A stretch of 64,000 bases of DNA, from the IMG/VR virus record IMGVR_UViG_3300041409_000610, positions 1 through 64,000 of that record. One strand, given 5' to 3'. This document shows positions 1 through 64,000 of the stretch, piece after piece. The notes beneath the pieces are model-generated. The model searched no databases, had not been told where the DNA came from, and saw nothing but the letters and a program-made list of their open reading frames with translations. The position numbers were made by a program, and so were the translations under genes. How positions within the stretch are numbered: the stretch's first letter is position 1; the number at the start of each line of letters is the position of its first letter. This DNA comes from a virus. Taxonomy: Duplodnaviria > Caudoviricetes.

Positions 1-128
1 TCAACGAGGGGAACGACGGCCGGAAGGCGCGCAACCTCGGGGACCTCAAGATCGAGGGGACCCACTACGAACTGCTGGAAGCAGCCCTTTCCCACCAGGA
101 CGCCGATCCGTCCGACATCTTCATCTGA
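1..128 (+). CDS. 3' end of a phage protein truncated by the window edge
   Basis: Frame from base 3 reads NEGNDGRKARNLGDLKIEGTHYELLEAALSHQDADPSDIFI, TGA at 126-128; GC3-rich codons. Confidence 0.7.
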   Translation, partial: NEGNDGRKARNLGDLKIEGTHYELLEAALSHQDADPSDIFI

Positions 129-142
129 TCAAGGAGAACCCC

Positions 143-562
143 ATGACCGACGTCGCCCCCGTCGAGGAAGCTCCGCAGGAGCAGCCCGCCGCCGAGGAGA
201 CCCCCTGGTCGCCGTTCCCGGACCAGGACCCCGCCGTCTTCGACGTGAACAAGCCGCTGAACCAGGCGCAGCTGCACAACGAGCTGGAGAAGGCCCTGGA
301 CGTCCCGGTCCAGCTCTCGACCTCGCAGGCGCCCGGGGACACCGCCAGCACGCTGTGGCTGGTGCCCGGTGACGTCGACAAGGAGCAGGTGCAGGCGATC
401 ATCGACGAGCACGAGGCCAACCCCGAGTGGGGTGTCCCGAGCAGCACCCGCGACTTCCTCGCGCTGGTGCGGAAGGTCGTCGAGGACGAGAGCTACCGGC
501 TCGATCAGGACGAGATCCAGACCGCGCTGAAGGGGCTCATCACCCGGTCGCAGGGGGCGTAA
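143..562 (+). CDS. hypothetical acidic phage protein
   Basis: AAGGAG RBS before ATG; 139 aa; GC3-rich codons. Confidence 0.8.
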   Translation: MTDVAPVEEAPQEQPAAEETPWSPFPDQDPAVFDVNKPLNQAQLHNELEKALDVPVQLSTSQAPGDTASTLWLVPGDVDKEQVQAIIDEHEANPEWGVPSSTRDFLALVRKVVEDESYRLDQDEIQTALKGLITRSQGA

Positions 563-572
563 TCACCTGATC

Positions 573-608
573 ATTCAGGGCTACGGGTGCCTGTCCGTAG
601 CCCTGAAT
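573..608 (+). terminator. 14-bp perfect inverted repeat (terminator-like hairpin) overlapping a promoter-motif copy
   Basis: ATTCAGGGCTACGG (573-586) / CCGTAGCCCTGAAT (595-608). Confidence 0.6.
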
Positions 609-625
609 CTGGTGCCAATTTGCGA
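590..625 (+). promoter_or_regulatory. conserved bipartite motif, copy 1 (candidate late promoter)
   Basis: CCTGTCC-N17-GCCAATT-TGCGA immediately before the RBS of the 640 gene. Confidence 0.65.
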
Positions 626-639
626 CAAAGGAGGTAATC

Positions 640-798
640 GTGGAGCTGCTCGTTTTGATCTTGGCCATCCTCGCCGTCGCTGGCACCGCGCTGCACACCA
701 TCCTGTGGGCCACGGTCCCGAGCTACCGCAGTCCGCTGCTGTTCCATCTGGCAGCCCTCTGCGGCTTCGTGGCCGTGCTCGTGCTGGCACTGAAGTAG
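640..798 (+). CDS. small two-helix membrane protein (52 aa), absent from the ORF track
   Basis: AAAGGAGGT RBS then GTG; MELLVLILAILAVAGTALHTILWATVPSYRSPLLFHLAALCGFVAVLVLALK. Confidence 0.75.
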   Translation: MELLVLILAILAVAGTALHTILWATVPSYRSPLLFHLAALCGFVAVLVLALK

Positions 799-860
799 CG
801 CCGGGTGGGCCCCGACCCCCTGTAACTGCACGTCCGTCAGGTGACGAGGAGATTTCTGCC

Positions 861-1286
861 GTGCCGATGCGTCCGCTTCCGCGATGGCTGCACCTCTTCG
901 CCTACCTGTTCATGAGCGTCTCGGCCGTCATGTCGTTCTTCGTCCCGCTGGCCAGCTTCGCGCTGGTCAGCTGGAAGATCTACATCTACGTGTGGGCCGC
1001 GTCGCTGACCGTGGGAGGCCTCGTGGGTGTCCTGGGTGCATCCCTGCGAAACCTCGGCTTCGAGCTGGCGGCCATTACTCTGCTGCTCACCGGTTACGCC
1101 GCGTACACAGTGATCTTGTTCGCTCGCGGAGTGACCCTCGTTTCCGATCACCGGATGGCCGAGATTCCGGGCCTGATCTATGTCCTCTTCAGCACGCTCG
1201 CCCTGTGTCTGCTGCTGGTTCGGCGCTATGCCGAGCTGTGGACGATCTTTCACCACGCACCCCGTGTGCGAGGTGACGAGAAGTGA
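861..1286 (+). CDS. four-helix membrane protein (holin-like)
   Basis: GAGGAG RBS, GTG at 861 (or ATG at 867); four hydrophobic segments; GTGA overlap with the next gene. Confidence 0.7.
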   Translation: MPMRPLPRWLHLFAYLFMSVSAVMSFFVPLASFALVSWKIYIYVWAASLTVGGLVGVLGASLRNLGFELAAITLLLTGYAAYTVILFARGVTLVSDHRMAEIPGLIYVLFSTLALCLLLVRRYAELWTIFHHAPRVRGDEK

Positions 1287-1582
1287 GCCTTGAGCTGATC
1301 CTGGGCGCCGTCTTCGGCGGCGGCCTGGCCACCCTTATTGCCACGATGGCTAGGGTTATAGACGGTCGTCGCAAGGGGAAAATAGAGTCGGAAGACTCTG
1401 TTATCACCCGCTTGGAGGCCGAGAACCGGAAGGCCCGCGAGCGCGCCGACGAGGCCGAGATGGAGACCGAGGACTACCGCAAGAAGATGCATCAAGCCGA
1501 GGATGAGGCAGCTCGATACCGGCGACTGCTGATCCAGAACAACATCCCGATGCCCGGCGAGGAGACCGGCCATGTCCATTGA
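1283..1582 (+). CDS. N-terminal membrane anchor plus coiled-coil protein (lysis-cassette type)
   Basis: LILGAVFGGGLATLIA hydrophobic segment, then charged heptads RLEAENRKARERADEAE. Confidence 0.7.
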   Translation: MSLELILGAVFGGGLATLIATMARVIDGRRKGKIESEDSVITRLEAENRKARERADEAEMETEDYRKKMHQAEDEAARYRRLLIQNNIPMPGEETGHVH

Positions 1583-2501
1583 CCCGACGCTGACACCTCA
1601 GGCGAATCTGCTCGTCAACGAGCACAAGCGCCAGCGCTCCCGCGAGCGCTGGGACAGCTTCCTGGGCCGCCTGGGCATGGCAGGCCTCGGCGTAGCGCTC
1701 TTCGCCGCCATCTTCGCCATCCCCACGGCCAAGGTCGACGCGGTGACCCAGGAGAAGGACACCAAGAGCAGCCAGCTGGCCAGCGTCAGCCAGGTGGCGG
1801 GCACGACCTCGGACAAGAACACCGAGCTGTGCCTGCGCGGCGGCGCGGCGGCCAAGGAGATGGAGCAGGCCGGTCTCTGCGAGCTGGCCAAGCAGCTGAA
1901 GGCCGCCGTCGTCGCGGCCGCCCCCACTCCGCTCCCCGGCGCTCAGGGTGCCCAGGGCCAGCCGGGCACCGCCGGGTCGTCCGGGCGCGGCATCACCGCT
2001 ACCGCGATCGTGAGCGGGCACTTCCAGGTGACCTACACCGACGGGACCATCGAGGACAAGGGCTCGATCACCGGCGCGCCGGGCCCGACCGGGCGCAGCA
2101 TCACCAGCTCGATCATCAACAGCGGGCACCTGGTGCTGGTCTACTCCGATGGCAAGAGCGAGGACGTGGGCCAGATCGTCGGGAAGGACGGGCAGAACGG
2201 CGCAAACGGTAACGACGGCGCCCCGGGCAAGGACGGCGCCCCGGGGCGCGGCATCACCAGCATCACCACCGACGCCGGGCACCTGATCGTCGCCTACACC
2301 GACGGCACCACGACCGACCTCGGGCCGCTGCCCCAGGGCCCGCAGGGCAACGACGGCAAGCCTCCGCTGAGCTGGGTCGTGCACAATCCGGACGGCTCGA
2401 CGACGAACTGCCAGCGCACCGCGTCCTTCGACTTCCAGAACCCGACCTACGACTGCACGCGCACCGCCGCGTCCTCCGCAGGCCTGCTCGGCGGTCGCTG
2501 A
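1572..2501 (+). CDS. membrane-anchored collagen-like repeat protein
   Basis: N-terminal TM helix, Gly-X-Y stretches, three copies of GRxIT...GHxxVxYxDG; paired Cys near both ends. Confidence 0.75.
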   Translation: MSIDPTLTPQANLLVNEHKRQRSRERWDSFLGRLGMAGLGVALFAAIFAIPTAKVDAVTQEKDTKSSQLASVSQVAGTTSDKNTELCLRGGAAAKEMEQAGLCELAKQLKAAVVAAAPTPLPGAQGAQGQPGTAGSSGRGITATAIVSGHFQVTYTDGTIEDKGSITGAPGPTGRSITSSIINSGHLVLVYSDGKSEDVGQIVGKDGQNGANGNDGAPGKDGAPGRGITSITTDAGHLIVAYTDGTTTDLGPLPQGPQGNDGKPPLSWVVHNPDGSTTNCQRTASFDFQNPTYDCTRTAASSAGLLGGR

Positions 2502-2538
2502 GCTGTCACCCGCTCACCTCGCGCCGCCCAATGGGCGA
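2502..2538 (+). promoter_or_regulatory. conserved bipartite motif, copy 2
   Basis: GCTGTCA-N18-CCCAATG-GGCGA upstream of the protease gene. Confidence 0.6.
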
Positions 2539-2559
2539 GCAGGAACGAGGTGAGCGGGT

Positions 2560-3342
2560 GTGCTGAAAAAGCGGGCGATCGCCCAGATCATCGACGCGAT
2601 GGAGCATCCCCGGAAGGGGCTGATCCGCAACGCGGCGCGGCACGAGTTCCAGTACGAGCCACGGCGCGGGATGATCTACGCCCGATCGCGGATGATCTCG
2701 AACCGGGTGAACGACAACTGGGACGGTTTCCCGGCCGAGGAGATCGCCTCGGAGAAGCCCGGCTACGGCTGGCAGACCTTCTTCGGCAAGCCCGCCTTCG
2801 TCAACCACCACAACGAGAACCACCGCCGGGCGCGGGGCGTGATCGTGGACGCCGCGCTGCATCAGCACAGCCAGCCGGACGGCACCCCGGACATCTGGGT
2901 CGAGGGCCTGCACGAGATCGATGCCCAGACCTTTCCCCGGCTGGCGCGCGCCGTCCTGCTCAAGCGGATCGACAAGACCTCGATGGGGGTCGACGTCGAC
3001 TACTCGGTCTGCTCGGCCTGCGGGAACAAGGCCAAGGACATCTTCAGCTACTGCCAGCACATCCCGGGGATGAAGGGCAAGAAGTACTTCGCCTCCGGCG
3101 GGCCGGGCAAGTTCGTCTTCGAGGAGTGCTTCGGCCTGCGGTTCTTCGAAAACAGCCTGCTCGTCGAGGACCCTGCCGACCCCACCGCCATGTTCACCTC
3201 CGCGCCCGTCGCCGGGCCCGGTCTGGAGCACCTCACCGCCGGACTCCAGCGGACGGCCTCTCGCCGCGCGCCAGGCCGGTTCACCCCCGTTGAAGACCTC
3301 GGCCCCCGCTTCGCCGAGTGGTACGAAAGGACCCGCGCATGA
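2560..3342 (+). CDS. putative capsid maturation (prohead) protease with Zn-finger insert
   Basis: TFFGKPAFVNHHN...ARGVIVDA...TSMG (His/Ser pattern of prohead proteases), CSACG...CQH, ENSLLVEDPADPTA; first gene of the head module. Confidence 0.65.
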   Translation: MLKKRAIAQIIDAMEHPRKGLIRNAARHEFQYEPRRGMIYARSRMISNRVNDNWDGFPAEEIASEKPGYGWQTFFGKPAFVNHHNENHRRARGVIVDAALHQHSQPDGTPDIWVEGLHEIDAQTFPRLARAVLLKRIDKTSMGVDVDYSVCSACGNKAKDIFSYCQHIPGMKGKKYFASGGPGKFVFEECFGLRFFENSLLVEDPADPTAMFTSAPVAGPGLEHLTAGLQRTASRRAPGRFTPVEDLGPRFAEWYERTRA

Positions 3343-4418
3343 CCGGCCCGCTGCTCTCGCAGTTCATCCGGCGCGAAGCCGCGCGCTACAACCACCCGAG
3401 CGAGCACCCGTGGTTCAAGGAGAACCCGGTCCACTCCGACCACATCGTGGACCACTGGAACCAGGCCACGGACGACGAGAAGGCCCAGGGCAAGCGCTGG
3501 TACCCGGACGCGCACCTGGTGGCCAAGTCGATCGCCAAGCTCGCGCCGGTCCGGCCGGAGAAGCTCAACGACTCGGCGGCCTACCACGGAGCGCTGGCCG
3601 ACCACGAGCACCGCAAGGCGGCCGCCCAGAGCGCGGGCAAGCCGTTCAACGAGGAGCCGCCGAAGGAGCCGCACGACCTGCGGCACCCGCACGGCGACGC
3701 GCACCTGGGCGCCTCGATGCTGGCGATCTACAGCCCGCAGCAGGGCTGGGCGGGCAACATGCACAACGCAGCTCGCGTTCTGCACGAGGGCAAGGGCATC
3801 GGCGGCAAGGGCTCCGGCATGTTCGCCTCCAAGAGCCAGTCCGACTCGGCGGACAAGGTGCTCGCGGGCGGTCACATGCACGAGGCCGTGAGCGGCCCGA
3901 AGATCCGCGACTTCGGCCACCTGATCGAGCACGGCGGCGACGAGCACCCCGAGGGCCATCCCGACCACCAGTCGCACGTGGTCATCGACCGTCACGCCCT
4001 GGGGGTCGCGACGGGCAAGCGGCTCTCGAACGACGACTACGGCTCGGCGCCGGTGGCGGCCGCGTCCAAGCGCAAGGACGGCACCATCCCGCGCTCGGCG
4101 GGCTACGACCACGTGGTGAACGCCTATCACGAGGCGGGCAAGCGGATCTCCCAGTCGGAGGGCGAGCACGTCCCCGGGCACGCGGTGCAGGCCACCACCT
4201 GGCTGGTCCGCCAGCGGCTGAACCAGGAGGGCGAGAAGTCCGACACCGGCAACCGCGCCAACCTGAACAAGGGCCGCGACAAGGCGCGCAGCAAGGCCGA
4301 GACCGACTGGAGCGACTTCCGGAAGCAGCACCTGCCGGAGATGGAGCACGGCGGGCCGGGCACCGGCTACGTCAAGGAGTCCCGGCGAGGTGGTGCCAGC
4401 TTTCGCGCGGCCCCGTAA
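3339..4418 (+). CDS. conserved phage protein, putative HhH DNA-glycosylase-like fold (DUF7178-like)
   Basis: Motifs WYxxA...LAIYSPQQGWAGN...GPKIRDF...VVIDRHA...AVQATTW; ATGA overlap with the protease stop. Confidence 0.5.
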   Translation: MTGPLLSQFIRREAARYNHPSEHPWFKENPVHSDHIVDHWNQATDDEKAQGKRWYPDAHLVAKSIAKLAPVRPEKLNDSAAYHGALADHEHRKAAAQSAGKPFNEEPPKEPHDLRHPHGDAHLGASMLAIYSPQQGWAGNMHNAARVLHEGKGIGGKGSGMFASKSQSDSADKVLAGGHMHEAVSGPKIRDFGHLIEHGGDEHPEGHPDHQSHVVIDRHALGVATGKRLSNDDYGSAPVAAASKRKDGTIPRSAGYDHVVNAYHEAGKRISQSEGEHVPGHAVQATTWLVRQRLNQEGEKSDTGNRANLNKGRDKARSKAETDWSDFRKQHLPEMEHGGPGTGYVKESRRGGASFRAAP

Positions 4419-5121
4419 CGGGGTCCAGCACGTCGCCTACGGGGAGACGATCGCCCCGCCGAAGGTGGACACCCTGCGGGACGAGAACTGCCCGATCTGC
4501 GGCGAGGACAACGCCTACGACGGCCACCGCTGCTCGATCTGCGGGTACGTCGCGCCGCCGAGCCCGTTCAAGGACCCGGACCTGGGCATGGCCAGCCGGA
4601 TCGACCTGCGCGACCAGCAGGACCAGTTCGACGAGTCGATGATGGCCGACCCGGACCGGATGGCCGAGCAGCAGGAGGGCGGCACCCTCATCTGCAACAA
4701 CTGCGGCACCGAGTTCCCGCAGGAGCCGCCGGAGACCGTCGACACCGACGAGGCCGCGCCGGACGTGTCCGCCGAGGAGACCGAAGAGGGCGAAGGCGCC
4801 ACCGAGGGCGACATCTGCCCGGCGTGCGAGAACGGTCAGCTCGTGGCCCAGGACACCGTGGCCGACGAGGACGCCCAGGAAGGCGTGATCGACCCCGAGG
4901 AGGACCCGGACGCCGAGGGCGAGGGCAACCCGTTCGGTGGCGCGGATCCCGACGCCGACGAGGACCAGGACGGCGTCCCGGACGACGAAGAGGACCAGGA
5001 CGAGGAGGAGCCGCCCGGCGTGGCGGTGAAGTCCTCCGACGGCCCCGAGGACGAAGACGACGACGAGGATGAGGCCGACGATCAGCCTGTCTTCAAGCGC
5101 AAGCCCAAACCCAAGCAGTAG
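4390..5121 (+). CDS. acidic Zn-ribbon head-associated protein
   Basis: CPIC..CSIC and CNNC..CPAC pairs; very acidic C-terminal half. Confidence 0.65.
   Translation: MVPAFARPRNGVQHVAYGETIAPPKVDTLRDENCPICGEDNAYDGHRCSICGYVAPPSPFKDPDLGMASRIDLRDQQDQFDESMMADPDRMAEQQEGGTLICNNCGTEFPQEPPETVDTDEAAPDVSAEETEEGEGATEGDICPACENGQLVAQDTVADEDAQEGVIDPEEDPDAEGEGNPFGGADPDADEDQDGVPDDEEDQDEEEPPGVAVKSSDGPEDEDDDEDEADDQPVFKRKPKPKQ
5086..5121 (+). promoter_or_regulatory. conserved bipartite motif, copy 3 (in the last codons of the upstream gene)
   Basis: CCTGTCT-N17-CCCAAGC-AGTAG upstream of the 5155 gene. Confidence 0.55.
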
Positions 5122-5154
5122 AACCCCGATCATGGCGAAGGTGGAGATGTAACC

Positions 5155-6102
5155 ATGACCCGCACGGCACTGGCCGCACTGGCCGATCAGCAGAAGCTCA
5201 TCGAGAGCATCGAGGCCACTCACCGCAAGCAGGCCTCGGCGACGAACGACAGCCTGGCCAGCATCCTGGAGATCGTGAAGGACCAGCACGGCCAGATCGC
5301 CCGGCTGACGGCCGGTCTCCAGTACCTCTCGCGGTACGCGGGCATCGAGCCCCGGGTGGCCAGTGCGATGGGCCTGAAGCTCGTGCAGGCCGACGTGCAG
5401 AACCCGGCCCAGCCGATCCCCGAGCCGCCCGCCGGTCCGCCGACGCAGACCACGCAGGAGGTCAACACGCCGGAGGCCTTCGCCGACGTGCAGGCGCCGG
5501 GCCTGGTCCCGGGCTCGACCCAGGACGTGGCCGCCGACGTGACGACCACGAACTACACCCCGGGCGAGGACGTCCCCGCTCCGGCGGTGCACCAGCTGGT
5601 CGACGTCACCCAGCCGGTCGACGGCACCCAGACGCAGCGGCCGCTGAACGAGACCAAGACCGAGACCGACGTCCGCGTGGGCGACCCGATGAACCCGCAG
5701 CGGGCTTACCCGACCCAGCCGTGGATGCAGCCGCAGCGCACGACCGGCTCGGTGCAGAAGTCGGCCCAGGACATCGCCGACGACTCGGCGCTGCGCACCA
5801 TGGCGTGCATCCGGCTGGCCCGGCTCCAGATGCGGGCGGGCATCGCCACGGCGAGCGAGGGCGCGGTGTCGCCGGACTTCGAGATCGCCGGGAAGATCGA
5901 GAAGAACGCGTCCATGTCCATCGAGGAGATCGAGAGCCAGATCGCCACGCTGGACGCGGTCGTGAAGAAGCAGGCGGGCTCCGACGCCGCGCGCAACCAG
6001 CGCCTCGTGCCGAAGTCGGCGTCCGGCCGTCAGGCTCCGTCGATGGTGGGCGGCGGCTCGGCTGCGGTGTTCGACGACGACGCCGAAGGCCTCTTCATGT
6101 GA
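5155..6102 (+). CDS. putative scaffolding protein
   Basis: Between protease and capsid genes; coiled-coil ends, Pro/Gln/Thr-rich middle, acidic-hydrophobic C-terminus DDDAEGLFM. Confidence 0.55.
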   Translation: MTRTALAALADQQKLIESIEATHRKQASATNDSLASILEIVKDQHGQIARLTAGLQYLSRYAGIEPRVASAMGLKLVQADVQNPAQPIPEPPAGPPTQTTQEVNTPEAFADVQAPGLVPGSTQDVAADVTTTNYTPGEDVPAPAVHQLVDVTQPVDGTQTQRPLNETKTETDVRVGDPMNPQRAYPTQPWMQPQRTTGSVQKSAQDIADDSALRTMACIRLARLQMRAGIATASEGAVSPDFEIAGKIEKNASMSIEEIESQIATLDAVVKKQAGSDAARNQRLVPKSASGRQAPSMVGGGSAAVFDDDAEGLFM

Positions 6103-6118
6103 CCGGGTAGGCTCGCTC

Positions 6119-6154
6119 GAAAGGCCCCGAACTTCCCCGAGTTCGGGGCCTTTC
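6119..6154 (+). terminator. intrinsic terminator
   Basis: GAAAGGCCCCGAACT / AGTTCGGGGCCTTTC stem after the stop. Confidence 0.75.
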
Positions 6155-6166
6155 TCGTGTCATACG

Positions 6167-6204
6167 CCTGTTCAACCGCTCGGCGGAGCACAGCCAATGT
6201 GTGA
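6167..6204 (+). promoter_or_regulatory. conserved bipartite motif, copy 4 (longer spacer)
   Basis: CCTGTTC-N19-GCCAATG-TGTGA upstream of the decoration/capsid genes. Confidence 0.5.
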
Positions 6205-6274
6205 AGAGAGGGACGCAACCCGGCGGCGGGGAGCCCTCCACCAAAGAACCTCTTGCTGGAGGAGGGAAAGACAC

Positions 6275-6835
6275 ATGCTGAGGACCACGCTGGCCAACTC
6301 CTGGGCCAAGCGCACGCTGAAGCCGCTGTACGCGTTCTCCCAGAGCACCCCCAAGGCCGTGTTCCTGGACCCGGCGTGGATCGCGGCCCCGGCCGTGCCG
6401 ATCTACGCGGGGATGGCGATGGCGAAGACCATCGGTGACTCGGTGACGCTCGTCGGCGACGGAACCACCGGCCCCCTGGTGCCCTACGGCATCGCGGCGT
6501 TCATGGAGGGTGTCCCGGGCATCGAGTCCGAGATCACCAACCAGGGCGGCCCGAACCCGTGCGCTGTCTGGGTCCTGGGCCCGGACGCCGAGTTCGAGGT
6601 CACGGCCCCGGCCATGGACGCCTCGGCGACCTGGCTCGACCCGGGTACCGGCTTCCCCGCGCTGGTGTACGCGTACACCACGACCGCGAAGCGAGGCCAG
6701 CTCTGCCCCGTCGGCGCGGGCACCGTCGGCACCACCATCACCTCGAAGCCCGTGGCGCGTTTGCTGAAGGTGAGCGCCGCCAACAAGATCGTCATCGGCG
6801 GGCTCGACCCCAACTGGGCCAGCGACGTCGCCTGA
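6275..6835 (+). CDS. putative capsid decoration / minor head protein
   Basis: GGAGGAGGG RBS, ATG at 6275; beta-rich Gly/Ala/Pro protein directly upstream of the major capsid gene. Confidence 0.6.
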   Translation: MLRTTLANSWAKRTLKPLYAFSQSTPKAVFLDPAWIAAPAVPIYAGMAMAKTIGDSVTLVGDGTTGPLVPYGIAAFMEGVPGIESEITNQGGPNPCAVWVLGPDAEFEVTAPAMDASATWLDPGTGFPALVYAYTTTAKRGQLCPVGAGTVGTTITSKPVARLLKVSAANKIVIGGLDPNWASDVA

Positions 6836-6865
6836 TCTGGCGAGAGCAAGGGAAGGAACAGAACG

Positions 6866-7906
6866 ATGACCGCAGCTCTCGTCCAGACGCCGGGTCTGGT
6901 GGCGAACGGCCTGAGGAAGCAGGCCGCGCCGACCAAGTCCGACGACTACGTGGCCAAGCTGATCGAGCGCCAGGAGAAGCAGGGCAAGCTCACCTTCAAG
7001 GCGAAGACCGAGAAGCTGGCTCTGATCCTCCAGGACGGCACCAACGGCATCCGCCGTCTCGGTGTCGGCATGGTGGGCCCGATCCAGCTGAAGCTCCGCT
7101 ACCAGGGCATCACGCGCAACGTCCTCATGGAGGACCCGGTCACCCCGGGCACTCCGGTGGAGTACGACGTCTGGGATGACCTGGGCCAGGCGTACATCAT
7201 GTCCGGCCACGAAGGCGAAGTCAGGATCAACGCCTTCGAGGGCAAGCGTGTCCCGATCCGGTTCTACCGGATCGCCTCGTTCCCGGCGATCCGCAAGGAA
7301 GACCTCGTCTACCTGCGGATCAACGCCGTCGAGCAGGCCCAGGATGAGACGAAGCAGTCCATCCTGAAGCAGGAGGACTTCCGCCTCATGCTGATCCTCC
7401 AGGCGGCGGTGAACGACTACGCGAACCGCGCCGACCACGTGGTTACCCCGGACCACCGGGTGACCCAGGCCGGTACGCAGTTCACTCCGGCTGCGCTCTA
7501 CGCGGCGGTCTCCCAGACCGACATGCACGAGCTTCAGTCCTCGCGTCTGCTCGTCAACCCGATGGACTACCGGGACCTGTACAAATGGACGATCAACGAC
7601 ACCGGCTGGGCCTTCAAGGACCGCGTTGTCGCTGGTGAGAGCATCACCAGCTTCGGCGAGTTCCAGATCCAGCGGTCGATCATCGTCCCGCAGGGCACGA
7701 TCTTCCTGACCCCGGAGCCGAACTTCCTGGGTGTCTTCCCGGTGCTCTACTCGCTCGACGTCGAGGAGAACCACCAGGTCGAGTCGTTCTGGAAGGGCTG
7801 GGTGTTCGACGAGATGGTCTGCATGGCCATCCTGAACCCCCGTGGCCTGGCGACCATCACGAAGACGGTGAGCAGCACCCCGATCACGGTCCCGGCGGCT
7901 CCCTGA
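6866..7906 (+). CDS. major capsid protein
   Basis: 346 aa; MVGPIQLKLRYQGITRNVL...FYRIASFPAIRKEDL...GWVFDEMVCMAILNPRG resembles Bxz1-type MCP; followed by a strong terminator. Confidence 0.85.
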   Translation: MTAALVQTPGLVANGLRKQAAPTKSDDYVAKLIERQEKQGKLTFKAKTEKLALILQDGTNGIRRLGVGMVGPIQLKLRYQGITRNVLMEDPVTPGTPVEYDVWDDLGQAYIMSGHEGEVRINAFEGKRVPIRFYRIASFPAIRKEDLVYLRINAVEQAQDETKQSILKQEDFRLMLILQAAVNDYANRADHVVTPDHRVTQAGTQFTPAALYAAVSQTDMHELQSSRLLVNPMDYRDLYKWTINDTGWAFKDRVVAGESITSFGEFQIQRSIIVPQGTIFLTPEPNFLGVFPVLYSLDVEENHQVESFWKGWVFDEMVCMAILNPRGLATITKTVSSTPITVPAAP

Positions 7907-7924
7907 CCGACCTGATCAACAGAA

Positions 7925-7963
7925 CGAAAGCCCCGGTTTCCCACGCGGAGACCGGGGCTTTCG
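7925..7963 (+). terminator. intrinsic terminator after the major capsid gene
   Basis: CGAAAGCCCCGGTTTCC / GGAGACCGGGGCTTTCG stem. Confidence 0.8.
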
Positions 7964-7999
7964 CCTGTCGGTGGCCGGGGACGCGCTGCCAATTCGCGA
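7964..7999 (+). promoter_or_regulatory. conserved bipartite motif, copy 5
   Basis: CCTGTCG-N17-GCCAATT-CGCGA right after the terminator, before the 8026 gene. Confidence 0.65.
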
Positions 8000-8025
8000 A
8001 GGGCACCAGACGAAGGAGTTACCCG

Positions 8026-8490
8026 ATGACCAGCACCATGTTCGTGCGCAACAACCAGCCCGGCCCGACCGTCCTGGACGAGGAGGGCTTCGAGTTCCTC
8101 CAGTGGGAAGGCCACGGGAACCCGATGGGCGCCGACGTGCTGCCGGTGCCCTCAACCCTGGTCGACAACCACAACTTCCAGCGGGCCCGGATGCTCGGCA
8201 TCTTCGACGTGATCGAGGCCGACGAAGAGATCCAGGCCCTGCTCGACAAGACCAAGGCTGCCTGGCGGCGCCAGCAGAGCCAGCGCGCGGGCATCAACTT
8301 CGCGAGCCTCGGTCAGCTGCCCACCGAAGAGGGCACCGTCCCCCAGGAATTCGAGCAGCCGAAGCCCAAGATCGGTCCCGGCGAGCTGCCGAAGACGGTA
8401 GAGGTCGAGGTCGGCGTGGACACCGGCGACGAGACCGCGACTCCGCGCATGAAGACGATGCGCGTCTCCCTCGTCCGCAACGGGATCTGA
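8026..8490 (+). CDS. hypothetical virion-associated protein
   Basis: AAGGAG RBS; FVRNNQPGPTV...LQWEGHGNPMGADVLPVP; follows the capsid gene. Confidence 0.7.
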   Translation: MTSTMFVRNNQPGPTVLDEEGFEFLQWEGHGNPMGADVLPVPSTLVDNHNFQRARMLGIFDVIEADEEIQALLDKTKAAWRRQQSQRAGINFASLGQLPTEEGTVPQEFEQPKPKIGPGELPKTVEVEVGVDTGDETATPRMKTMRVSLVRNGI

Positions 8491-8552
8491 CCTCCCCTTC
8501 CTCAAGCTCGGGGCCTCGGACCTCGGGAAGATCATCAGCAAAGGAGCAGGGA

Positions 8553-9158
8553 ATGCCGACCGAGAAGTCCGAAAGCAAGCCGGAGACCACCGAGGACCCG
8601 GCCACCGACGAAGAGCACCCGCAGGACGCGCTGCGGCGCGAAGGCCTGCGCCTGAACCCGCAGTGGCAGACCGAGCACCTCGACACGACCGGCGGCGGCC
8701 CGGTGGACTTCAGCCGCACCCCGGCCTTCGAGGAGGCCCGCCAGCACGCGGTGCGCCAGGGCGCCCTGGCGGCCGACGCGGACTACACGCCGGACAACGT
8801 CGTGTTCTCCGACGACAGCGACGAGGCCGAGCGCCAGCGCGAGGCGGTGCGCAAGCAGGCGGAGGAGCTGCCGGAGGACGAGGCCGAGCGCCGTCCGCCG
8901 GGCTACGCCGACGGCATGGGTGGCCCGTACAACCAGGGCGTCGTGGCCGCCGAGGACGACGATCAGGCCTCGGCGAACGAGACCTCGACCCCCGTGGCCG
9001 CTCCGGCGACCAAGGCGACCGCCGAGGGCAGCGACGGCAAGGACTCGGACAAGACCGAGGCCAAGCCCACCTCCTCCAGCTCGCGCAGCTCCGGCTCGAC
9101 GACCACCAAGGCCGCCGCGAAGCCGAGCACCTCGACGAGCAGCACCGCGAAGAAGTAG
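8553..9158 (+). CDS. acidic low-complexity protein with Ser/Thr/Lys tail
   Basis: AAGGAG RBS, ATG at 8553 (MPTEKSESKPE...), in frame with the 7971-9158 ORF. Confidence 0.7.
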   Translation: MPTEKSESKPETTEDPATDEEHPQDALRREGLRLNPQWQTEHLDTTGGGPVDFSRTPAFEEARQHAVRQGALAADADYTPDNVVFSDDSDEAERQREAVRKQAEELPEDEAERRPPGYADGMGGPYNQGVVAAEDDDQASANETSTPVAAPATKATAEGSDGKDSDKTEAKPTSSSSRSSGSTTTKAAAKPSTSTSSTAKK

Positions 9159-9171
9159 GGCCCCCGAGGCA

Positions 9172-9200
9172 GGCCGGGTGGGCCCCTTCCCCACCCGGCC
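9172..9200 (+). terminator. hairpin after the 8553 gene
   Basis: GGCCGGGTGGG / CCCACCCGGCC. Confidence 0.55.
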
Positions 9201-9241
9201 CCCTCTTCGCTTCCCCCGCCCCGTGAGCGCATGAGGTAGAG

Positions 9242-9931
9242 ATGACCGCGAGCAAGACCCCGAACCTCGGCCTGATGTCGCCGGTGCTGTCGGACTCGTT
9301 CTCCCCGGACGACTTCGCTCAGACCTTTGGGATCCTGGATCAGCATCCGGGTATCGAGGTGGTCGCCAACCAGGCGGCCCGGCCGAGCAACCTGGGCTCG
9401 GCGCAGCACGGCCGGATGTACTGGCAGGCCGACTCGAACATCATGTGGGTCTGGAACCAGCCGATATCCACTGTGGCCGGTTTCTGGGTGCGTTCCGGCA
9501 CGAAGGGCTGGCTCGGCGGCGCTGGCAACGCGGCGCAGGTGAACACGACGGCGATCAGCGTCAGCACCGCGCCGACCATCGTCAACGTCAACACGCTCAT
9601 CCCCGGCGGCCGCCCGGTCATGATCCTCTACCGGTGGACCTTCATCGGCAACGACTCGGCGCGCTTCGCCACGATCAACCTGCTCGCAAACTCGTCGAGC
9701 GTCCAGGAGGCGCGGTTCAACGGCAATGGCTTCGGGGCCGCCTACTCCGCGTCCACGCCCTACCCGCCCCAGTCGCAGATGCACGGCTACCTCTACAGCG
9801 CGCCGGGCGCTCAGCAGAACGTGAACTTCCAGGTGAAGCTGCGCTGCCAGGACCCGGCCGTCGTCGGCTCGCAACAGGGCGGCGGCAGCTGCTTCATCAT
9901 CGGCACCAGCATGGACGTCTTCGAGCTGTGA
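9242..9931 (+). CDS. fibre-like structural protein
   Basis: KTPNLGL N-terminus and VANQAARPS...GRMYWQADSNIMWVW motif typical of actinophage minor tail/fibre proteins. Confidence 0.55.
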   Translation: MTASKTPNLGLMSPVLSDSFSPDDFAQTFGILDQHPGIEVVANQAARPSNLGSAQHGRMYWQADSNIMWVWNQPISTVAGFWVRSGTKGWLGGAGNAAQVNTTAISVSTAPTIVNVNTLIPGGRPVMILYRWTFIGNDSARFATINLLANSSSVQEARFNGNGFGAAYSASTPYPPQSQMHGYLYSAPGAQQNVNFQVKLRCQDPAVVGSQQGGGSCFIIGTSMDVFEL

Positions 9932-9941
9932 GGAGGAGCCG

Positions 9942-10811
9942 GTGAGCCTGTCCGATCGCCTGTGGATCAACCAGTACGACCCCGCTGTGCTGGGCATACA
10001 CGTCTACGCGCGCGGGCAGATCGGCGACCCCGACTCGAACCTGGTCCAGGTGACCATGAGGAGCGAGGACACCGCCGCGCCGGTCTTCATCAACCGCGCG
10101 GCCACCCGGGCCGACGTGGGCGCCTACGAGATCCAGCTGACCTCGGATGAGACGGCGGCCATCGGCCCCTTCGCGCTCACCTGGTCCTACGCGCTCAGCG
10201 GCGTCGGCGAGAGCTACACGACCCACGTCCAGGTCGGCGAGTTCAGCCCGGACTACGCGGCGCTCTCCGAGGGCATGAAGGGCGTCGTCGAGCAGGGCTG
10301 GAACCGCTTCGAGGACCTGTTCGACTCGCCGCTGGGCGGCCCGAACCTCCAGGTGTACGCCCAGAGCCACTTCAACCGGGGCCGGATCGCGCAGCTGTTG
10401 CGTTTCGCCGTCGGGCGGCTGAACACCGCAGCCCAGCCGTTCCAGACCTACACCCTCGACGGCGACGGCGGCGCGACCTTCCCGCTGACCCAGTGGGGTC
10501 CCCTGCTGGAACAGGCGCTCTACGTCGAGATCCTCAAGCACCTGCGCCGGTCCTACGTGGAACAGCCGCTGCTGATGGGCGGCGAGGTCACCCGGCACGA
10601 CCGGCGGGACTACATGGACCGCTGGAGCCAGGTGCTTTCCGACGAGCAGGCCCAGCTGAAGGAACAGCTCGACGTCTTCAAGATCCGCTCCATGGGTCTC
10701 GGGCGCCCGGCGGTGCTCGTGTCCGGTGGCGCGTACGGCCGTTCCCCCGCCGGGGTGCGGTACATGGGCACCCGAGGGCGGCCGCGCTTCTACCGGCCCG
10801 GACTGTACTGA
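9942..10811 (+). CDS. putative head-tail adaptor (neck) protein
   Basis: GAGGAGGAG RBS; Ig-like N-terminal half and helical C-terminal half (DRRDYMDRW); position. Confidence 0.55.
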   Translation: MSLSDRLWINQYDPAVLGIHVYARGQIGDPDSNLVQVTMRSEDTAAPVFINRAATRADVGAYEIQLTSDETAAIGPFALTWSYALSGVGESYTTHVQVGEFSPDYAALSEGMKGVVEQGWNRFEDLFDSPLGGPNLQVYAQSHFNRGRIAQLLRFAVGRLNTAAQPFQTYTLDGDGGATFPLTQWGPLLEQALYVEILKHLRRSYVEQPLLMGGEVTRHDRRDYMDRWSQVLSDEQAQLKEQLDVFKIRSMGLGRPAVLVSGGAYGRSPAGVRYMGTRGRPRFYRPGLY

Positions 10812-10819
10812 GGTGGCCG

Positions 10820-11494
10820 GTGACTCGATACCGCTTCCCGCAGGACCGGGCGACCTTCGTCTACGGAGATGACCTCTCACCGATCCTGACGCCTCCGCGC
10901 ACGGCCGTGGTGGTCTACACCGACCAGGCGCTGACGACCCTGGCCGACATCACCACCCTCGAAGGCCAGTCAGTCGCCCTGAGCACGCTGTACACCGACC
11001 ACGGCCTCCTGCCGGAGTTCCTGGGCCCGGACAGCGTCTCGCGGCTCTGGACGGGCCTCCAGGGCGGCATTGCCTATCCCCTGGACGCGCAGGCCTCGTC
11101 ACTGCTGGAGAACAGCGGCGTCGGCGGGACCGCCCGGCAGCTGTGGGCCACCGGCACGGCAGCGTCCGCGCTCTCGGGCCATCGCGCGGTGACCCCGGCT
11201 CCGGACGGCTCGCTGGGCTACGCCAGCAACGACAACGCCGCTCACCTGCACGCACCGCTGTGGATCACGTCTGGCGCGGCCTCCAGCGGCGCGCAGGTGG
11301 AGGCGCTGATGCTCGGCACCATGATCGAGCCCTCCTGGAGCTGGACCCCGGGACCGGTCTACCTCGGCGCGACCGGACAGCTCACCCAGACACCCCCGGC
11401 CGGGCCCGGGGCGCAGTTCCTCGCTCAGGTGGGCACGGCCACCAGCCCGACATCCCTATTCGTCGATCGCAGCCCGTCGATCAAGATCACGTAA
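10820..11494 (+). CDS. fibre/decoration-like structural protein
   Basis: GAGGT RBS, GTG at 10820; ALSGHRAV...EPSWSWTPGPVYLGATGQLTQTPP C-terminal domain. Confidence 0.65.
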   Translation: MTRYRFPQDRATFVYGDDLSPILTPPRTAVVVYTDQALTTLADITTLEGQSVALSTLYTDHGLLPEFLGPDSVSRLWTGLQGGIAYPLDAQASSLLENSGVGGTARQLWATGTAASALSGHRAVTPAPDGSLGYASNDNAAHLHAPLWITSGAASSGAQVEALMLGTMIEPSWSWTPGPVYLGATGQLTQTPPAGPGAQFLAQVGTATSPTSLFVDRSPSIKIT

Positions 11495-11503
11495 GGAAGG
11501 GCC

Positions 11504-12013
11504 ATGGCCGGAGACAAGTTCCTCTACAACAACGCTGGCACTCTCACAGAGAAGGTCTCGAACCAGACATCGGCGGGCGCGGGTGACGCGGGCAAGATCC
11601 CGGCGCTCGACGCGACGGGCCGCCTCGACAACTCCATGATGCCGGTGGGCATCGGCGCGGACACCGCCGTGATCACCGCCTCCGAGGCGCTGGCCGCCGG
11701 AGACCTGGTCAACATCTGGAACAGCACGGGAGCCAAGGTCCGCAAGGCTGACGCCTCGGTGGCGGGCAAGGAGGCGCACGGCTTCGTGCTCGCGGCCGTG
11801 CTCAGCGCCGCCGCCGCCACGGTCTACTTCGAGGGCACCGACACCCAGGTGACCGGGCAGACGCCCGGTCCGGTCTTCCTGTCGGCATCCACGCCAGGTC
11901 TGGCCACCGCCACGGCGCCGAGCGGAACGGGTCAGGTCGTCCAGCGGGTCGGCTTCGCCACCTCCGCCACGGCGATCAACTTCCAGTCGCAGCCGCCGGT
12001 CGTTCTGGCCTGA
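11504..12013 (+). CDS. fibre/decoration-like structural protein
   Basis: TAAGGAAGG RBS; DAGKIPALDATGRLD...ASEALAAGDLVNIW...VRKADA...GFVLAAV...VVQRVGFA. Confidence 0.7.
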   Translation: MAGDKFLYNNAGTLTEKVSNQTSAGAGDAGKIPALDATGRLDNSMMPVGIGADTAVITASEALAAGDLVNIWNSTGAKVRKADASVAGKEAHGFVLAAVLSAAAATVYFEGTDTQVTGQTPGPVFLSASTPGLATATAPSGTGQVVQRVGFATSATAINFQSQPPVVLA

Positions 12014-12414
12014 TGACCGCTCGCAGGCCGCTGACGCTGGTCTCCGGGGACATCCGCGAGATGCCCTCGGGGGACGTCGTGCTGCCCGCTGCCCAGGTGG
12101 CGCCGGTCACCCTGACCGATGCGACCACAGTGGCGACCAACGCTGCGCTGGGCAATCACTTCCGGGTGACGCTGGGCGGCAACCGGACCCTGGGCAACCC
12201 CACGAACGCGGTCGATGGCCAGAAGATCATCTGGGAGCTGATCCAGGACGGCACCGGCACGCGCACCATCACGCTCGACACGAAGTTCGTGCTGGGCACC
12301 GACCTGACGGCGGTGACTCTCTCGACGGCGATCAACAAGCGCGACTTCCTGGGCGCCTTCTACAACTCCGTGACGGACAAGTTCTACGTGACCGCGTTCG
12401 TCAAGGGGTACTGA
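12013..12414 (+). CDS. fibre-associated protein
   Basis: TGATG overlap; NHFRVTLGGNRTLGNPTN...LIQDGTGTRTIT motif of tail-fibre tip domains. Confidence 0.65.
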   Translation: MTARRPLTLVSGDIREMPSGDVVLPAAQVAPVTLTDATTVATNAALGNHFRVTLGGNRTLGNPTNAVDGQKIIWELIQDGTGTRTITLDTKFVLGTDLTAVTLSTAINKRDFLGAFYNSVTDKFYVTAFVKGY

Positions 12415-12424
12415 GGAGGCGGGC

Positions 12425-13081
12425 GTGACTCTGGAAGGGGCGTACAGCTTCGACGTCGATGGGACGGACTTCTCCGGGAATGGCCGGACCCTGACCCTCG
12501 GCGCGAACGCCGTGTCGGTCGCGGGCGGGCACACGAGCAACGCGCTGGGCAAGACCGGCGCCACCATGCCCGTCTTCCCCGGATCCCTGCTGACCGCGAC
12601 CCAGACCGACGACCGGTGCGTGATGTTCTGGGGCCAGGGTGCGCTGACCACCTGGTGGGTGCGCTGGGAAAAGGACGCGATCAACTCCGGTACCTGGGGC
12701 ATCTTGAACATCTCCGGGTCCATGGCCGTGCAGGCGCGGCGGGCCTCTGATGACTCCCAGCTGACCCGGCCGACTGGCACGGCGCCGAGCGCGGGCACGT
12801 GGCGGCACTACTGCGCCACCTATGTCCGCTCCACCGGTGTGGCCCGGATGCTCGTCAACGGCGTCCAGACCGGCACCCAGAGCTTCGCAGCCGGGACCCA
12901 GCTCACGATCAACGCGGACCGGATCAACATGGCCGAGTGGAGCACCACCGGTCCGGCCGTGGACGACATGCGCTTCTTCTCGAATGTGCCCACCGACCCC
13001 GAGATCACCACCTACATGAACACGGCCGTCACCGGCGGCCCGAGCCCGTACGTCACCAGCGCCTTCATGTCCTACTTCTGA
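12425..13081 (+). CDS. LamG/concanavalin A-like domain protein
   Basis: GTWRHYCATY...RMLVNG...VDDMRFFS pattern of LamG-like jelly rolls. Confidence 0.7.
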   Translation: MTLEGAYSFDVDGTDFSGNGRTLTLGANAVSVAGGHTSNALGKTGATMPVFPGSLLTATQTDDRCVMFWGQGALTTWWVRWEKDAINSGTWGILNISGSMAVQARRASDDSQLTRPTGTAPSAGTWRHYCATYVRSTGVARMLVNGVQTGTQSFAAGTQLTINADRINMAEWSTTGPAVDDMRFFSNVPTDPEITTYMNTAVTGGPSPYVTSAFMSYF

Positions 13082-13092
13082 GGAGGTGCTCG

Positions 13093-13821
13093 ATGCCCCT
13101 GCCCATCCCGCAGCCGCCGACTCCGAGTGCGGCCACTGGCGAGCGCTTCTACGTCCGCGCTCCGCAGAACTGGGCGATCGACCAGGAGCGTTACCGGCAC
13201 GACCAGGCGCTGTACACCATCGGTGAGTACTCGATCTTCTACCTGATGTGGTCGCTGCTCGACTTCGAAGCCGGGCTGGTGACCCGGTGCGCGCGCTGCT
13301 ACGGCACCAACGGGTCCCTGGACAACCGCAAGGCCAAGGTCTACAACCAGCCCTCGATCAACCGCTGCCCGGACTGCTTCGGCACCACCTTCGAGGGCGG
13401 CTACCGGGCGCGCATCGTCCGGCCCGCGCTCTGGGCCGACAACGACGAGGACGAGAAGCCCAACCGGCAGGGCATCGTGCACCCCGAGTCGGTGAACGTC
13501 GAGTCCACATGGGACTTCCGGATGCGCGAGGGCGACTACATCATCCGGGCCGACGCCTCCCGCTGGCGGCTGCCTGCCGCGCCGCGCCGGACCACGCTTC
13601 GCTCGGGCTACGACCACCCGGCCCAGGTCGACGCCGCGATCACCTACGCCCGGATGCAGGCCCGGCTGGAGGAGCCCGGCACGGTGGCCTACCTGCTGGA
13701 GCCGAGCAGCAAGATCGGCCTGCACACCCTGTTGACGACGCACAGTGACTTCCCACGACAGTTCCCGGAGTTCGAGGTGATCCGGGCACCGCTGATCCCG
13801 CCTGATGGAGTGCTCGACTGA
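13093..13821 (+). CDS. putative head-closure/neck protein with Zn finger
   Basis: AGGAGGT RBS, ATG at 13093; RCARCY...RCPDCFGTTFEGGY motif seen in myovirus neck proteins. Confidence 0.6.
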   Translation: MPLPIPQPPTPSAATGERFYVRAPQNWAIDQERYRHDQALYTIGEYSIFYLMWSLLDFEAGLVTRCARCYGTNGSLDNRKAKVYNQPSINRCPDCFGTTFEGGYRARIVRPALWADNDEDEKPNRQGIVHPESVNVESTWDFRMREGDYIIRADASRWRLPAAPRRTTLRSGYDHPAQVDAAITYARMQARLEEPGTVAYLLEPSSKIGLHTLLTTHSDFPRQFPEFEVIRAPLIPPDGVLD

Positions 13822-14228
13822 TGATCAACTACGTGCTGGATCTGCTGGCTGGCCCGGAGAGCCAGCTGGCCTTCCGGGCTGCCGAGGCCGAGGCGAATCC
13901 CGCCTGGCGGCAGTTCTACTGGAGCAGCGACACCGGCTTTCTGGACCTGAAGCGGCTGAGCGAGGACGAGGTGGCGGGCTGGGCACCGGTGCGCTACTCC
14001 TCCGACCCGCTCTCGCGGCCGGTCGCGAACGCGCTGACCAAGGTGGCCGAGTGCCGCGTGGCGATCCGGATCCCGTCGCACGCCGACTGCTCGCCGGAGA
14101 TGGCCTGGCTCGGATGGTGGGTCTCGGCGGCGGGACTGACGGTGCAGCTGCTGAGGGAGACCGAGGTTCTGGACTGGACGCCGCTCTACGAGGAGAGGGA
14201 GTCAGCCGATGGCGACCATGCCGAGTGA
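13821..14228 (+). CDS. hypothetical protein
   Basis: TGATG coupling; 135 aa; GC3-rich codons. Confidence 0.65.
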   Translation: MINYVLDLLAGPESQLAFRAAEAEANPAWRQFYWSSDTGFLDLKRLSEDEVAGWAPVRYSSDPLSRPVANALTKVAECRVAIRIPSHADCSPEMAWLGWWVSAAGLTVQLLRETEVLDWTPLYEERESADGDHAE

Positions 14229-14586
14229 GGCGACCGACGACAAGGGCCTTTTCGACCGGCTCGCCGACCGCGCCGACGCGATGTTCTCGCACCCGGCCTT
14301 CTTCGCGTTCGAGATCGCGCTGGTCATCGTCTGGGCCGCCTCGGGCTGGGCCTTCGACTGGTCCGACACCTGGCACCTGCTGATCAACACGCCGACGACG
14401 ATCATCACCTTCTTGCTCGTCGGCCTCTCGGCCAACACCACGCGCCGGTCGAACGCGGCCAGCCAGCAGAAGCTCAATGCCCTGGTGCTGGCGGTCGCGG
14501 ATCTCCCCAACATCGGAGAGAACGCGCGGCGCGAGCTGCGCTCGGCGATCGGTCTGGAGGACGACGAGGCGGCGCAGGATGCGTAG
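14209..14586 (+). CDS. low-affinity iron permease (Fet4-like) family small membrane protein
   Basis: IVWAASGWAFDWSDTWHLLINTPTTIITFLLVGLSANTTRR...QQKLNALV matches the family pattern [30 protein letters not shown]...KLDELI. Confidence 0.75.
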   Translation: MATMPSEATDDKGLFDRLADRADAMFSHPAFFAFEIALVIVWAASGWAFDWSDTWHLLINTPTTIITFLLVGLSANTTRRSNAASQQKLNALVLAVADLPNIGENARRELRSAIGLEDDEAAQDA

Positions 14587-14689
14587 CACAGAGTGACAGG
14601 AGAAAATGAAGCGTCAAGGCGCTGACCTGCGGAATTGACACTAGTGTAGCGATCTCGCCACCCTTGTGGCAAATACAGAAAGTGACGAA

Positions 14690-15406
14690 ATGGCTCCCAT
14701 CACCGCGCAGATCCTCCGGCTCGGGTCAGGCACCCCCGACCGGATGGTGATGCGCGCCGAGGGATACGGCCAGGACGTCACGCGCTACCTCGCGATCGAC
14801 GCTGTCTACACCGCCCGGATGAGCATGCCGCGCGTCACCGGCGCCACGGCCAGCCGCTTGACGCCGATCTACGAGGAGGGCTGGTTCGGGATCTACTTCC
14901 CGGACAGCTGGACCTGGTTCATGGAGCAGGGCACCGGCCCACGCACCATGCGGAGCCTGGCGGGCAAGACCGTGCCGATGTGGGTGTCCGATGAGGACGG
15001 TCAGATCCGAGCGAAGAACCCGAAGATCCGCAGGCGTACCACGATGGACGGCCGGACCCAGGTGCTCATCTTCCGCCGCGCGGCGCCGATCGGGCAGCGC
15101 AAGCAGGTCCGCCGCCGGAACAAGTGGACCGGCGAGATGGAGACCGTGTGGACGGTGGCCAGCTACCCGGGCGCGCCCGGCCGGATCAACCGGCGCTCCG
15201 ACGGCATGGGCTGGGGCCGGGGCGCGTCCGGACAGATCTCGGCAGGCAACACCGGAGTGCGCTGGCGGCACCCGGGCCTGCGCGCTCTCCAGTTCCTCAA
15301 CGCCGCGCTCTCCGGAGTGGCCTTCCGCTCGAACGTCCCGCTCACCACCGTCTACGCGACCGACGCGGCCGAGTGGGAGCACTTCCTGACCCGAGGAGGG
15401 CTCTGA
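14690..15406 (+). CDS. basic tail-completion/neck protein
   Basis: Arg-rich; WFMEQGTGPRTMRSLAGKTVPMW and WRHPG motifs; position before the tail terminator. Confidence 0.55.
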   Translation: MAPITAQILRLGSGTPDRMVMRAEGYGQDVTRYLAIDAVYTARMSMPRVTGATASRLTPIYEEGWFGIYFPDSWTWFMEQGTGPRTMRSLAGKTVPMWVSDEDGQIRAKNPKIRRRTTMDGRTQVLIFRRAAPIGQRKQVRRRNKWTGEMETVWTVASYPGAPGRINRRSDGMGWGRGASGQISAGNTGVRWRHPGLRALQFLNAALSGVAFRSNVPLTTVYATDAAEWEHFLTRGGL

Positions 15407-16086
15407 TGTACCGAGTTCCGCTCAAGGCCGCTGTGGTCGAGGCGCTAGAGTCGGTCTTCACCGACACCCACCCGAACGTCGATTTCCGGGGCCAGAACAA
15501 GCCGCTGGTGTCCATCGAGTACCCGGTGGAGCGAGCGCACTACCCGGGCGTCTGGGTGCAGTACGCCGACGACTCCGAGCTGAGCATCGCCGGGATCGGG
15601 CACGTCGAGATGGCCGTGGATGAGGCGAACAACCGGCTTATTGAGTACAGCCGGTGGATCTTCTCGGGCTCGGTGACGATGACCATCGTCGCGCTGTCGA
15701 GCTACGAGCGGGACCGGCTCTTCGACGAGGTCGTCCGGATCTACGTCGGCGCCCGGTTCAACCCCGGGCTGTCGAGCTTCCGGACCAGGATCGAGAGCAA
15801 CGACCTGATCGCGATCAACGCGAACTTCGACGACATCGAGCCGATGGGCGACGCCACGCCGATCGGCACCCCCTGGGGCACCGACGAGATCATCTATGAG
15901 ATCTCGCTGCGCTTCGACGTGCGCGGCGAGTTCCTGACCGATCAGCTCAACACCGAGCTGGTCCCGCTGTCCGGAGTCACCTTCATCGACTACGTCGAGG
16001 GCAGCCCCGAGCCGCCGTGGCCCGGCCCCGGTTCACCGACGGCCCCGCCCACTCCGGGCAACTGGGACCGCACCAACTGGAGCTGA
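15406..16086 (+). CDS. putative tail terminator protein
   Basis: GAGGAGG RBS, TGATG overlap; VSIEYP...YPGVWVQY...TIVALSSYERDRLFD; directly upstream of the sheath. Confidence 0.6.
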   Translation: MYRVPLKAAVVEALESVFTDTHPNVDFRGQNKPLVSIEYPVERAHYPGVWVQYADDSELSIAGIGHVEMAVDEANNRLIEYSRWIFSGSVTMTIVALSSYERDRLFDEVVRIYVGARFNPGLSSFRTRIESNDLIAINANFDDIEPMGDATPIGTPWGTDEIIYEISLRFDVRGEFLTDQLNTELVPLSGVTFIDYVEGSPEPPWPGPGSPTAPPTPGNWDRTNWS

Positions 16087-16090
16087 TCAT

Positions 16091-16126
16091 CCTGTCGGCT
16101 CCCCGGGTGCCCAACCCAACTGATGA
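16091..16126 (+). promoter_or_regulatory. conserved bipartite motif, copy 6
   Basis: CCTGTCG-N17-CCCAACT-GATGA upstream of the tail sheath gene. Confidence 0.7.
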
Positions 16127-16153
16127 ACGAGCACCTGCTGCCCGGAGGGGTCG

Positions 16154-17665
16154 ATGACCGCATCGCTGGACTTCAGCCAATACCGCCACCCCGGCGTGTA
16201 CGTGGACGCGGGTCAGAGCCCCACGATCGCCACGGCCGGGGTCGCCCCCACCGTCGTGTGCATCGTCGGCTCTGGAGTCGGCTACAACACCTTCACCGAG
16301 ACCATCAGCTTCGCCTCAGCGTCTGCGGTGCAGCTGACCAAGCGCGGGATCAACCCGGCGACGATCCAGGTGCGCGGGTACATCACCGACCCGAACGCCA
16401 CCGGTCAGAGCATCCCGTACCTGTTCGCGCCGGACGTCGGCGCGACGACGCACGACTACGCGGTCACCACGAACACCTCGGGCGGCACGGCGAACTCGAC
16501 CACGACGATCACCAAGTCGTCCGGTGGCAAGATCGAGACCGCGTACCCGCAGGTCACGGTGACCTACCAGTACACCGACGCGAGCTACCACTCGCTGAAC
16601 TTCTTCGAGGACTACACCTCGATCGTCGAGACGTACGGCCCGGCCCTGGACCCGACGACCGGCGCCCTGGTCAGCCCGATCACCTTCGCCGCCGGAGTGG
16701 CCGTCCTCAACGGCGCGAACCAGATCTACGCCATCGCGCTCGACCCCGCGATCGGCACCGTGGCCCAGCAGTTCTCCGACGCCTACCAGACGCTGTCGGC
16801 GAACAACATCAACGTGAACCTGGTGGTTCCCCTGTTCGACGGGGTAACCGACCAGGCGGCCCTCGGCGGCATGCTCGCGACGCTGAACGCGGCCCTCCAG
16901 GCGGACGCGAACAAGGGCATCCTGCGGATGGCCATCTGCGGTCTCGACCAGACCTACGCGGGCTCGATCGCGAACGTGGCGGCGCTGGCGAGCGGCATCA
17001 GCTCCAACCGGATCGTCATGGCCTACCCGAACCAGCTGGAGTACTACAACGGCGTCCTGAACCAGACGGTCACCGTGGACGGCTTCTACCTGGCCGCCGC
17101 CTACGCCGGGGTGGTCTCGCGCCAGGACATCCAGATGCCGCTGACGCACAAGACCGTCCAGGGCTTCTCGGCCATCACGGCCACGGTGCTCAAGACCCTG
17201 ACGCCGACGAACAAGGACACCCTGGCCAAGGGCGGCGTGGCGCTGGTCGAGCCCGACCGGCAGGGACGGCTGCGCGTCCGGCACGGCGTCACGACGAACT
17301 TCGGCGGCGGCATCCTCACGCGCGAGATCTCGCTGGTGCGGGTCCAGGACGGGCTTTACAACCTGCTCCAGGACACCATGGAGAACTCGGGCCTGATCGG
17401 CATCCCGATCACCGACGCCACCGCGCTCCAGGTCAAGAGCGTCGTCTCCGGCGCCCTGGAGACCGCGAAGAACACCAACGCGCTGATCGTCGACTACAAC
17501 TCGCTGGCCGTGCGCCAGCAGAGCCCGCCCTCGGGCGACCCGACGGTGATCGACGTCCGATTCGCCTACCGGCCGCCGTGGCCCCTGAACTACATCCTGG
17601 TCAGCTTCACCGTCGACACCTCGAACGCGGACGCCGTGTCGAACCTGAACCAGACCCTGACCTGA
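16154..17665 (+). CDS. tail sheath protein
   Basis: YRHPGVYV N-terminus; LAAAYAG...PLTHKTV...GVALVE...VRHGVTT...REISLVRVQD; VRFAYRPPWPLNYILVSF C-terminus. Confidence 0.9.
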   Translation: MTASLDFSQYRHPGVYVDAGQSPTIATAGVAPTVVCIVGSGVGYNTFTETISFASASAVQLTKRGINPATIQVRGYITDPNATGQSIPYLFAPDVGATTHDYAVTTNTSGGTANSTTTITKSSGGKIETAYPQVTVTYQYTDASYHSLNFFEDYTSIVETYGPALDPTTGALVSPITFAAGVAVLNGANQIYAIALDPAIGTVAQQFSDAYQTLSANNINVNLVVPLFDGVTDQAALGGMLATLNAALQADANKGILRMAICGLDQTYAGSIANVAALASGISSNRIVMAYPNQLEYYNGVLNQTVTVDGFYLAAAYAGVVSRQDIQMPLTHKTVQGFSAITATVLKTLTPTNKDTLAKGGVALVEPDRQGRLRVRHGVTTNFGGGILTREISLVRVQDGLYNLLQDTMENSGLIGIPITDATALQVKSVVSGALETAKNTNALIVDYNSLAVRQQSPPSGDPTVIDVRFAYRPPWPLNYILVSFTVDTSNADAVSNLNQTLT

Positions 17666-17696
17666 TCGCTCGACCAGCCTGAAAGGGGCCTGGAGC

Positions 17697-18185
17697 ATGC
17701 CCGATACCAAGGTCCGAGTCGTCGGCTCGGGGTTCAGCACCTTCAACTACCGAGGTCAGCCGATCGCCTTCCTGGAGGGCGTGGAGGACTCCGGTCAGCG
17801 AGCGTTCTCGGACGCGGGCCAGAGCTACCAGTTCATCCACCCGCTCGGCGCCCGGCACCCGGTCGAGATCGCGACCTCGCGTGTGCTCGCGGGCGGCACG
17901 CTGAACCTCACCATCCGCGAGCTGTGGGACGGGCCGATCTGGAACCAGCTGGCCGGGCTCGGCGGCGCGCAGAACATCGTCGACATCTACGAGATCCTCG
18001 CCAACGACCCGAGCTACGTGACCTGCCAGACGATCATCCAGCCGCCGGGCGGCCGCCGTCCGCGCGGGAAGGTCTATCACAACTGCGTGGTCGTCGACAT
18101 CGCCGACAACGACACGATCACCGTGGGCGCGCTCGCCGTGGCCAAGGGCATCGTCGTGGCGTATACGCACAGCACCGCACTCTGA
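17697..18185 (+). CDS. tail tube protein
   Basis: Follows the sheath; 162 aa beta-rich; IHPLGARHPVEI...GGTLNLTIRELW...YHNCVV. Confidence 0.8.
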   Translation: MPDTKVRVVGSGFSTFNYRGQPIAFLEGVEDSGQRAFSDAGQSYQFIHPLGARHPVEIATSRVLAGGTLNLTIRELWDGPIWNQLAGLGGAQNIVDIYEILANDPSYVTCQTIIQPPGGRRPRGKVYHNCVVVDIADNDTITVGALAVAKGIVVAYTHSTAL

Positions 18186-18196
18186 GAGGCCCCTCG

Positions 18197-18772
18197 ATGC
18201 CCGACCTCTTCGCCGACGAGGCGGCCGCTGAGGCGGCCTTCCAGCTACCCCCGGACCCCCGCGAGGAGATCCGGGCGCTCGGCAGCGGCTCGGCGTTCCC
18301 TGAGCACGCTGGGGACCGGGAACCGGCCAAGGAGGAGAAGCCCGCTCCGGAGCCGGTCGAGGAGGACGTCCCCGAGTTCGACCCCGCGCACCGGCAGCCG
18401 TTCAAGGGCCTGCTCTACGTCGGCGCGCTGACGAAGAGCTTCGAGCTGTTCGGCCACCGCTTCACGATCGCCACCCCGACCCAGACCGAGCGGCTCCAGA
18501 TCGGTCAGATCATCGAGCCCTTCCAGAACACGATGACTGCCGAGATCGCCTACCAGACCGCGCTGGTGGCCGCCTACCTCGTGGACATCGACGGCACGAA
18601 GCTGCCCGAGCCGGTGGTGACCAACCCGAAGGAGACGGCTCTGCACGACCGGTTCCGGTGGGCCTCAGAGAACCTCCGGCGCCCGGTGCTGGACAAGATC
18701 TTTGACGAGTGCCTGAAGCTCGATCACCAGGTGGACGAGGTGCTGGAGGCCATGGGAAAAGCGTCGGGCTGA
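18197..18772 (+). CDS. tail assembly chaperone (G-like)
   Basis: Between tube and tape measure; ends ATG GGA AAA GCG TCG GGC TGA, which contains the slippery GGGAAAA. Confidence 0.75.
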   Translation: MPDLFADEAAAEAAFQLPPDPREEIRALGSGSAFPEHAGDREPAKEEKPAPEPVEEDVPEFDPAHRQPFKGLLYVGALTKSFELFGHRFTIATPTQTERLQIGQIIEPFQNTMTAEIAYQTALVAAYLVDIDGTKLPEPVVTNPKETALHDRFRWASENLRRPVLDKIFDECLKLDHQVDEVLEAMGKASG

Positions 18773-19221
18773 CCGGAGTCGACCCGTGGCTGGCGGGAGA
18801 GCTGCGGTTGGCCCAGCGCCAGGGCTTGCTGACCGGCCGCCACCTGTCCGACGTGCAGGCCAACTCGATCACGATCCTCGACTGGATCGATCGTCTGGGC
18901 AGCTTCCGGCGCGACGGCGAGCACGAGCTGCTCATCCTCAAGGCCGCCCTGATCGCGCGCAACGAGCCCGAGCGCTTCATGCCCGAGACCCTGTTCGCGG
19001 ATTGGTTCAAGAGCCCAACTGATGACGAAGATCCCGAGTCGCTCGACGTCGAGACGCAGGAAGGCAAGCTCGGCGTGGACTACTCGGCCGTGGACTTCAA
19101 GGGCAGCGAGGCCATGGACGAGTACCAGGCGCTGATGCGCCAGCTCGGCGAGATGACCTCGGGGTCCTTCAACGGTACGGAACTGCGCATCGCCGGAGGA
19201 GAGGACGGGGGGTGGCTCTAG
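18754..19221 (+). CDS. -1 frameshift extension of the tail assembly chaperone (GT-like)
   Basis: G GGA AAA at 18754-18760; -1 frame is open (KSVGLTGVDPWL...GGWL) to TAG 19221, directly before the tape measure start. Confidence 0.75.
   Translation, partial: GKSVGLTGVDPWLAGELRLAQRQGLLTGRHLSDVQANSITILDWIDRLGSFRRDGEHELLILKAALIARNEPERFMPETLFADWFKSPTDDEDPESLDVETQEGKLGVDYSAVDFKGSEAMDEYQALMRQLGEMTSGSFNGTELRIAGGEDGGWL
18990..19025 (+). promoter_or_regulatory. conserved bipartite motif, copy 7 (intragenic, upstream of tape measure)
   Basis: CCTGTTC-N17-CCCAACT-GATGA; codons here are unusually A/T-ending (CCA ACT GAT). Confidence 0.6.
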
Positions 19222-21699
19222 GTGCCGAAGAAGAACCGCAGCGGTGGTGACTCGACGCCGACCGGGCGTCCCCGGCAGTCCACATCCGCCGACGAGATGC
19301 TCGCTCAGGGCCGGATCCCCATGGGCCCGCAGGGCCAATCCGGCAAGGACCCGCTGAAGGTCCAGCTGGTCTCCGGCGACAAGGAGTTCTTCGAGGCGCT
19401 CAAGTCGGCGCTGGGCACCGGCACCGGCGCGGCCACCGGGTCGAATGAGCAGTTCCAGGCGATGCTCTCGTCTTCGGAGGCCATGCAGCAGGCCGCGCGC
19501 GAGATCACCTCGGAGCTGAGGACGTCCGTGGCGATGATGCGCGATCTCCAGGTCCGCTCCACCGAGAACCTGAACCGGATGACCGAGCAGACCGCCCGGG
19601 ACCGGCAGGTCGACCGGGACCAGATGGACACCCTGATCCAGCTGCTCTCGGGTGGCGGCGGGATCGGCGGAGGCGGTGGTCACGGCGGGGGCGGTCATGG
19701 CGGTGGTGGAGGAGGCCATGGTGGCGGGTACTACGACCCCAGCCGGGGCGGCTTCACCTCCTACGGCGGCATCGGCAGCCGCGTAAACGCCCGCCTGGCG
19801 ACCGCGCTGCACCAGAACTACGGCACGCCCTCGCTGGGCCAGCACTCCAGTGCGCACACCACGCGCAACGCCGCGATGATGAGCCGGGCCGCCGGGGCGC
19901 TGGCGCACGGCGGGATCGGCGCAGGCCTGCGCCGGGTGCCCTACATCGGCGCCGCCATCACGGCGGTGGAGGGCGTCAACGACGCGGCCGAGTGGCTCAC
20001 CAACGAGCGCGCGAAGAACGCCCAGTACCAGAGCATGCTGGGCGGCCAGAACAGCTCCATGGACAACCGGGGCAACCCGGTGACCTCCATGGGCGGCCTG
20101 ATGGGCGACCTCTCGGAGTTCTTCTCCGGCCAGTCCTCCTCGTCGACCTCCGGGCTCGGCAACCGGATGGCCGAAGAGGGCTACGTGATGGGCCAGCGCT
20201 TCTCCGGCGGCGGCTTCGACGAGACCAGCGCCCGGCAGCTGTTTCAGGGCGTCACGAGCCTGGGCTACACCGGCGACCGGCGCGCGGGCGCCCTGGACTT
20301 CGCCAGCTCGAACTACAAGACCATGGGCATGGGCCAGGACGAGTCCATGCAGCTGATCGCGACGTCGGCGAAGTACGCCCAGTCGAGCCTCCAGGGGCTC
20401 TCCCGTGAGCTTCAGAACGTCACCAAGACGGCCGTCCGGACCGGGCAGAGCGCCCAGGTCGTCCGGCAGGCCTTCGCTGAGACGTACGCGGCCGCGCTCC
20501 AGGCGTCGGGCGGGGCCGGATCCGGCGCGCTCGCGGCCGCCGCCACGAACATGACCGGCGCGGGCGGGCGCCTGCTGGCGGGCTCGAACCCGCTCTCGGT
20601 GCTGAACGACCCGACCTCGAAGTACCAGATGGCCGGGTCCATGGGCATGACGCCCAGCCAGCTGGAGGCGGCCGGGCAGACGAACCCGGGCATCACCATG
20701 CAGGCGCTGGGGAAGCGCTCGGACATGTACATGCGCTCCCTGGGCACCGGCACCATGAGCACGCTCAACGACCTGATCGGCCAGCAGGGCGGCAAGCAGA
20801 AGGTGGCCGCCGACTCGAACCTCATGGGCAACGTGGCCAGCCAGCTGATGGCCAGCCAGGGCTACGACATCACGGTGGCCAAGAACATCGTGGGCCAGAT
20901 CGACCCGAGCATGGCCAACGCCAGCGACTCGGCTATCGCGCAGTACATCGTGAACTACGTGGCGGGCAACAATCCCGGGAACCAGGCCGCTGCGCTGAAG
21001 GACTCGATGACGCCCAAGAACATCTCCTCGGGCGAGCGGGACAAGATCAAGAACCCGAACAACCAGGGCGACCCGACCGGCAAGGGGTTCGGCAACTTCG
21101 CCTGGGACCAGAACAAGCGCGGCAAGGACATGCAGTCCGACGCGGGCATGTGGTCGAACCTGTTCAACGGCGACCAGACCGAGCAGGGCTACAACCTCCA
21201 GGTCAACTCGGACTACTACAACGAGCTGACCAAGGGCACCGGCAAGTCCGACCCGGTGATCGAGAAGCTGATCTCCGAGTACGGCACCGACCCGAACATC
21301 CGGTTCAAGGTCAAGACGAAGAACGGCGATAAGGCCGTCACCTTCGGAGAGGCGATCCGGAACTTCTCCGACCAGCTCTCGTCGGGCCAGGCGTCCATCG
21401 TTTCGTCCAATAAGGACATCAACAACCGTCAGGTGAAGGACCTCGCCGGGAGCACCGGCGCGCAGGTCACTTCCGACAAGAACGACTGGCAGGGCTCGGA
21501 CTTCAACAAGGTGGCCGACGAGATCGGCGCGGGCACAGCCGACCAGGCGGCTGCGGACAACAGCGGCGGCGGCTCGATCACGCTCTCGCTGTCCCCCGAG
21601 GCGCAGCGGCTGTTCCAGGTCAACACGAGCGGCAATGTGGACCTGGACAACTCGGCCTCGGCCGGGCGCCCGTCTCCGCAGTCGACGGGGCCGAAGTAA
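19222..21699 (+). CDS. tape measure protein
   Basis: 825 aa Ala/Gly/Ser/Met-rich helical protein after the frameshifted chaperone. Confidence 0.75.
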   Translation: MPKKNRSGGDSTPTGRPRQSTSADEMLAQGRIPMGPQGQSGKDPLKVQLVSGDKEFFEALKSALGTGTGAATGSNEQFQAMLSSSEAMQQAAREITSELRTSVAMMRDLQVRSTENLNRMTEQTARDRQVDRDQMDTLIQLLSGGGGIGGGGGHGGGGHGGGGGGHGGGYYDPSRGGFTSYGGIGSRVNARLATALHQNYGTPSLGQHSSAHTTRNAAMMSRAAGALAHGGIGAGLRRVPYIGAAITAVEGVNDAAEWLTNERAKNAQYQSMLGGQNSSMDNRGNPVTSMGGLMGDLSEFFSGQSSSSTSGLGNRMAEEGYVMGQRFSGGGFDETSARQLFQGVTSLGYTGDRRAGALDFASSNYKTMGMGQDESMQLIATSAKYAQSSLQGLSRELQNVTKTAVRTGQSAQVVRQAFAETYAAALQASGGAGSGALAAAATNMTGAGGRLLAGSNPLSVLNDPTSKYQMAGSMGMTPSQLEAAGQTNPGITMQALGKRSDMYMRSLGTGTMSTLNDLIGQQGGKQKVAADSNLMGNVASQLMASQGYDITVAKNIVGQIDPSMANASDSAIAQYIVNYVAGNNPGNQAAALKDSMTPKNISSGERDKIKNPNNQGDPTGKGFGNFAWDQNKRGKDMQSDAGMWSNLFNGDQTEQGYNLQVNSDYYNELTKGTGKSDPVIEKLISEYGTDPNIRFKVKTKNGDKAVTFGEAIRNFSDQLSSGQASIVSSNKDINNRQVKDLAGSTGAQVTSDKNDWQGSDFNKVADEIGAGTADQAAADNSGGGSITLSLSPEAQRLFQVNTSGNVDLDNSASAGRPSPQSTGPK

Positions 21700-22412
21700 T
21701 GGGCAGCGCGAGCATCGGCGGCGTCCGCTTCCGGATCGACCCTTCCCAGGTGTCGATCCCCTACAAGATGAACGTCGCCGTCACCCCGACCGTCGGTGGG
21801 CGCGTGGTGCAGGTGCACGGAGTGACCTTCGGCGACATGACCATCCGGGGTCTGTTCGGCCAGGACCGGGCGAATCGGCGTGAGTCCTGGCAGCTGGCCG
21901 AAGACTTCTCCACAGCTGTGGGCAAGCTTGTGGACAAGCAGAGCGCCCGGCCGACCATGGCTCAGCTGAGCGGCACCGATCCGGCGCCGATGCACCCGAC
22001 GCTGCGCTTCCTCTACAGCGACGCGAACAGCACGACCCGGCGCGGGCTCCCGGTGCACGACTGGGACTTCAACGTCTACATCAAGAGCCTGCGGGAGATC
22101 GAGGGCGAGTCGACGGTCTCGCACACCACCGGGAAGTACTCCTACGGCTACACCATGACGCTGTTCATCGTGCAGGACAACACCGGCAAGCTTGCTCACG
22201 TGGCTCAGAACGCCTTCATCGACCGGCTCTCGAAGGGCCTGGGGTGGAAGCGCGGCCCGTACAACGGCCTCATGACGGCGGCCGACCTGGCGAGCTACCT
22301 CCAGAGCAAGGGCGCGGCCGACATCCATAGCTACGTCCTCCAGCAGTACCAGAATTCCGTCACCGGAACGGTTCCTGGATCCAGTGCGGCAAGCGGACAG
22401 GGAGGGAAATGA
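21699..22412 (+). CDS. baseplate/tube-initiator-like protein
   Basis: TAATG coupling; FRIDPSQV...TPTVGGRVVQVHG..GDMTIRG. Confidence 0.55.
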   Translation: MGSASIGGVRFRIDPSQVSIPYKMNVAVTPTVGGRVVQVHGVTFGDMTIRGLFGQDRANRRESWQLAEDFSTAVGKLVDKQSARPTMAQLSGTDPAPMHPTLRFLYSDANSTTRRGLPVHDWDFNVYIKSLREIEGESTVSHTTGKYSYGYTMTLFIVQDNTGKLAHVAQNAFIDRLSKGLGWKRGPYNGLMTAADLASYLQSKGAADIHSYVLQQYQNSVTGTVPGSSAASGQGGK

Positions 22413-22606
22413 TGGACAGCAACGGTTCCTGGGGCTCCGACGTGCTGGTCTCCCTCCCGGTCCCGCCCTTCGAGACGCCAGTGCGCCCGGCGGCGTCCGG
22501 CTTCGCCTTCTCGCGCTTCGGGCTTGTGCACGACCTCACGCAGTCCGACCTGGAGACCTACCTCTACCCGACGTTCTCCCCTCTGGACACGCCGGAGCGT
22601 GAGTGA
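22412..22606 (+). CDS. small hypothetical tail protein
   Basis: Coupled to both neighbours by overlapping start/stop codons. Confidence 0.6.
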   Translation: MDSNGSWGSDVLVSLPVPPFETPVRPAASGFAFSRFGLVHDLTQSDLETYLYPTFSPLDTPERE

Positions 22607-23214
22607 TGCCCACTCAGGTCGTCGGCACCCAGACCAACTGCACGCTCTCCTACTCGAAGAGCGGAGTGAACTACTCCTTCAAAACGTGGGCTTACGGTGC
22701 ATCGCATGGGTTTTCGGTCATCGCCACCGAGTCGGCCGGTCGCAAGTACCGGGCCTTCTACCCGCACCAGCGCGCGGTCGACCCGTTCACGGTGACCTTC
22801 CTGCTGAAGGGTTACCCGCATCTTCAGCTGCTGACGAAGTACCTGATCAACTACATGCTCGCCGTGGTGGACACCGGTTCGGTGGCCATGACGGTGAACA
22901 TCCCGTCGCGGAACTTCCTGCGGCAGGGTGTGCCGACCGGCGGTGTGGTCGATCAGGACCAGACCGGCTCGATGCTCTTCATGCCGCAGATCACCTTCGA
23001 TTCCGTGAGCGACCCGCTCGACACCACGGCACCGGTGGTGTCCGGCATCGCGCTGGGCTCGACGGCCGCCGACGACGCGGCGAAGTTCTTCTACCCGGCC
23101 TCGGCGAGCACCAACGATCCGAACGCCACGGCGAATTCCTTCTACGACGCGGCCCCCACCCTGGTCCCGACCCCGGCGACCGACGTGTCCGCTCCCGTCC
23201 ACGGGCCGAGGTGA
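22606..23214 (+). CDS. baseplate-region structural protein
   Basis: TGATG coupling; beta-rich; position. Confidence 0.6.
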   Translation: MPTQVVGTQTNCTLSYSKSGVNYSFKTWAYGASHGFSVIATESAGRKYRAFYPHQRAVDPFTVTFLLKGYPHLQLLTKYLINYMLAVVDTGSVAMTVNIPSRNFLRQGVPTGGVVDQDQTGSMLFMPQITFDSVSDPLDTTAPVVSGIALGSTAADDAAKFFYPASASTNDPNATANSFYDAAPTLVPTPATDVSAPVHGPR

Positions 23215-23218
23215 TCAA

Positions 23219-25813
23219 GTGTCGACCCTCATCTACCAGCCCCGGGTGTACGCCTTCATCTCCGTGATCAACAAGAAGGGCGCCGAGCAGGTCCTGGACA
23301 TCTCCGAGGACCTCACCGGCGGCGACATGAAGCTGCGCACCGAGGGCGTGCACACCTTCGCCTTCCAGCTCCAGAACACCCAGCGGAAGTACGACGGCCT
23401 GATCCGCCCGATGGACCGGATCGTGGTCTCCATGCAGCGCATCGGGCAGCCGCTGCGCGTGTTCTCCGGGTACATGAACAACGGCCCGGTCTTCTCCGTC
23501 TGGCCGCGCGTGCTCGACCTCTCGGCCAGCTGCACCCTGAAGCGCCTCCAGTACTGGTACTGGGACTCCGGCGCGCAGGAGTCGGCGAACCTGATCCAGA
23601 AGGTCGGCTCGAAGACCTCGGGGATTGCGAGCGACCAGCAGGCGAACGCGGGCCAGCCCACCGGCGACGGCGGCATGCGCGACCTCACCCTGAGCATCCT
23701 GGCGGAGGTGGTGCGCTGGCCGAAGGAGAAGGTCCACATTGGAGCGATCCCCGACGACTGGTTCACCTTCGCCACCCAGGTGGGCGACGAGATCATCAAG
23801 GCCAGCGACTACTCGAACCTCATCGGCTCGATGGGCAACGGCCTCTCCGGCGGCTCGGGACTCTCCGGCGGCAGTCTGGCGCACGGCCAGGTAGGGCCGG
23901 GCACCTACGGCGGGCTCGCGCTCGACGCCGAGCAGGCGAAGGACGCCTCGATCATCTACAACGTGGCCGCCGACCGGGGTCTGGAGCCGCGCGCGGCCGC
24001 CCAGGGCATCGCGACCGGCATCGTGGAGTCCCGGCTGAAGAACCTCCAGGGCGGCGACCGCGACTCGGTGGGCGTCTTCCAGCAGCGGCCGAGCCAGGGC
24101 TGGGGCACCGTGGCCGAGTGCACGGACGTCGCGCACGCGTCAGGCAGCTTCTTCGACCGGCTGGTGAAGGTGCCGAACTACAAGACCGCCGACTTCGGGC
24201 TGACCTGCCAGGCGGTCCAGCGCTCGGCCTTCCCGGACAAGTACGCCAAGCAGCAGGCGGCCGCCGAGGCGATCGTAACGGCCATCCAGAAGACCTCCAC
24301 CGAGGCCGGGAACGCCATCGTGGGCTCCGGCGCGGGTAACACCATCGGCTCGACGACGGCCATCGGGAAGCCGCAGGGAGCCACCGGCCGGAACGTGGCC
24401 GCGCAGGCCTACAACCTGATCAAGGGGAACCCGGCCGGGCACATCCGGTACTCCCTCGGCGGCGACGATCCCTACAACTCGCCGGACCCGAAGGTGCTCG
24501 ACTGCTCGTCCTTTGTGGACGTCGCCTACTTCCGCGCCGTGGGCAAGCCCTGGATCAACCCGCGCTCCACGGTCTCCACCGAGCGGCCGAAGTGCATCAT
24601 CATCCCGACCGACATGGCCAAGCAGATCAAGGGCGCGCTGCTGTTCGTCGGCACCGGCCACGTCGAGGTCTCGCTGGGCAACGGCTACTCCGCCGGGGCG
24701 CACACCGACGGCATCCCGCTGGAGAAGCAGGTCTCGATCGTCCAGGCGAACGGCTTCACCGACGGCGGGCTGATCAACGGCGTGAACTACTCGGACGCGG
24801 CCACCACGCAGGCGGCCGCCCAGTTCATCCAGAGCAAGCTGGGCTACTCGGCGAACATCACCGACCAGAACGAGTTCAAGGCGGACGGCGCGGCGGTCGA
24901 CGCGTCCCAGGGCAGCGGCAGCAGCGACACCTCGGCGCTCGATGTATTCAATGCTTTGATCAACGTCTACAGCTGGGGCTACGTGCCGGACCTGGCCGGA
25001 CAGATCCTCGTCGGGCCGCGCGCGCTGATGAACGACCAGCCGATCCTGCCCTTCCTCGGCAACCTGATGTCCGCCTCGATGCGCTCGTGGTGCTCGGCGC
25101 CCAACGGCGACTTCATGGCCTGGTTCCCCGACTACTTCGACCTCTGGGGCATCTCGGCGAAGATGGACGTCCGCTCGATCGAGCTGATGGACTTCACGGT
25201 CACCTGGTCGGACCTCCAGACGGTTACCCACCAGTACGTCATCGGCGTCCCGGCGGGCATCACCAACTCGATCAACACCAGCGGGCAGACCTTCGCCAAC
25301 GGCTCGAACAGCGGGTACGCCTGGCAGCTGACCAGCTCGGGCATCGCCACCATGGAGTTCCCGCAGATCTTCCGGGCGATCTTCGGCCAGGACGCCAGCC
25401 AGCAGTTCCTGGACGAGTTCCTCGGCCGCTTCGGCGCCCGGCCGAACACCGTCACCCTGCCGACTGTGAAGCAGGGCCTGCCGGAGTTCTTCCTGGCGCT
25501 GTTCCTGTTCATGCGCAAGTGGGCCGACCAGTTCTCGGCGAACATCCCGATGACCTGGATGCCCGAGCTGTGGCCGGGCATGATCCTGCGGCTGCCCGAG
25601 TTCAACTTCCAGGCCTACATCACCGAGGTGAACCACAGCTTCAAGACCGGTGAGGACGGCTACTTCCGGACCTCGGCCAGCGTGTGCGCGCCGAGCCGGA
25701 TCAGCCAGAAGACCAACGACGTGTTCGGCCTCCTGCCGCTGGGCGGGAAGCGCTACAACGTCGTCCGCCAGGACCTCGAACCGGCCGACAAGACCCCGCG
25801 AGGCGCCTCGTGA
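23219..25813 (+). CDS. baseplate hub protein with lysozyme-like and NlpC/P60-like peptidoglycan hydrolase domains
   Basis: ATGIVESRLKNLQGGDRDSVGVFQQRPSQGWG (lysozyme-like, catalytic Glu); YSLGG...LDCSSFV...GHVEVSLGNG (NlpC/P60 Cys-His); hub C-terminus MPELWPGMILR...YITEVNHSF. Confidence 0.8.
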   Translation: MSTLIYQPRVYAFISVINKKGAEQVLDISEDLTGGDMKLRTEGVHTFAFQLQNTQRKYDGLIRPMDRIVVSMQRIGQPLRVFSGYMNNGPVFSVWPRVLDLSASCTLKRLQYWYWDSGAQESANLIQKVGSKTSGIASDQQANAGQPTGDGGMRDLTLSILAEVVRWPKEKVHIGAIPDDWFTFATQVGDEIIKASDYSNLIGSMGNGLSGGSGLSGGSLAHGQVGPGTYGGLALDAEQAKDASIIYNVAADRGLEPRAAAQGIATGIVESRLKNLQGGDRDSVGVFQQRPSQGWGTVAECTDVAHASGSFFDRLVKVPNYKTADFGLTCQAVQRSAFPDKYAKQQAAAEAIVTAIQKTSTEAGNAIVGSGAGNTIGSTTAIGKPQGATGRNVAAQAYNLIKGNPAGHIRYSLGGDDPYNSPDPKVLDCSSFVDVAYFRAVGKPWINPRSTVSTERPKCIIIPTDMAKQIKGALLFVGTGHVEVSLGNGYSAGAHTDGIPLEKQVSIVQANGFTDGGLINGVNYSDAATTQAAAQFIQSKLGYSANITDQNEFKADGAAVDASQGSGSSDTSALDVFNALINVYSWGYVPDLAGQILVGPRALMNDQPILPFLGNLMSASMRSWCSAPNGDFMAWFPDYFDLWGISAKMDVRSIELMDFTVTWSDLQTVTHQYVIGVPAGITNSINTSGQTFANGSNSGYAWQLTSSGIATMEFPQIFRAIFGQDASQQFLDEFLGRFGARPNTVTLPTVKQGLPEFFLALFLFMRKWADQFSANIPMTWMPELWPGMILRLPEFNFQAYITEVNHSFKTGEDGYFRTSASVCAPSRISQKTNDVFGLLPLGGKRYNVVRQDLEPADKTPRGAS

Positions 25814-26631
25814 CCGGCGCCATGCCCATCCAGGGCCTGAGCATCCAGGCGGTCACCGTGCTGTCCGTGGACGGCAACACGGCGTACGTCCGGTCCGACC
25901 ACACCGGGAAGTCGTTCCCGGTCGCCAGGGACGTGCTCAGGGCGCACGCGCTGCCGCCGATGCCCGGCGAGCGGTGGATCCTCGACATGGCCTACGGGGC
26001 CGACTGGACCTTCTCCGCGATCATCGGCGGCGACCCGGTCAACCCGGTCCTCACGGTGGGCAACTCCTCCGAGCGGCTGGCGATCAAGAACCCGTTCCAG
26101 AACCTCGCGGTCTACCAGCTCGACACCTACTCGATCTGGTACTGGACCGGCTCGGCCTGGGTCGAGCGCATCTCGCCCGCCATGACCGCGCTCCAGGCCC
26201 AGGTCAACGCGCTGCCGCGCGGCCTGGTGAAGATCGTCCGCTGGCCGACGGACATCACCATCGTCAGCCCCACCGGCATCCTGATGGAGTCGCTGGCCGC
26301 GCCGCTCGTGGCCGGTCGCACCTACAAGATCAGCTGGCAGACCAACCAGGCGGGCTCGCTCGCGGCCGGGCCGCCGAACGGCCAGTCGAACATCGTCACG
26401 GCGCCCGGCTCGGTCGTGGCTGGCTCTCCCGTCATCCGGGGAGCGGGCATCCGGGTCTACAACGCCACCCAGGAGGTCTTCACGCTGACCGTGTTCTACG
26501 ACGCCCTGGTGACGGAGACACGGGCGTTCGGCGCCGTGGCCAACTCGGGGTCCACCTCGGCCTCGATCACCTTCTACGGTGCTCAGGGGCGGTTTCTCAG
26601 CGTCGAGGACGTCGGGCCGACCCCGCCGTAA
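25810..26631 (+). CDS. baseplate spike / minor tail protein
   Basis: GTGA overlap; OB-like N-terminus (PMPGERWIL) and VYQLDTYSIWYWTGSAW fibre motif. Confidence 0.55.
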   Translation: MTGAMPIQGLSIQAVTVLSVDGNTAYVRSDHTGKSFPVARDVLRAHALPPMPGERWILDMAYGADWTFSAIIGGDPVNPVLTVGNSSERLAIKNPFQNLAVYQLDTYSIWYWTGSAWVERISPAMTALQAQVNALPRGLVKIVRWPTDITIVSPTGILMESLAAPLVAGRTYKISWQTNQAGSLAAGPPNGQSNIVTAPGSVVAGSPVIRGAGIRVYNATQEVFTLTVFYDALVTETRAFGAVANSGSTSASITFYGAQGRFLSVEDVGPTPP

Positions 26632-26632
26632 G

Positions 26633-26668
26633 CCTGTCGAGCCCCGGAGCCTCCAGCCCAACTAGTAG
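26633..26668 (+). promoter_or_regulatory. conserved bipartite motif, copy 8
   Basis: CCTGTCG-N17-CCCAACT-AGTAG upstream of the baseplate wedge gene. Confidence 0.7.
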
Positions 26669-26687
26669 CCGGGAAGGGAGGTGCGCC

Positions 26688-27122
26688 ATCAAGACGCTCG
26701 CGCTCGTGAATGGCGACCTCGCCATCGGGACGAACGGCGGCTACCTGACGTACTCGGGCGCCCAGCGGATCAAGCAGGACCTGACGCTCGGGCTGACCGA
26801 GGAGTACGGGACCGACCGCTTCCACCCCACCTACGGCTCGGTCGTGCAGGCCTATCTGGGCCAGGTCCTCTCGGCGGACATCATGCAGCTGGTGCGGGCC
26901 GAGGTGAACCGGGTCCTCCAGAACTACCTGGTCATCCAGCAGAATGAGGTCATCCGGGACACCGTGGTCGACGTGCAGGGGCGCTATGACACCTCCGACG
27001 TCGTCCAGTCCGTCGACAACGTGGCCGCCCGGTCCGTGCTCGACACGATCTACATCACGGCGACCCTCACCACTCTCTCGCGCGAGAGCGTGACCATCTC
27101 CCGGCAGGTGACCCCCTCATGA
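26688..27122 (+). CDS. baseplate wedge subunit (gp25-like), probable ATC start
   Basis: KTLALVNGDLAI...IKQDL...GTDRFHPTYGS gp25-like motif; GGGAGG RBS 6 nt before in-frame ATC. Confidence 0.75.
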   Translation: MKTLALVNGDLAIGTNGGYLTYSGAQRIKQDLTLGLTEEYGTDRFHPTYGSVVQAYLGQVLSADIMQLVRAEVNRVLQNYLVIQQNEVIRDTVVDVQGRYDTSDVVQSVDNVAARSVLDTIYITATLTTLSRESVTISRQVTPS

Positions 27123-27451
27123 GGTTCCTCAAGCGCGCTGAGCAGCCCGAACAGCTTCCTCCCGGGACCACCGTGGCGCCCTCGGAGCTGGCCGCCGTCC
27201 GGCAGACGCTGGAGGACGGCCGCGCCTTCGCGCCGCACTGCGACCAGCGGATCCTGCACCCGCCCGGTGAGTGCTGGTCGTGCGATCTGTACCCGGACTG
27301 GCAGAAGCTCCGCGTGCTGTGGGGCATCGACTTCTCCGGCCACTCCACGCCGGGGAACCTGCCGTGCCCCGCCGACTACCACCGTCCGCCGAACTCGCCC
27401 TCCGATCACCGGAACTGGCCGAACAACCGAGCTGAGAGGGAGCGCGGATGA
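27119..27451 (+). CDS. small Cys/His-rich hypothetical protein
   Basis: ATGA overlaps on both sides; PHCDQRILH...CWSCD...PCPAD. Confidence 0.65.
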   Translation: MRFLKRAEQPEQLPPGTTVAPSELAAVRQTLEDGRAFAPHCDQRILHPPGECWSCDLYPDWQKLRVLWGIDFSGHSTPGNLPCPADYHRPPNSPSDHRNWPNNRAERERG

Positions 27452-29274
27452 CCTCGACCGGCGACATCGCGGCCAAGATGGTCGCGGCGCTCAACGCCGC
27501 CGAGCCGGACCTGGATGTCTCCGTAGGCACCGTGGCCCGGAAGCTGATCGACGCCGTCTCGGAGTCGATCGCCGAGGCCTACTCGGACTCGCACCTGATC
27601 CAGTACCAGTACGACATCGACTCGAAGTCCGGCGGCGACCTCGACGACTTCTGCGCGCTGTTCGGCATCACCCGGATCCCCTCGTCCCGGTCCCAGGGCG
27701 TGGTCACCTTCACCCGGCCGAATGACCAGTTCGCCGCGACCACGGCCCTGGTCATCCCGCCCGGCACGCAGGTGGTCGCCCAGACGAACCCGATCATCTA
27801 CGTGATGACCACCGTGTCCGCCGTGATGAGCCCTGGCCAGCTGACCGCCGACGTGCCGGTTCAGGCGGTCGTGGCGGGCACGAGCGGCAACGTCGCGGCC
27901 GGGATGCTGGTCACCGTGGCCACGGCCGTCTCCGGTATCGCCAGGGTGGTGAACGCGGGCCCGCTCTCCGGCGGCTCGAACCAGGAGTCGGACGCCGACC
28001 TGCGCACCCGCTTCCGGAACACCGTCTTCCGCTCGCTGGCGGGCACCCAGAGCATGTACCAGGCGATCGCCCTGGCGACGCCGCAGGACCCCACGATGCC
28101 AAACACCCGCGCGGTGACGCAGGTGAACGTGCTCGGGGCCTCGAAGCGCTACCGCGAGCAGATCCAGGTGGTGGCCGGGACGGCGGCCAGCACCGTGCTC
28201 CGGGCGGCCTACATCTTCCCGGACAACGTCTACTGCGGCGCCGACATCGACGCGGGGAACCTGCTCACCCAGGGGACGAACTTCACCTTCACGCCGTCGA
28301 ACCCGACCAACGGAACCAGCGCCACGGCGGCCCTGACCGCGCTGACCGGCATGCCGGACGGGATCTACGACCTCGACTTCGAGTACGTGCCGAGGGCCTC
28401 GCGCAACGACCCCGCCAACACACGCTTCGCCAAGGGCGGGATCAACAACCGGGTCGACGTGTGGATCAACGGCACGATCGCCGACGTCGCCACGCAGAGC
28501 GTGAGCTTCTCGAACTCGCGGCTGTTCACCTCCGGGTTCAACGACCCGTACTACAACCAGGCCTTCTCCCAGGCCAGCGCGGCGGCTCCGACCCCGCCGC
28601 TGTCCAATATCTTCATCCCGCTGGCCTACGGCCCGGTGCTGGCCGTGCCGGACACCCTGGTGATCAACGGCGTGACCTACGTCGAGGGCGCGGACTACTG
28701 GATCACCCAGCGCGAGGACTGCTTCGGGATGAGCCCGGGATCGCTGTTCGGGCTGTCCTGGCAGACCAGCCGGGTGCCGCCCAACAACGCGGTGTTCGCG
28801 ATCACCTACAACTACAACCGGATCGCCCGCGACGTCCAGGACAACATCGCCCTGTGGCGGCTGGTCGGCACCGACGCGCAGACCCACTGCGGTCTGCGCC
28901 GCATGGTCAAGTTCCACTTCGCCATCGTCTACGACCGCGCGTACGAGGCCAGCTCGGTGAACACGAACATCGACATCGCGCTGAGCGCCCTGTGCTCCAG
29001 CCTTGGTTTCGGGGCCTCGCTTCAGGTCTCCGACGTTCTCCAGACTGTCCACAATGTACCCGGCGTGGACAACGTCCGGTTCCTGACCTCCACCGACGAC
29101 GGCACCAACTACGCCATGGCCCAGATGTCGCCGTGGACGGCGAACTCCCAGCTCTCGCTCTACGCATCCGGCGGCCGGGCGATCGACGCGACCTTCGGCA
29201 ACAGCGAGTACCCCGTGTTCCACTCCTCGCGCATCGTCGCCAAGGCGCCGAACACCTTCATGATCGGGGCGTGA
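27448..29274 (+). CDS. baseplate J-like protein
   Basis: LDDFCALFGITR...GVVTF...VQAVVAGTSGNV...SGGSNQESDADLRTR; VHNVPGVDNV. Confidence 0.85.
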   Translation: MTSTGDIAAKMVAALNAAEPDLDVSVGTVARKLIDAVSESIAEAYSDSHLIQYQYDIDSKSGGDLDDFCALFGITRIPSSRSQGVVTFTRPNDQFAATTALVIPPGTQVVAQTNPIIYVMTTVSAVMSPGQLTADVPVQAVVAGTSGNVAAGMLVTVATAVSGIARVVNAGPLSGGSNQESDADLRTRFRNTVFRSLAGTQSMYQAIALATPQDPTMPNTRAVTQVNVLGASKRYREQIQVVAGTAASTVLRAAYIFPDNVYCGADIDAGNLLTQGTNFTFTPSNPTNGTSATAALTALTGMPDGIYDLDFEYVPRASRNDPANTRFAKGGINNRVDVWINGTIADVATQSVSFSNSRLFTSGFNDPYYNQAFSQASAAAPTPPLSNIFIPLAYGPVLAVPDTLVINGVTYVEGADYWITQREDCFGMSPGSLFGLSWQTSRVPPNNAVFAITYNYNRIARDVQDNIALWRLVGTDAQTHCGLRRMVKFHFAIVYDRAYEASSVNTNIDIALSALCSSLGFGASLQVSDVLQTVHNVPGVDNVRFLTSTDDGTNYAMAQMSPWTANSQLSLYASGGRAIDATFGNSEYPVFHSSRIVAKAPNTFMIGA

Positions 29275-29275
29275 G

Positions 29276-30580
29276 ATGGCCGATACCCTCGTCGAGAACC
29301 CGTCCTTCTTCCAGAACTTCGACGCGGCGGCCGCCGCCGACCTGATGTCCATGCAGCTGGCGCCCGGCCAGCCGAACACCACCGAAGGCATCTTCACCGT
29401 CTCCGACCCGATCGTGCCGGACCGGATCACCAGCGAGCGGCTCGCGCACTTCGACCCCGAGATCTACGACCTGCGCGACACCTCGCACCTGATGAAGCTG
29501 CTCAAGGTCATGCTGGGCGGCTCCGGCGCCGGGGGCCTGCGCAAGCAGCTGGCCGTGGCCCGGATGCAGAACAGCTTCACCGGCATGCACTTCCTGGACC
29601 TGGACCGGTTCTACGGTGCGCTGTTCGGCATCCGGCGCACGCAGGCGGAGCTGTTGCCGGGCAACTTCGACCCCTACAGCGACGGCGCCTCGTCGGCGGA
29701 GTGGGACGACATCCACTCGCGCGACGCGAGCTACCGCGACCGGCTGATCAAGTTCGCCCGCTCGATCCCGAACGGCGGCAGCTACACCGGCATGAAGCTC
29801 ATGGCCGAGTCGCTGATCGGCGCCGAATGCGAGATCTACGAGTCGTGGACGTGGATCGACGAGCAGGACGCGGGGCGCTTCCAGCCCAACGTCCTGAACT
29901 ACACCTACAACTTCCTGCTCAACACCGTCCGGACCTACCAGGGCATGACCGCGCGCACCTGGGGTGACTGGGCGGGCGCCGGGCAGCTGTTCACCGGCCG
30001 GACGAGCGCGCGGACCCGGTCGGACTGGATGCTGGTTCCGAAGCGCCCGCTGGCCAGCTGGGAGCAATTCCAGCTGATGCGGGTGCTCAACACCTTCAAG
30101 CCGGTGGGCACCCAGTTCACGGTCTTCAACAAGGGCCTGAACATCCACCAGCCCGTCGAGATCCGGAACGTCTCGGCCAGCTCGGAGCACTGGGAGATCA
30201 TCTCCTCGGTCACGCCGAACCCGAACCTGAACTACAACCCCTACGCCAACGCGCTGTCTTTCGACCCCAGCTTCGCCGTGGCGGCCCCGCAGGCGCGCCC
30301 GGCGTTCTCGGGGTACCAGGGCGAGGAATGGACGCTCAACGGCGACGTGGCGACCGTGACGAGCTACACCCTCAACGAGGACGACACCCGGACGCCGGGT
30401 GATGACGACCTGATCGCCTACACCGACGGCACGACGCGGTCCTACGAGGCGAAGAACGGGCTGATGACCGCAGCGCAGGCGGCCGCCACCCAGCTGGTCT
30501 CCGATGGCGTGATGACCTCGGCGCCCTACGCCAAGGCGCGCAACTCCCTGAACGTGAACACGGTGGTGGCGGCTCGATGA
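29276..30580 (+). CDS. baseplate wedge protein
   Basis: LDRFYGALFGIRR...DASYRDRL...GGSYTGMKLMAE; follows baseplate J. Confidence 0.65.
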   Translation: MADTLVENPSFFQNFDAAAAADLMSMQLAPGQPNTTEGIFTVSDPIVPDRITSERLAHFDPEIYDLRDTSHLMKLLKVMLGGSGAGGLRKQLAVARMQNSFTGMHFLDLDRFYGALFGIRRTQAELLPGNFDPYSDGASSAEWDDIHSRDASYRDRLIKFARSIPNGGSYTGMKLMAESLIGAECEIYESWTWIDEQDAGRFQPNVLNYTYNFLLNTVRTYQGMTARTWGDWAGAGQLFTGRTSARTRSDWMLVPKRPLASWEQFQLMRVLNTFKPVGTQFTVFNKGLNIHQPVEIRNVSASSEHWEIISSVTPNPNLNYNPYANALSFDPSFAVAAPQARPAFSGYQGEEWTLNGDVATVTSYTLNEDDTRTPGDDDLIAYTDGTTRSYEAKNGLMTAAQAAATQLVSDGVMTSAPYAKARNSLNVNTVVAAR

Positions 30581-33500
30581 CCTCCCCGCAGCTTCCCGGC
30601 TCCTCGGTGGCCCCGGCCTGGGTCGGCGGCATGCCGCTGTCGAACCTCGTCGAGGGCATCCGGCTGAACAGCGTCGGGTCGACGCAGCAGAGCGTGGACA
30701 CCCAGCGGTTCTGGGCCAGCCCGTCGCGCGACGCCAGCTCGACCGAGCGCGAGGTCATGCAGCTGACGCTGACCAGCGCCCGGCGGCTGAACGAGATCGA
30801 GTTCGACGCGGCCGCCTTCCCCCAGGACATCTACGCCGAGTTCTACGACGAGCAGACCGGTGCCTGGTCGCCCTGCCTGGAGGACCTCTCCGGCAGCCCG
30901 GCGCCGGTCTCCTTCAGCGTCCGGGACTCGGTGCCCACGGTGCTCCCGCCCGCGAGCGCGGTCATCGGTCACCTGCACCCGCAGCACAGCTTCACCGGCC
31001 ACTGGCGGACGGTCACCTTCAAGATCCGGCCGATCTCCACGAAGCTGCTTCGCCTGGTCCTCTCGCGCTCCGAGCGCGGCACGCCGCCGACGAACAGCCA
31101 GGGCGTGCTCGTGCCCTACTCGCTGGCCGTCCGGAACCTCAAGATCTCGTACTCGATCCGGAAGCTCTCCGACGTCCCCTACACCCAGCCCGCTCAGGGT
31201 GAGGTGCGGGACACCTTCGCCACCACCACGGACCTGTTCGGCTCGCCGGTGGACTTCCAGGTGCGCGTCAACTCCGCGACCAACGTGATCGGCGAGACCA
31301 CCGGCGCGAACAGCCTCACCACGGTCTGGAAGAGCGAACCGCAGCCGATCCCCTGGGCCGTGGTCAACTTCTACGTGGACGCCCGCGACGGCGAGGGTGG
31401 CGGTCAGATCCTCGACCGGCTCTACCTGGAGCCGCTCTACGACGGCCCGACCTGCAACCTGTACTGGTCGGATTCCGAGCCCACCAACGAATTCCGGTCC
31501 AATTCGGACCCGCTGCCGCCGGTGGTCGCCAGCGTCAACAACTCGGCTGGCGTCACCGGGAACGTGCTCAACTTCGGCGATCCGGCCTTCGACACCGCGA
31601 TCGCCTTCGTCGAGCTGAACAACGCAGGCATCGCCTTCGACCCCTCGCGGCCGTGGTCCTTCGGCGGCCAGCTGAATTTCAAGTTCAAGCACGGCACCCA
31701 GGCCTACGACTGCCCGATCTTCTCCTGCGACCAGTTCAACCTGACCTGGACCCCGCTCGGGCCCCGGCTCACCACCACGGCCGGGGACAGCCTGCTGGTG
31801 CCGACCGAGACCGAGCCGCTGGGCATCTACACGGGCTCGGTGGACGTTGACGGGCAGCCGATCTACACCACGCCGGACAGCCCGGTCTTCGTCGGCTTCG
31901 ACCCGGCGACGCCGGTCAACTTCATCGCCTGGAGCGACGGAACGACCCTCGGGCTGGCCATCCGTTTCGGCAACAGCGAGTTCGCCGGGACGCTGCCGCT
32001 GGCCGTCCCGCTCGGTCCGGTGAAGACCATGCGGGTGGGCGCCTTCATGGGTGCATCGCCGGGCGCGGCCCGATCGCGGATGAAGGCGCTCATCCTCAAG
32101 GTGGACACGTCGCCGACGCCCGAAGAGGTCGAGCAGTTCCTCGCCGACCCCTTCCCCTACGTGCTCAACAGTGTCTACATGGGACAGAACGACCCGCGCA
32201 CGGACAACGCGCTGCTGCGCTACCACCCCACCTTCTACAGCGACAACTCGCCGTCCGCGTTCATCGGCGGTGCCCCGGACCGCTACGCGTTCATGGAGTG
32301 GCACCCGATCGCGCGGGATTACATACTGCGCAAGGGATACCTGTACTTCCCGCCGACGCGGGCGAAGTACTGGAAGCTGGAGTTCACCAACCTCTCACCG
32401 CAGACCTACGAGGTCTACCGGCCGGTCGACAAGACGGTGAACGTCTTCCCCTCCGAGCAGTGGCGCAAGTCCGTCCCCTCGGGTTCGGCACCCACCTCGG
32501 CGGCCGGTCTCGCGGAGTTGCTCCCCGGCCGGGACAACGTCTACGTCGTCAACACGCTGACGCAGTCGCTGGACAACAACCGCACGGCCATCGTCGGCAC
32601 CGGTGCGCCGAAGTCGAACACCACGGCCCGGGTGATCTACGACAACGCGGTGCGGGCCAAGGTGGCGGACGCTTACTGGGCCTGGTCGTTCCTGCCCATG
32701 CACTCCACCGGCTCGACGCCGTCCTGGGAGTCGACCGGCGTCCACAACTACCAGGTGATCAACTACTCGCAGGTCACGAAGATCGGCTACTTCGTCGGCC
32801 TGCGGTCGATCGCGGCCTACAAGCTGAGCTACCTGAACACCGACGACACCGACCAGTACGTGGACCTGTTCTACGATCTGTCCAATGTGGCCGATGGCGG
32901 CAACTGGATCCTGCCGCAGGACCACCAGCTCACCTCCGGGGACGCGGCCTACGCGCAGGTGCAGAGCAAGGTGTTCCCGTCCAACCGCGTCGTCACCGCC
33001 GTGCAGTTCGCGACCCAGCAGAGTGATCCTGACCAGCTGCTGCCCGATCCGGACCTGAGCGACCCCGAGATCGCCAGCTGGACTGCGGTCGGCGATGCCG
33101 TGCTCTCCGACTCCTCCGGCCAGGAGCCCACGCTGGCCTCGACGAAGCGGATCAACCGCTCCCAGCCGCCGCTCACCTGGGCCCGGGTCTCCCAGGGCTA
33201 CCACACCTGGGGCGGCATCGTCGGACTGAACGCCACCTGGGGCGCGGTGACCATCGGCTCGCAGATCCCCGGTGAGGTCGGCGGCATCAGCTCGAAACCG
33301 ATCTCCCTGCCGCTCGGCGGCCGGGTGCACGTCGCGGCGCGCGCGATCGCGGACGCGGACCTGTCGCTGCCGCTCTCGGTCCAGCTGGTCAACGTGGCCG
33401 ACGGCCGGGTGCTGGCCGACGCCGAAGCCCAGGTGAAGGCAGGCCAGATCGCCGAGTGGTACACCAGCTACACCATCGGCGAGGGCACCAGCCCGGCTCC

Positions 33501-35466
33501 CTGGGTCTGGAGCGACTTCGCCAGCAGCGGCTACAGCAGCCAGGGCCTGAGCGCGACCTTCGGCGGGCCGAACGCGACCACCCTGCCCGTGCTCGACAGC
33601 GGCCAGCTCTGGATGTGGCCGGTGGACGGCAGCGGGAACGAGCAGAGCCTGGACATCGTCTCGGCCGCCGCCACGGTGACCGCTGACGGGCAAACGGACT
33701 GGGTGGACACCGGAAGCCCCTGGGGCACGCTGGCGGTCACCGTGGGCACCATGGGCAGCGCCACGCCGGGGACCTTCGCCCTGCTGCGCCTCGACCCGTT
33801 CTTCATCACCGAGGTCGGCACGCTGGCGCTGTTCGGCGCCGACCTCCCGGCCTCGCGCGGGCTGGTGCTCGGCGCGGGCAACACCTCCTACACGGTGCAG
33901 TCCGGCGATGTGATCCGCGTCGACTTTCTCCCGGCCGACTACGTCCCCTCGGACAAGACCGACCCGACCGGCAGCCCATACGACCAGTACGCGATGATGT
34001 TCTGGGTCAACGGGGTCTGGAAATCGACCCGGACGCACAACTTCGGCGCGCAGGTCACCAAGGGCATCAAGGGTCACCTGAACCAGAAGTTCACCAAGTT
34101 CAGCTGGACACCCGCGCCCTACGGCCGCATCCCGGGTCCGACCATCTCCGGGATGCCGCGCAAGGGCAACGGAGCCTGGATCGACGCGACCGTCCAGCAG
34201 TCCTGGGTGGACTCCGCCGGGCGTCACTGGAACGTCGGCACCTCGAACGCCACGACGACGCCACTGGCCACCTGGGACACCACGAACAACCCCGAGACCG
34301 CCAACCACGACGAGGTGGGAGCCACGCTGGTGGCCTCCACGGACAACGCGGTCTTCTGGACCGACACCGAGGAATGGAACGGCAACCTGACCTTCCGGGC
34401 ACGCGCGATCGCGGGCACGGCGGGCCAGGTCGACCCCAACGGACGTCGCGGGATGGTGGCCTGCCTCGACTTCGACCACGGGATCTACCTCGACGCGCTG
34501 GGCAACCTGGTCCAGAACGGAGCCATCCTCCAGACCGGCTTCCTGCCGGGCGGTATCCCGCTGAACAAGAACGTGACGATCGTCTTCGCCGACTCGAAGC
34601 TCTTCAGCCCCACCTCGACCTCCGGACGGCAGGTCTACGTGCTCTACGACAGCGTCCTTCAGGGCACGGCGGCGCCGAGCGCGGTGAACCTGATGCAGGG
34701 CACCAAGCGCGGGCTGGCTGGCTCTGTCTACAGCGGAACGCGTCCGGGTGGGGCGAACTACACGATCGACACGTCCTTTCAGGACTTCCACTGGAGCCCG
34801 AACGCGAAGCTGATCTCGCTCGCGGTGGACAAGCCCACCTGGGCCTCGGCCACCCGCAACGGGACGCTGACCTACGACGAGGTGCTGGCCCAGAAGGACA
34901 CCGAGCACCTGAACGTCTACGCCCGGGTGGTGCAGCAGGGCGCTACCGAAGACGTCTGGGACGTCGACAACATCTCGCTCTACGCCGAGCCGATCATCTG
35001 GTCTTTCTCCAACGACGGCGGCACCACGTTCATCCCCGCCTACGAGATCCGCAACAACCCGTCCGGCGTGCTGGTCTTCCCGCAGATCAGCGCCGTGAAC
35101 CTGGTCCAGAAACCGGGCAACGCGCTGGTCTGGCGAGCGGTGAGCTACCGGCGCGGCGCCACGGTGTCGTCGATGACCATCCGGCCCTGGTACGGAGGCA
35201 TGTTCTCCGGCATCGACCACCGCGCGGCGCTGACGCCGGTGAGCCCGAACCTGATGCCCTACGACCAGTACGGCGATATTCGTAAGGATGCGCGCTTCCA
35301 GACCTGGAATCTGCCGGTCCCGCGCAGCTGGTGGTACCGATTCCAGATTCTGGAGCGGGTCCCCACGCCCGGTCCCAGCACGGCCCCCATCGCCGTTCAG
35401 CCCGGCTACCCGGGCAACGCGGTCTTCCCCGGCTTCAACGTCTACCCAGGAGTGGCTACGCCATGA
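30577..35466 (+). CDS. large (1629 aa) baseplate/tail structural protein
   Basis: Long beta-rich ORF with GC3-rich codons; Asp-box-like SFSNDGGTTF; in the tail module. Confidence 0.75.
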   Translation: MTSPQLPGSSVAPAWVGGMPLSNLVEGIRLNSVGSTQQSVDTQRFWASPSRDASSTEREVMQLTLTSARRLNEIEFDAAAFPQDIYAEFYDEQTGAWSPCLEDLSGSPAPVSFSVRDSVPTVLPPASAVIGHLHPQHSFTGHWRTVTFKIRPISTKLLRLVLSRSERGTPPTNSQGVLVPYSLAVRNLKISYSIRKLSDVPYTQPAQGEVRDTFATTTDLFGSPVDFQVRVNSATNVIGETTGANSLTTVWKSEPQPIPWAVVNFYVDARDGEGGGQILDRLYLEPLYDGPTCNLYWSDSEPTNEFRSNSDPLPPVVASVNNSAGVTGNVLNFGDPAFDTAIAFVELNNAGIAFDPSRPWSFGGQLNFKFKHGTQAYDCPIFSCDQFNLTWTPLGPRLTTTAGDSLLVPTETEPLGIYTGSVDVDGQPIYTTPDSPVFVGFDPATPVNFIAWSDGTTLGLAIRFGNSEFAGTLPLAVPLGPVKTMRVGAFMGASPGAARSRMKALILKVDTSPTPEEVEQFLADPFPYVLNSVYMGQNDPRTDNALLRYHPTFYSDNSPSAFIGGAPDRYAFMEWHPIARDYILRKGYLYFPPTRAKYWKLEFTNLSPQTYEVYRPVDKTVNVFPSEQWRKSVPSGSAPTSAAGLAELLPGRDNVYVVNTLTQSLDNNRTAIVGTGAPKSNTTARVIYDNAVRAKVADAYWAWSFLPMHSTGSTPSWESTGVHNYQVINYSQVTKIGYFVGLRSIAAYKLSYLNTDDTDQYVDLFYDLSNVADGGNWILPQDHQLTSGDAAYAQVQSKVFPSNRVVTAVQFATQQSDPDQLLPDPDLSDPEIASWTAVGDAVLSDSSGQEPTLASTKRINRSQPPLTWARVSQGYHTWGGIVGLNATWGAVTIGSQIPGEVGGISSKPISLPLGGRVHVAARAIADADLSLPLSVQLVNVADGRVLADAEAQVKAGQIAEWYTSYTIGEGTSPAPWVWSDFASSGYSSQGLSATFGGPNATTLPVLDSGQLWMWPVDGSGNEQSLDIVSAAATVTADGQTDWVDTGSPWGTLAVTVGTMGSATPGTFALLRLDPFFITEVGTLALFGADLPASRGLVLGAGNTSYTVQSGDVIRVDFLPADYVPSDKTDPTGSPYDQYAMMFWVNGVWKSTRTHNFGAQVTKGIKGHLNQKFTKFSWTPAPYGRIPGPTISGMPRKGNGAWIDATVQQSWVDSAGRHWNVGTSNATTTPLATWDTTNNPETANHDEVGATLVASTDNAVFWTDTEEWNGNLTFRARAIAGTAGQVDPNGRRGMVACLDFDHGIYLDALGNLVQNGAILQTGFLPGGIPLNKNVTIVFADSKLFSPTSTSGRQVYVLYDSVLQGTAAPSAVNLMQGTKRGLAGSVYSGTRPGGANYTIDTSFQDFHWSPNAKLISLAVDKPTWASATRNGTLTYDEVLAQKDTEHLNVYARVVQQGATEDVWDVDNISLYAEPIIWSFSNDGGTTFIPAYEIRNNPSGVLVFPQISAVNLVQKPGNALVWRAVSYRRGATVSSMTIRPWYGGMFSGIDHRAALTPVSPNLMPYDQYGDIRKDARFQTWNLPVPRSWWYRFQILERVPTPGPSTAPIAVQPGYPGNAVFPGFNVYPGVATP

Positions 35467-37109
35467 GCACCCCGATTTACGACCCGCAGACCTGGGTGAA
35501 CGGCGAGTCCGGCAACACCCCGATCACCGACACCCGGCTGGCCCACATCGAGGACGGGGTCCACAACGCCAGCCTGACGGCCAATGCGGCCGCCGCGCTG
35601 ATTCCCCCGATCGGCACCGACGTGCTGGCCCTGCTGAACAACTTCGTCGCCCCGCTCAGCGCGGTGCAGGGCTACCGGGAGCCGACCGGGCCCGAACTGA
35701 CCAACGCGCTGGCCGGGCTCGGGAAGATGGTCACCTCCACGGTCGACGCCGCCACGTTGCTCACGCCGCTGGGCTTCACGATCGTCACCGGTGTCGAGGC
35801 GGTGAGCAAGCGGGCCTTCGCGCTGGCCTACTCGGCCCCGCCGACCGACCTGCGCGGCTGGGGCTTCTTCCTGTTCGACCTCTCGGCGCCGATCGACATC
35901 ATCATCGAGGCTCCGCATCCGGTCGCGGATCCGTCCTCCGAGCAGATGGCCTTCGCGCACTGGCAGAAGCGCCGGGGCGCGCTGCTGATGGTGGCCGGAG
36001 CGCACAAGGACTCGGCCTCGGCCCTGGCCAACGTCGCTCTCCAGACGAACAACGTCTTCCACCAGCTGGCTGCCTCCTACGCCTCGCGCAAGATCGGGCA
36101 GATCCAGTGGCACGTCTACAGCGACGCCACCGCGCCGGGACTGACCCAGGTCGTCTCGGCGGGCACCGGGAACGCCGGAGCGGCGGTGCGGCGCGTCAGC
36201 ACCGAGCTGGCGGCCGCTGGCTTCGCCGTAGGCAACGCCTGGGACTCCTCCGGGTCCGGAACCTCGCTGACGGCAGTGACGAACGTCCAGGGGATCGACG
36301 CGGCCGCGAAGGGCGCTACCTGGATCCACATCGAGAACAACCTCACCACGGCCGGGGACACGGCGGCGCGGGCCAAGGCCGTTCAGGCGGTCTACGGCGC
36401 CGACGCCAGGCACCTGGACAACGCCGACGGTGGCTTTCCGGCACGGGCCGGGGTGGACTTCCCCCAGTCGATCGGCACCGGGAACACCGTGGGCACGGCG
36501 CTGAGCTGGGCGCGGTCGGACCACATCCACAAGGAACGCCAGGCCACGCTGGACCGGATCACGGCCGTGGAGAACCGCGCGTCGGTGATGCCCGGAGACG
36601 TCGGCTACGTCTCCTGGTCGAGTGACCCGCACGCCTGCGGCTCGTCGCTGATGCAGCCGACGACGGGCGTGCTCTACCCGCAGCGCCTGCCCATCAAGGT
36701 GGCCGGGCAGATCATCACGAACATCCACGTGGGCATCCAGGCCACCGGCACGCTGACCTCCGGGCAGAACTTCCTCGCGCTGTACGACGCGGTCACGGGC
36801 ACCCGGCTGGGCGTCACGGCCGACCTGACGACCGCCTTCGGCACGGCGGGGGAGATCAAGGCGGCGCTGACCGCGCCCGTGACGATCGCCAGCGCCGGGT
36901 GGGTGTACGCCGCGCTGCTCGTGAACGGCTCTGCGGCGCCCCAGTTCGCCCGCTCCGGGTCGCTGGTGCCCGGTCTGGGGAACGCGCAGAGCGCGAGCAG
37001 TGCGAAGCGCTACGGCTCGCTGGGGAGCGCTCAGGTGGCCACACCGACCACAATCACGCTGACCTCCATCGCCAACTCCAGCAACGGCGTCTGGATCGGC
37101 CTGTCCTGA
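35463..37109 (+). CDS. tail fibre/spike with an internal putative amidohydrolase-like domain
   Basis: N-terminal YDPQTWVNGESGNTPITDTRLAHIEDGV fibre-attachment motif; ARSDHIH fibre motif; internal IIIEAPHPVAD...VAGAH...QWH. Confidence 0.65.
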   Translation: MSTPIYDPQTWVNGESGNTPITDTRLAHIEDGVHNASLTANAAAALIPPIGTDVLALLNNFVAPLSAVQGYREPTGPELTNALAGLGKMVTSTVDAATLLTPLGFTIVTGVEAVSKRAFALAYSAPPTDLRGWGFFLFDLSAPIDIIIEAPHPVADPSSEQMAFAHWQKRRGALLMVAGAHKDSASALANVALQTNNVFHQLAASYASRKIGQIQWHVYSDATAPGLTQVVSAGTGNAGAAVRRVSTELAAAGFAVGNAWDSSGSGTSLTAVTNVQGIDAAAKGATWIHIENNLTTAGDTAARAKAVQAVYGADARHLDNADGGFPARAGVDFPQSIGTGNTVGTALSWARSDHIHKERQATLDRITAVENRASVMPGDVGYVSWSSDPHACGSSLMQPTTGVLYPQRLPIKVAGQIITNIHVGIQATGTLTSGQNFLALYDAVTGTRLGVTADLTTAFGTAGEIKAALTAPVTIASAGWVYAALLVNGSAAPQFARSGSLVPGLGNAQSASSAKRYGSLGSAQVATPTTITLTSIANSSNGVWIGLS

Positions 37110-37112
37110 CAC

Positions 37113-37151
37113 GACGAACCCCGGGCGTCGACCGGGCGCCCGGGGTTCGTC
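37113..37151. terminator. bidirectional terminator between convergent tail and DinG genes
   Basis: 15-bp stem GACGAACCCCGGGCG / CGCCCGGGGTTCGTC. Confidence 0.75.
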
Positions 37152-37164
37152 TGGCACTCCGCCC

Positions 37165-39120
37165 TTACCGGCGGGCGGAGAGGTCTTCGAGGTACGCGCT
37201 GGCCTCCTGGAACGTACCCACCCGGCGGGCCGGGGGCAGCGCCTTCAGAATCTGCTTGCCGTAGCGCTTCTCGATCAGCCGCGAGTCGAAGATCGCGATC
37301 AGGCCCTCGTCGCTGGTCGTGCGGATCAACCGCCCGGCCTCCTGGAGCAGGTCCAGGGCCATGCTCGGCACCGACAGCTTCGGGAACGCGCCGTCGACCC
37401 ACTTGTTCGTGGCCACCTTGTCGATCGCCTCGGCGCGCGCGGCGAAGATCACGTCGCTCGGGACCGGGAACGGCATCTTGTCGATGATCACGAGCCGCAG
37501 CGCGTCGCCCGGCACGTCGAAGCCAGTGGCGAAGGACTTCAGCCCGAACAGGACGCTGGTCTCGTCCGTCTTGAACTTCTCGCCGAGCTGCTTCACGGTG
37601 CCCTGGCCCTGGATGAGCACGGTCAGGCCCATGTCCTCCAGCGACTCCTTCATCGAGTCGTGCATGGCCTGCATGTTCGCTCGCGAGCTGAACAGCATCA
37701 GCGTCCGGCCGCCCGCCTTGCGGATCAGCTCCAGGCTCTGCATCCGCAGCTTCGAGCGCCAGTTCGCCACGCCCTCGCCGGAGGGAACGCACTTCTCCGC
37801 CGGGATGTAGAGGGTCGCCTGCTTCTCGAAGTCGAACGGGCTGCCCGCGTCCACGTGCTGGTAGCCCGCCGGGATGCCGTGGCGCTCGGCGACGAAGGTG
37901 AAGTCGTCCCCGATGGCCACCGTGGCCGAGACCAGCGCCGCCGGGCCGCGCTCCCAGATCATCTCGTTGAGGAAATCGCCGACGTAGAGCGGCGCGTACT
38001 TCAGCACGACGCCGCGCTTGTCGTCCGACTCGATCCAGCGGACCAGCTCGTCCGAGGTCGAGAAGATCACCGACTTGAACTTGTCGAACATCGAGTTGAT
38101 GCGCTTCTTCAGCCGCTTGAGGCGCATCCGCTCCTCGTCCTCGGTCACGTAGGCGGCCTCGGCGGCCTTCTTCAGCGTGAGCAGAGCGCGCAGGATGTCG
38201 CCCAGCTGCTTCTCGGCCTCCAGGGCCTCACGGTCGCCGAACTTGACCGTGCGCTCCTTGGCCTCCCTGAGCAGCTTCTTCATGTGGGTGAAGAGCCGCT
38301 CTCCCGCACCCAGCAGGGCCGAGGTCTCGGCCGACACCGTGGCGGACAGCAGGTGGATGGCCTCGTTCGCGAGGTTCTCGATCCCGCGCTGGGTGACCTC
38401 GGCACCGAGGGCGTTGGTCGCGTAGCTCTCCAGCTCGTGGCTCTCGTCGATCCCGATGGCGCCGAACTCCGGCAGCAGGCCGAAGCCACCTTCCTGCTTG
38501 ATCCTCAGGTCGGTAATCAGCGCCGCGTGGTTGACGACCACGATGTCCGAGCGCTTCGCCCGGTCCTTGGCCACCTCGGCGTAGCAGCCCTTGTCGCCGA
38601 ACGGGCACTCGCTCTTGCCGGGGCACTCCTCGGAGGTCGAGACGATGAAGCGCTTCTCGCCGGGCTCGATCGGGGTGACCAGGTCGGCCAGGTCGCCGGA
38701 GTGGGCCGGGTCGGCCGCCAGCTCCTGCACCAGGGCCTCGCGGTACTGGATGTCGCCCGGCTTCAGCTCCTGCATCTTGGCCTTGCAGACGTAGTTGCCT
38801 CGACCCTTGACCACGGCGTACGAGAAGGGCTCGCCCAGGTGCTTGAGCAGGAAGGGCAGGTCCTTGTTGACGTACTGGTCCTGGAGTGCCTTGGTCGCCG
38901 TGGAGACGGCGGCCGGGAGGCCGGTGCGCCGCGCGTGCATGATCAGCGGGATGAGCAGGGCGAAGGACTTGCCCACGCCGCAGCCGCCCTGGCCGATCAC
39001 AACCTTGCACTCGCCGAGGGCGATCTCGATGGCCTCGGCCAGCATCTTCTGCTGGGGGCGCGACTCGTAGGCGGGCAGCGACTCAGCGAGGCGCTGCTCC
39101 GCTTCAGTCCAGGTCAGCAT
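37165..39120 (-). CDS. dinG: DinG-family SF2 helicase with Fe-S cluster cysteines
   Basis: YESRPQQ Q-motif, GCGVGKS, STATKALQDQ, KGRGNYVC...CPGKSECPFGDKGCY, IDESH, SAT, GFDVPGDAL, QEAGRLIR. Confidence 0.9.
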   Translation of the reverse strand: MLTWTEAEQRLAESLPAYESRPQQKMLAEAIEIALGECKVVIGQGGCGVGKSFALLIPLIMHARRTGLPAAVSTATKALQDQYVNKDLPFLLKHLGEPFSYAVVKGRGNYVCKAKMQELKPGDIQYREALVQELAADPAHSGDLADLVTPIEPGEKRFIVSTSEECPGKSECPFGDKGCYAEVAKDRAKRSDIVVVNHAALITDLRIKQEGGFGLLPEFGAIGIDESHELESYATNALGAEVTQRGIENLANEAIHLLSATVSAETSALLGAGERLFTHMKKLLREAKERTVKFGDREALEAEKQLGDILRALLTLKKAAEAAYVTEDEERMRLKRLKKRINSMFDKFKSVIFSTSDELVRWIESDDKRGVVLKYAPLYVGDFLNEMIWERGPAALVSATVAIGDDFTFVAERHGIPAGYQHVDAGSPFDFEKQATLYIPAEKCVPSGEGVANWRSKLRMQSLELIRKAGGRTLMLFSSRANMQAMHDSMKESLEDMGLTVLIQGQGTVKQLGEKFKTDETSVLFGLKSFATGFDVPGDALRLVIIDKMPFPVPSDVIFAARAEAIDKVATNKWVDGAFPKLSVPSMALDLLQEAGRLIRTTSDEGLIAIFDSRLIEKRYGKQILKALPPARRVGTFQEASAYLEDLSARR

Positions 39121-39152
39121 GTGATGTCCCTCCGGTGCGGGTGATGCTGGAA

Positions 39153-39182
39153 CAGTACCAGAATGGGTAGTGTTGGCACAAC
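39153..39182 (-). promoter_or_regulatory. housekeeping-sigma-type promoter for dinG
   Basis: Minus strand TTGTGC-N18-TACTGT with TGG just upstream of -10; GGAGGG RBS downstream. Confidence 0.45.
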
Positions 39183-39183
39183 C

Positions 39184-39885
39184 TCACGCCCTCCGGTCCG
39201 TGCCCAGGATCGCGCACTCCTGGCCGGAGCCGAGTCGGCTGGCCAGGAACGCGGGCATCAGCTCGCTCAGCTCCACGGCCGGGTCGTGGTTCAGGGTGAA
39301 GACCGTGGGCAGGGTGCCCTCGCGCTCGTCGACCACCTCGCCCAGGGACTCCATGTCGAAGTCGGTCAGCTTGAACCGGGTCAGGTCGTCGATGACCAGC
39401 ACCTTGGCGTGGGTGACCTCGAAGTAGAGATCCTCGCGAGCCTTCGCGTTGCCGAAGTTCTTCAGCTGGCCGACCAGCCGGGAGGCCTTGTGGAAGGCGA
39501 TCGGCGGCGCGTCCACGTAGCTGTTGCTGTCCCAGAAGGCGGCCAGGTAGCAGGCCAGAGCGCTGGCGCCGTGGGTCTTGCCCACGCCCACCACGCCGCT
39601 CATCAGCAGCGGCTTGATCGGGCCACCCTGGATGATCTTGTCCGCCCACTGCCGCGCCGGGCGCGGGATCTCGTAGGCGTCCGGCATCGGCACGTGCTTC
39701 GGGGCGTGCAGCGCCCGGTAGGCCTTGACCTTGACCCACGTGCTCCGCAGCCGGTTCCACTCCTCGTTCGGGCCCATCAGGTCGGCGTCCCAGAATTCGG
39801 CCGGGTCCGGCGCGTCATCCGGGTCGAAGCCGTCGTACAGGTCCTCGGGCAGGATCCGGTCGAACGGGGTGATCATGGCGGTCAT
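39184..39885 (-). CDS. DnaC/IstB-like AAA+ helicase loader
   Basis: Walker A GVVGVGKT, Walker B LVIDDL, LPTVFTLN, SRL, ILGTDRR; coupled to the initiator gene. Confidence 0.8.
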   Translation of the reverse strand: MTAMITPFDRILPEDLYDGFDPDDAPDPAEFWDADLMGPNEEWNRLRSTWVKVKAYRALHAPKHVPMPDAYEIPRPARQWADKIIQGGPIKPLLMSGVVGVGKTHGASALACYLAAFWDSNSYVDAPPIAFHKASRLVGQLKNFGNAKAREDLYFEVTHAKVLVIDDLTRFKLTDFDMESLGEVVDEREGTLPTVFTLNHDPAVELSELMPAFLASRLGSGQECAILGTDRRA

Positions 39886-41099
39886 CAGGCGTCCGATCCG
39901 TGGGGCGGGATGTTGTAGTCGTCGAGCAGCCGCTGGTACAGCTGCGGGTCGATGCCGTTCGCGTAGGCGTCCATGAGCGCGTCGACGTCCTCGGAGGTGT
40001 TCCCGGTCTTCAGCATCTGCTCGACCGTCCAGTCTCGCTGCTCCTGGACGTTCCAGTGGTAGTACCAGGCGAAGTTCATCTCCCAGTCGCCCGGCATCGG
40101 GCCGGTGCGCATGAGCTTGCAGATCGGCCGGGCCTTGGCGCGGTCCAGCGCACCCTCCTGGGTCTTCACGTCCGAGCCCGCGTGGCCCTGGTAGCCCTTG
40201 ACCGGCGGCTCGATCTCCTCGGTCCAGCCCTCGTTGTTCAGCCAGGTGGCCAGGTTCTTCCGCCGGGGCTTCCAGGCGGTGCCGGTGCCCTCCGGCTCAC
40301 CCCGCGCTGCGGTGACGGCCACGTAGGCCGGGATGGCGGCCAGGATGGTCTCTGCCGGGGCCTTCTTCAGCGCCCGGGTCCAGGCCTTCTGGGCCTGCAC
40401 GCGGTCCACCTTGTGGCCGTAGGCGGTCCAGGCCTTGTCGAACTCCGGGTCTTCGGTTGCCGGGCTGGTGCGCTGGCGCCGGGCCTTGGGCGGAGCTGCG
40501 GGCAGGTCTTCGAAGTCGTTCAGGTTCAGCAGGACCACAGGGGCCTCCTCCGGTGCGGGGTCGGGCTTAGCGATGTGTTCTTTCTTAACGACGTTAGTAG
40601 GGAGAGAAGAGAGTGGGTTTTCGTAAGAGGTATACCTATCTCTCTTATATATAAGCCCCCCGTCTCCCTCTGAGACCCCCTCCCCCGTCTCTGTCTGAGA
40701 CCCCCCGGGGTCTCCCTGTGATACGGGGGTCTGAGCTGGGGATCCTTGGAGGGGGTCTCCCTCTGAGACCCCCGGGGTCTCTGTCTGAGACGGGGGGAGT
40801 GTCTGTGTGAGACCCCCCTCGTGCAGGCGGTAGACATTCGTTCGCGTCCCGCCGTCGGAAGCGGCCGAGGAATAGACCTCGACGATTCCAGCCTCGGTCA
40901 ATTCAGTCATCGCGCGATAGATGGTGGCTCGCGAGAGCCCGCTGTCCTCGATCAGCTCGGACTTGCTGCGCTCGATCTCCCGCCGATCGTCAGCGACGCA
41001 GCAGAGGGCGGCGTAGAGGTGCTTGGCGTGGACGGACAGCTTGACGTTCAGGACGATCGCGCGGCTGACGATCCCGCCCGGGTTGGCGGGCTCGGTCAT
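39885..41099 (-). CDS. replication initiator protein (N-terminal wHTH) containing the origin
   Basis: LSVHAKHLYAAL...SGLSRATIYRAMTELTEAGIV wHTH; FDKAWTAYGHKVDRVQAQKAW...NLATWLNNEGW C-terminal domain; internal iterons. Confidence 0.8.
   Translation of the reverse strand: MTEPANPGGIVSRAIVLNVKLSVHAKHLYAALCCVADDRREIERSKSELIEDSGLSRATIYRAMTELTEAGIVEVYSSAASDGGTRTNVYRLHEGGLTQTLPPSQTETPGVSEGDPLQGSPAQTPVSQGDPGGSQTETGEGVSEGDGGLIYKRDRYTSYENPLSSLPTNVVKKEHIAKPDPAPEEAPVVLLNLNDFEDLPAAPPKARRQRTSPATEDPEFDKAWTAYGHKVDRVQAQKAWTRALKKAPAETILAAIPAYVAVTAARGEPEGTGTAWKPRRKNLATWLNNEGWTEEIEPPVKGYQGHAGSDVKTQEGALDRAKARPICKLMRTGPMPGDWEMNFAWYYHWNVQEQRDWTVEQMLKTGNTSEDVDALMDAYANGIDPQLYQRLLDDYNIPPHGSDA
40662..40813. repeat. 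six 15-bp palindromic iterons GTCTC-N5-GAGAC (putative replication origin)
   Basis: Copies at 40662, 40687, 40710 (ends GATAC), 40755, 40777, 40799 (starts GTGTC); adjacent AT-rich tract about 40575-40655. Confidence 0.8.
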
Positions 41100-41290
41100 G
41101 CGTCTTCGCCACCGGCTGGCTGGAGGAGGGCTTCCACCTCGGTGCGGCGGTAGCGGATGAAGCGACCGTGCTTGTAGGCCGTGAGGGTGTTGTTGCGGCC
41201 CCAGGCGTAGATCGTCATCGGGTCGACCTTGAAGTAGTCCGCGACCTCTTGACGAGTCATCCAGGGGCTCTCTGCGGGCTTAGAGTCCAT
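41096..41290 (-). CDS. excisionase/MerR-like HTH DNA-binding protein
   Basis: WMTRQEVADYFKVDPMTIYAW...LTAYKHGRFIRYRRTEVEALL. Confidence 0.8.
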   Translation of the reverse strand: MDSKPAESPWMTRQEVADYFKVDPMTIYAWGRNNTLTAYKHGRFIRYRRTEVEALLQPAGGEDA

Positions 41291-41328
41291 GGACGCTGAC
41301 TATACACGGCTATAGCCATCTCGATCAG
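41291..41328 (-). promoter_or_regulatory. probable leaderless promoter of the replication operon, with a palindrome in the spacer
   Basis: Minus strand TATAGT 8 nt before ATG, no RBS; GGCTATAGCC palindrome at 41308-41317. Confidence 0.5.
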
Positions 41329-41354
41329 TGTGGATGATTCACAGGTTCGATCCA

Positions 41355-41391
41355 CCTGCCCTTCCGCTGATCTCCGCTCCCCAACCTGCGG
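41355..41391 (+). promoter_or_regulatory. conserved bipartite motif, copy 9
   Basis: CCTGCCC-N18-CCCAACC-TGCGG upstream of the lysis cassette. Confidence 0.6.
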
Positions 41392-41405
41392 AAGGGAGCA
41401 CCACC

Positions 41406-42338
41406 ATGCCGAACACCTCCGCCCGCATGCTCGGGCGGCGCGCACCGAAGAACGCGCCCGCTCTGCGCGCCTCGCGGTTCCTCACCGGGGTCATCCCGGA
41501 GCACCCGGCGGCGGCCGACAACCTCTCGAAGGCCACCTACGGGCTCTACGACAACGACACCTACGGCGACTGTGGGCCCACCTCGGTGGCCAACCAGCGC
41601 CGCCAGGTCACCGCGTACCTGACCGGCACGCAGGAGACCCCGAGCCAGAACGACGTCTTCGACCTCTACCGGCGCTCTGGCAACCCGGGCTTCGACCCGG
41701 CGGACCCGGGCGGATCGGGCGACGGCGGCGTGGACATGCAGACCATGCTGGAGGAGGTCCAGCGCAACGGCATCGGCGGCAAGAAGTGCGTCGCCTTCGC
41801 CAAGCTCGACGTGAGCAACGTCGAGGAGATCCGGGCGTGGACGGCCATCTTCGGCGGCCTGCTGCTCGGCGTGAACCTGCTGACGGCGCAGCGCAGCCAG
41901 CGGGGCACCTGGGATTACGAGCGCTCCGGCGAGTGGGGCGGCCACGCCGTCTTCGTCGGCGGCTACGACCCGAACCCCGAGCTGATCTCCTGGGCGGAGA
42001 AGTTCGAGACCACGCCGAGCTTCTGGAGCCACCAGGCCGAAGAGGCCTGGGGCGTCATCTGGCCCGAGCATCTGGGCACCGCCGCCTTCCAGCAGGGGGT
42101 GGACAAGCAAGCCCTGGCGTCGGCCTACACCGACCTCACGGGCCGTCCCTTTCCCAGCCCCGCTCCCCAGCCCCAGCCCGCCCCCGGCGAGCAGCCCAAG
42201 CCTGTGGCGCCGTCTGTGGACGACGCTGACCGCGCTCTGGCGACGCATCTCCGGCCGTGGGTGAACGAGCACCACTACGGCCAGGGGCACGTCGTGGCTG
42301 ACGCGCTGCGGGCCTGGCTGGCCGCGAAGGGGCTGTGA
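41406..42338 (+). CDS. papain-like (C1-type) cysteine peptidase, lysis-associated
   Basis: NDTYGDCG (catalytic Cys), DGG, GGHAVFVGGYD (His), ISW; GGGAG RBS. Confidence 0.7.
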   Translation: MPNTSARMLGRRAPKNAPALRASRFLTGVIPEHPAAADNLSKATYGLYDNDTYGDCGPTSVANQRRQVTAYLTGTQETPSQNDVFDLYRRSGNPGFDPADPGGSGDGGVDMQTMLEEVQRNGIGGKKCVAFAKLDVSNVEEIRAWTAIFGGLLLGVNLLTAQRSQRGTWDYERSGEWGGHAVFVGGYDPNPELISWAEKFETTPSFWSHQAEEAWGVIWPEHLGTAAFQQGVDKQALASAYTDLTGRPFPSPAPQPQPAPGEQPKPVAPSVDDADRALATHLRPWVNEHHYGQGHVVADALRAWLAAKGL

Positions 42339-43306
42339 TGGCCGACATCTGGCACATCGACTACAGCGCGACGCAGCTGGACGGGAAGACCATCGCCCGA
42401 ACGCAGGTCGGGCCGAAGGGTGAGTACGCCACCGGTGCGATCCGCTACATCGACGACATCTCGAACCCAGCCCTGGTGCGCACCAAGCACGTCACCAGGG
42501 CCGAGTACGCCAGCCTGAAGACGGCGGGCATCGCGATGGACGCGATGTACATGGAGGTCGGGGTCGACGACCCGCTGGGCGGCTACCCCGCCGGGCAGGT
42601 CAACGCCCGCCGGGCCCAGGCGGGCATGAACTACCTCGGCTGGCAGGGCAAGGTCCTGTTCTGCTGTGATCGCTGGTTCACCAGCAAGGGGCACGTCACG
42701 ATCTCGGCGAAGTCCTGGCAGGACTACCTCGACGGCGCGGTGAGCGTGCTCGGCCGGACTGTGGCGGGCGGCTACGGCTTCGCCGACGCCATCGACGCCG
42801 CGCGCGGGCACGTGGACTTCGCCGTCCAGTGTGGATCGCGCTCGGCCGTGCGCTCGTGGGTCAACGGCTGGCAGGACAACAACATCCAGCCGAAGGTCGG
42901 CGGTATCTCGACCGACCGCGTGCTGATCCTCAACGCGTTCGGACCTGGCGTACCCAGCGCTCCGGCATCGCAGCTCACCCAGGCAGGAGTAGAGATCATG
43001 GAGCGCATCACCGTCACCCCGCCCAACGCCGAGCAGAACACGGTGCGGGTCAACCTCTCGGGCAGCGCGGGCGCCGCGATCGTCGTCCGGCCGCGTATCG
43101 ACGGCACCGGCTTCTCGAAGCCCATGTGGATCGGCGACATCTTCGCCTGGGGCAACGACCACAACGGCATCGGCCACAACCCCACCCAGATCCCGGGTTA
43201 CAACAGCAGGCTCACGAGCCACCGGCGGTACGACCTGCCGGGCGGTGTCTGGGCGGACATCAACTACTCGGCGGCGGAGCCGTTCGAGATCGACATCGTC
43301 GGCTGA
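42338..43306 (+). CDS. endolysin, glycoside hydrolase (DUF1906/GH25-like) plus C-terminal domain
   Basis: IDYS...GAIRYI...KHVTRAEY...FCCD...GGYG...WQ...TDR TIM-barrel pattern; upstream of holin. Confidence 0.7.
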   Translation: MADIWHIDYSATQLDGKTIARTQVGPKGEYATGAIRYIDDISNPALVRTKHVTRAEYASLKTAGIAMDAMYMEVGVDDPLGGYPAGQVNARRAQAGMNYLGWQGKVLFCCDRWFTSKGHVTISAKSWQDYLDGAVSVLGRTVAGGYGFADAIDAARGHVDFAVQCGSRSAVRSWVNGWQDNNIQPKVGGISTDRVLILNAFGPGVPSAPASQLTQAGVEIMERITVTPPNAEQNTVRVNLSGSAGAAIVVRPRIDGTGFSKPMWIGDIFAWGNDHNGIGHNPTQIPGYNSRLTSHRRYDLPGGVWADINYSAAEPFEIDIVG

Positions 43307-43324
43307 CAAAAGGAGAAATCGATC

Positions 43325-43714
43325 ATGACCACCCTCGAACCGGCCAAGCCGGTCATCTTCCTGGGCCGCGAGCCCGTGCAGTGGCTTCAGCTCATCTCCG
43401 GCGTGCTGGTCTTCCTCACGCCGATCCTGCACGTGAGCGTGGAGCTGAACGGCGCGATCATCGCGGTGCTCACGGCTCTGTTCGGCGTGCTCACCGCGCT
43501 GGCAGTGTCCAAGGAGAAGGCCGCGCCCACCGTGGCCGGTCTGCTGAAGGCCCTGATCGCGCTGGCGCTGGCGCTGCGGTTCCACATCAGCCCGGAGATC
43601 CAGGCGGGTGCCATGGTGTTCGTCGAGGCCGGTGTGGCCTGGTACCTGCGCACGCAGGTGTTCGCGCCTGCACTGAAGCCGGTCGTCGCGCCGGTGGTCC
43701 CGGTCGACGCCTGA
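43325..43714 (+). CDS. holin
   Basis: AAAAGGAG RBS; IFLGREPV start, four hydrophobic segments, RTQV end typical of actinophage holins. Confidence 0.75.
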   Translation: MTTLEPAKPVIFLGREPVQWLQLISGVLVFLTPILHVSVELNGAIIAVLTALFGVLTALAVSKEKAAPTVAGLLKALIALALALRFHISPEIQAGAMVFVEAGVAWYLRTQVFAPALKPVVAPVVPVDA

Positions 43715-43727
43715 CCTTCAGCTCAGC

Positions 43728-43760
43728 ACGGGCCGCTCTCCTCCGGGAGGGCGGCCCGTT
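43728..43760 (+). terminator. terminator after holin
   Basis: ACGGGCCGCTCTCC / GGAGGGCGGCCCGT followed by TT. Confidence 0.7.
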
Positions 43761-43922
43761 TGCTGTCTTGACCTGGGCTTTCGTCCGCATTCGAAGGACA
43801 AAGGGCCGCTCTTCTTACCCCAAAGAGCCGTAATAAGCGAGGCATTCGGCCTTAATTATTGAGCTATTCGTCCTGACCTGCGACAATGATTGCAGAGAGC
43901 AACCTCAGAAAGGGCTCCCGTC

Positions 43923-44225
43923 ATGTCGTTCGACCTCGCGGTTTCCCGAGCGGTCACGATGGCGCACGCCCTGGAGCGGGCGCTGCACGACCCCGGTCCC
44001 TGGTTCATCGAGCTGGACGGCTACGTGGCTCACGCCGAGCGCGAGGTCCGCGAGGAGGCGCTGGAGGTGCTCTTCACCGCCCAGTTCCCGCGTGCGCTCG
44101 ACGGCGCCGTGCCGATCCTGCGCTGCCTCGCCGACGAGATCCGCGCGATGGCGCCGGTGTCCGGCAGCGACCGGGCATTCCAGTACCAGGTGACGCTGAC
44201 CCTGCCCGCCGAGGTAGCCGCGTGA
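43923..44225 (+). CDS. hypothetical protein
   Basis: GAAAGGG RBS, ATG at 43923; GTGA overlap with the helicase. Confidence 0.65.
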   Translation: MSFDLAVSRAVTMAHALERALHDPGPWFIELDGYVAHAEREVREEALEVLFTAQFPRALDGAVPILRCLADEIRAMAPVSGSDRAFQYQVTLTLPAEVAA

Positions 44226-45835
44226 CCGCCGTAGCGGCAGCTCCCGCTTTCATCCCGGTGCGGGAGCTGCCCAACGGCAAGAACTTCTACTCCCCGCGCG
44301 GTCTCTACCCCTTCCAGGCCGAGGACGTGGCCAAGGCGTACCTGCGCACTGAGGGCGGCGGCCAGCAGGGCCAGCTCGTTGGCTGGGACACCGGGCTCGG
44401 CAAGACGATCTTCGGCATGGCGCTCGCCTCGCTGCTGATCGAGGACGGCCGGATCGACCAGGTCATCGTGGTCGCCGAGAAGAACAAGATCGTCGACTGG
44501 CGTACTGAGTTCGAGCACTTCACCACCCTCTCGGCAGCCGTCTATCACGGCCAGGGTCGGCAGAAGCGCCTGACCAAGAACGGGATCCCGCACGTCCTGG
44601 TGTCCACTTACGACACCCTGCGCACCGATCTCGTGAGCCAGGTCGAGATCGAGGGCCGCAAGTCGAAGAAGATCGTGGACGGCCCGCTGATGGAGACCAT
44701 GGGCCTGCGCGGGCGGCGGACACTCTGGATCCTCGACGAGACAACCGCTCTGCGCTCGCGCGGCAGCCTGCGGCACAAGGCCTTCGAGTACGTGCTGAAG
44801 GAGCTGCGCAAGACCGCGCACCAGCGCGTCGTCGGCTTGACGGCCACGCCGGTCGAGCGCGACATCGAGGACAGCTACAACGTCGGCCGGATCCTCGCGC
44901 CCGCCCGGATGATGACCGTGGCCAGCTTCGAGGAGCAGTTCACCCGGGGCCGGGACCTCTACGGCCACTACATCTACCGGGCGCACGCCGCCGAGCGGTT
45001 CGCCGACACCTTCCGGCCGATCTGCCTGATCAAGCACAAGACCGACGAGGACGTCCGGGACCAGTTCCCGAAGCAGGTCGAGAAGTCGCTATGGGTGCCG
45101 CTGGAGCCCGCGCACAAGAAGCTCTACATGGCGATCAACGAGATGGTGTTCCCGGAGGGCGAGGAGGTGCCGCAAAGCGTCTCGGATCTCGCCTTCACCG
45201 TGCAGCGGATGACCGCCGGGCACCCGGCCAGCCACCTCTACGCCGGGAACATGATCTCCCAGGCGATCGTGGATATCGTCGGCCCGAAGGCGCTGCGCGA
45301 GATACCCTCGTCGAAGTCGATCGACCTCATCTCGCGGCTGACCCCGATCGTCAAGGGCCAGGGCGCCCAGGCGATCGTCTTCTCATTCTTCGGCCGGTCG
45401 GTACTGCGCGCGCTCGGCGACGACCTGCGCAAGGCGGGCTTCGCCGTGGTCGAGTACCACGGCGGCCGTTCGCTGGAGGAGAACGAGCGGAGCAAGAACA
45501 CCTTCGTCACCGGCCAGGCCGAGATCCTGCTGGCCTCGGACGCGGCCAGCCAGGGCCTGAACCTCCAGAACGCCCAGTACGTCTTCGAGTACGAGAGCGC
45601 GCTGAGCTTCGCCCGGCGGACCCAGCGGATTAATCGCGCGCACCGGATCGGCTCGGTCCACGACCTGGTCACCTGCTACACCATGATCGCCGAGGGCACC
45701 GTCGAAGAGGGCATCATCCGCAAGATGATCAAGCGGAACCAGGCTCACGACGACCTGGTGGGCGGCGACTCCGACGACGGCTACGTCACCGCCGCCGACC
45801 GGCGCGAGTTTCTCGGGATCGGCAAGAGGGATTGA
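44222..45835 (+). CDS. SNF2-family helicase/ATPase
   Basis: LYPFQ, DTGLGKT, ILDE, GLTATP, ASQGLNLQNA, QRINRAHRIG. Confidence 0.85.
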   Translation: MTAVAAAPAFIPVRELPNGKNFYSPRGLYPFQAEDVAKAYLRTEGGGQQGQLVGWDTGLGKTIFGMALASLLIEDGRIDQVIVVAEKNKIVDWRTEFEHFTTLSAAVYHGQGRQKRLTKNGIPHVLVSTYDTLRTDLVSQVEIEGRKSKKIVDGPLMETMGLRGRRTLWILDETTALRSRGSLRHKAFEYVLKELRKTAHQRVVGLTATPVERDIEDSYNVGRILAPARMMTVASFEEQFTRGRDLYGHYIYRAHAAERFADTFRPICLIKHKTDEDVRDQFPKQVEKSLWVPLEPAHKKLYMAINEMVFPEGEEVPQSVSDLAFTVQRMTAGHPASHLYAGNMISQAIVDIVGPKALREIPSSKSIDLISRLTPIVKGQGAQAIVFSFFGRSVLRALGDDLRKAGFAVVEYHGGRSLEENERSKNTFVTGQAEILLASDAASQGLNLQNAQYVFEYESALSFARRTQRINRAHRIGSVHDLVTCYTMIAEGTVEEGIIRKMIKRNQAHDDLVGGDSDDGYVTAADRREFLGIGKRD

Positions 45836-45860
45836 AATCCTGATCCGGGTACGGTATTCT
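45832..45860 (+). promoter_or_regulatory. housekeeping-sigma-type promoter
   Basis: TTGAAA-N17-TATTCT upstream of the 45913 gene. Confidence 0.6.
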
Positions 45861-45912
45861 GAACCAGTCGACCACCGAAGTCACTGGATCACCTACCGCC
45901 CCGGGAGGGCTC

Positions 45913-46614
45913 ATGTCCGAAGCCATCGAGGTCACTCCGCAGCTGACCGGCGTGCGCGCCGCGCTGTCCAAGCCGAAGGCCACCGTCACCGACGTCCTCA
46001 ACGCCGCGAAGCCGGAGCGGGACCTCGTCCAGCTGGCCGAGACGCCGATCCCGCAGAACGCCGCGCTCAACGAGGACGCCGAAGAGGCGGTCTCCAAGGT
46101 CGGCAAGCTGCTGGCCGAGCTGGACCTGCCGGACCGGCGCCGGATGCTGACCGGTGCCGAGCTGGAGACGCTCACCCGCACCTACGTCGAGTGGGACAAG
46201 GCCTCGAAGGGCCTCGACCGCTCGCGTGAGCAGATCAAGGCCGCGATCTTCAACCACTTCGACGCGATCGCCGCGCACGACGGCAAGATCGACATCGAGA
46301 CCCAGCACACCAAGGAGGGCTGGGCGATCGTCGCGGACAAGACCTCGGCCGTCGTGCCGGGCCTGGACGTCAAGCTGACCCGTGAGGTGGCCGGGGGCAA
46401 GACCGAGCTGGACCTGGACCGCCTGCGTGACCTCGTCGAGGACGAGGTGCTCAGCAACGAGGACTTCCTGGGCATGACCCGGCAGATCCGCGTGGTCGAC
46501 GAGGCCCGCGCGCTGGAGTGGCTCCGGAAGAACCCGGGTCGCGCGCACCTGCTCCTGGAGGGCACCAAGACCGGTCCGGCCCGCGCGTCGCTGTACCTGC
46601 GCAAGAACGACTGA
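45913..46614 (+). CDS. conserved hypothetical phage protein
   Basis: GGGAGGG RBS; 233 aa helical; GC3-rich codons. Confidence 0.75.
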   Translation: MSEAIEVTPQLTGVRAALSKPKATVTDVLNAAKPERDLVQLAETPIPQNAALNEDAEEAVSKVGKLLAELDLPDRRRMLTGAELETLTRTYVEWDKASKGLDRSREQIKAAIFNHFDAIAAHDGKIDIETQHTKEGWAIVADKTSAVVPGLDVKLTREVAGGKTELDLDRLRDLVEDEVLSNEDFLGMTRQIRVVDEARALEWLRKNPGRAHLLLEGTKTGPARASLYLRKND

Positions 46615-46618
46615 TCCC

Positions 46619-46655
46619 GAGGAGACCCGGCGCCCCCGCGACGCCGGGTCTCCTC
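46619..46655 (+). terminator. intrinsic terminator
   Basis: GAGGAGACCCGGCG / CGCCGGGTCTCCTC then TTCT. Confidence 0.7.
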
Positions 46656-46675
46656 TTCTGCCCTGGAGGCGCATC

Positions 46676-47227
46676 ATGCTCGAAACGACCGAACCCTTCG
46701 TGATCAGTGGCGAGGGGGTGTTGACACCACCCGACCGCGACCGCTGGGTGACACCCGAGATGGTCCTCAACGGCCCCACCTACACGTCCTCGGAGGTCGC
46801 CGAGGTCTTCTTCGCCAAGTCGACGAACTGGCTGCGCAAGCGGCTCTGGGAGCGCCGGGACGACTGGGACCCGGACCGCACCGACGCCGGGCACCGCCGG
46901 TTCAACCTGGCTCAGATCGAGGACCTGGCGCACCTGCTGCTGCGCGAGCGCGCGCTGAAGCCGCCAGAGTTCGCGATGATCATCCGGCACGTCAAGGCCT
47001 CGGCACTCCAGCACGGCTACACGCTGGGCGACACCGGCTTCCTGCTGGCCCACTGGAACGGCCAGCTGGCTTCCCGGCGGCAGATGGTCCTGCTGGTGCT
47101 CCAACGGCTGGAGGAGTGGGACGCGGGTCGGAACCCGAGTCACCCGGACGCGCAGCTCGATCGAGCCATCGACGACGCCGCCGACGGCATCCGGCGCGGC
47201 GAGATGCTCCCCCTGGAGGCCTCGTGA
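46676..47227 (+). CDS. MerR-like HTH DNA-binding protein
   Basis: YTSSEVAEVFFAKSTNWLR...RTDAGHRRFNLAQIE. Confidence 0.65.
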   Translation: MLETTEPFVISGEGVLTPPDRDRWVTPEMVLNGPTYTSSEVAEVFFAKSTNWLRKRLWERRDDWDPDRTDAGHRRFNLAQIEDLAHLLLRERALKPPEFAMIIRHVKASALQHGYTLGDTGFLLAHWNGQLASRRQMVLLVLQRLEEWDAGRNPSHPDAQLDRAIDDAADGIRRGEMLPLEAS

Positions 47228-47634
47228 CGGAGGACCAGGGCGTCTGCGGCTTCGGCCTGGTCGACGGCTCGCTGTGCGTGCTTCCCCGGGTCGCGCTGCG
47301 CTGCTCGGCGCACGAGGCGCTCGTCTGCAACGGCTGCCGCAAACGCGAGGCCACCCACGAGTGCCTGCACAGCGACGGCGCGGTGCTGTGCGAGGCCTGC
47401 GAGCACATCAGCGGGTCCCAGCACGGTCCCCGGCCGAACCCGCGCGACGTGGTGGACGAGGAGATGAGCCGGGCGGTCGAGCTGATCCTGGAGCAGCTCA
47501 GCGCCACCGAGGTACTGCCCAGCACCGGCCCCCAGCGCCGGGACGCGGCCGCGCAGATCTGGCGCGGCCTGTCCAACCACATCGCCATGAAGGTGCTCGC
47601 CGGAATGGCTCGACCCGAAGGCGAGACCTCGTGA
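47224..47634 (+). CDS. Cys/His-rich Zn-finger hypothetical protein
   Basis: GTGA overlaps; CSAH, CNGC..ATHEC, LCEACEH. Confidence 0.6.
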   Translation: MTEDQGVCGFGLVDGSLCVLPRVALRCSAHEALVCNGCRKREATHECLHSDGAVLCEACEHISGSQHGPRPNPRDVVDEEMSRAVELILEQLSATEVLPSTGPQRRDAAAQIWRGLSNHIAMKVLAGMARPEGETS

Positions 47635-48578
47635 CCAAGTACCTGCTGGTCGACGGCAACAACATCGCGGCCAGGGCCGCCCACGCCTCCTGGGCGACGA
47701 ACACACTCTCGACCGACGACGGCGTCCCGACCGCCGCGCTGATGTTCTTCATCAACTCGCTGGCCAAGGTCATCGGCGAAGAGCACCCGACCCACGTCGC
47801 GGTGGCCTGGGACGGCCGGAGCGAGTTCCGGCACCGCCTGCTGCCCACCTACAAGGCGAACCGCAAGACGGCGGCGCCCGAGCCCGGGAAGGACTACACC
47901 GCCGCGTTCCCGCTGATGCGCGAGTTCCTGGGCGCGGCGGGGATCTTCCAGCATCGGCTGGCCGAGTTCGAGGCCGACGACCTGGTGGCCACCTGGTGGT
48001 GGAAGATCCACCAGGCCGAGGAGATCATCATCCTCTCCGGCGACAAGGACCTCTACCAGCTGCTCGGCCCGAGCCCCTGGGCCATCAACACGACCGCGCG
48101 CAAGCCGGTCGGCGGCGGGATCTACGAGAAGTGGACCTCCGAGCGCTTCGTGGAGAAGAACGGCTTCGAGCCGCACCTGTGGCCCCTGGTCGGCGCGCTC
48201 ACCGGTGACACGTCGGACAACATCGACGGGATCAAGGGCGTCGGGCCGAAGCGGGCCGTCAAGCTCCTGAACGACTTCGACTGGAACATCACCAAGGCGA
48301 TCCAGGAGAAGTACCCCGAGCACGTCGAGCTGGTTCGGCGCAACGTGCGGCTGATGGACCTGACCGCCGACCCGATCCCGGACTACGGGAACCACATCAG
48401 GCGGTTCCGGCCCGCGCCGTGCGACAGCCCCGACGGCGCCGTGCTCGACGCCTTCCTGACCCGGTACGAGCTGGCCGGAATCCAGGCCAGCTTCCGGAAG
48501 AACGCCCTCTGGACCCAGGCCAGCGCGGTCGGACGCCCGTTCCGATCGAGCGCGGCGGAAGGGAGGACGAGCCCCTAA
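47631..48578 (+). CDS. 5'-3' exonuclease / flap endonuclease (Pol I N-terminal-like)
   Basis: LLVDGNN, VAWD, YKANR, EADD, SGDKDLYQL, GDTSDNIDGIKGVGPKRA. Confidence 0.92.
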   Translation: MTKYLLVDGNNIAARAAHASWATNTLSTDDGVPTAALMFFINSLAKVIGEEHPTHVAVAWDGRSEFRHRLLPTYKANRKTAAPEPGKDYTAAFPLMREFLGAAGIFQHRLAEFEADDLVATWWWKIHQAEEIIILSGDKDLYQLLGPSPWAINTTARKPVGGGIYEKWTSERFVEKNGFEPHLWPLVGALTGDTSDNIDGIKGVGPKRAVKLLNDFDWNITKAIQEKYPEHVELVRRNVRLMDLTADPIPDYGNHIRRFRPAPCDSPDGAVLDAFLTRYELAGIQASFRKNALWTQASAVGRPFRSSAAEGRTSP

Positions 48579-48615
48579 CCTGCCCATTCCCTCGGGGCCG
48601 CACCCCAATGTGTGC
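48579..48615 (+). promoter_or_regulatory. conserved bipartite motif, copy 10
   Basis: CCTGCCC-N18-CCCAATG-TGTGC in the intergenic gap. Confidence 0.5.
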
Positions 48616-48642
48616 CCCCAGGGAGGACACCAGGAGGACCAC

Positions 48643-48996
48643 GTGCCAAGCATGCCGATCGACACGCGACGGGAAGGTCTGGAGCGTCCACCCGTGACGC
48701 TCACCCAGGCCGCCCGGAGCGTGAAGCTCGGCCAGAAGGTCACCGCCTTCGTCAGCCATGGCGATCAGGACCGCGTGACCGGATATCTGGCCGGGGTGGA
48801 TGCCGAGTGCTGGTTCATCCTCCAGCCGAGCTTTGAGACATTTCGCCAGATCCTGGTGAGCCGCCACAAAGTGCCGGTGCTGGAGATCCACATCGAGCGG
48901 ACCTACGATCGGGAACCTCTCCGTCGGGAGATGGATCGGATCGTGGTTCACTTTCGAACGTGGGTCGACCAGAACGTCCTGAGTGGACGTTCGTAA
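48643..48996 (+). CDS. hypothetical protein
   Basis: AGGAGG RBS before GTG at 48643; QKVTAFV...VTGYLAGVDAECWFIL. Confidence 0.6.
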   Translation: MPSMPIDTRREGLERPPVTLTQAARSVKLGQKVTAFVSHGDQDRVTGYLAGVDAECWFILQPSFETFRQILVSRHKVPVLEIHIERTYDREPLRREMDRIVVHFRTWVDQNVLSGRS

Positions 48997-49048
48997 AAAC
49001 TGCTCTGACCTGGGCAGATGTCAGAATTTACCGCGAGAGGAAGAACCT

Positions 49049-49474
49049 GTGCTGAACTTCACCGAGGACCTGGACGAGGACACTGGAACGGCTGTCCAGG
49101 CCCATCGGGACGAGGTTCCGGCGGTGCAGGAGCGGGTCACCGTGACCCCCATCTCGGAGCCCGCTCCTGCTCCCGCCACCCCGTCCCGCATCCCGACGAA
49201 CCGGAACGACTTCGCACCCCACTCGGAGTGGGAGGCGGTCCGGAACTACGTGATCAGCCAGCTGGAAGAGATCGCGCCGTTTCCGCGCGAGCCCCGCCGG
49301 GAGAACACGATCTTCATGGGTTTCCAGGACCGCTGGGGCGATCAGGCCATGGCCATCGCCCGGTACGCCTTCCAGGAGGCCGGTGGCGAGTGGCTCGGCG
49401 CGCCGATGAGCGTCGCTCGCTTCGACCGGGCATCGGACCGGGTCTTCGCCGCGAGGATCGCCGCGATGCTCTGA
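49049..49474 (+). CDS. hypothetical protein upstream of dnaB
   Basis: GAGAGG RBS before GTG at 49049; 141 aa. Confidence 0.6.
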   Translation: MLNFTEDLDEDTGTAVQAHRDEVPAVQERVTVTPISEPAPAPATPSRIPTNRNDFAPHSEWEAVRNYVISQLEEIAPFPREPRRENTIFMGFQDRWGDQAMAIARYAFQEAGGEWLGAPMSVARFDRASDRVFAARIAAML

Positions 49475-49560
49475 AGATCACGGCCGTATGGCCCCCGTCC
49501 ACCCGACGGGGGCTGTATGGTCTCCTGACCTGATCGACTTCCTGGCGCACCGGAGCCGCA

Positions 49561-50880
49561 ATGAACAAGGCCGAAGAGGTCCTCTTCAACCACTTGACCA
49601 ACCCAGACAGTCTCGATTACCTCGTGCGCGAGGGCTTCTCCAGCTCCACCATCCGCGAGTGCATCCCGGGTGACATCGCTCCCCAGGTCGTGGGGTGGGT
49701 GATCGACACCTACTTCCGCTCGGGCCGGACCGTGGCACCCAGCCGCGAGGGGATCCTGGAGACCTGGGGCGACCAGATGGAGAAAGTCGATCTGGTCATC
49801 GACGACGACTACGAGACGGACTCCATCGAGTGGGCCGTCACCCAGCTGCGCACCCAGTTCGCCGAGGACCAGGTAAACGAGCTGACGATCCAGCTGGCCA
49901 ACGAGCTTCACCACGCCGCGCCGCCGGACAAGACCTCCGTGGTGAAGGAGTACTCGGGGCGGTTCCACGCTCTCACGAACCAGCTCATCAGCCACTACGA
50001 CGAGATGCCGCTGGACGTCGGTCTCGACCATGCCTGGGCTCGGTACCAGGAACGCGCCATCGCGCGGATGCACATCCAGGGGATGACCTTCGGCCTGCCG
50101 GAGATCGACGAGCACACCATGGGCGTCCGGGACGGCGAGATGGCCGTCTTCGCGGGCTACGCCGGGTCCGGCAAGACCTGGATGGCGATCAAGACGGCGC
50201 TGGCCGAGTGGCGGCGCGGCCGCCGGTCGGTGCTCTACACGCTGGAGAACAGCGTTGAGATGATCATCGACCGGATGGCCTGCATGATGGCCGGGCTCGA
50301 CTACGCCCGCTGGCAGAAGGGCACCGTGGAAGGCCCGCCGCTGGAGCGATTCCACGTGGCCAAGGACCGGATCCAGCAGACCGAGCACGCGCCGATCATC
50401 ATCATGCCCGAGCGCGGCGACCGCGACCCGGTCTCGCTCGTCCGCCGGGTGTTCGCTCTCGGCGGCGAGTCGGTGATCATCGACCAGCTGTCCCACATCG
50501 AAGCGGTGATCGGCACCCGCACGCACAAGCGCAACGAAGTCGTCATGGAGATCATGAAGGAGCTGTACGTCCTGATCTCCGAGGGCAAGGAGAAGATCTC
50601 CGCCCTCGTGCTCGCGCAGATCAACCGCGAGGGCAAGGACGCGGCCGCCCGGCTCGGCCGCTACGACATGGAGCACCTGGCCGAGTCCTCGGAGATGGAG
50701 CGGACTCCGGACTTCGTCTTCAGCCTGCTGCGCCAGCCGACCGAGACCAATGAGGACGGCGCGCTGCTCCAGAAGCTCAAGGGGCGCCGCGTCGAGGAGC
50801 GGCCCGAGGCCTGGGAGATGGTCTGGCGCCTCGGCGTCGGCGACATCCGGGTGATGAGGGAGGTGGCGCTCAGTGCCTGA
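49561..50880 (+). CDS. dnaB: DnaB-like replicative helicase
   Basis: GYAGSGKT, YTLEN, IIDQLSHI, LAQINREG, LAESSEMERTPDFV. Confidence 0.88.
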   Translation: MNKAEEVLFNHLTNPDSLDYLVREGFSSSTIRECIPGDIAPQVVGWVIDTYFRSGRTVAPSREGILETWGDQMEKVDLVIDDDYETDSIEWAVTQLRTQFAEDQVNELTIQLANELHHAAPPDKTSVVKEYSGRFHALTNQLISHYDEMPLDVGLDHAWARYQERAIARMHIQGMTFGLPEIDEHTMGVRDGEMAVFAGYAGSGKTWMAIKTALAEWRRGRRSVLYTLENSVEMIIDRMACMMAGLDYARWQKGTVEGPPLERFHVAKDRIQQTEHAPIIIMPERGDRDPVSLVRRVFALGGESVIIDQLSHIEAVIGTRTHKRNEVVMEIMKELYVLISEGKEKISALVLAQINREGKDAAARLGRYDMEHLAESSEMERTPDFVFSLLRQPTETNEDGALLQKLKGRRVEERPEAWEMVWRLGVGDIRVMREVALSA

Positions 50881-51097
50881 GCAGTACGTGGGACCTGGCG
50901 TGGTGGCCGAGTGGTGCGGGGTTTCCCGGCACGCGGTGGCGAAGTGGCTGGCGCGTGATGTCGGCCTGCCGGAGCCGGATGTGGCGATCAAGAACCCCGG
51001 CGGCGCGGTGGCCCACGGCTGGCTGCCTGAGCGCCGCGCCGAGATCGAGGAGTGGAACGCCACGCGCAAGGACGGGCGGTGGGGCCGCGATGCCTAG
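50873..51097 (+). CDS. small HTH DNA-binding protein
   Basis: VAEWCGVSRHAVAKW...PEPD...GWLPER; overlaps dnaB and primase. Confidence 0.65.
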   Translation: MPEQYVGPGVVAEWCGVSRHAVAKWLARDVGLPEPDVAIKNPGGAVAHGWLPERRAEIEEWNATRKDGRWGRDA

Positions 51098-52241
51098 GCT
51101 CGGCCGGGGCTTCAAGAACGCCCCCACGACCCCGTTCTTCGAGGCTTCGCTGCTGCCCGACGTGATGAAGCTCCAGCTGTGCCAGGACCTGCTCGGCGAG
51201 ATCGGCGCGAGCAACGTCCGGGCGCCGAATTCCAAGCACGAGATCATCCACTCGTGCCCGATCCCCAACGCGCACCGCAACGGCGACCGCAACCCGTCGG
51301 CGAGCCTGAACTACCAGCGGCTGGCCTTCAACTGCCTCGGCTGCGGCGCCCAGGGCGGCCTGCTGTGGTTCATCGCGGTCACCAAGGGCGTGGAGACCTA
51401 CGAGGCCTTCCGCTGGCTGGGCGACCAGACCGGCGTCGGCGGCCGGTCGATGGACGGCAAGCGCGTCATCGAGATCCTGGAGGCGATCTTCGCCAAGCAG
51501 GAGAACCGGCCCGAGCCGATGAACATCTACCCCGAGAGCGCGCTGACCCCGTGGACCTTCCCGGTCACCCACCCGTACATGACCCACAAGGGTAGTTTCG
51601 GCAAGATCAAGTGCCGGGGGATCCCCGAGGAGAACTGCCAGCGGTTCCGCATCGGCTACGCCGAGAAGTACCCGATGGGCTGGCAGCGCGACGAGGACGG
51701 CGAGCTGATCCTGGACGAGGACGGCGGGATGATCCCGCTGCCGCCGCAGGAACGGATCGTCATCCCGCTGTTCTGGGACGGCAAGCTGCTCGGCTGGCAG
51801 GCGCGCGCCATCCGGAGCGAGGACGAGCCGAAGTACAAGAACAGCGTGAAGTTCCCCCGGGACCGCGTGCTCTACGGCTGGGAGCCCGGCAAGGACATCG
51901 TGCTCGTGGAGAGCCCGATGAGCGTGCTGCGGCATTGCCACCACCAGCCGATGGTGGCCAGCTTCGGCAAGCAGCTGACCGACCCCCAGCTCCGGATCCT
52001 GCACAAGGCGAAATCCATCACCCTGTGGTTCGACCCGGACGCCGCCGGGTGGAAGGGCACCCAGCGCGCCATCGCGGAGCTTCGCCGGTACGTACCCCTA
52101 CGGGTGGTGGACTGGAAGTACCGTGACACTGACCCTGCTGATCTTCCTGACGATGTGGTGGCTGAGCGGGTTGCCAACGCGATGCCCTGGTCGCTCTGGA
52201 AGTGGCCCGGGTACGAGAGCCTGATGAAGTGGGAAGGATGA
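51090..52241 (+). CDS. DNA primase (Zn finger + TOPRIM)
   Basis: CPIPNAH...FNCLGCG; RIVIPL; PKYKNS; LVES; FDPDAAG; DPAD. Confidence 0.88.
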   Translation: MPRLGRGFKNAPTTPFFEASLLPDVMKLQLCQDLLGEIGASNVRAPNSKHEIIHSCPIPNAHRNGDRNPSASLNYQRLAFNCLGCGAQGGLLWFIAVTKGVETYEAFRWLGDQTGVGGRSMDGKRVIEILEAIFAKQENRPEPMNIYPESALTPWTFPVTHPYMTHKGSFGKIKCRGIPEENCQRFRIGYAEKYPMGWQRDEDGELILDEDGGMIPLPPQERIVIPLFWDGKLLGWQARAIRSEDEPKYKNSVKFPRDRVLYGWEPGKDIVLVESPMSVLRHCHHQPMVASFGKQLTDPQLRILHKAKSITLWFDPDAAGWKGTQRAIAELRRYVPLRVVDWKYRDTDPADLPDDVVAERVANAMPWSLWKWPGYESLMKWEG

Positions 52242-52417
52242 TCATGCCGCTGCGCAAGTTCGGCGTCGAGCACGGGACCGTCGAGGTGGACCGGGACGAC
52301 CCCCAGGGCCTCTCCAGGACCGCCATGCGCCACCTGGCCGCCGAGGAGCCCACCGAGGCCGCTTCGGCGGCGGAGGGAGCCGCTGAGGCCGACGAAGCCA
52401 GCCCGGAGAGTGAGTGA
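52238..52417 (+). CDS. small hypothetical protein
   Basis: ATGA/GTGA overlaps with both neighbours. Confidence 0.5.
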   Translation: MIMPLRKFGVEHGTVEVDRDDPQGLSRTAMRHLAAEEPTEAASAAEGAAEADEASPESE

Positions 52418-53232
52418 GCTTCCGGCAGCTGGACGTTTCCGGCTTCCTGGTCCCCGACCAGGAGCCGGATCGTCGCCGTGACCTACCGGTGCGCGGCGGC
52501 ACGGGGCCACTGGAGGCGTCCAGTTGCGTGGCCCTGTCCGTCACGCCCGAGGTCATCTGGGACGTGAACGGCTACTACCGGGCGCTGGGCTTCGAGTGGC
52601 CCTTCACCGGCATCACGAAGAAGGCGCTCAGGCTGGCCTACCACCGGATCGACGGCGAGAAGAGCGTCTACCTGACCCGGGTGTTCAAGCTGCTGCTGAA
52701 CGAGGCCAATCGCCGGAAGTACGACATGGCGCAATTCGGCCGTCAGCACATGGACCAGATCCAGATCGACGCGCTGCTGGACATGGTCAAAAGAATGGCC
52801 GCCGCCGTCAAGCCGAGCAATGACACGCGGGCCACTCAGCGCGAGATTCTGAAGACGATGGGCTTCAACCTGCCGGACACGGACAGCGAACACTACCCAA
52901 ACGAGCAGTACCCAGATGGGCAGGATCCGTGCAAGGATGAAGACCTGTTGATCGAGACCTTCTGGCGGTGGGGCTACTACCGCTGGGGGACCGGGTGCAC
53001 TGAGGTCACCCGGCTCGGTCGCTGGCAAGAACTGCTGGTCAGCCAGCTCGCCGCACTGGAGGTGACGACCAAGCTCTGCGTCGGCTACATCGGGCGCGGG
53101 CGCACGGACTCTCGTTTTGTCGTAGCTCGCACGTATGGTGTCCGCACGATCTACCTGCGTGAGGACATGGAGCCGGACGAGGAGATGGCCGCAGCTGCGG
53201 CGGGCGCGCTGATCGCAGATCTAACTGAATAA
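52414..53232 (+). CDS. DnaJ-like domain protein lacking HPD
   Basis: YYRALG...KKALRLAY...VFKLLLNEANRRKYD matches the J-domain ends. Confidence 0.55.
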   Translation: MSFRQLDVSGFLVPDQEPDRRRDLPVRGGTGPLEASSCVALSVTPEVIWDVNGYYRALGFEWPFTGITKKALRLAYHRIDGEKSVYLTRVFKLLLNEANRRKYDMAQFGRQHMDQIQIDALLDMVKRMAAAVKPSNDTRATQREILKTMGFNLPDTDSEHYPNEQYPDGQDPCKDEDLLIETFWRWGYYRWGTGCTEVTRLGRWQELLVSQLAALEVTTKLCVGYIGRGRTDSRFVVARTYGVRTIYLREDMEPDEEMAAAAAGALIADLTE

Positions 53233-53289
53233 CGCAAGACCCACGACCGCCAGACCCAAGAAACGAAAAAGACGAGAACAGGAAAACGC

Positions 53290-54360
53290 ATGGCGAATTT
53301 CGGTAAGGGTGGCGACGCCGCCCGCGACGAGGCCGCGAAGAAGCAGTTCGGCAGCTTCAAGAGGGTCAAGTACCTGTCCCTCAAGGACAAGGAGTCGATC
53401 ACCGTCCGGCTGCTCGACGACTCGAACGAGTGGCCGTACGTCTACCAGCACTCCTTCGTCCCCACCAAGGGCGCGCCGCCGGACTGGCAGAAGGACGTCA
53501 AGGACTCGGACAAGAAGCAGTGGCCGACCGCCATGGGCGCGGTGTGCCGCAAGCAGAAGAACCCCGAGAACGGGGAGCTGGTCTTCCCCGAGTACGACGG
53601 GGAGTGCTTCATCTGCGACCACATGGAGAACCCGAAGAACAAGCGCCGCAAGTACTTCCCGTCCGTGAAGCTCTGGGCGCGGGCGCTGGTGCGCGAAGAG
53701 GTCCGGGGGACCCAGGCCGCCGTCGACAAGGGCCTCTGCCCGGCCAGCAAGATCGGCAAGATCATCGGCTTCCGGGACAAGATGGTCGAGGAGGAGCAGA
53801 CCGACGCCGAGGGCAAGGTCACCGGGACCAAGAAGGTGCCGGAGATCATCGTCATCAACCAGTCCTCGTCGAACTTCTTCGGTGCCATCCAGGCCATCTG
53901 GGACACCTTCGGAACGGTGCTCGACCGGGACTTCAAGATCACACGTCGCGGTGAGGGCCTGGAGACCGAGTACGACATCGTGGCCATGGACCCGATGGAC
54001 TACAAGAACGGCGACGGCGAGATCGTCCGCTGGTCCCTGGAAGACCCGGAGATCAAGGCCAAGTACGACGGGTTCGTGGCCCTGGAGGAGATCATCTCCG
54101 AGCAGGCCTCCGACCAGCGCTTCGACACCTTCTTCGACACCCGGCCGGGTCACGAGCACCCGGTGAACAAGAAGAACGACGAGAAGCGCGACGACGCCAA
54201 GGCCGACCGCGAGAGCGGCGTGGGCACCCAGGCCCCGGCTGCTGCGGCGCCCGCCGAGGAGGACGTGGACGCCGAGGACGTCGCCGAGATGCGCGACCGG
54301 CTGTTCCAGCAGGCGGGCATGATGGGCAACTTCCCGGCCGGGGAGAACGTCGAAGCCTGA
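53290..54360 (+). CDS. single-stranded DNA-binding protein (gp32-like, probably Zn-binding)
   Basis: LSLKDKESITVRLL, H...C...CFICD, DRDFKITRRGEGLETEYDI, acidic tail; between primase and dnaE. Confidence 0.7.
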   Translation: MANFGKGGDAARDEAAKKQFGSFKRVKYLSLKDKESITVRLLDDSNEWPYVYQHSFVPTKGAPPDWQKDVKDSDKKQWPTAMGAVCRKQKNPENGELVFPEYDGECFICDHMENPKNKRRKYFPSVKLWARALVREEVRGTQAAVDKGLCPASKIGKIIGFRDKMVEEEQTDAEGKVTGTKKVPEIIVINQSSSNFFGAIQAIWDTFGTVLDRDFKITRRGEGLETEYDIVAMDPMDYKNGDGEIVRWSLEDPEIKAKYDGFVALEEIISEQASDQRFDTFFDTRPGHEHPVNKKNDEKRDDAKADRESGVGTQAPAAAAPAEEDVDAEDVAEMRDRLFQQAGMMGNFPAGENVEA

Positions 54361-54372
54361 TCGATCAGCTAA

Positions 54373-54428
54373 GATACGCACGCCTCGACGGGGCCATACC
54401 CAGGGCTTGGCCCCGTCGAGTGCGTATC
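54373..54428 (+). promoter_or_regulatory. long bulged hairpin between ssb and dnaE
   Basis: GATACGCA(CGC)CTCGACGGGGCCA / TGGCCCCGTCGAGTGCGTATC. Confidence 0.6.
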
Positions 54429-54459
54429 CCTCCCGTACCAGAGGAATCACAGGGACCGC

Positions 54460-57400
54460 ATGTCTGGCAACTTTGTGCATTTGCACACTCACACTGAGTA
54501 TTCTCCGCTCGACGGTCTCTCGACCACGAAAGAGATCGTCGCGGCGGTGAAGGCCGACGGGCAGACCGCCGTCGCGTTCACCGACCACGGCAACTGCGCC
54601 GCGCACCCGGACGCCCAGATCGTCTGCGAGGCCGAGGGCGTCAAGTCGATCTTCGGCCTGGAGGCCTACTTCGTCGATGACCGGTTCGCCCGTGAGGGCA
54701 AGCCGTCGGACTACTGGCACCTGATCCTGTGGGCCATGGACGACGAGGGCTTGAAGAACCTCTGGGCCATGAGCACCGAGTCCTATCGGGACGGTCTGTG
54801 GGGCAAGTACGCCCGCCTCGACTGGGACACCTTGCAGCGCTTGAACAAGGGCGTCATGTGCTCGACGGCGTGCCTCGGCGGCCCGGTTCTCAAGCCGATC
54901 TGGAAGGGCCCCGAGAAGTTCTTCGGCGGCGAAGGTGAAGAACTGGCGGTCTCGAATCTCTTGCGCCTGAAGGAGATCTTCGACGACCGGCTCTACATCG
55001 AGATCCAGCCGGGCAGCAGCTCCGAGCAGGTGCAGAGCAACTTCTGGCTGCTGGAGCAGGCAGAGAAGTACGGCATTGAGGCAGTTGTCGGGGTCGACGC
55101 GCACTATCCGACACCGAACGAGAAGCGCGCGCACAAGGTCTGGCTGGCCTCCGCCATGAACAAGACGCTCGACGAGTTGGCCGACAGCTCGATGTTCGAG
55201 GGTGACGACGACTACCACCTCATGACCGAGGACGAGGTGCGTGAGCAGCTGAGCTATCTGGAGTGGCCCTGGAAACACCCCGTGTGGTCTGCGGAGGCCC
55301 CTTACCCCCCACTGCACCACCAGTGCATGGCCGAATGGGGCGTGCCGGAGGATGAGCGCTTCGGGCTGTTGGAGCGGATCATCGCCAACACCAAGGTGAT
55401 CGCGGACCGGTGCTCGGCGAAGATCGAGCTGTCGAGCCACACTCCGGTCTACTCGCGCAAGACCGAGGATCACCCCAACCCCGCGAAGCACGACATCGAA
55501 CGTCTGCTGACCCAGTGCATGGATCGCTGGGACGAGCGCACCAGCGGGAAGAAGCATGGCTCGACCGCCTACATGCGACGGTTCGAGAACGAGTTCACGA
55601 TGATCGCGGCGAAGGGTTTCGCGGGCTACTTCCTCATGGTGGCCGACCTCGTGGGCTACGCGAAGGAGACCGGCATCCTGGTCGGCCCCGGGCGTGGATC
55701 CGGCGGCGGATCGCTGGTGGCCTACTTGCTCGGCATCACCGAGATCGACCCGGTCGAGCACGACGTGCTGTTCGAGCGGTTCATGACCAAGGGCCGCACC
55801 GAGCTGCCGGACTTCGACATCGACTTCCCCAGCTCGAAGAAGGCCGAGATGTACGGCTACGTCGCGAAGCGCTGGGGCGAGGCGCACGTGGCCACCGTCG
55901 GCACGCACATGCGGCTGAAGTCCAAGAGCGTCATCCAGTCGGTGGCCCGCGCGTTGAAGGACACCCTGCCCGAGGGCCACTGGACCGACATGATGGAGTG
56001 CTCCAAGATCATCGAGGCGGCCGAGGGTGACACCGCCGGTCTGGGGCTGTCCTGGGACGAGCTGTGGGACCGCGCCGGAGATCTACTCCAGCCCTACGCC
56101 GATCGCTACCCCGACGTCTTCCTGTACGCCAAGCGCTTCCACGGGCGGCTGAAGGGCTACGGCAAGCACCCGGCAGGCGTGATCATCGACCCGGACCATC
56201 CGCTGACGGAGAACCTGCCGCTGCGGATGGGCGAGGACGGCACGATGATCGCCCAGTTCGACCTGAAGGTGCTGGAGCTGCTCGGGTACGTGAAGTTCGA
56301 CCTGCTCAACATCGCCAACCTGGACATGATCCAGACGGCCATGGACCTGATCTTCGAGCACACCGGCAAGCGGATCACTCCCTACACCTGGACCGAGGAG
56401 CTGGAAGACCCGCTGCTCTACGACGAGATCGGGAAGGGGCACTGCCTCGGTCTGTTCCAGATCGGCTCGGCGATCGGCACCGCGATGTCCCGGCGGATGA
56501 AGCCTGACGGCCTGCACGAGCTGGCCGACATGGTCACTCTGGTCCGGCCGGGCCCGTCGCGCTCGGGGCTGACCGATCGCTACCTGGCCCGCCGCAAGGG
56601 CGAGGAGGAGATCTACTACCCCGATGAGCGGATGCGCGAGGTCCTCGGCAAGACCTGGGGCGCGATGATCTACCAGGAGCAGCTCATGAAGCTGTGCATG
56701 GTGCTCGCGCAGTACGACGACGTCGAGGCCGACAAGGTCCGGAAGATCCTCGGCAAGAAAAAGGTCGAGGAGGCCAAGAAGCAGGGCGCGATCTTCATCG
56801 AGCGGGCCATGGCCAACGGCACCGACGAGGCCGTCACGCGCGAGTTGTGGGCGCAGATGGAGGAGTTCGCGCGGTACAGCTTCGGCTTCGCCCACGCGCT
56901 GGCCTACGCGATTTTAGGGGTTTGGACAGCCTGGTTCAAATTCCACTACCCGCTCTACTTCATGTGCGGCGCGCTCTCGACGGCCAAGGACGACGACGTG
57001 CGTGTGTCCTATGTGGAGGAGACACGGCGGATGGGGTACAAGGTCCTCTCGCCGGACATCAACCTCTCCGGGCGCGGCTTCTCCCTCGGCGATACCGGAC
57101 TGGACATCCGCTACGGGCTGGATGCCATCAAGGGCCTTGGCCCGGTTGCCGTCGAGTCGATCATCGCCTCTCAGCCCTACTCGTCCTGGGAGGACTTCAT
57201 AGAGCGCCGGGGCCCGAAGGTGGACAAGGGCCACATCGCCACCATGGTCAAGCTCGGGGTGTTCGACTCCCTGGAGCCCAACCGGCGGGTGCTGGAGCGG
57301 CGGCTGGCGTTCGACGCCCTTCCGGCCGCCCAGCAGTGCGTACACCGCGTCCCGGGGGACCGACCGCTGGTCTGGCTCCCCTCGCCCAAGCGCGGCGTTC

Positions 57401-57963
57401 CTGCGGAGCCTGAGACGGTCTCCTGGACGCTCCCGTGCGGGTTCGACTGGCTGAGCGAGCCGGAGACGATCAGCGAGCGCACGGGCAAGCTGGAGCGCCG
57501 GAAGGCGCCGCCGAAGATCTGCTCGAAGGGCTGCCGCCAGTGGATCCAGGCGGCCGGTCCGGAGGACCTCACCGTGGCGCCCTACTCGGCCGCCGAGATC
57601 CGCGCGATCGAGCAGGAGCTGCTCGGGACCTACCTCTCCTCTACCCCGTTCGACGCCATCCCGGCGGAGGACATGGATCAGTTCTCGACCGCCGACGACA
57701 TCGAGACCGGCGGCCTCGGCAACTACATGGTCGCCGCCGTGATCCAGGGCGTCCGCAAGATCCAGACGAAGAAGGGTGACTCGATGGCGATCATCACCCT
57801 GTCCACACCTCGTGGGTCGTTCACCACCGCCGCCTTCCCCTCTCTCTGGGAGCAGCAGGGCGACCAATTCGTGAAGGGCAACCTGGCGTACGCGCTGGTC
57901 ACCAAGGGAGACCGGGGCTGCCGTCTGGACACCTTCATCCCGATCCAAGGAGTGACCGCATGA
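54460..57963 (+). CDS. dnaE: DNA polymerase III alpha subunit
   Basis: PHP HLHTHTEYSPLDG, TDHG; GPGRGSGGGSLVAY; LFERF; PDFDIDF; KHPAG; VKFDLL; RPGP; IYQEQ; C-terminal OB fold. Confidence 0.95.
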   Translation: MSGNFVHLHTHTEYSPLDGLSTTKEIVAAVKADGQTAVAFTDHGNCAAHPDAQIVCEAEGVKSIFGLEAYFVDDRFAREGKPSDYWHLILWAMDDEGLKNLWAMSTESYRDGLWGKYARLDWDTLQRLNKGVMCSTACLGGPVLKPIWKGPEKFFGGEGEELAVSNLLRLKEIFDDRLYIEIQPGSSSEQVQSNFWLLEQAEKYGIEAVVGVDAHYPTPNEKRAHKVWLASAMNKTLDELADSSMFEGDDDYHLMTEDEVREQLSYLEWPWKHPVWSAEAPYPPLHHQCMAEWGVPEDERFGLLERIIANTKVIADRCSAKIELSSHTPVYSRKTEDHPNPAKHDIERLLTQCMDRWDERTSGKKHGSTAYMRRFENEFTMIAAKGFAGYFLMVADLVGYAKETGILVGPGRGSGGGSLVAYLLGITEIDPVEHDVLFERFMTKGRTELPDFDIDFPSSKKAEMYGYVAKRWGEAHVATVGTHMRLKSKSVIQSVARALKDTLPEGHWTDMMECSKIIEAAEGDTAGLGLSWDELWDRAGDLLQPYADRYPDVFLYAKRFHGRLKGYGKHPAGVIIDPDHPLTENLPLRMGEDGTMIAQFDLKVLELLGYVKFDLLNIANLDMIQTAMDLIFEHTGKRITPYTWTEELEDPLLYDEIGKGHCLGLFQIGSAIGTAMSRRMKPDGLHELADMVTLVRPGPSRSGLTDRYLARRKGEEEIYYPDERMREVLGKTWGAMIYQEQLMKLCMVLAQYDDVEADKVRKILGKKKVEEAKKQGAIFIERAMANGTDEAVTRELWAQMEEFARYSFGFAHALAYAILGVWTAWFKFHYPLYFMCGALSTAKDDDVRVSYVEETRRMGYKVLSPDINLSGRGFSLGDTGLDIRYGLDAIKGLGPVAVESIIASQPYSSWEDFIERRGPKVDKGHIATMVKLGVFDSLEPNRRVLERRLAFDALPAAQQCVHRVPGDRPLVWLPSPKRGVPAEPETVSWTLPCGFDWLSEPETISERTGKLERRKAPPKICSKGCRQWIQAAGPEDLTVAPYSAAEIRAIEQELLGTYLSSTPFDAIPAEDMDQFSTADDIETGGLGNYMVAAVIQGVRKIQTKKGDSMAIITLSTPRGSFTTAAFPSLWEQQGDQFVKGNLAYALVTKGDRGCRLDTFIPIQGVTA

Positions 57964-59027
57964 GCCCGAGCAAGGCAGCGCTGAAGAAGTTCACCGAGGA
58001 GCTGGGAAAGCGTCACGAGGGCGCCTCGATCCGTGACCTGAGCGAGGGCCCGCCGGAGGTCGTCCCCACCGGCTCGCTGTCCCTGGACTACGCCCTCGGC
58101 TGCGGCGGCTGGGTGAAGGGCCGTGTCGTCGAGCTGTGGGGCCGGGAGCAGACCGGCAAGTCCACCATGCTGACGATCTCCGTCGCTGAGTTCCAGCGGC
58201 AGGTGCCGAACCGAATGGCCGCGTGGATCGACGTCGAGGGCACTTTCGACCTGGAGTGGGCGCGTGGGCACGGCGCGGACCTGGACCCGAGCCGGTTCCT
58301 CCTGATCCAGCCGGGCAACGCCGAGGAGGTTGCCGACCTCACCAAGGAGCTGATCAACGCCACCGATGGCGGTGACCCGATGTTCGGCTTTATCACGCTC
58401 GATTCGGTCGGCGCCATGATCACGCAGACCGAGAAGGACAAGGACGCCGACGAGGTCACCATGGCGGCCAACGCCAAGGTAGTCACTCGCATGGTGAAGA
58501 TCGCCTCGGCGGACATGGGCCAGACGGGCGCCGTCCTGGCGATCATCAACCAGGTGCGTGCCAACCTGTCCTATGGCGGGGACCTGACCCGCACCGGCGG
58601 CTTCGCACTCTCCCACGTGACCACGCACCGAGTGCAGTTCAAGCGCACCGGCACCAAGCCCTACATGATCGGTGGCAAGGGCTCGGAGGAGCAGGTCGGC
58701 CAGGAGATCGCCATGTTCGTCGAGAAGAACAAAGTGGCTCCGCCCAAGCGCACCGCGATGGCGACCTTCTGGAACCAGACGACCGAGAAGTACGGCCCGA
58801 TGGGTCTGGACGTGGCTCGGGACGTCTTCAACACCGCGCGCAACATCCCGGGCGTCTTCGGCCGCCGGAGCGCCTGGTACGACCTGCCGGACGGCTCGAA
58901 GCACAACGGCGAGGACTCGGTGGTCGCCTACCTGCGCGAGAACGTCGCCGCCCGCGAGGCCATCCGCGAGAAGGTCCTGGCCACCCGGTCGCACGAGGTC
59001 ATCACCGACCCGATCAAGGAGGGCTGA
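57960..59027 (+). CDS. recA: RecA-family recombinase
   Basis: PTGSLSLDYALGCGG, GRVVELWGREQTGKST, IDVE, LDSVGAM, IINQVR, KNKVAPP. Confidence 0.92.
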   Translation: MSPSKAALKKFTEELGKRHEGASIRDLSEGPPEVVPTGSLSLDYALGCGGWVKGRVVELWGREQTGKSTMLTISVAEFQRQVPNRMAAWIDVEGTFDLEWARGHGADLDPSRFLLIQPGNAEEVADLTKELINATDGGDPMFGFITLDSVGAMITQTEKDKDADEVTMAANAKVVTRMVKIASADMGQTGAVLAIINQVRANLSYGGDLTRTGGFALSHVTTHRVQFKRTGTKPYMIGGKGSEEQVGQEIAMFVEKNKVAPPKRTAMATFWNQTTEKYGPMGLDVARDVFNTARNIPGVFGRRSAWYDLPDGSKHNGEDSVVAYLRENVAAREAIREKVLATRSHEVITDPIKEG

Positions 59028-59028
59028 G

Positions 59029-59451
59029 ATGGACCTCGCGATCATCATCATGGGGTCCGTGCTGACTGCGCTCTCCGGGGGCGGTCTGCTCTACCTGGCC
59101 ATCGCCGGGATCTTCCACCTCAAGCCGTTCAACCGGCCGCCCGAGCCGGACCTGGATACGACTCCGGATCCGGACGTCAGGGTGGCCGGTCGCCTGATCG
59201 ATCCCGAGCTGGCGCACTACCTCGCGGCGCATGTCTATGGCCGGTCCGTCCGGCGCCGGTTCAACCCGGCCGACTACCCGGAGCAGACCACTGTGAAGTG
59301 CCTGACCTGCGGACACGAGCTGATCGGCGGCCAGTTCTTCTGGGATACCCCGCTGCTCGACCGCGACACCCTGGCACCGGTCGGGAAGAGCTTCCAGATC
59401 TGCATGAGCTGCCAGCCCGGCGACGTGGAGGCGATCACCCATGGTCAGTAA
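59029..59451 (+). CDS. membrane-anchored Zn-ribbon hypothetical protein
   Basis: N-terminal hydrophobic helix; CLTC...CMSC. Confidence 0.6.
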   Translation: MDLAIIIMGSVLTALSGGGLLYLAIAGIFHLKPFNRPPEPDLDTTPDPDVRVAGRLIDPELAHYLAAHVYGRSVRRRFNPADYPEQTTVKCLTCGHELIGGQFFWDTPLLDRDTLAPVGKSFQICMSCQPGDVEAITHGQ

Positions 59452-59968
59452 GCCCAGCACCCGCGACATGAGCGACCGGCACGAGGACTTCCTGGCCGAG
59501 CTGCTCGGTGGCCGGAAGACCAAGGGCTCGGGCAGTCACTGGCGGGACCAGATGGACGGCAAGAACGACCAGCACGAGCAGTCGCACGCGCTGGTGTGGG
59601 ACGGCAAGGCCACCCAGAACGCGTCGGTCAGCATCAGCCGGGACATGTGGGCGAAGGCCTGCGAGCAGTCCGGCGGCCTCATCCCCTCGGTCGCCATCCG
59701 CTTCTACAGCAAGGGTTTCCTGCTCAAGTCGGAACTGGACCTGATCACGCTGGAGGCCAACGACTTCGCCGCGATCCTGGAGGACGCGCGCAAGGCGCAG
59801 ATCCGGGGCCTGGAGGCCGCCAGCGCGGCCGGGGTGCTGCGGGACGTCCAGAACGAGGAACGCCACGCCCGGCACCGGCTGGCCGTGCTGCTGGACGCCG
59901 AGGGCGACCTGACCTGGGATGCGCTGCTCGACCTGGCCGAACAACGACTGAACGGAGCGGCGGCATGA
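59441..59968 (+). CDS. PD-(D/E)xK endonuclease, Holliday-junction-resolvase-like
   Basis: HEDFLAELLGGRKTKGSG...MDG...WDGKAT...SIS..MW.K. Confidence 0.6.
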   Translation: MVSKPSTRDMSDRHEDFLAELLGGRKTKGSGSHWRDQMDGKNDQHEQSHALVWDGKATQNASVSISRDMWAKACEQSGGLIPSVAIRFYSKGFLLKSELDLITLEANDFAAILEDARKAQIRGLEAASAAGVLRDVQNEERHARHRLAVLLDAEGDLTWDALLDLAEQRLNGAAA

Positions 59969-60267
59969 GCGAGGATCGAGAGATCAAGGCCCAGTGGGCA
60001 TACGTGCTCGGCGAGGGCCGGGTCATCGTCTACGGCCTGACCGAGGCGCCGCTGGTGCTCACCCCGCAGGAGGCCGAGAACCTCGCCGGGCTGGAGCACC
60101 ACGCCAAGATGGCCAAGACCGCGCCCCAGATCATGGCGTGGCTCGAAGGTCATGGGCTGCCGGAGGAAAAGGTCTCCGAAATGCTCGGTGACCTGGCCCT
60201 GAAGGCTCAGACCAATGAGACGATGAGCGGTCTGCTCAAGGCCTTCGGGAACAGGTATGGCGCTTAA
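59965..60267 (+). CDS. hypothetical protein
   Basis: ATGA overlap; 100 aa. Confidence 0.6.
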   Translation: MSEDREIKAQWAYVLGEGRVIVYGLTEAPLVLTPQEAENLAGLEHHAKMAKTAPQIMAWLEGHGLPEEKVSEMLGDLALKAQTNETMSGLLKAFGNRYGA

Positions 60268-61057
60268 CCTCAACCGTGCGCTGGCCGGGCTGAAGAAGCA
60301 GCAGCTCTTCATCCCGGTCCTGCGAGCGGCCATGGCCAACCCGAAGTTCAAGAGCTTCTGGATCGAGGTCGAGGGCTGGCAGAAGAGCACGCGCAGCTGG
60401 GACGGGTACTTCCACCCGTCCACCCACGGCGACTGGACCGCCCGCCAGCTGACCTATCTGCTCAAGCACGGCGCCGACGTGCCTCGGGAGCCGCCCGCGC
60501 TGGAGTTCGTCATGGCGGTGACCCAGGGCAAGTTCTGGCACCGGATCATCCAGCAGATCGGCCTCGACGAGGGCCTGCTGCGCGAGCAGCCCGGCACCAC
60601 GGCGGCCGACGACATCGAGACCCGTGTCGAGGTGCCGCTGCGGGACGAGTACCACAACCTGATCGGGCACGCCGACGGCGAGATGGCTACGGCCGAGGAC
60701 GAGCTGTTCGAGCTGAAGACCATGAACGACATGAAGATCAAGAAGTACACGTCCGAGGACGTGCTGCGCGAGCTGAACCCGTTCGGCTACTGGGAGCAGA
60801 CCCAGGACTACCTGATGATCTCGGGCAAGGCGAAGTCGCGCTACATGATCGTCTCGATGGCCAGCCCGTTCCCGATGCAGGAGTTCCTGGTCCACGCCGA
60901 CCCCGAGTTCCAGGCCGGGCAGCGGGCGAAGTACCGCGAGGCGATCGTCGCCACCCAGGAGGGCTGGCTGCCGGAACCCTGCTGCGTGCTCGGCTCGGCC
61001 AAGGCCACCAGCTGCCCCGTGCGTGAGTTCTGCCCGATGGGAGGGATCGCCCGATGA
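60257..61057 (+). CDS. Cas4/RecB-like exonuclease
   Basis: FHPS, GKFWH, GHADG, ELKT, QTQDY, C-terminal PCC...CPVREFC. Confidence 0.75.
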   Translation: MALNLNRALAGLKKQQLFIPVLRAAMANPKFKSFWIEVEGWQKSTRSWDGYFHPSTHGDWTARQLTYLLKHGADVPREPPALEFVMAVTQGKFWHRIIQQIGLDEGLLREQPGTTAADDIETRVEVPLRDEYHNLIGHADGEMATAEDELFELKTMNDMKIKKYTSEDVLRELNPFGYWEQTQDYLMISGKAKSRYMIVSMASPFPMQEFLVHADPEFQAGQRAKYREAIVATQEGWLPEPCCVLGSAKATSCPVREFCPMGGIAR

Positions 61058-61707
61058 ACACCGATGCCCTGGAGGCCTTCGCGGCCGGTCGGCCGAGCAA
61101 GACGAAGGACGAGTGGCGGTCGCCGACGCTTGACGACCTCCCGATGCGCGAGTACTACCCGCGCCAGGTGATCGCCGTTGACCAGTCGCTGCGCAAGTTC
61201 GCTGCCGTCTTCATGCTCAACGCCTGGGAGCTGGGCAGTCCTCAGATCTGCGTGCTCGCCGCGCGCAAGTTCAGCACCGAGGAGGGCGAGGTCTCCGGCT
61301 GGGAGGCGAACTTCCAGCGGGCCATGCAGCTCGCCGGGGAGTTCAAGGACTGGGTGCTGGAGGTCACGCCCGGGTTCAGCCTCGTCGCCCAGGAGATCGT
61401 GCACGAGGCGCCCCCGGCGGGCGGCGGCCGCATCATCCGGCCCGAGGCCTCCATCCTCGGCGGCATGGCCGTGCGCGTTGCCGCGCGAGACCTTGGGCTG
61501 TCGACTCAGCGCATGGTCACCCCGCAGACCCACAAGCGGTTCGTCTGCGGCACGGACAAGGTGACCAAGGCCCAGCACCACGCTGAGCTGAAGAAGCTGG
61601 CCGCCCAGCTGGGGGTCACCGGCATGGACTTGATCAAGAACCAGGACCAGCGCGACGCGTTCTCGGTCGGCCTGGTCCAGCTGTCGAGGCCGGTGCCCGG
61701 TGTATGA
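61054..61707 (+). CDS. RuvC-like resolvase
   Basis: VIAVDQSL, IVHE, PQTHKRFVCG...TK, DQRDAFSVG. Confidence 0.7.
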   Translation: MNTDALEAFAAGRPSKTKDEWRSPTLDDLPMREYYPRQVIAVDQSLRKFAAVFMLNAWELGSPQICVLAARKFSTEEGEVSGWEANFQRAMQLAGEFKDWVLEVTPGFSLVAQEIVHEAPPAGGGRIIRPEASILGGMAVRVAARDLGLSTQRMVTPQTHKRFVCGTDKVTKAQHHAELKKLAAQLGVTGMDLIKNQDQRDAFSVGLVQLSRPVPGV

Positions 61708-62389
61708 GCTGCCCCCGAAGGACGAGCTGCGGCGCCTCTACCTGGACGAAGAGGTGTCCGTCCGGCGTCTCTGTGTCCGGTACGGGGTGGCCAAGGACAC
61801 CGTCCGGCGCTGGCTGGTCGTCTACGAGATCCCCCTGCGCAGTCACCAGCAGGCGTCCCAGGTCAGACCCTCTCGCAAGGCTCCTCCGCTGGACAAGGCC
61901 GTCCTGGAGCGGATGTATGCCCGGCAGGGCCGGACGATGACCGAGATCGCCGCCGTGCTGAAGGTCGGGCAGATGCGGGTGAAGACCTCGCTGGAGCACC
62001 ACGGGATCCCGCTCCGGAAGACCGGCGGCCGCCGGGCCGCGTACCTGCCGCCCCACGTCCTGCTGCCGATGGCCCGCAACGGGCTGACCCTGACCCAGAT
62101 GGCCCGGACCCTGGGCGTCGGCGAGAGGCGCATCCGGGAAGAGCTGGACAAGCTGGGCGCCGAGCGCCGCCGCCGGGCGCCCAAGGGCGAGGGGCCGCCC
62201 CGGCGCTCGGTGGCGAGCTTCGAGGAGGTCGTGGTGGCCCAGACCATGACCGGCCGCGATATCACGCGCCTGGTCGCCCACCTGGAGTGCGGCCACAAGA
62301 GCCCGGTCTCCCGCAAGAGACTCCCCCACGACCGGATGACCGCGACGTTCGGCTGCAAGGTCTGCGCGCAGAAAGAGAGTGGATCATGA
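61700..62389 (+). CDS. tandem-HTH DNA-binding protein with C-terminal Zn ribbon
   Basis: Three HTH-like repeats (LRRLYL..SVRRLCVRYGVAKDTVRRWL..YEIPLR; LERMY..TMTEIAAVLKV..HGIPLR; TLTQMARTLGV) and LECGH...CKVC. Confidence 0.7.
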   Translation: MYELPPKDELRRLYLDEEVSVRRLCVRYGVAKDTVRRWLVVYEIPLRSHQQASQVRPSRKAPPLDKAVLERMYARQGRTMTEIAAVLKVGQMRVKTSLEHHGIPLRKTGGRRAAYLPPHVLLPMARNGLTLTQMARTLGVGERRIREELDKLGAERRRRAPKGEGPPRRSVASFEEVVVAQTMTGRDITRLVAHLECGHKSPVSRKRLPHDRMTATFGCKVCAQKESGS

Positions 62390-63075
62390 CCAACAACGTC
62401 CGCGCGAGCGGCAAGACCGCCGCCGACGAGACAGCCCGGGAGCTGGGCGCTGAGCTGGACCAGCCGCTCAACCCCGAGCTGCCGGACGAGCGCAAGCGCA
62501 AGTTCGCCACGGCCGGGCAGTCCCGGCTGCGCGTCGACTGGCGCCCGGAGCAGCGCGCCGAGCTGAACCAGATGCACCTGGTCGTGCAGCGGCGGCTGAC
62601 CGACAACTTCGCCGACGCCTTCGCGCTGCTGGTCGAGCTGTGGTCGCTGGTGCGCGAGCCGGTGCAGGTCAACGGCGAGGTGCTGCGCGACAATGTCACC
62701 GGCATGCCGGAGTGGCGACGTACCCCGTCCGGGGGATACATCGAGGACTGGGGCAAGCTCAACGTCCGCGAGCGAGAGCGCTTCCTCTACCAGCTGACGA
62801 CCCGGCTGGCGATCTGGGAGCAGCGGGCCACCGAGGCCTGGTACGAGTCGATGTACGCCAAGGTCACCTGGGAGATGAGCTTCTCCGACGGGTTCGAACG
62901 CCTTGAGGGCACGATGAAAGACACCGTCGAGGCGCGCACCGCGCGCGGCAAGCTGGTCGCCCGGGAAGATCACTTCTTCGCGATCCTGAGCACCTACTAC
63001 AGCCGCAAGGCCGAGGCTCTCGTCCGCTCGATGGAGCGAATTGCTCAGCGACTCAAGGACATTCACGTGGGTTAG
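62386..63075 (+). CDS. conserved hypothetical helical protein
   Basis: ATGA overlap; 229 aa; GC3-rich codons. Confidence 0.7.
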   Translation: MTNNVRASGKTAADETARELGAELDQPLNPELPDERKRKFATAGQSRLRVDWRPEQRAELNQMHLVVQRRLTDNFADAFALLVELWSLVREPVQVNGEVLRDNVTGMPEWRRTPSGGYIEDWGKLNVRERERFLYQLTTRLAIWEQRATEAWYESMYAKVTWEMSFSDGFERLEGTMKDTVEARTARGKLVAREDHFFAILSTYYSRKAEALVRSMERIAQRLKDIHVG

Positions 63076-63152
63076 TAACCACGGAAGTAGTTGCGAACTC
63101 GTGACCTAATAGGACGCTCTCCTTGCCAAAAAGGATCACGTTGAGTCACGAT

Positions 63153-63183
63153 GAGGCGGGCGGCCCACTAGGTCGCCCGCCTC
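63153..63183 (+). terminator. hairpin in the AT-rich intergenic region before the sigma-like gene
   Basis: GAGGCGGGCGGCC / GGTCGCCCGCCTC. Confidence 0.5.
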
Positions 63184-63227
63184 GGTGTTACCGGGGCCAC
63201 TAAGGGTTCGATAGGGGCTCGGGCTAC

Positions 63228-63935
63228 GTGACGTCGATACAGGCATCCCCGGAGGTCGCAGAGCTACGACAGCTGCTGCGCTACCTGCAAGAGTTCCGGT
63301 CCCTCTACGAGCTGGAGGGGATTGACGAGGTCACCACCCCGCGCGGCGTGACCTGGTCCATCTGGGACCTGGAGTACCTCTACGAGAAGGCCGCCGACCT
63401 GCTCACCGAGTCCCAGTTCACGGCGATCCGGCTGTTCCTGGTCGAAGATCACAAGGAAGCCGACGCCGCCGAGTTGATGGGCGTCTCCCGGACCAACCCC
63501 ATCGGCATGTACGCCGCGCTCGGGCTCTCGAAGCTGGTCGAGTTCGTGGACGCCGGAGGTCTGGACCGCTTCCGCTCTCGCCGTGAGGACTGGGCCCGGG
63601 ACCACTTCCGGATGGCCGTCTGGGCCATGCAGAAGCTGGCCGGGCAGATCAAGGACCAGTCCGAGGTGATGATCAACGACTGCCTACGCTTCAACCTGGC
63701 TCCGGGCGGCCACGTCCCCCGGATCCGCCTGAAATCCCACGCTTCGGCGTCGGGATTTTTCTATGTCCACCCCCTGGAGGTCATGTACGTGGCCCACGTG
63801 GGACTGGTGCCGCCGGGCTACGCCGTCCTGCACCGATACAGCCTCCCCGACTACCGTGCATGCCACCTGGCCTGCGTGAACCATGAGCACGCGCGCCTCG
63901 CCCACAGGGGGATCAACTGGAGGAGGTCAGCGTGA
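63228..63935 (+). CDS. sigma-70 region-4-like HTH protein fused to an HNH-like domain
   Basis: LTESQFTAIRLFLVEDHKEADAAELMGVS (region-4 pattern); C-terminal MYVAHVGLVPPGYAVLH...CVNHEH (HNH pattern). Confidence 0.55.
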   Translation: MTSIQASPEVAELRQLLRYLQEFRSLYELEGIDEVTTPRGVTWSIWDLEYLYEKAADLLTESQFTAIRLFLVEDHKEADAAELMGVSRTNPIGMYAALGLSKLVEFVDAGGLDRFRSRREDWARDHFRMAVWAMQKLAGQIKDQSEVMINDCLRFNLAPGGHVPRIRLKSHASASGFFYVHPLEVMYVAHVGLVPPGYAVLHRYSLPDYRACHLACVNHEHARLAHRGINWRRSA

Positions 63936-64000
63936 CGGCAACGGATGAGCGGCCCATCTGGAGTGACGAGGAACCCGAGGAAAACGATCTCTTCGACAGC
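63932..64000 (+). CDS. 5' end of the next gene, truncated by the window edge
   Basis: GGAGGAGG RBS, GTGA overlap, open to the window end. Confidence 0.6.
   Translation, partial: MTATDERPIWSDEEPEENDLFDS

Follow-up and report, generated by a model that had tools for sequence, protein, structure and literature searches.

Ten copies of a two-box motif recur on one strand of an uncultured tailed phage, upstream of virion genes and a few other operons, and raise the question of what these sites do and what reads them. The window, that is, the whole stretch of DNA analysed here, comprises 64,000 nt of a 155,347-bp genome. The sites exist beyond chance, are specific in strand and position, consist of two conserved boxes around a free spacer, and are members of a clade-wide family. 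The reading that we favour, with a probability of roughly 0.6, is that the ten copies in this 155-kb phage act as promoters and form a single phage-specific class.

Ten copies of a two-box motif and their placement

The original prediction described a (C/G)CTGYY box followed by SCCAA-N3-RYR, in ten copies confined to the plus strand, and its description was accurate in coordinates, strand and spacer tally: all ten copies were recovered at the positions below, none was found on the minus strand of the window, and the boxes are separated by 17 nt in six copies, 18 nt in three and 19 nt in one.

Copy 1, 590-624, plus strand: CCTGTCC, 17-nt spacer, GCCAATTTGCG
Copy 2, 2502-2537, plus strand: GCTGTCA, 18-nt spacer, CCCAATGGGCG
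Copy 3, 5086-5120, plus strand: CCTGTCT, 17-nt spacer, CCCAAGCAGTA
Copy 4, 6167-6203, plus strand: CCTGTTC, 19-nt spacer, GCCAATGTGTG
Copy 5, 7964-7998, plus strand: CCTGTCG, 17-nt spacer, GCCAATTCGCG
Copy 6, 16091-16125, plus strand: CCTGTCG, 17-nt spacer, CCCAACTGATG
Copy 7, 18990-19024, plus strand: CCTGTTC, 17-nt spacer, CCCAACTGATG
Copy 8, 26633-26667, plus strand: CCTGTCG, 17-nt spacer, CCCAACTAGTA
Copy 9, 41355-41390, plus strand: CCTGCCC, 18-nt spacer, CCCAACCTGCG
Copy 10, 48579-48614, plus strand: CCTGCCC, 18-nt spacer, CCCAATGTGTG

Every copy lies on the gene strand, and eight of the ten are wholly intergenic in a window whose intergenic share is 7.8% by rough gene calls (binomial P 5e-8). 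The next start codon follows after 19-40 nt in eight copies and after 77 and 203 nt in the other two, and strong Shine-Dalgarno sequences are found between motif and start codons.

In the region of the head genes, copy 1 ends 21 nt upstream of a GTG at 640 that opens a 52-aa ORF with a hydrophobic N-terminus, and a hairpin overlaps its box 1; both boxes are identical in relatives L012 and L014 and are kept with an altered spacer in L017 and G001, the latter a relative with an 88%-identical capsid. Copy 2 begins right after a stop at 2501 and ends 28 nt before a head-maturation-protease-like gene (2560-3342; phrog_18299, 4.9e-24), with CTGTY and GCCCAATGrrCGAGC kept in L012, L014, L016, L017 and L018 around a varying spacer. 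Copy 3, conserved in L012-L018, lies within the final 36 nt of the gene at 4390-5121, and 40 nt past the end of the copy the ATG at 5155 opens a 315-aa gene, for which no family match was obtained. Two copies had been placed directly after terminators, and hairpins immediately precede copies 4 and 5. A terminator-like hairpin (stem 6135-6148) stands directly before copy 4, which is upstream of a 186-aa gene (6275-6835, phrog_2783) and then the major capsid gene (6866-7906), and CCTGTY occurs at the same place in L012-L018 and in most of the distant relatives. Copy 5 lies directly 3' of the terminator hairpin of the capsid gene, and the ATG at 8026 is 33 nt from the end of this copy; across L012, L013 and L014 the entire box 2 and the 6-mer core of box 1 are invariant, while 6-9 of 17 spacer positions differ.

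Among the tail and baseplate genes, copy 6 ends 34 nt before the tail sheath gene (16154-17665; phrog_2839, 1.4e-75) and is conserved in L012/L102, L014/L101 and G001. Copy 7 falls within ORF 18709-19221, which is probably the tail chaperone's frameshift arm, and has the gene in the tape-measure position (19222-21699) 203 nt beyond its end, both roles being assigned by synteny with the chaperone and tape-measure genes of Tonenili. Its boxes are conserved in L101 and G001 with a different spacer, and coding constraint could account for part of this conservation. Copy 8 begins 1 nt past the stop at 26631, upstream of small ORFs and then the baseplate wedge gene (27448-29274; phrog_6, 3.1e-51), and is conserved in L101, with nine spacer changes, and in G001.

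Copy 9 lies in a 145-nt divergent gap, its end 21 nt upstream of the ATG at 41406. Because this gap follows 4 kb of minus-strand genes, the plus-strand operon at 41406, which includes a holin-like gene (43325-43714; phrog_9752, 5.3e-13), needs a promoter of its own. The copy forms a conserved island in L103. Copy 10, conserved in L103 and L104, begins right after the stop of the exonuclease gene at 48578 and precedes a 128-aa ORF and then genes for a DnaB-like helicase and a primase. G001 keeps box 2 of both copies and has CCAGCCC for box 1 of copy 10; since box 1 is lost from both in this relative, copies 9 and 10 may be another class. The regulon of structural and lysis genes that had been proposed has to be widened, because copy 10 heads replication genes. 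Outside the window the genome has at least three further copies, at positions 143836, 148059 and 151650. The copies are not a mobile intergenic repeat or regulatory cassette, as spacers and flanks are unrelated between copies and only the boxes are shared.

Counts against chance, conservation and the clade-wide form

An origin by chance or base composition might be suspected because the pattern was defined only after the sequence had been viewed, because CTG and GCC-AAG are frequent in coding sequence on the gene strand, and because a loose form of the pattern gives 34 matches on the plus strand and 1 on the minus strand, many of them inside genes. The counts speak strongly against this. In 200 dinucleotide-preserving shuffles the full pattern, with 10 matches on the plus strand and 0 on the minus strand of the real sequence, occurred 0.125 times on average and at most once; without RYR the same ten sites were found, at a shuffle mean of 0.965 and a maximum of 4. 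The motif was therefore far rarer in shuffled sequence and on the minus strand, the comparison proposed originally. In the whole genome CCTGYY-N19-21-CCAA occurs 12 times forward and 0 times in reverse (2 and 1 for a backwards-read control). An unbiased scan of 4-mer dyads placed CTGT..CAAT at rank 33 and CTGT..CCAA at rank 35 of 36,087 scored dyads (15 observed against 2.48 expected, P 6e-8), the higher ranks being held mostly by one other family, the early promoters, or by a few unrelated dyads. A position weight matrix, derived from the same ten sites and with leave-one-out scores of 9.6 to 26.4, gave at 16 bits 14 hits on the plus strand and 0 on the minus strand (shuffle mean 0.4). Together with the intergenic enrichment and conservation at orthologous places, these counts leave chance or base composition a negligible probability, and we reject it as far as sequence statistics reach.

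In 20 site-by-relative comparisons with close relatives, differences affected 7 of 140 positions in box 1 and 8 of 260 in box 2, against 65 of 351 in the spacer (18.5% versus 3-5% in the boxes), so that changes are 4-6 times rarer in the boxes than in the spacer (Fisher P 3e-11, which is not exact because the sequences are related). In the flanks, 69 of 600 positions differed upstream and 50 of 600 downstream. G001 has recognisable sites at the places of copies 1 to 8 (590, 2502, 5086, 6167, 7964, 16091, 18990 and 26633) and likewise at those of 143836, 148059 and 151650. An automated alignment of 13 sites with G001, in which several alignments are visibly misplaced, gave identities of only 76% for box 1 and 73% for box 2, against 58% for the spacer and 55-73% for the flanks, and so speaks less clearly for the boxes. 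At 6167, 7964 and 41355 the boxes are the sole conserved elements between terminators and ribosome-binding sites.

We then have to ask which part of the motif is general. A sample of 80 capsid loci from related viral contigs (964,651 nt) contains CTGTY-N20-24-AA-N3-5-GYGA at 136 places on the gene strand and nowhere on the opposite strand, with 2 and 2 matches in reversed-sequence controls, and the signal is present in 53 of the 80 loci. The form CCTGTY-N25-28-GYGAA gave 40 matches on the plus strand and 3 on the minus strand (controls 2 and 2), and in a 46%-GC relative ..AAAGGGTrrAG stands at a constant distance after six of the seven plus-strand copies of CCTGTC. The part at the -10 place varies by phage lineage, being SCCAAY, CTCAAC, GAAGAA or AAGGGG. 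The clade-wide constants are CCTGTC and a start-region box (...AAGGGGTGAAG; GYGAAG), which combine to the form CCTGTC-N25-28-GYGAAG, with SCCAAY as the putative -10 part found in the lineage of this phage. The predicted consensus SCCAA-N3-RYR is thus lineage-specific. CCTGTC and its partner box are conserved across relatives that range from 46% to 70% GC and whose hosts probably differ.

Promoter-like geometry and competing readings

The phage also carries promoters of housekeeping type, TTGACC-N18-TAGTGT, in 19 copies that all lie between 68 and 139 kb. The boxes studied here are unlike these, as had been claimed, and unlike TTGACA/TAnnnT, so that the sites are not housekeeping (SigA/sigma-70) promoters; a sigma-70 consensus scan of 1-20 kb yielded 2 sites where 0.9 were expected, none at a motif copy. 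Their geometry nevertheless resembles that of the sigma-70 family, with two conserved boxes that stand at a constant distance of about 16-19 nt, the sequence between them being free, and so does their placement upstream of genes, in the orientation of these genes and at leader distance. With box 2 taken as SCCAAY, 18-20 nt separate it from CCTGTC, a long interval for such a promoter; the family's spacing would fit only if the -10 hexamer is nSCCAA.

A promoter reading fits all comparisons made: the signal is strand-specific, stands just upstream of operons, often after a terminator, has conserved boxes with a spacer free in sequence but fixed in length, and has no RNA structure common to its copies. 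Box 1 (CCTGTY) would occupy the -35 position, nSCCAA, about 17 nt further on, the -10 position, and the RYR or GYGA(AG) part the expected start point. Because the Shine-Dalgarno sequences stand between motif and start codons, leaders of about 11-33 nt are expected, and messages would begin at this distance before the start codon and include these strong signals. The phage-specific promoters would restart transcription past terminators, would stand at the start of the head, tail, baseplate and lysis operons and of two more in the replication arm, and probably fire late; about 19 housekeeping-type promoters with a palindromic operator would serve the block of small genes at 68-139 kb. Since the box is kept across relatives of 46-70% GC with probably different hosts, we infer that host core RNA polymerase reads the sites with a phage-encoded specificity factor and not with a host sigma factor alone.

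Other readings share parts of this evidence. A host alternative sigma factor, such as one of the ECF type, might read the promoters, with no phage-encoded specificity factor involved. The bipartite geometry, the GC-rich boxes and the lack of a detected sigma region-2 domain in the phage agree with this, and some mycobacterial ECF sigma consensus sequences have ..GAAT-like -10 boxes at the end. We nevertheless consider it unlikely, given that CCTGTC and its partner box persist over that GC range, and that the drift of the -10 part between lineages is more easily explained if the reader evolves with the phage. A phage DNA-binding protein could instead occupy the sites in a role other than promotion, as a repressor, in antiterminator loading or in genome organisation; the genome encodes several helix-turn-helix proteins, and two boxes with a free spacer would also suit a two-domain or dimeric binder. 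This is very unlikely, as the boxes are asymmetric and always oriented with the downstream gene, and the operons at 6167, 7964 and 41355 would otherwise be promoterless, the sigma-70-type scan having found nothing there.

Strand specificity would equally be expected of a signal that acts in RNA, as a processing site, a nut-like antitermination site or a translational operator. Copy 2 lies within a long hairpin around box 2 with compensatory changes in relatives, and short stems surround box 2 in some other copies. Yet the ten sites have no common fold (minimum-free-energy z-scores from -3.0 to +2.35, with differing predicted structures), and the window contains no Rfam match at gathering thresholds, so that the motif is neither a structured RNA element nor a member of an Rfam family. 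In lineages other than this one GGGG is constant although the sequence to the left of box 2 varies without compensation, start codons follow at distances between 19 and 203 nt, and box 1 would be missing from the downstream message because it often lies after or within a terminator. An RNA signal is thus highly improbable, and promoters of a phage-specific class remain the reading that we carry forward.

A candidate reader and comparison with known systems

The original prediction had named a late promoter read by a phage-encoded or co-opted alternative sigma factor or activator. Its promoter part is supported by strand, placement and boxes, but a phage sigma region-2 domain was not found: PF04542 had no match at E 1 or better in the genome or in five relatives, and TIGR02937 reached only 9.4 bits in this genome, on a helix-turn-helix. 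Only region-4-like helix-turn-helix motifs are present, at 61883-61987 and 63387-63494. By the region-2 domain, the sites thus do not qualify as the regulon of a phage-encoded sigma factor of SPO1 or T4 type, unless such a factor has diverged too far for detection. The second of these motifs belongs to the one candidate gene:

Candidate reader gene, 63228-63935, plus strand: 235-aa protein; sigma-4/YlxM-like helix-turn-helix spanning residues 54-89

This protein scores 18.3 bits against Pfam Sigma70_r4_2, under the cut-off of 25.7 bits. Its structure model (pLDDT 83.9) was matched by Foldseek to sigma-4 domains at TMt 0.65-0.73, none at E 0.001 or better, and its C-terminal part looks by eye like an HNH-type fold. 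The N-terminal 110-125 residues recur in the records of 11 of 13 relatives by profile search, and in G001 by tblastn. It is the sole clade-core candidate reader found. In the uncultured clade of 120-166 kb myoviruses related to actinobacterial phages (46-70% GC), this sigma-4-like helix-turn-helix protein, rather than a sigma factor, might read CCTGTC at the late genes, so that -35 recognition on host polymerase is taken over or replaced. We regard this as a speculative and improbable proposal; if true, sigma would be appropriated in a new way, with no region-2 protein of the phage involved.

Phage-specific late promoters as a kind are textbook knowledge and no surprise here. In Bacillus phage SPO1, the phage's own sigma factors gp28 and gp33/gp34 recognise the middle and late promoters. 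As in our phage, two-box -35/-10 promoters with a non-host consensus precede the later gene classes while early genes have host-type promoters, but SPO1 encodes recognisable sigma-family proteins, whereas no region-2 domain was detected here, and its box sequences are unrelated to the GC-rich ones described above. T4 late promoters carry TATAAATA at -10 and are read with gp55, gp33 and the gp45 clamp, phage proteins that redirect the host core polymerase. Both phages repeat a single phage-specific signal many times immediately upstream of virion genes, and host core polymerase would be redirected by phage proteins in ours too; however, T4 has no -35 element, while the -35-like CCTGTC is the best conserved part here, and no gp55-like protein was identified in this phage. 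At T4 middle promoters the MotA box replaces the -35 element, with sigma appropriation by AsiA. A phage-specific box at the -35 place is a likeness, and one that could suit a small DNA-binding protein such as the 63228 product, but T4 keeps a host-type -10 element (TAnnnT) where SCCAAY or AAGGGG stands here.

From sequence alone, the analysis outlines how transcription is organised in an uncultured phage group, with a defined two-box signal in at least 13 copies in one genome, a clade-wide consensus built on 80 related contigs, and early promoters of the same phage that contrast clearly in bearing an operator. It also yields short DNA parts, together with a few candidate factors. The late promoters of mycobacteriophages, which are alike in host phylum and in the late expression of virion genes, are described in the review PMC9262239 as highly active, potentially useful for expression and characterised in few cases; late promoters of large actinobacterial-phage relatives are almost uncharacterised, as the same review states for mycobacteriophages.

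Capsid identity to Cluster C mycobacteriophages, Rhodococcus phage E3 and Gordonia phages is at most 58%. The motif was not seen in 50 kb of the cultured relative Tonenili or in a 41-kb stretch of E3, and 40 kb of Stormageddon gave only three matches, which resemble coding sequence. In E3, by a pattern chosen after viewing, a CAYCAATWGG-like box stands before late genes in seven forward and no reverse copies.

Occurrence of the motif in the phage genome

The virus record is 155,347 bp long with direct terminal repeats, and its initial 64 kb make up the window; the G+C content of the window is 67.6%, and rough gene calls placed 230 of 250 genes on the + strand. The capsid gene region shares 60-80% DNA identity with Cluster C mycobacteriophages and a few Gordonia and Rhodococcus phages (223 records), to whose capsid proteins that of this phage is at most 58% identical. 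Much closer relatives were found among uncultured viral contigs only; of 193 confirmed ones, the best 80, with capsid identities of 71-99%, were used. One relative, G001, is a complete genome of 149,735 bp in which most proteins share 40-70% identity with their counterparts in this phage. WhiB proteins are confined to the actinobacterial phylum, and the WhiB gene at genome position 75347, together with the relatives that have known hosts, points to an actinobacterial host.

The motif consists of box 1 (CCTGTC-like), a spacer of 17-19 nt, and box 2 (SCCAA-N3-RYR). All ten copies that the original prediction had listed in the window were recovered at their coordinates, with spacers of 17 nt in six, 18 nt in three, and 19 nt in one, as it had described, and its pattern gave ten matches on the + strand and none on the - strand. 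Dinucleotide shuffling produced a mean of 0.125 matches and a maximum of one in 200 shuffles, against the ten observed; with the RYR part omitted, the same ten sites were found (shuffle mean 0.965). Genome-wide, CCTGYY-N19-21-CCAA occurred 12 times forward and never in reverse, and backwards-read controls gave 2 and 1. Because the motif pattern had been chosen after looking, every pair of 4-mers spaced by 12-26 nt was also scored; among these 36,087 dyads, CTGT..CAAT ranked 33rd and CTGT..CCAA 35th (15 seen against 2.48 expected), and the ranks above them were held mostly by one other family, the early-type promoters, or by a few unrelated dyads. A scan with a position-weight matrix built from the ten sites themselves gave, at 16 bits, 14 matches on the + strand and none on the - strand, against 0.4 in shuffles. 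It added three copies beyond the window and also yielded genome position 69507 and some weaker candidates.

Placement of the copies and the genes that follow them

Copies of the motif and their surroundings (window coordinates unless called genome positions)
590, + strand: overlaps a hairpin; next ORF (52 aa) with a hydrophobic N-terminus
2502, + strand: protease-like gene (phrog_18299) downstream
5086, + strand: overlaps the final 36 nt of the upstream gene; 315-aa gene downstream
6167, + strand: terminator hairpin immediately 5'; precedes the gene just before the capsid gene
7964, + strand: terminator hairpin immediately 5'; precedes the gene just after the capsid gene
16091, + strand: before the sheath gene (phrog_2839)
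18990, + strand: within an ORF, next start 203 nt downstream; before the putative tape measure gene
26633, + strand: small ORFs, then the baseplate wedge gene (phrog_6)
41355, + strand: within a divergent gap that follows 4 kb of genes on the - strand; two family-less genes, with a holin-like gene in the operon
48579, + strand: 128-aa ORF downstream, then genes for a DnaB-like helicase and a primase
Genome position 143836, + strand: further copy from the position-weight scan
Genome position 148059, + strand: further copy from the position-weight scan
Genome position 151650, + strand: further copy from the position-weight scan, between the portal gene, which it follows directly, and a giant ORF

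Intergenic sequence makes up just 7.8% of the window by our own gene calls, yet eight of the ten window copies lie wholly within it (P 5e-8), and eight of ten end 19-40 nt 5' of a start codon with a strong Shine-Dalgarno sequence. The genes found after the copies at 2502 (protease-like), 6167 (capsid operon), 7964 (post-capsid), 16091 (sheath), and 26633 (baseplate wedge) agree with those assigned. For others the assignment stood in part: a membrane cluster after 590 is plausible from the hydrophobic N-terminus but lacks a family match, the gene called scaffold after 5086 exists but no family match backs that identity, the tape measure after 18990 is placed by synteny with the cultured relative Tonenili alone, again with no family match, and 41355 is followed by two genes of unknown family and a holin-like gene. 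A late regulon of structural and lysis genes, as originally proposed, thus fits most copies but not all, since 48579 heads helicase and primase genes.

The copies at 41355, 48579, and genome position 74082 all have CCTGCCC with an 18-nt spacer, lie outside the virion gene block, and do not keep box 1 in G001; they may form a separate, perhaps middle, subclass. Two observations concern the downstream frames. For the first gene after 26633, a related contig (L101) has ATG after GGAGG where the window has ATC (26681-26690); the window's sole GTG close by is in a different frame from that ATG. Where this small gene truly starts is uncertain. The ORF after copy 151650, starting at genome position 151696, exceeds 1217 aa, contains a NUDIX-like stretch (phrog_1198), and runs off the record end; the open frames at window positions 1-562 may continue it.

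Conservation in close relatives and across the clade

An automated alignment to G001 (13 sites, several visibly misplaced) gave 76% identity for box 1, 73% for box 2, 58% for the spacer, and 55-73% for the flanks, and was replaced by a count of differences in the closest relatives. In 20 site-by-relative comparisons, box 1 differed at 7 of 140 positions, nearly all at its free seventh position, and box 2 at 8 of 260, against 65 of 351 in the spacer; the flanks differed at 69 of 600 positions upstream and 50 of 600 downstream. The Fisher P for boxes against spacer, 3e-11, is inexact because the compared rows share ancestry. At 7964, CCTGTC and GCCAATTCGCGAAGGG are exact in three relatives despite changes at 6-9 of the 17 spacer positions, and at 2502, CTGTY and GCCCAATGrrCGAGC are kept in five relatives whose spacers are otherwise unalignable. 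The copy at 41355 is the only conserved island of its divergent gap in a related contig (L103). G001 has recognisable sites at the places of 11 of the 13 copies and keeps box 2 alone at those of 41355 and 48579.

More distant relatives carry CCTGTC at the same intergenic places, followed by a second box of the form CTCAAC.., GAAGAAGTGAAGG, or AAGGGGTGAAG. Across the capsid loci of the best 80 of 193 relatives (964,651 nt), CTGTY-N20-24-AA-N3-5-GYGA matched 136 times on the gene strand, spread over 53 of the 80 loci, and never on the other, with 2 and 2 matches in reversed-sequence controls; CCTGTY-N25-28-GYGAA gave 40 on the gene strand against 3 on the other, again with controls of 2 and 2. 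Where the stricter pattern was missing, CCTGTC still followed a terminator before the scaffold-position gene in five of six loci examined (one of them as ACTGTC). In a relative of 46% GC, ..AAAGGGTrrAG lies at a fixed distance after six of seven + strand CCTGTC copies. What stays constant across the clade is therefore CCTGTC together with a box some 26 nt downstream; SCCAA is the form that the part between them takes in this lineage. The motif is confirmed and extended to a clade.

Among the cultured relatives, neither the 50 kb of Tonenili nor the 41 kb of E3 that were examined showed the motif, and Stormageddon (40 kb) has three matches that are coding-sequence-like. E3 (L097, HM114277.1) has a box, CAYCAATWGG, in front of many of its late genes (7 forward, 0 reverse, controls 1 and 0, for a pattern chosen after looking); it has a CAAT core in common with box 2, at no fixed distance from any CCTGTC, and may represent the equivalent promoter element of a culturable phage. 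In four other related loci (L051, L053, L054, L058), runs of 7-8-nt units patterned as ..CCTGCC / ..GCC(N)4, for example CCCTGCCCTGCCGCGCCCTGCCCTGCCATGCC, come after the capsid terminator.

Promoter reading, candidate readers, and early-type promoters

The geometry of the motif fits a promoter of the sigma-70 family. CCTGTC would occupy the -35 place, with nSCCAA 17 nt on in the -10 place and GYGA, 6-7 nt beyond, at the transcription start; leaders starting at GYGA would be about 11-33 nt long and contain the Shine-Dalgarno sequences. Placement favours a promoter over an RNA signal in three respects: the copies at 6167 and 7964 follow terminator hairpins closely, 590 overlaps a hairpin, and 41355 lies in a divergent gap where, the preceding 4 kb being - strand genes, the + strand operon must start anew. 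As an RNA element, the window gave no Rfam family match, the ten sites showed no common fold (z-scores -3.0 to +2.35), and short stems around box 2 lacked covariation in other lineages. One long hairpin (2509-2575, CACCCGCTCACCTCG ... CGAGGTGAGCGGGTG) does enclose box 2 of copy 2502, with compensatory changes in three relatives (L016, L017, L018); it might terminate the upstream gene, act as a processing site, or regulate the putative 2502 promoter alone. Overall, the sequence comparisons lend good support to these sites as putative promoters.

The boxes are distinct from housekeeping boxes, and a consensus scan of 1-20 kb found no sigma-70-like site at any motif copy. For a possible resemblance to the ECF sigma consensus of mycobacteria, no usable literature support was found. 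Literature searches on Cluster C late promoters, E3 promoters, actinobacteriophage motifs, and the box itself turned up no account of the motif; few mycobacteriophage late promoters have been characterised, according to the review PMC9262239, and the excerpt of PMC13313380 consulted is silent on E3 promoters. The motif would be a further case of the already known phage-specific promoters.

A phage-encoded reader seems more likely than a host sigma factor, because the boxes are kept from 46% to 70% GC and the -10 part drifts between lineages. A phage sigma factor was sought with PF04542, PF08281, PF04545, and TIGR02937, which gave matches at helix-turn-helix level only; the region-2 domain (PF04542) was unmatched in this genome and in five relatives. 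The candidate gene 63228-63935, suggested in the original prediction, encodes a 235-aa protein that resembles sigma region 4 over residues 54-89 with a sub-threshold score of 18.3 bits and whose model (pLDDT 83.9) aligns with the sigma-4 domains of SigL, SigD, SigC, and SigA at TMt 0.65-0.73; no Foldseek match reached E 0.001, and its sequence weakly matches YlxM-type proteins (E 0.032). Its N-terminal 110-125 residues have strong profile matches in the records of 11 of 13 relatives, the two misses being fragments (40% and 18% complete), and the protein is also found in G001; Tonenili (1e-5) and E3 (6e-4) gave weak matches and Stormageddon none. The positive set includes four complete genomes with 0-1 stricter-pattern matches at their capsid loci, where CCTGTC sites are still present. 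As the gene and the CCTGTC box are both clade-wide, their co-occurrence does not discriminate. The upstream region of the gene is conserved, and no promoter was readable in it. Several relatives keep the N-terminal part alone, with differing tails; the C-terminal part here ends ..CHLACVNxEHA.L and, by eye and with no Pfam match, resembles HNH-type endonuclease motifs.

Three other DNA-binding candidates do not track the motif. A three-HTH protein (61700-62389), like the DNA-binding parts of HNH endonucleases, occurs among nine genomes in G001 alone; a GerE-type 90-aa protein (genome position 142092) is found in G001 and weakly in two more of nine; and the WhiB protein is present in two of six motif-bearing relatives and also in relatives where the motif was not seen. 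The product of 62386-63075, considered as a sigma-2-like partner, matches phrog_2769 (unknown function) alone, with a weak UvsY lead.

The phage also carries a strong housekeeping-type promoter family, TTGACC-N18-TAGTGT, with 19 + strand copies, all at genome positions 68,275-138,717, in which a perfect palindrome, cACACTACCC-N4-GGGTAGTGTg, spans the -10 place. They resemble early promoters equipped with an operator at which a repressor would bring about shut-off. Their common leader ends in ..CCGCACCGGAGG. A further good copy is found on the - strand at genome position 85702, and G001 has the same promoter family. The two housekeeping sites named in the original prediction were partly right: 45832 is TTGAAA-N17-TATTCT, and near 39153 lies the early-type -10 element GGGTAGTGT (39166-39174). 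This + strand element is flanked by two genes on the - strand and, if active, would give antisense transcription.
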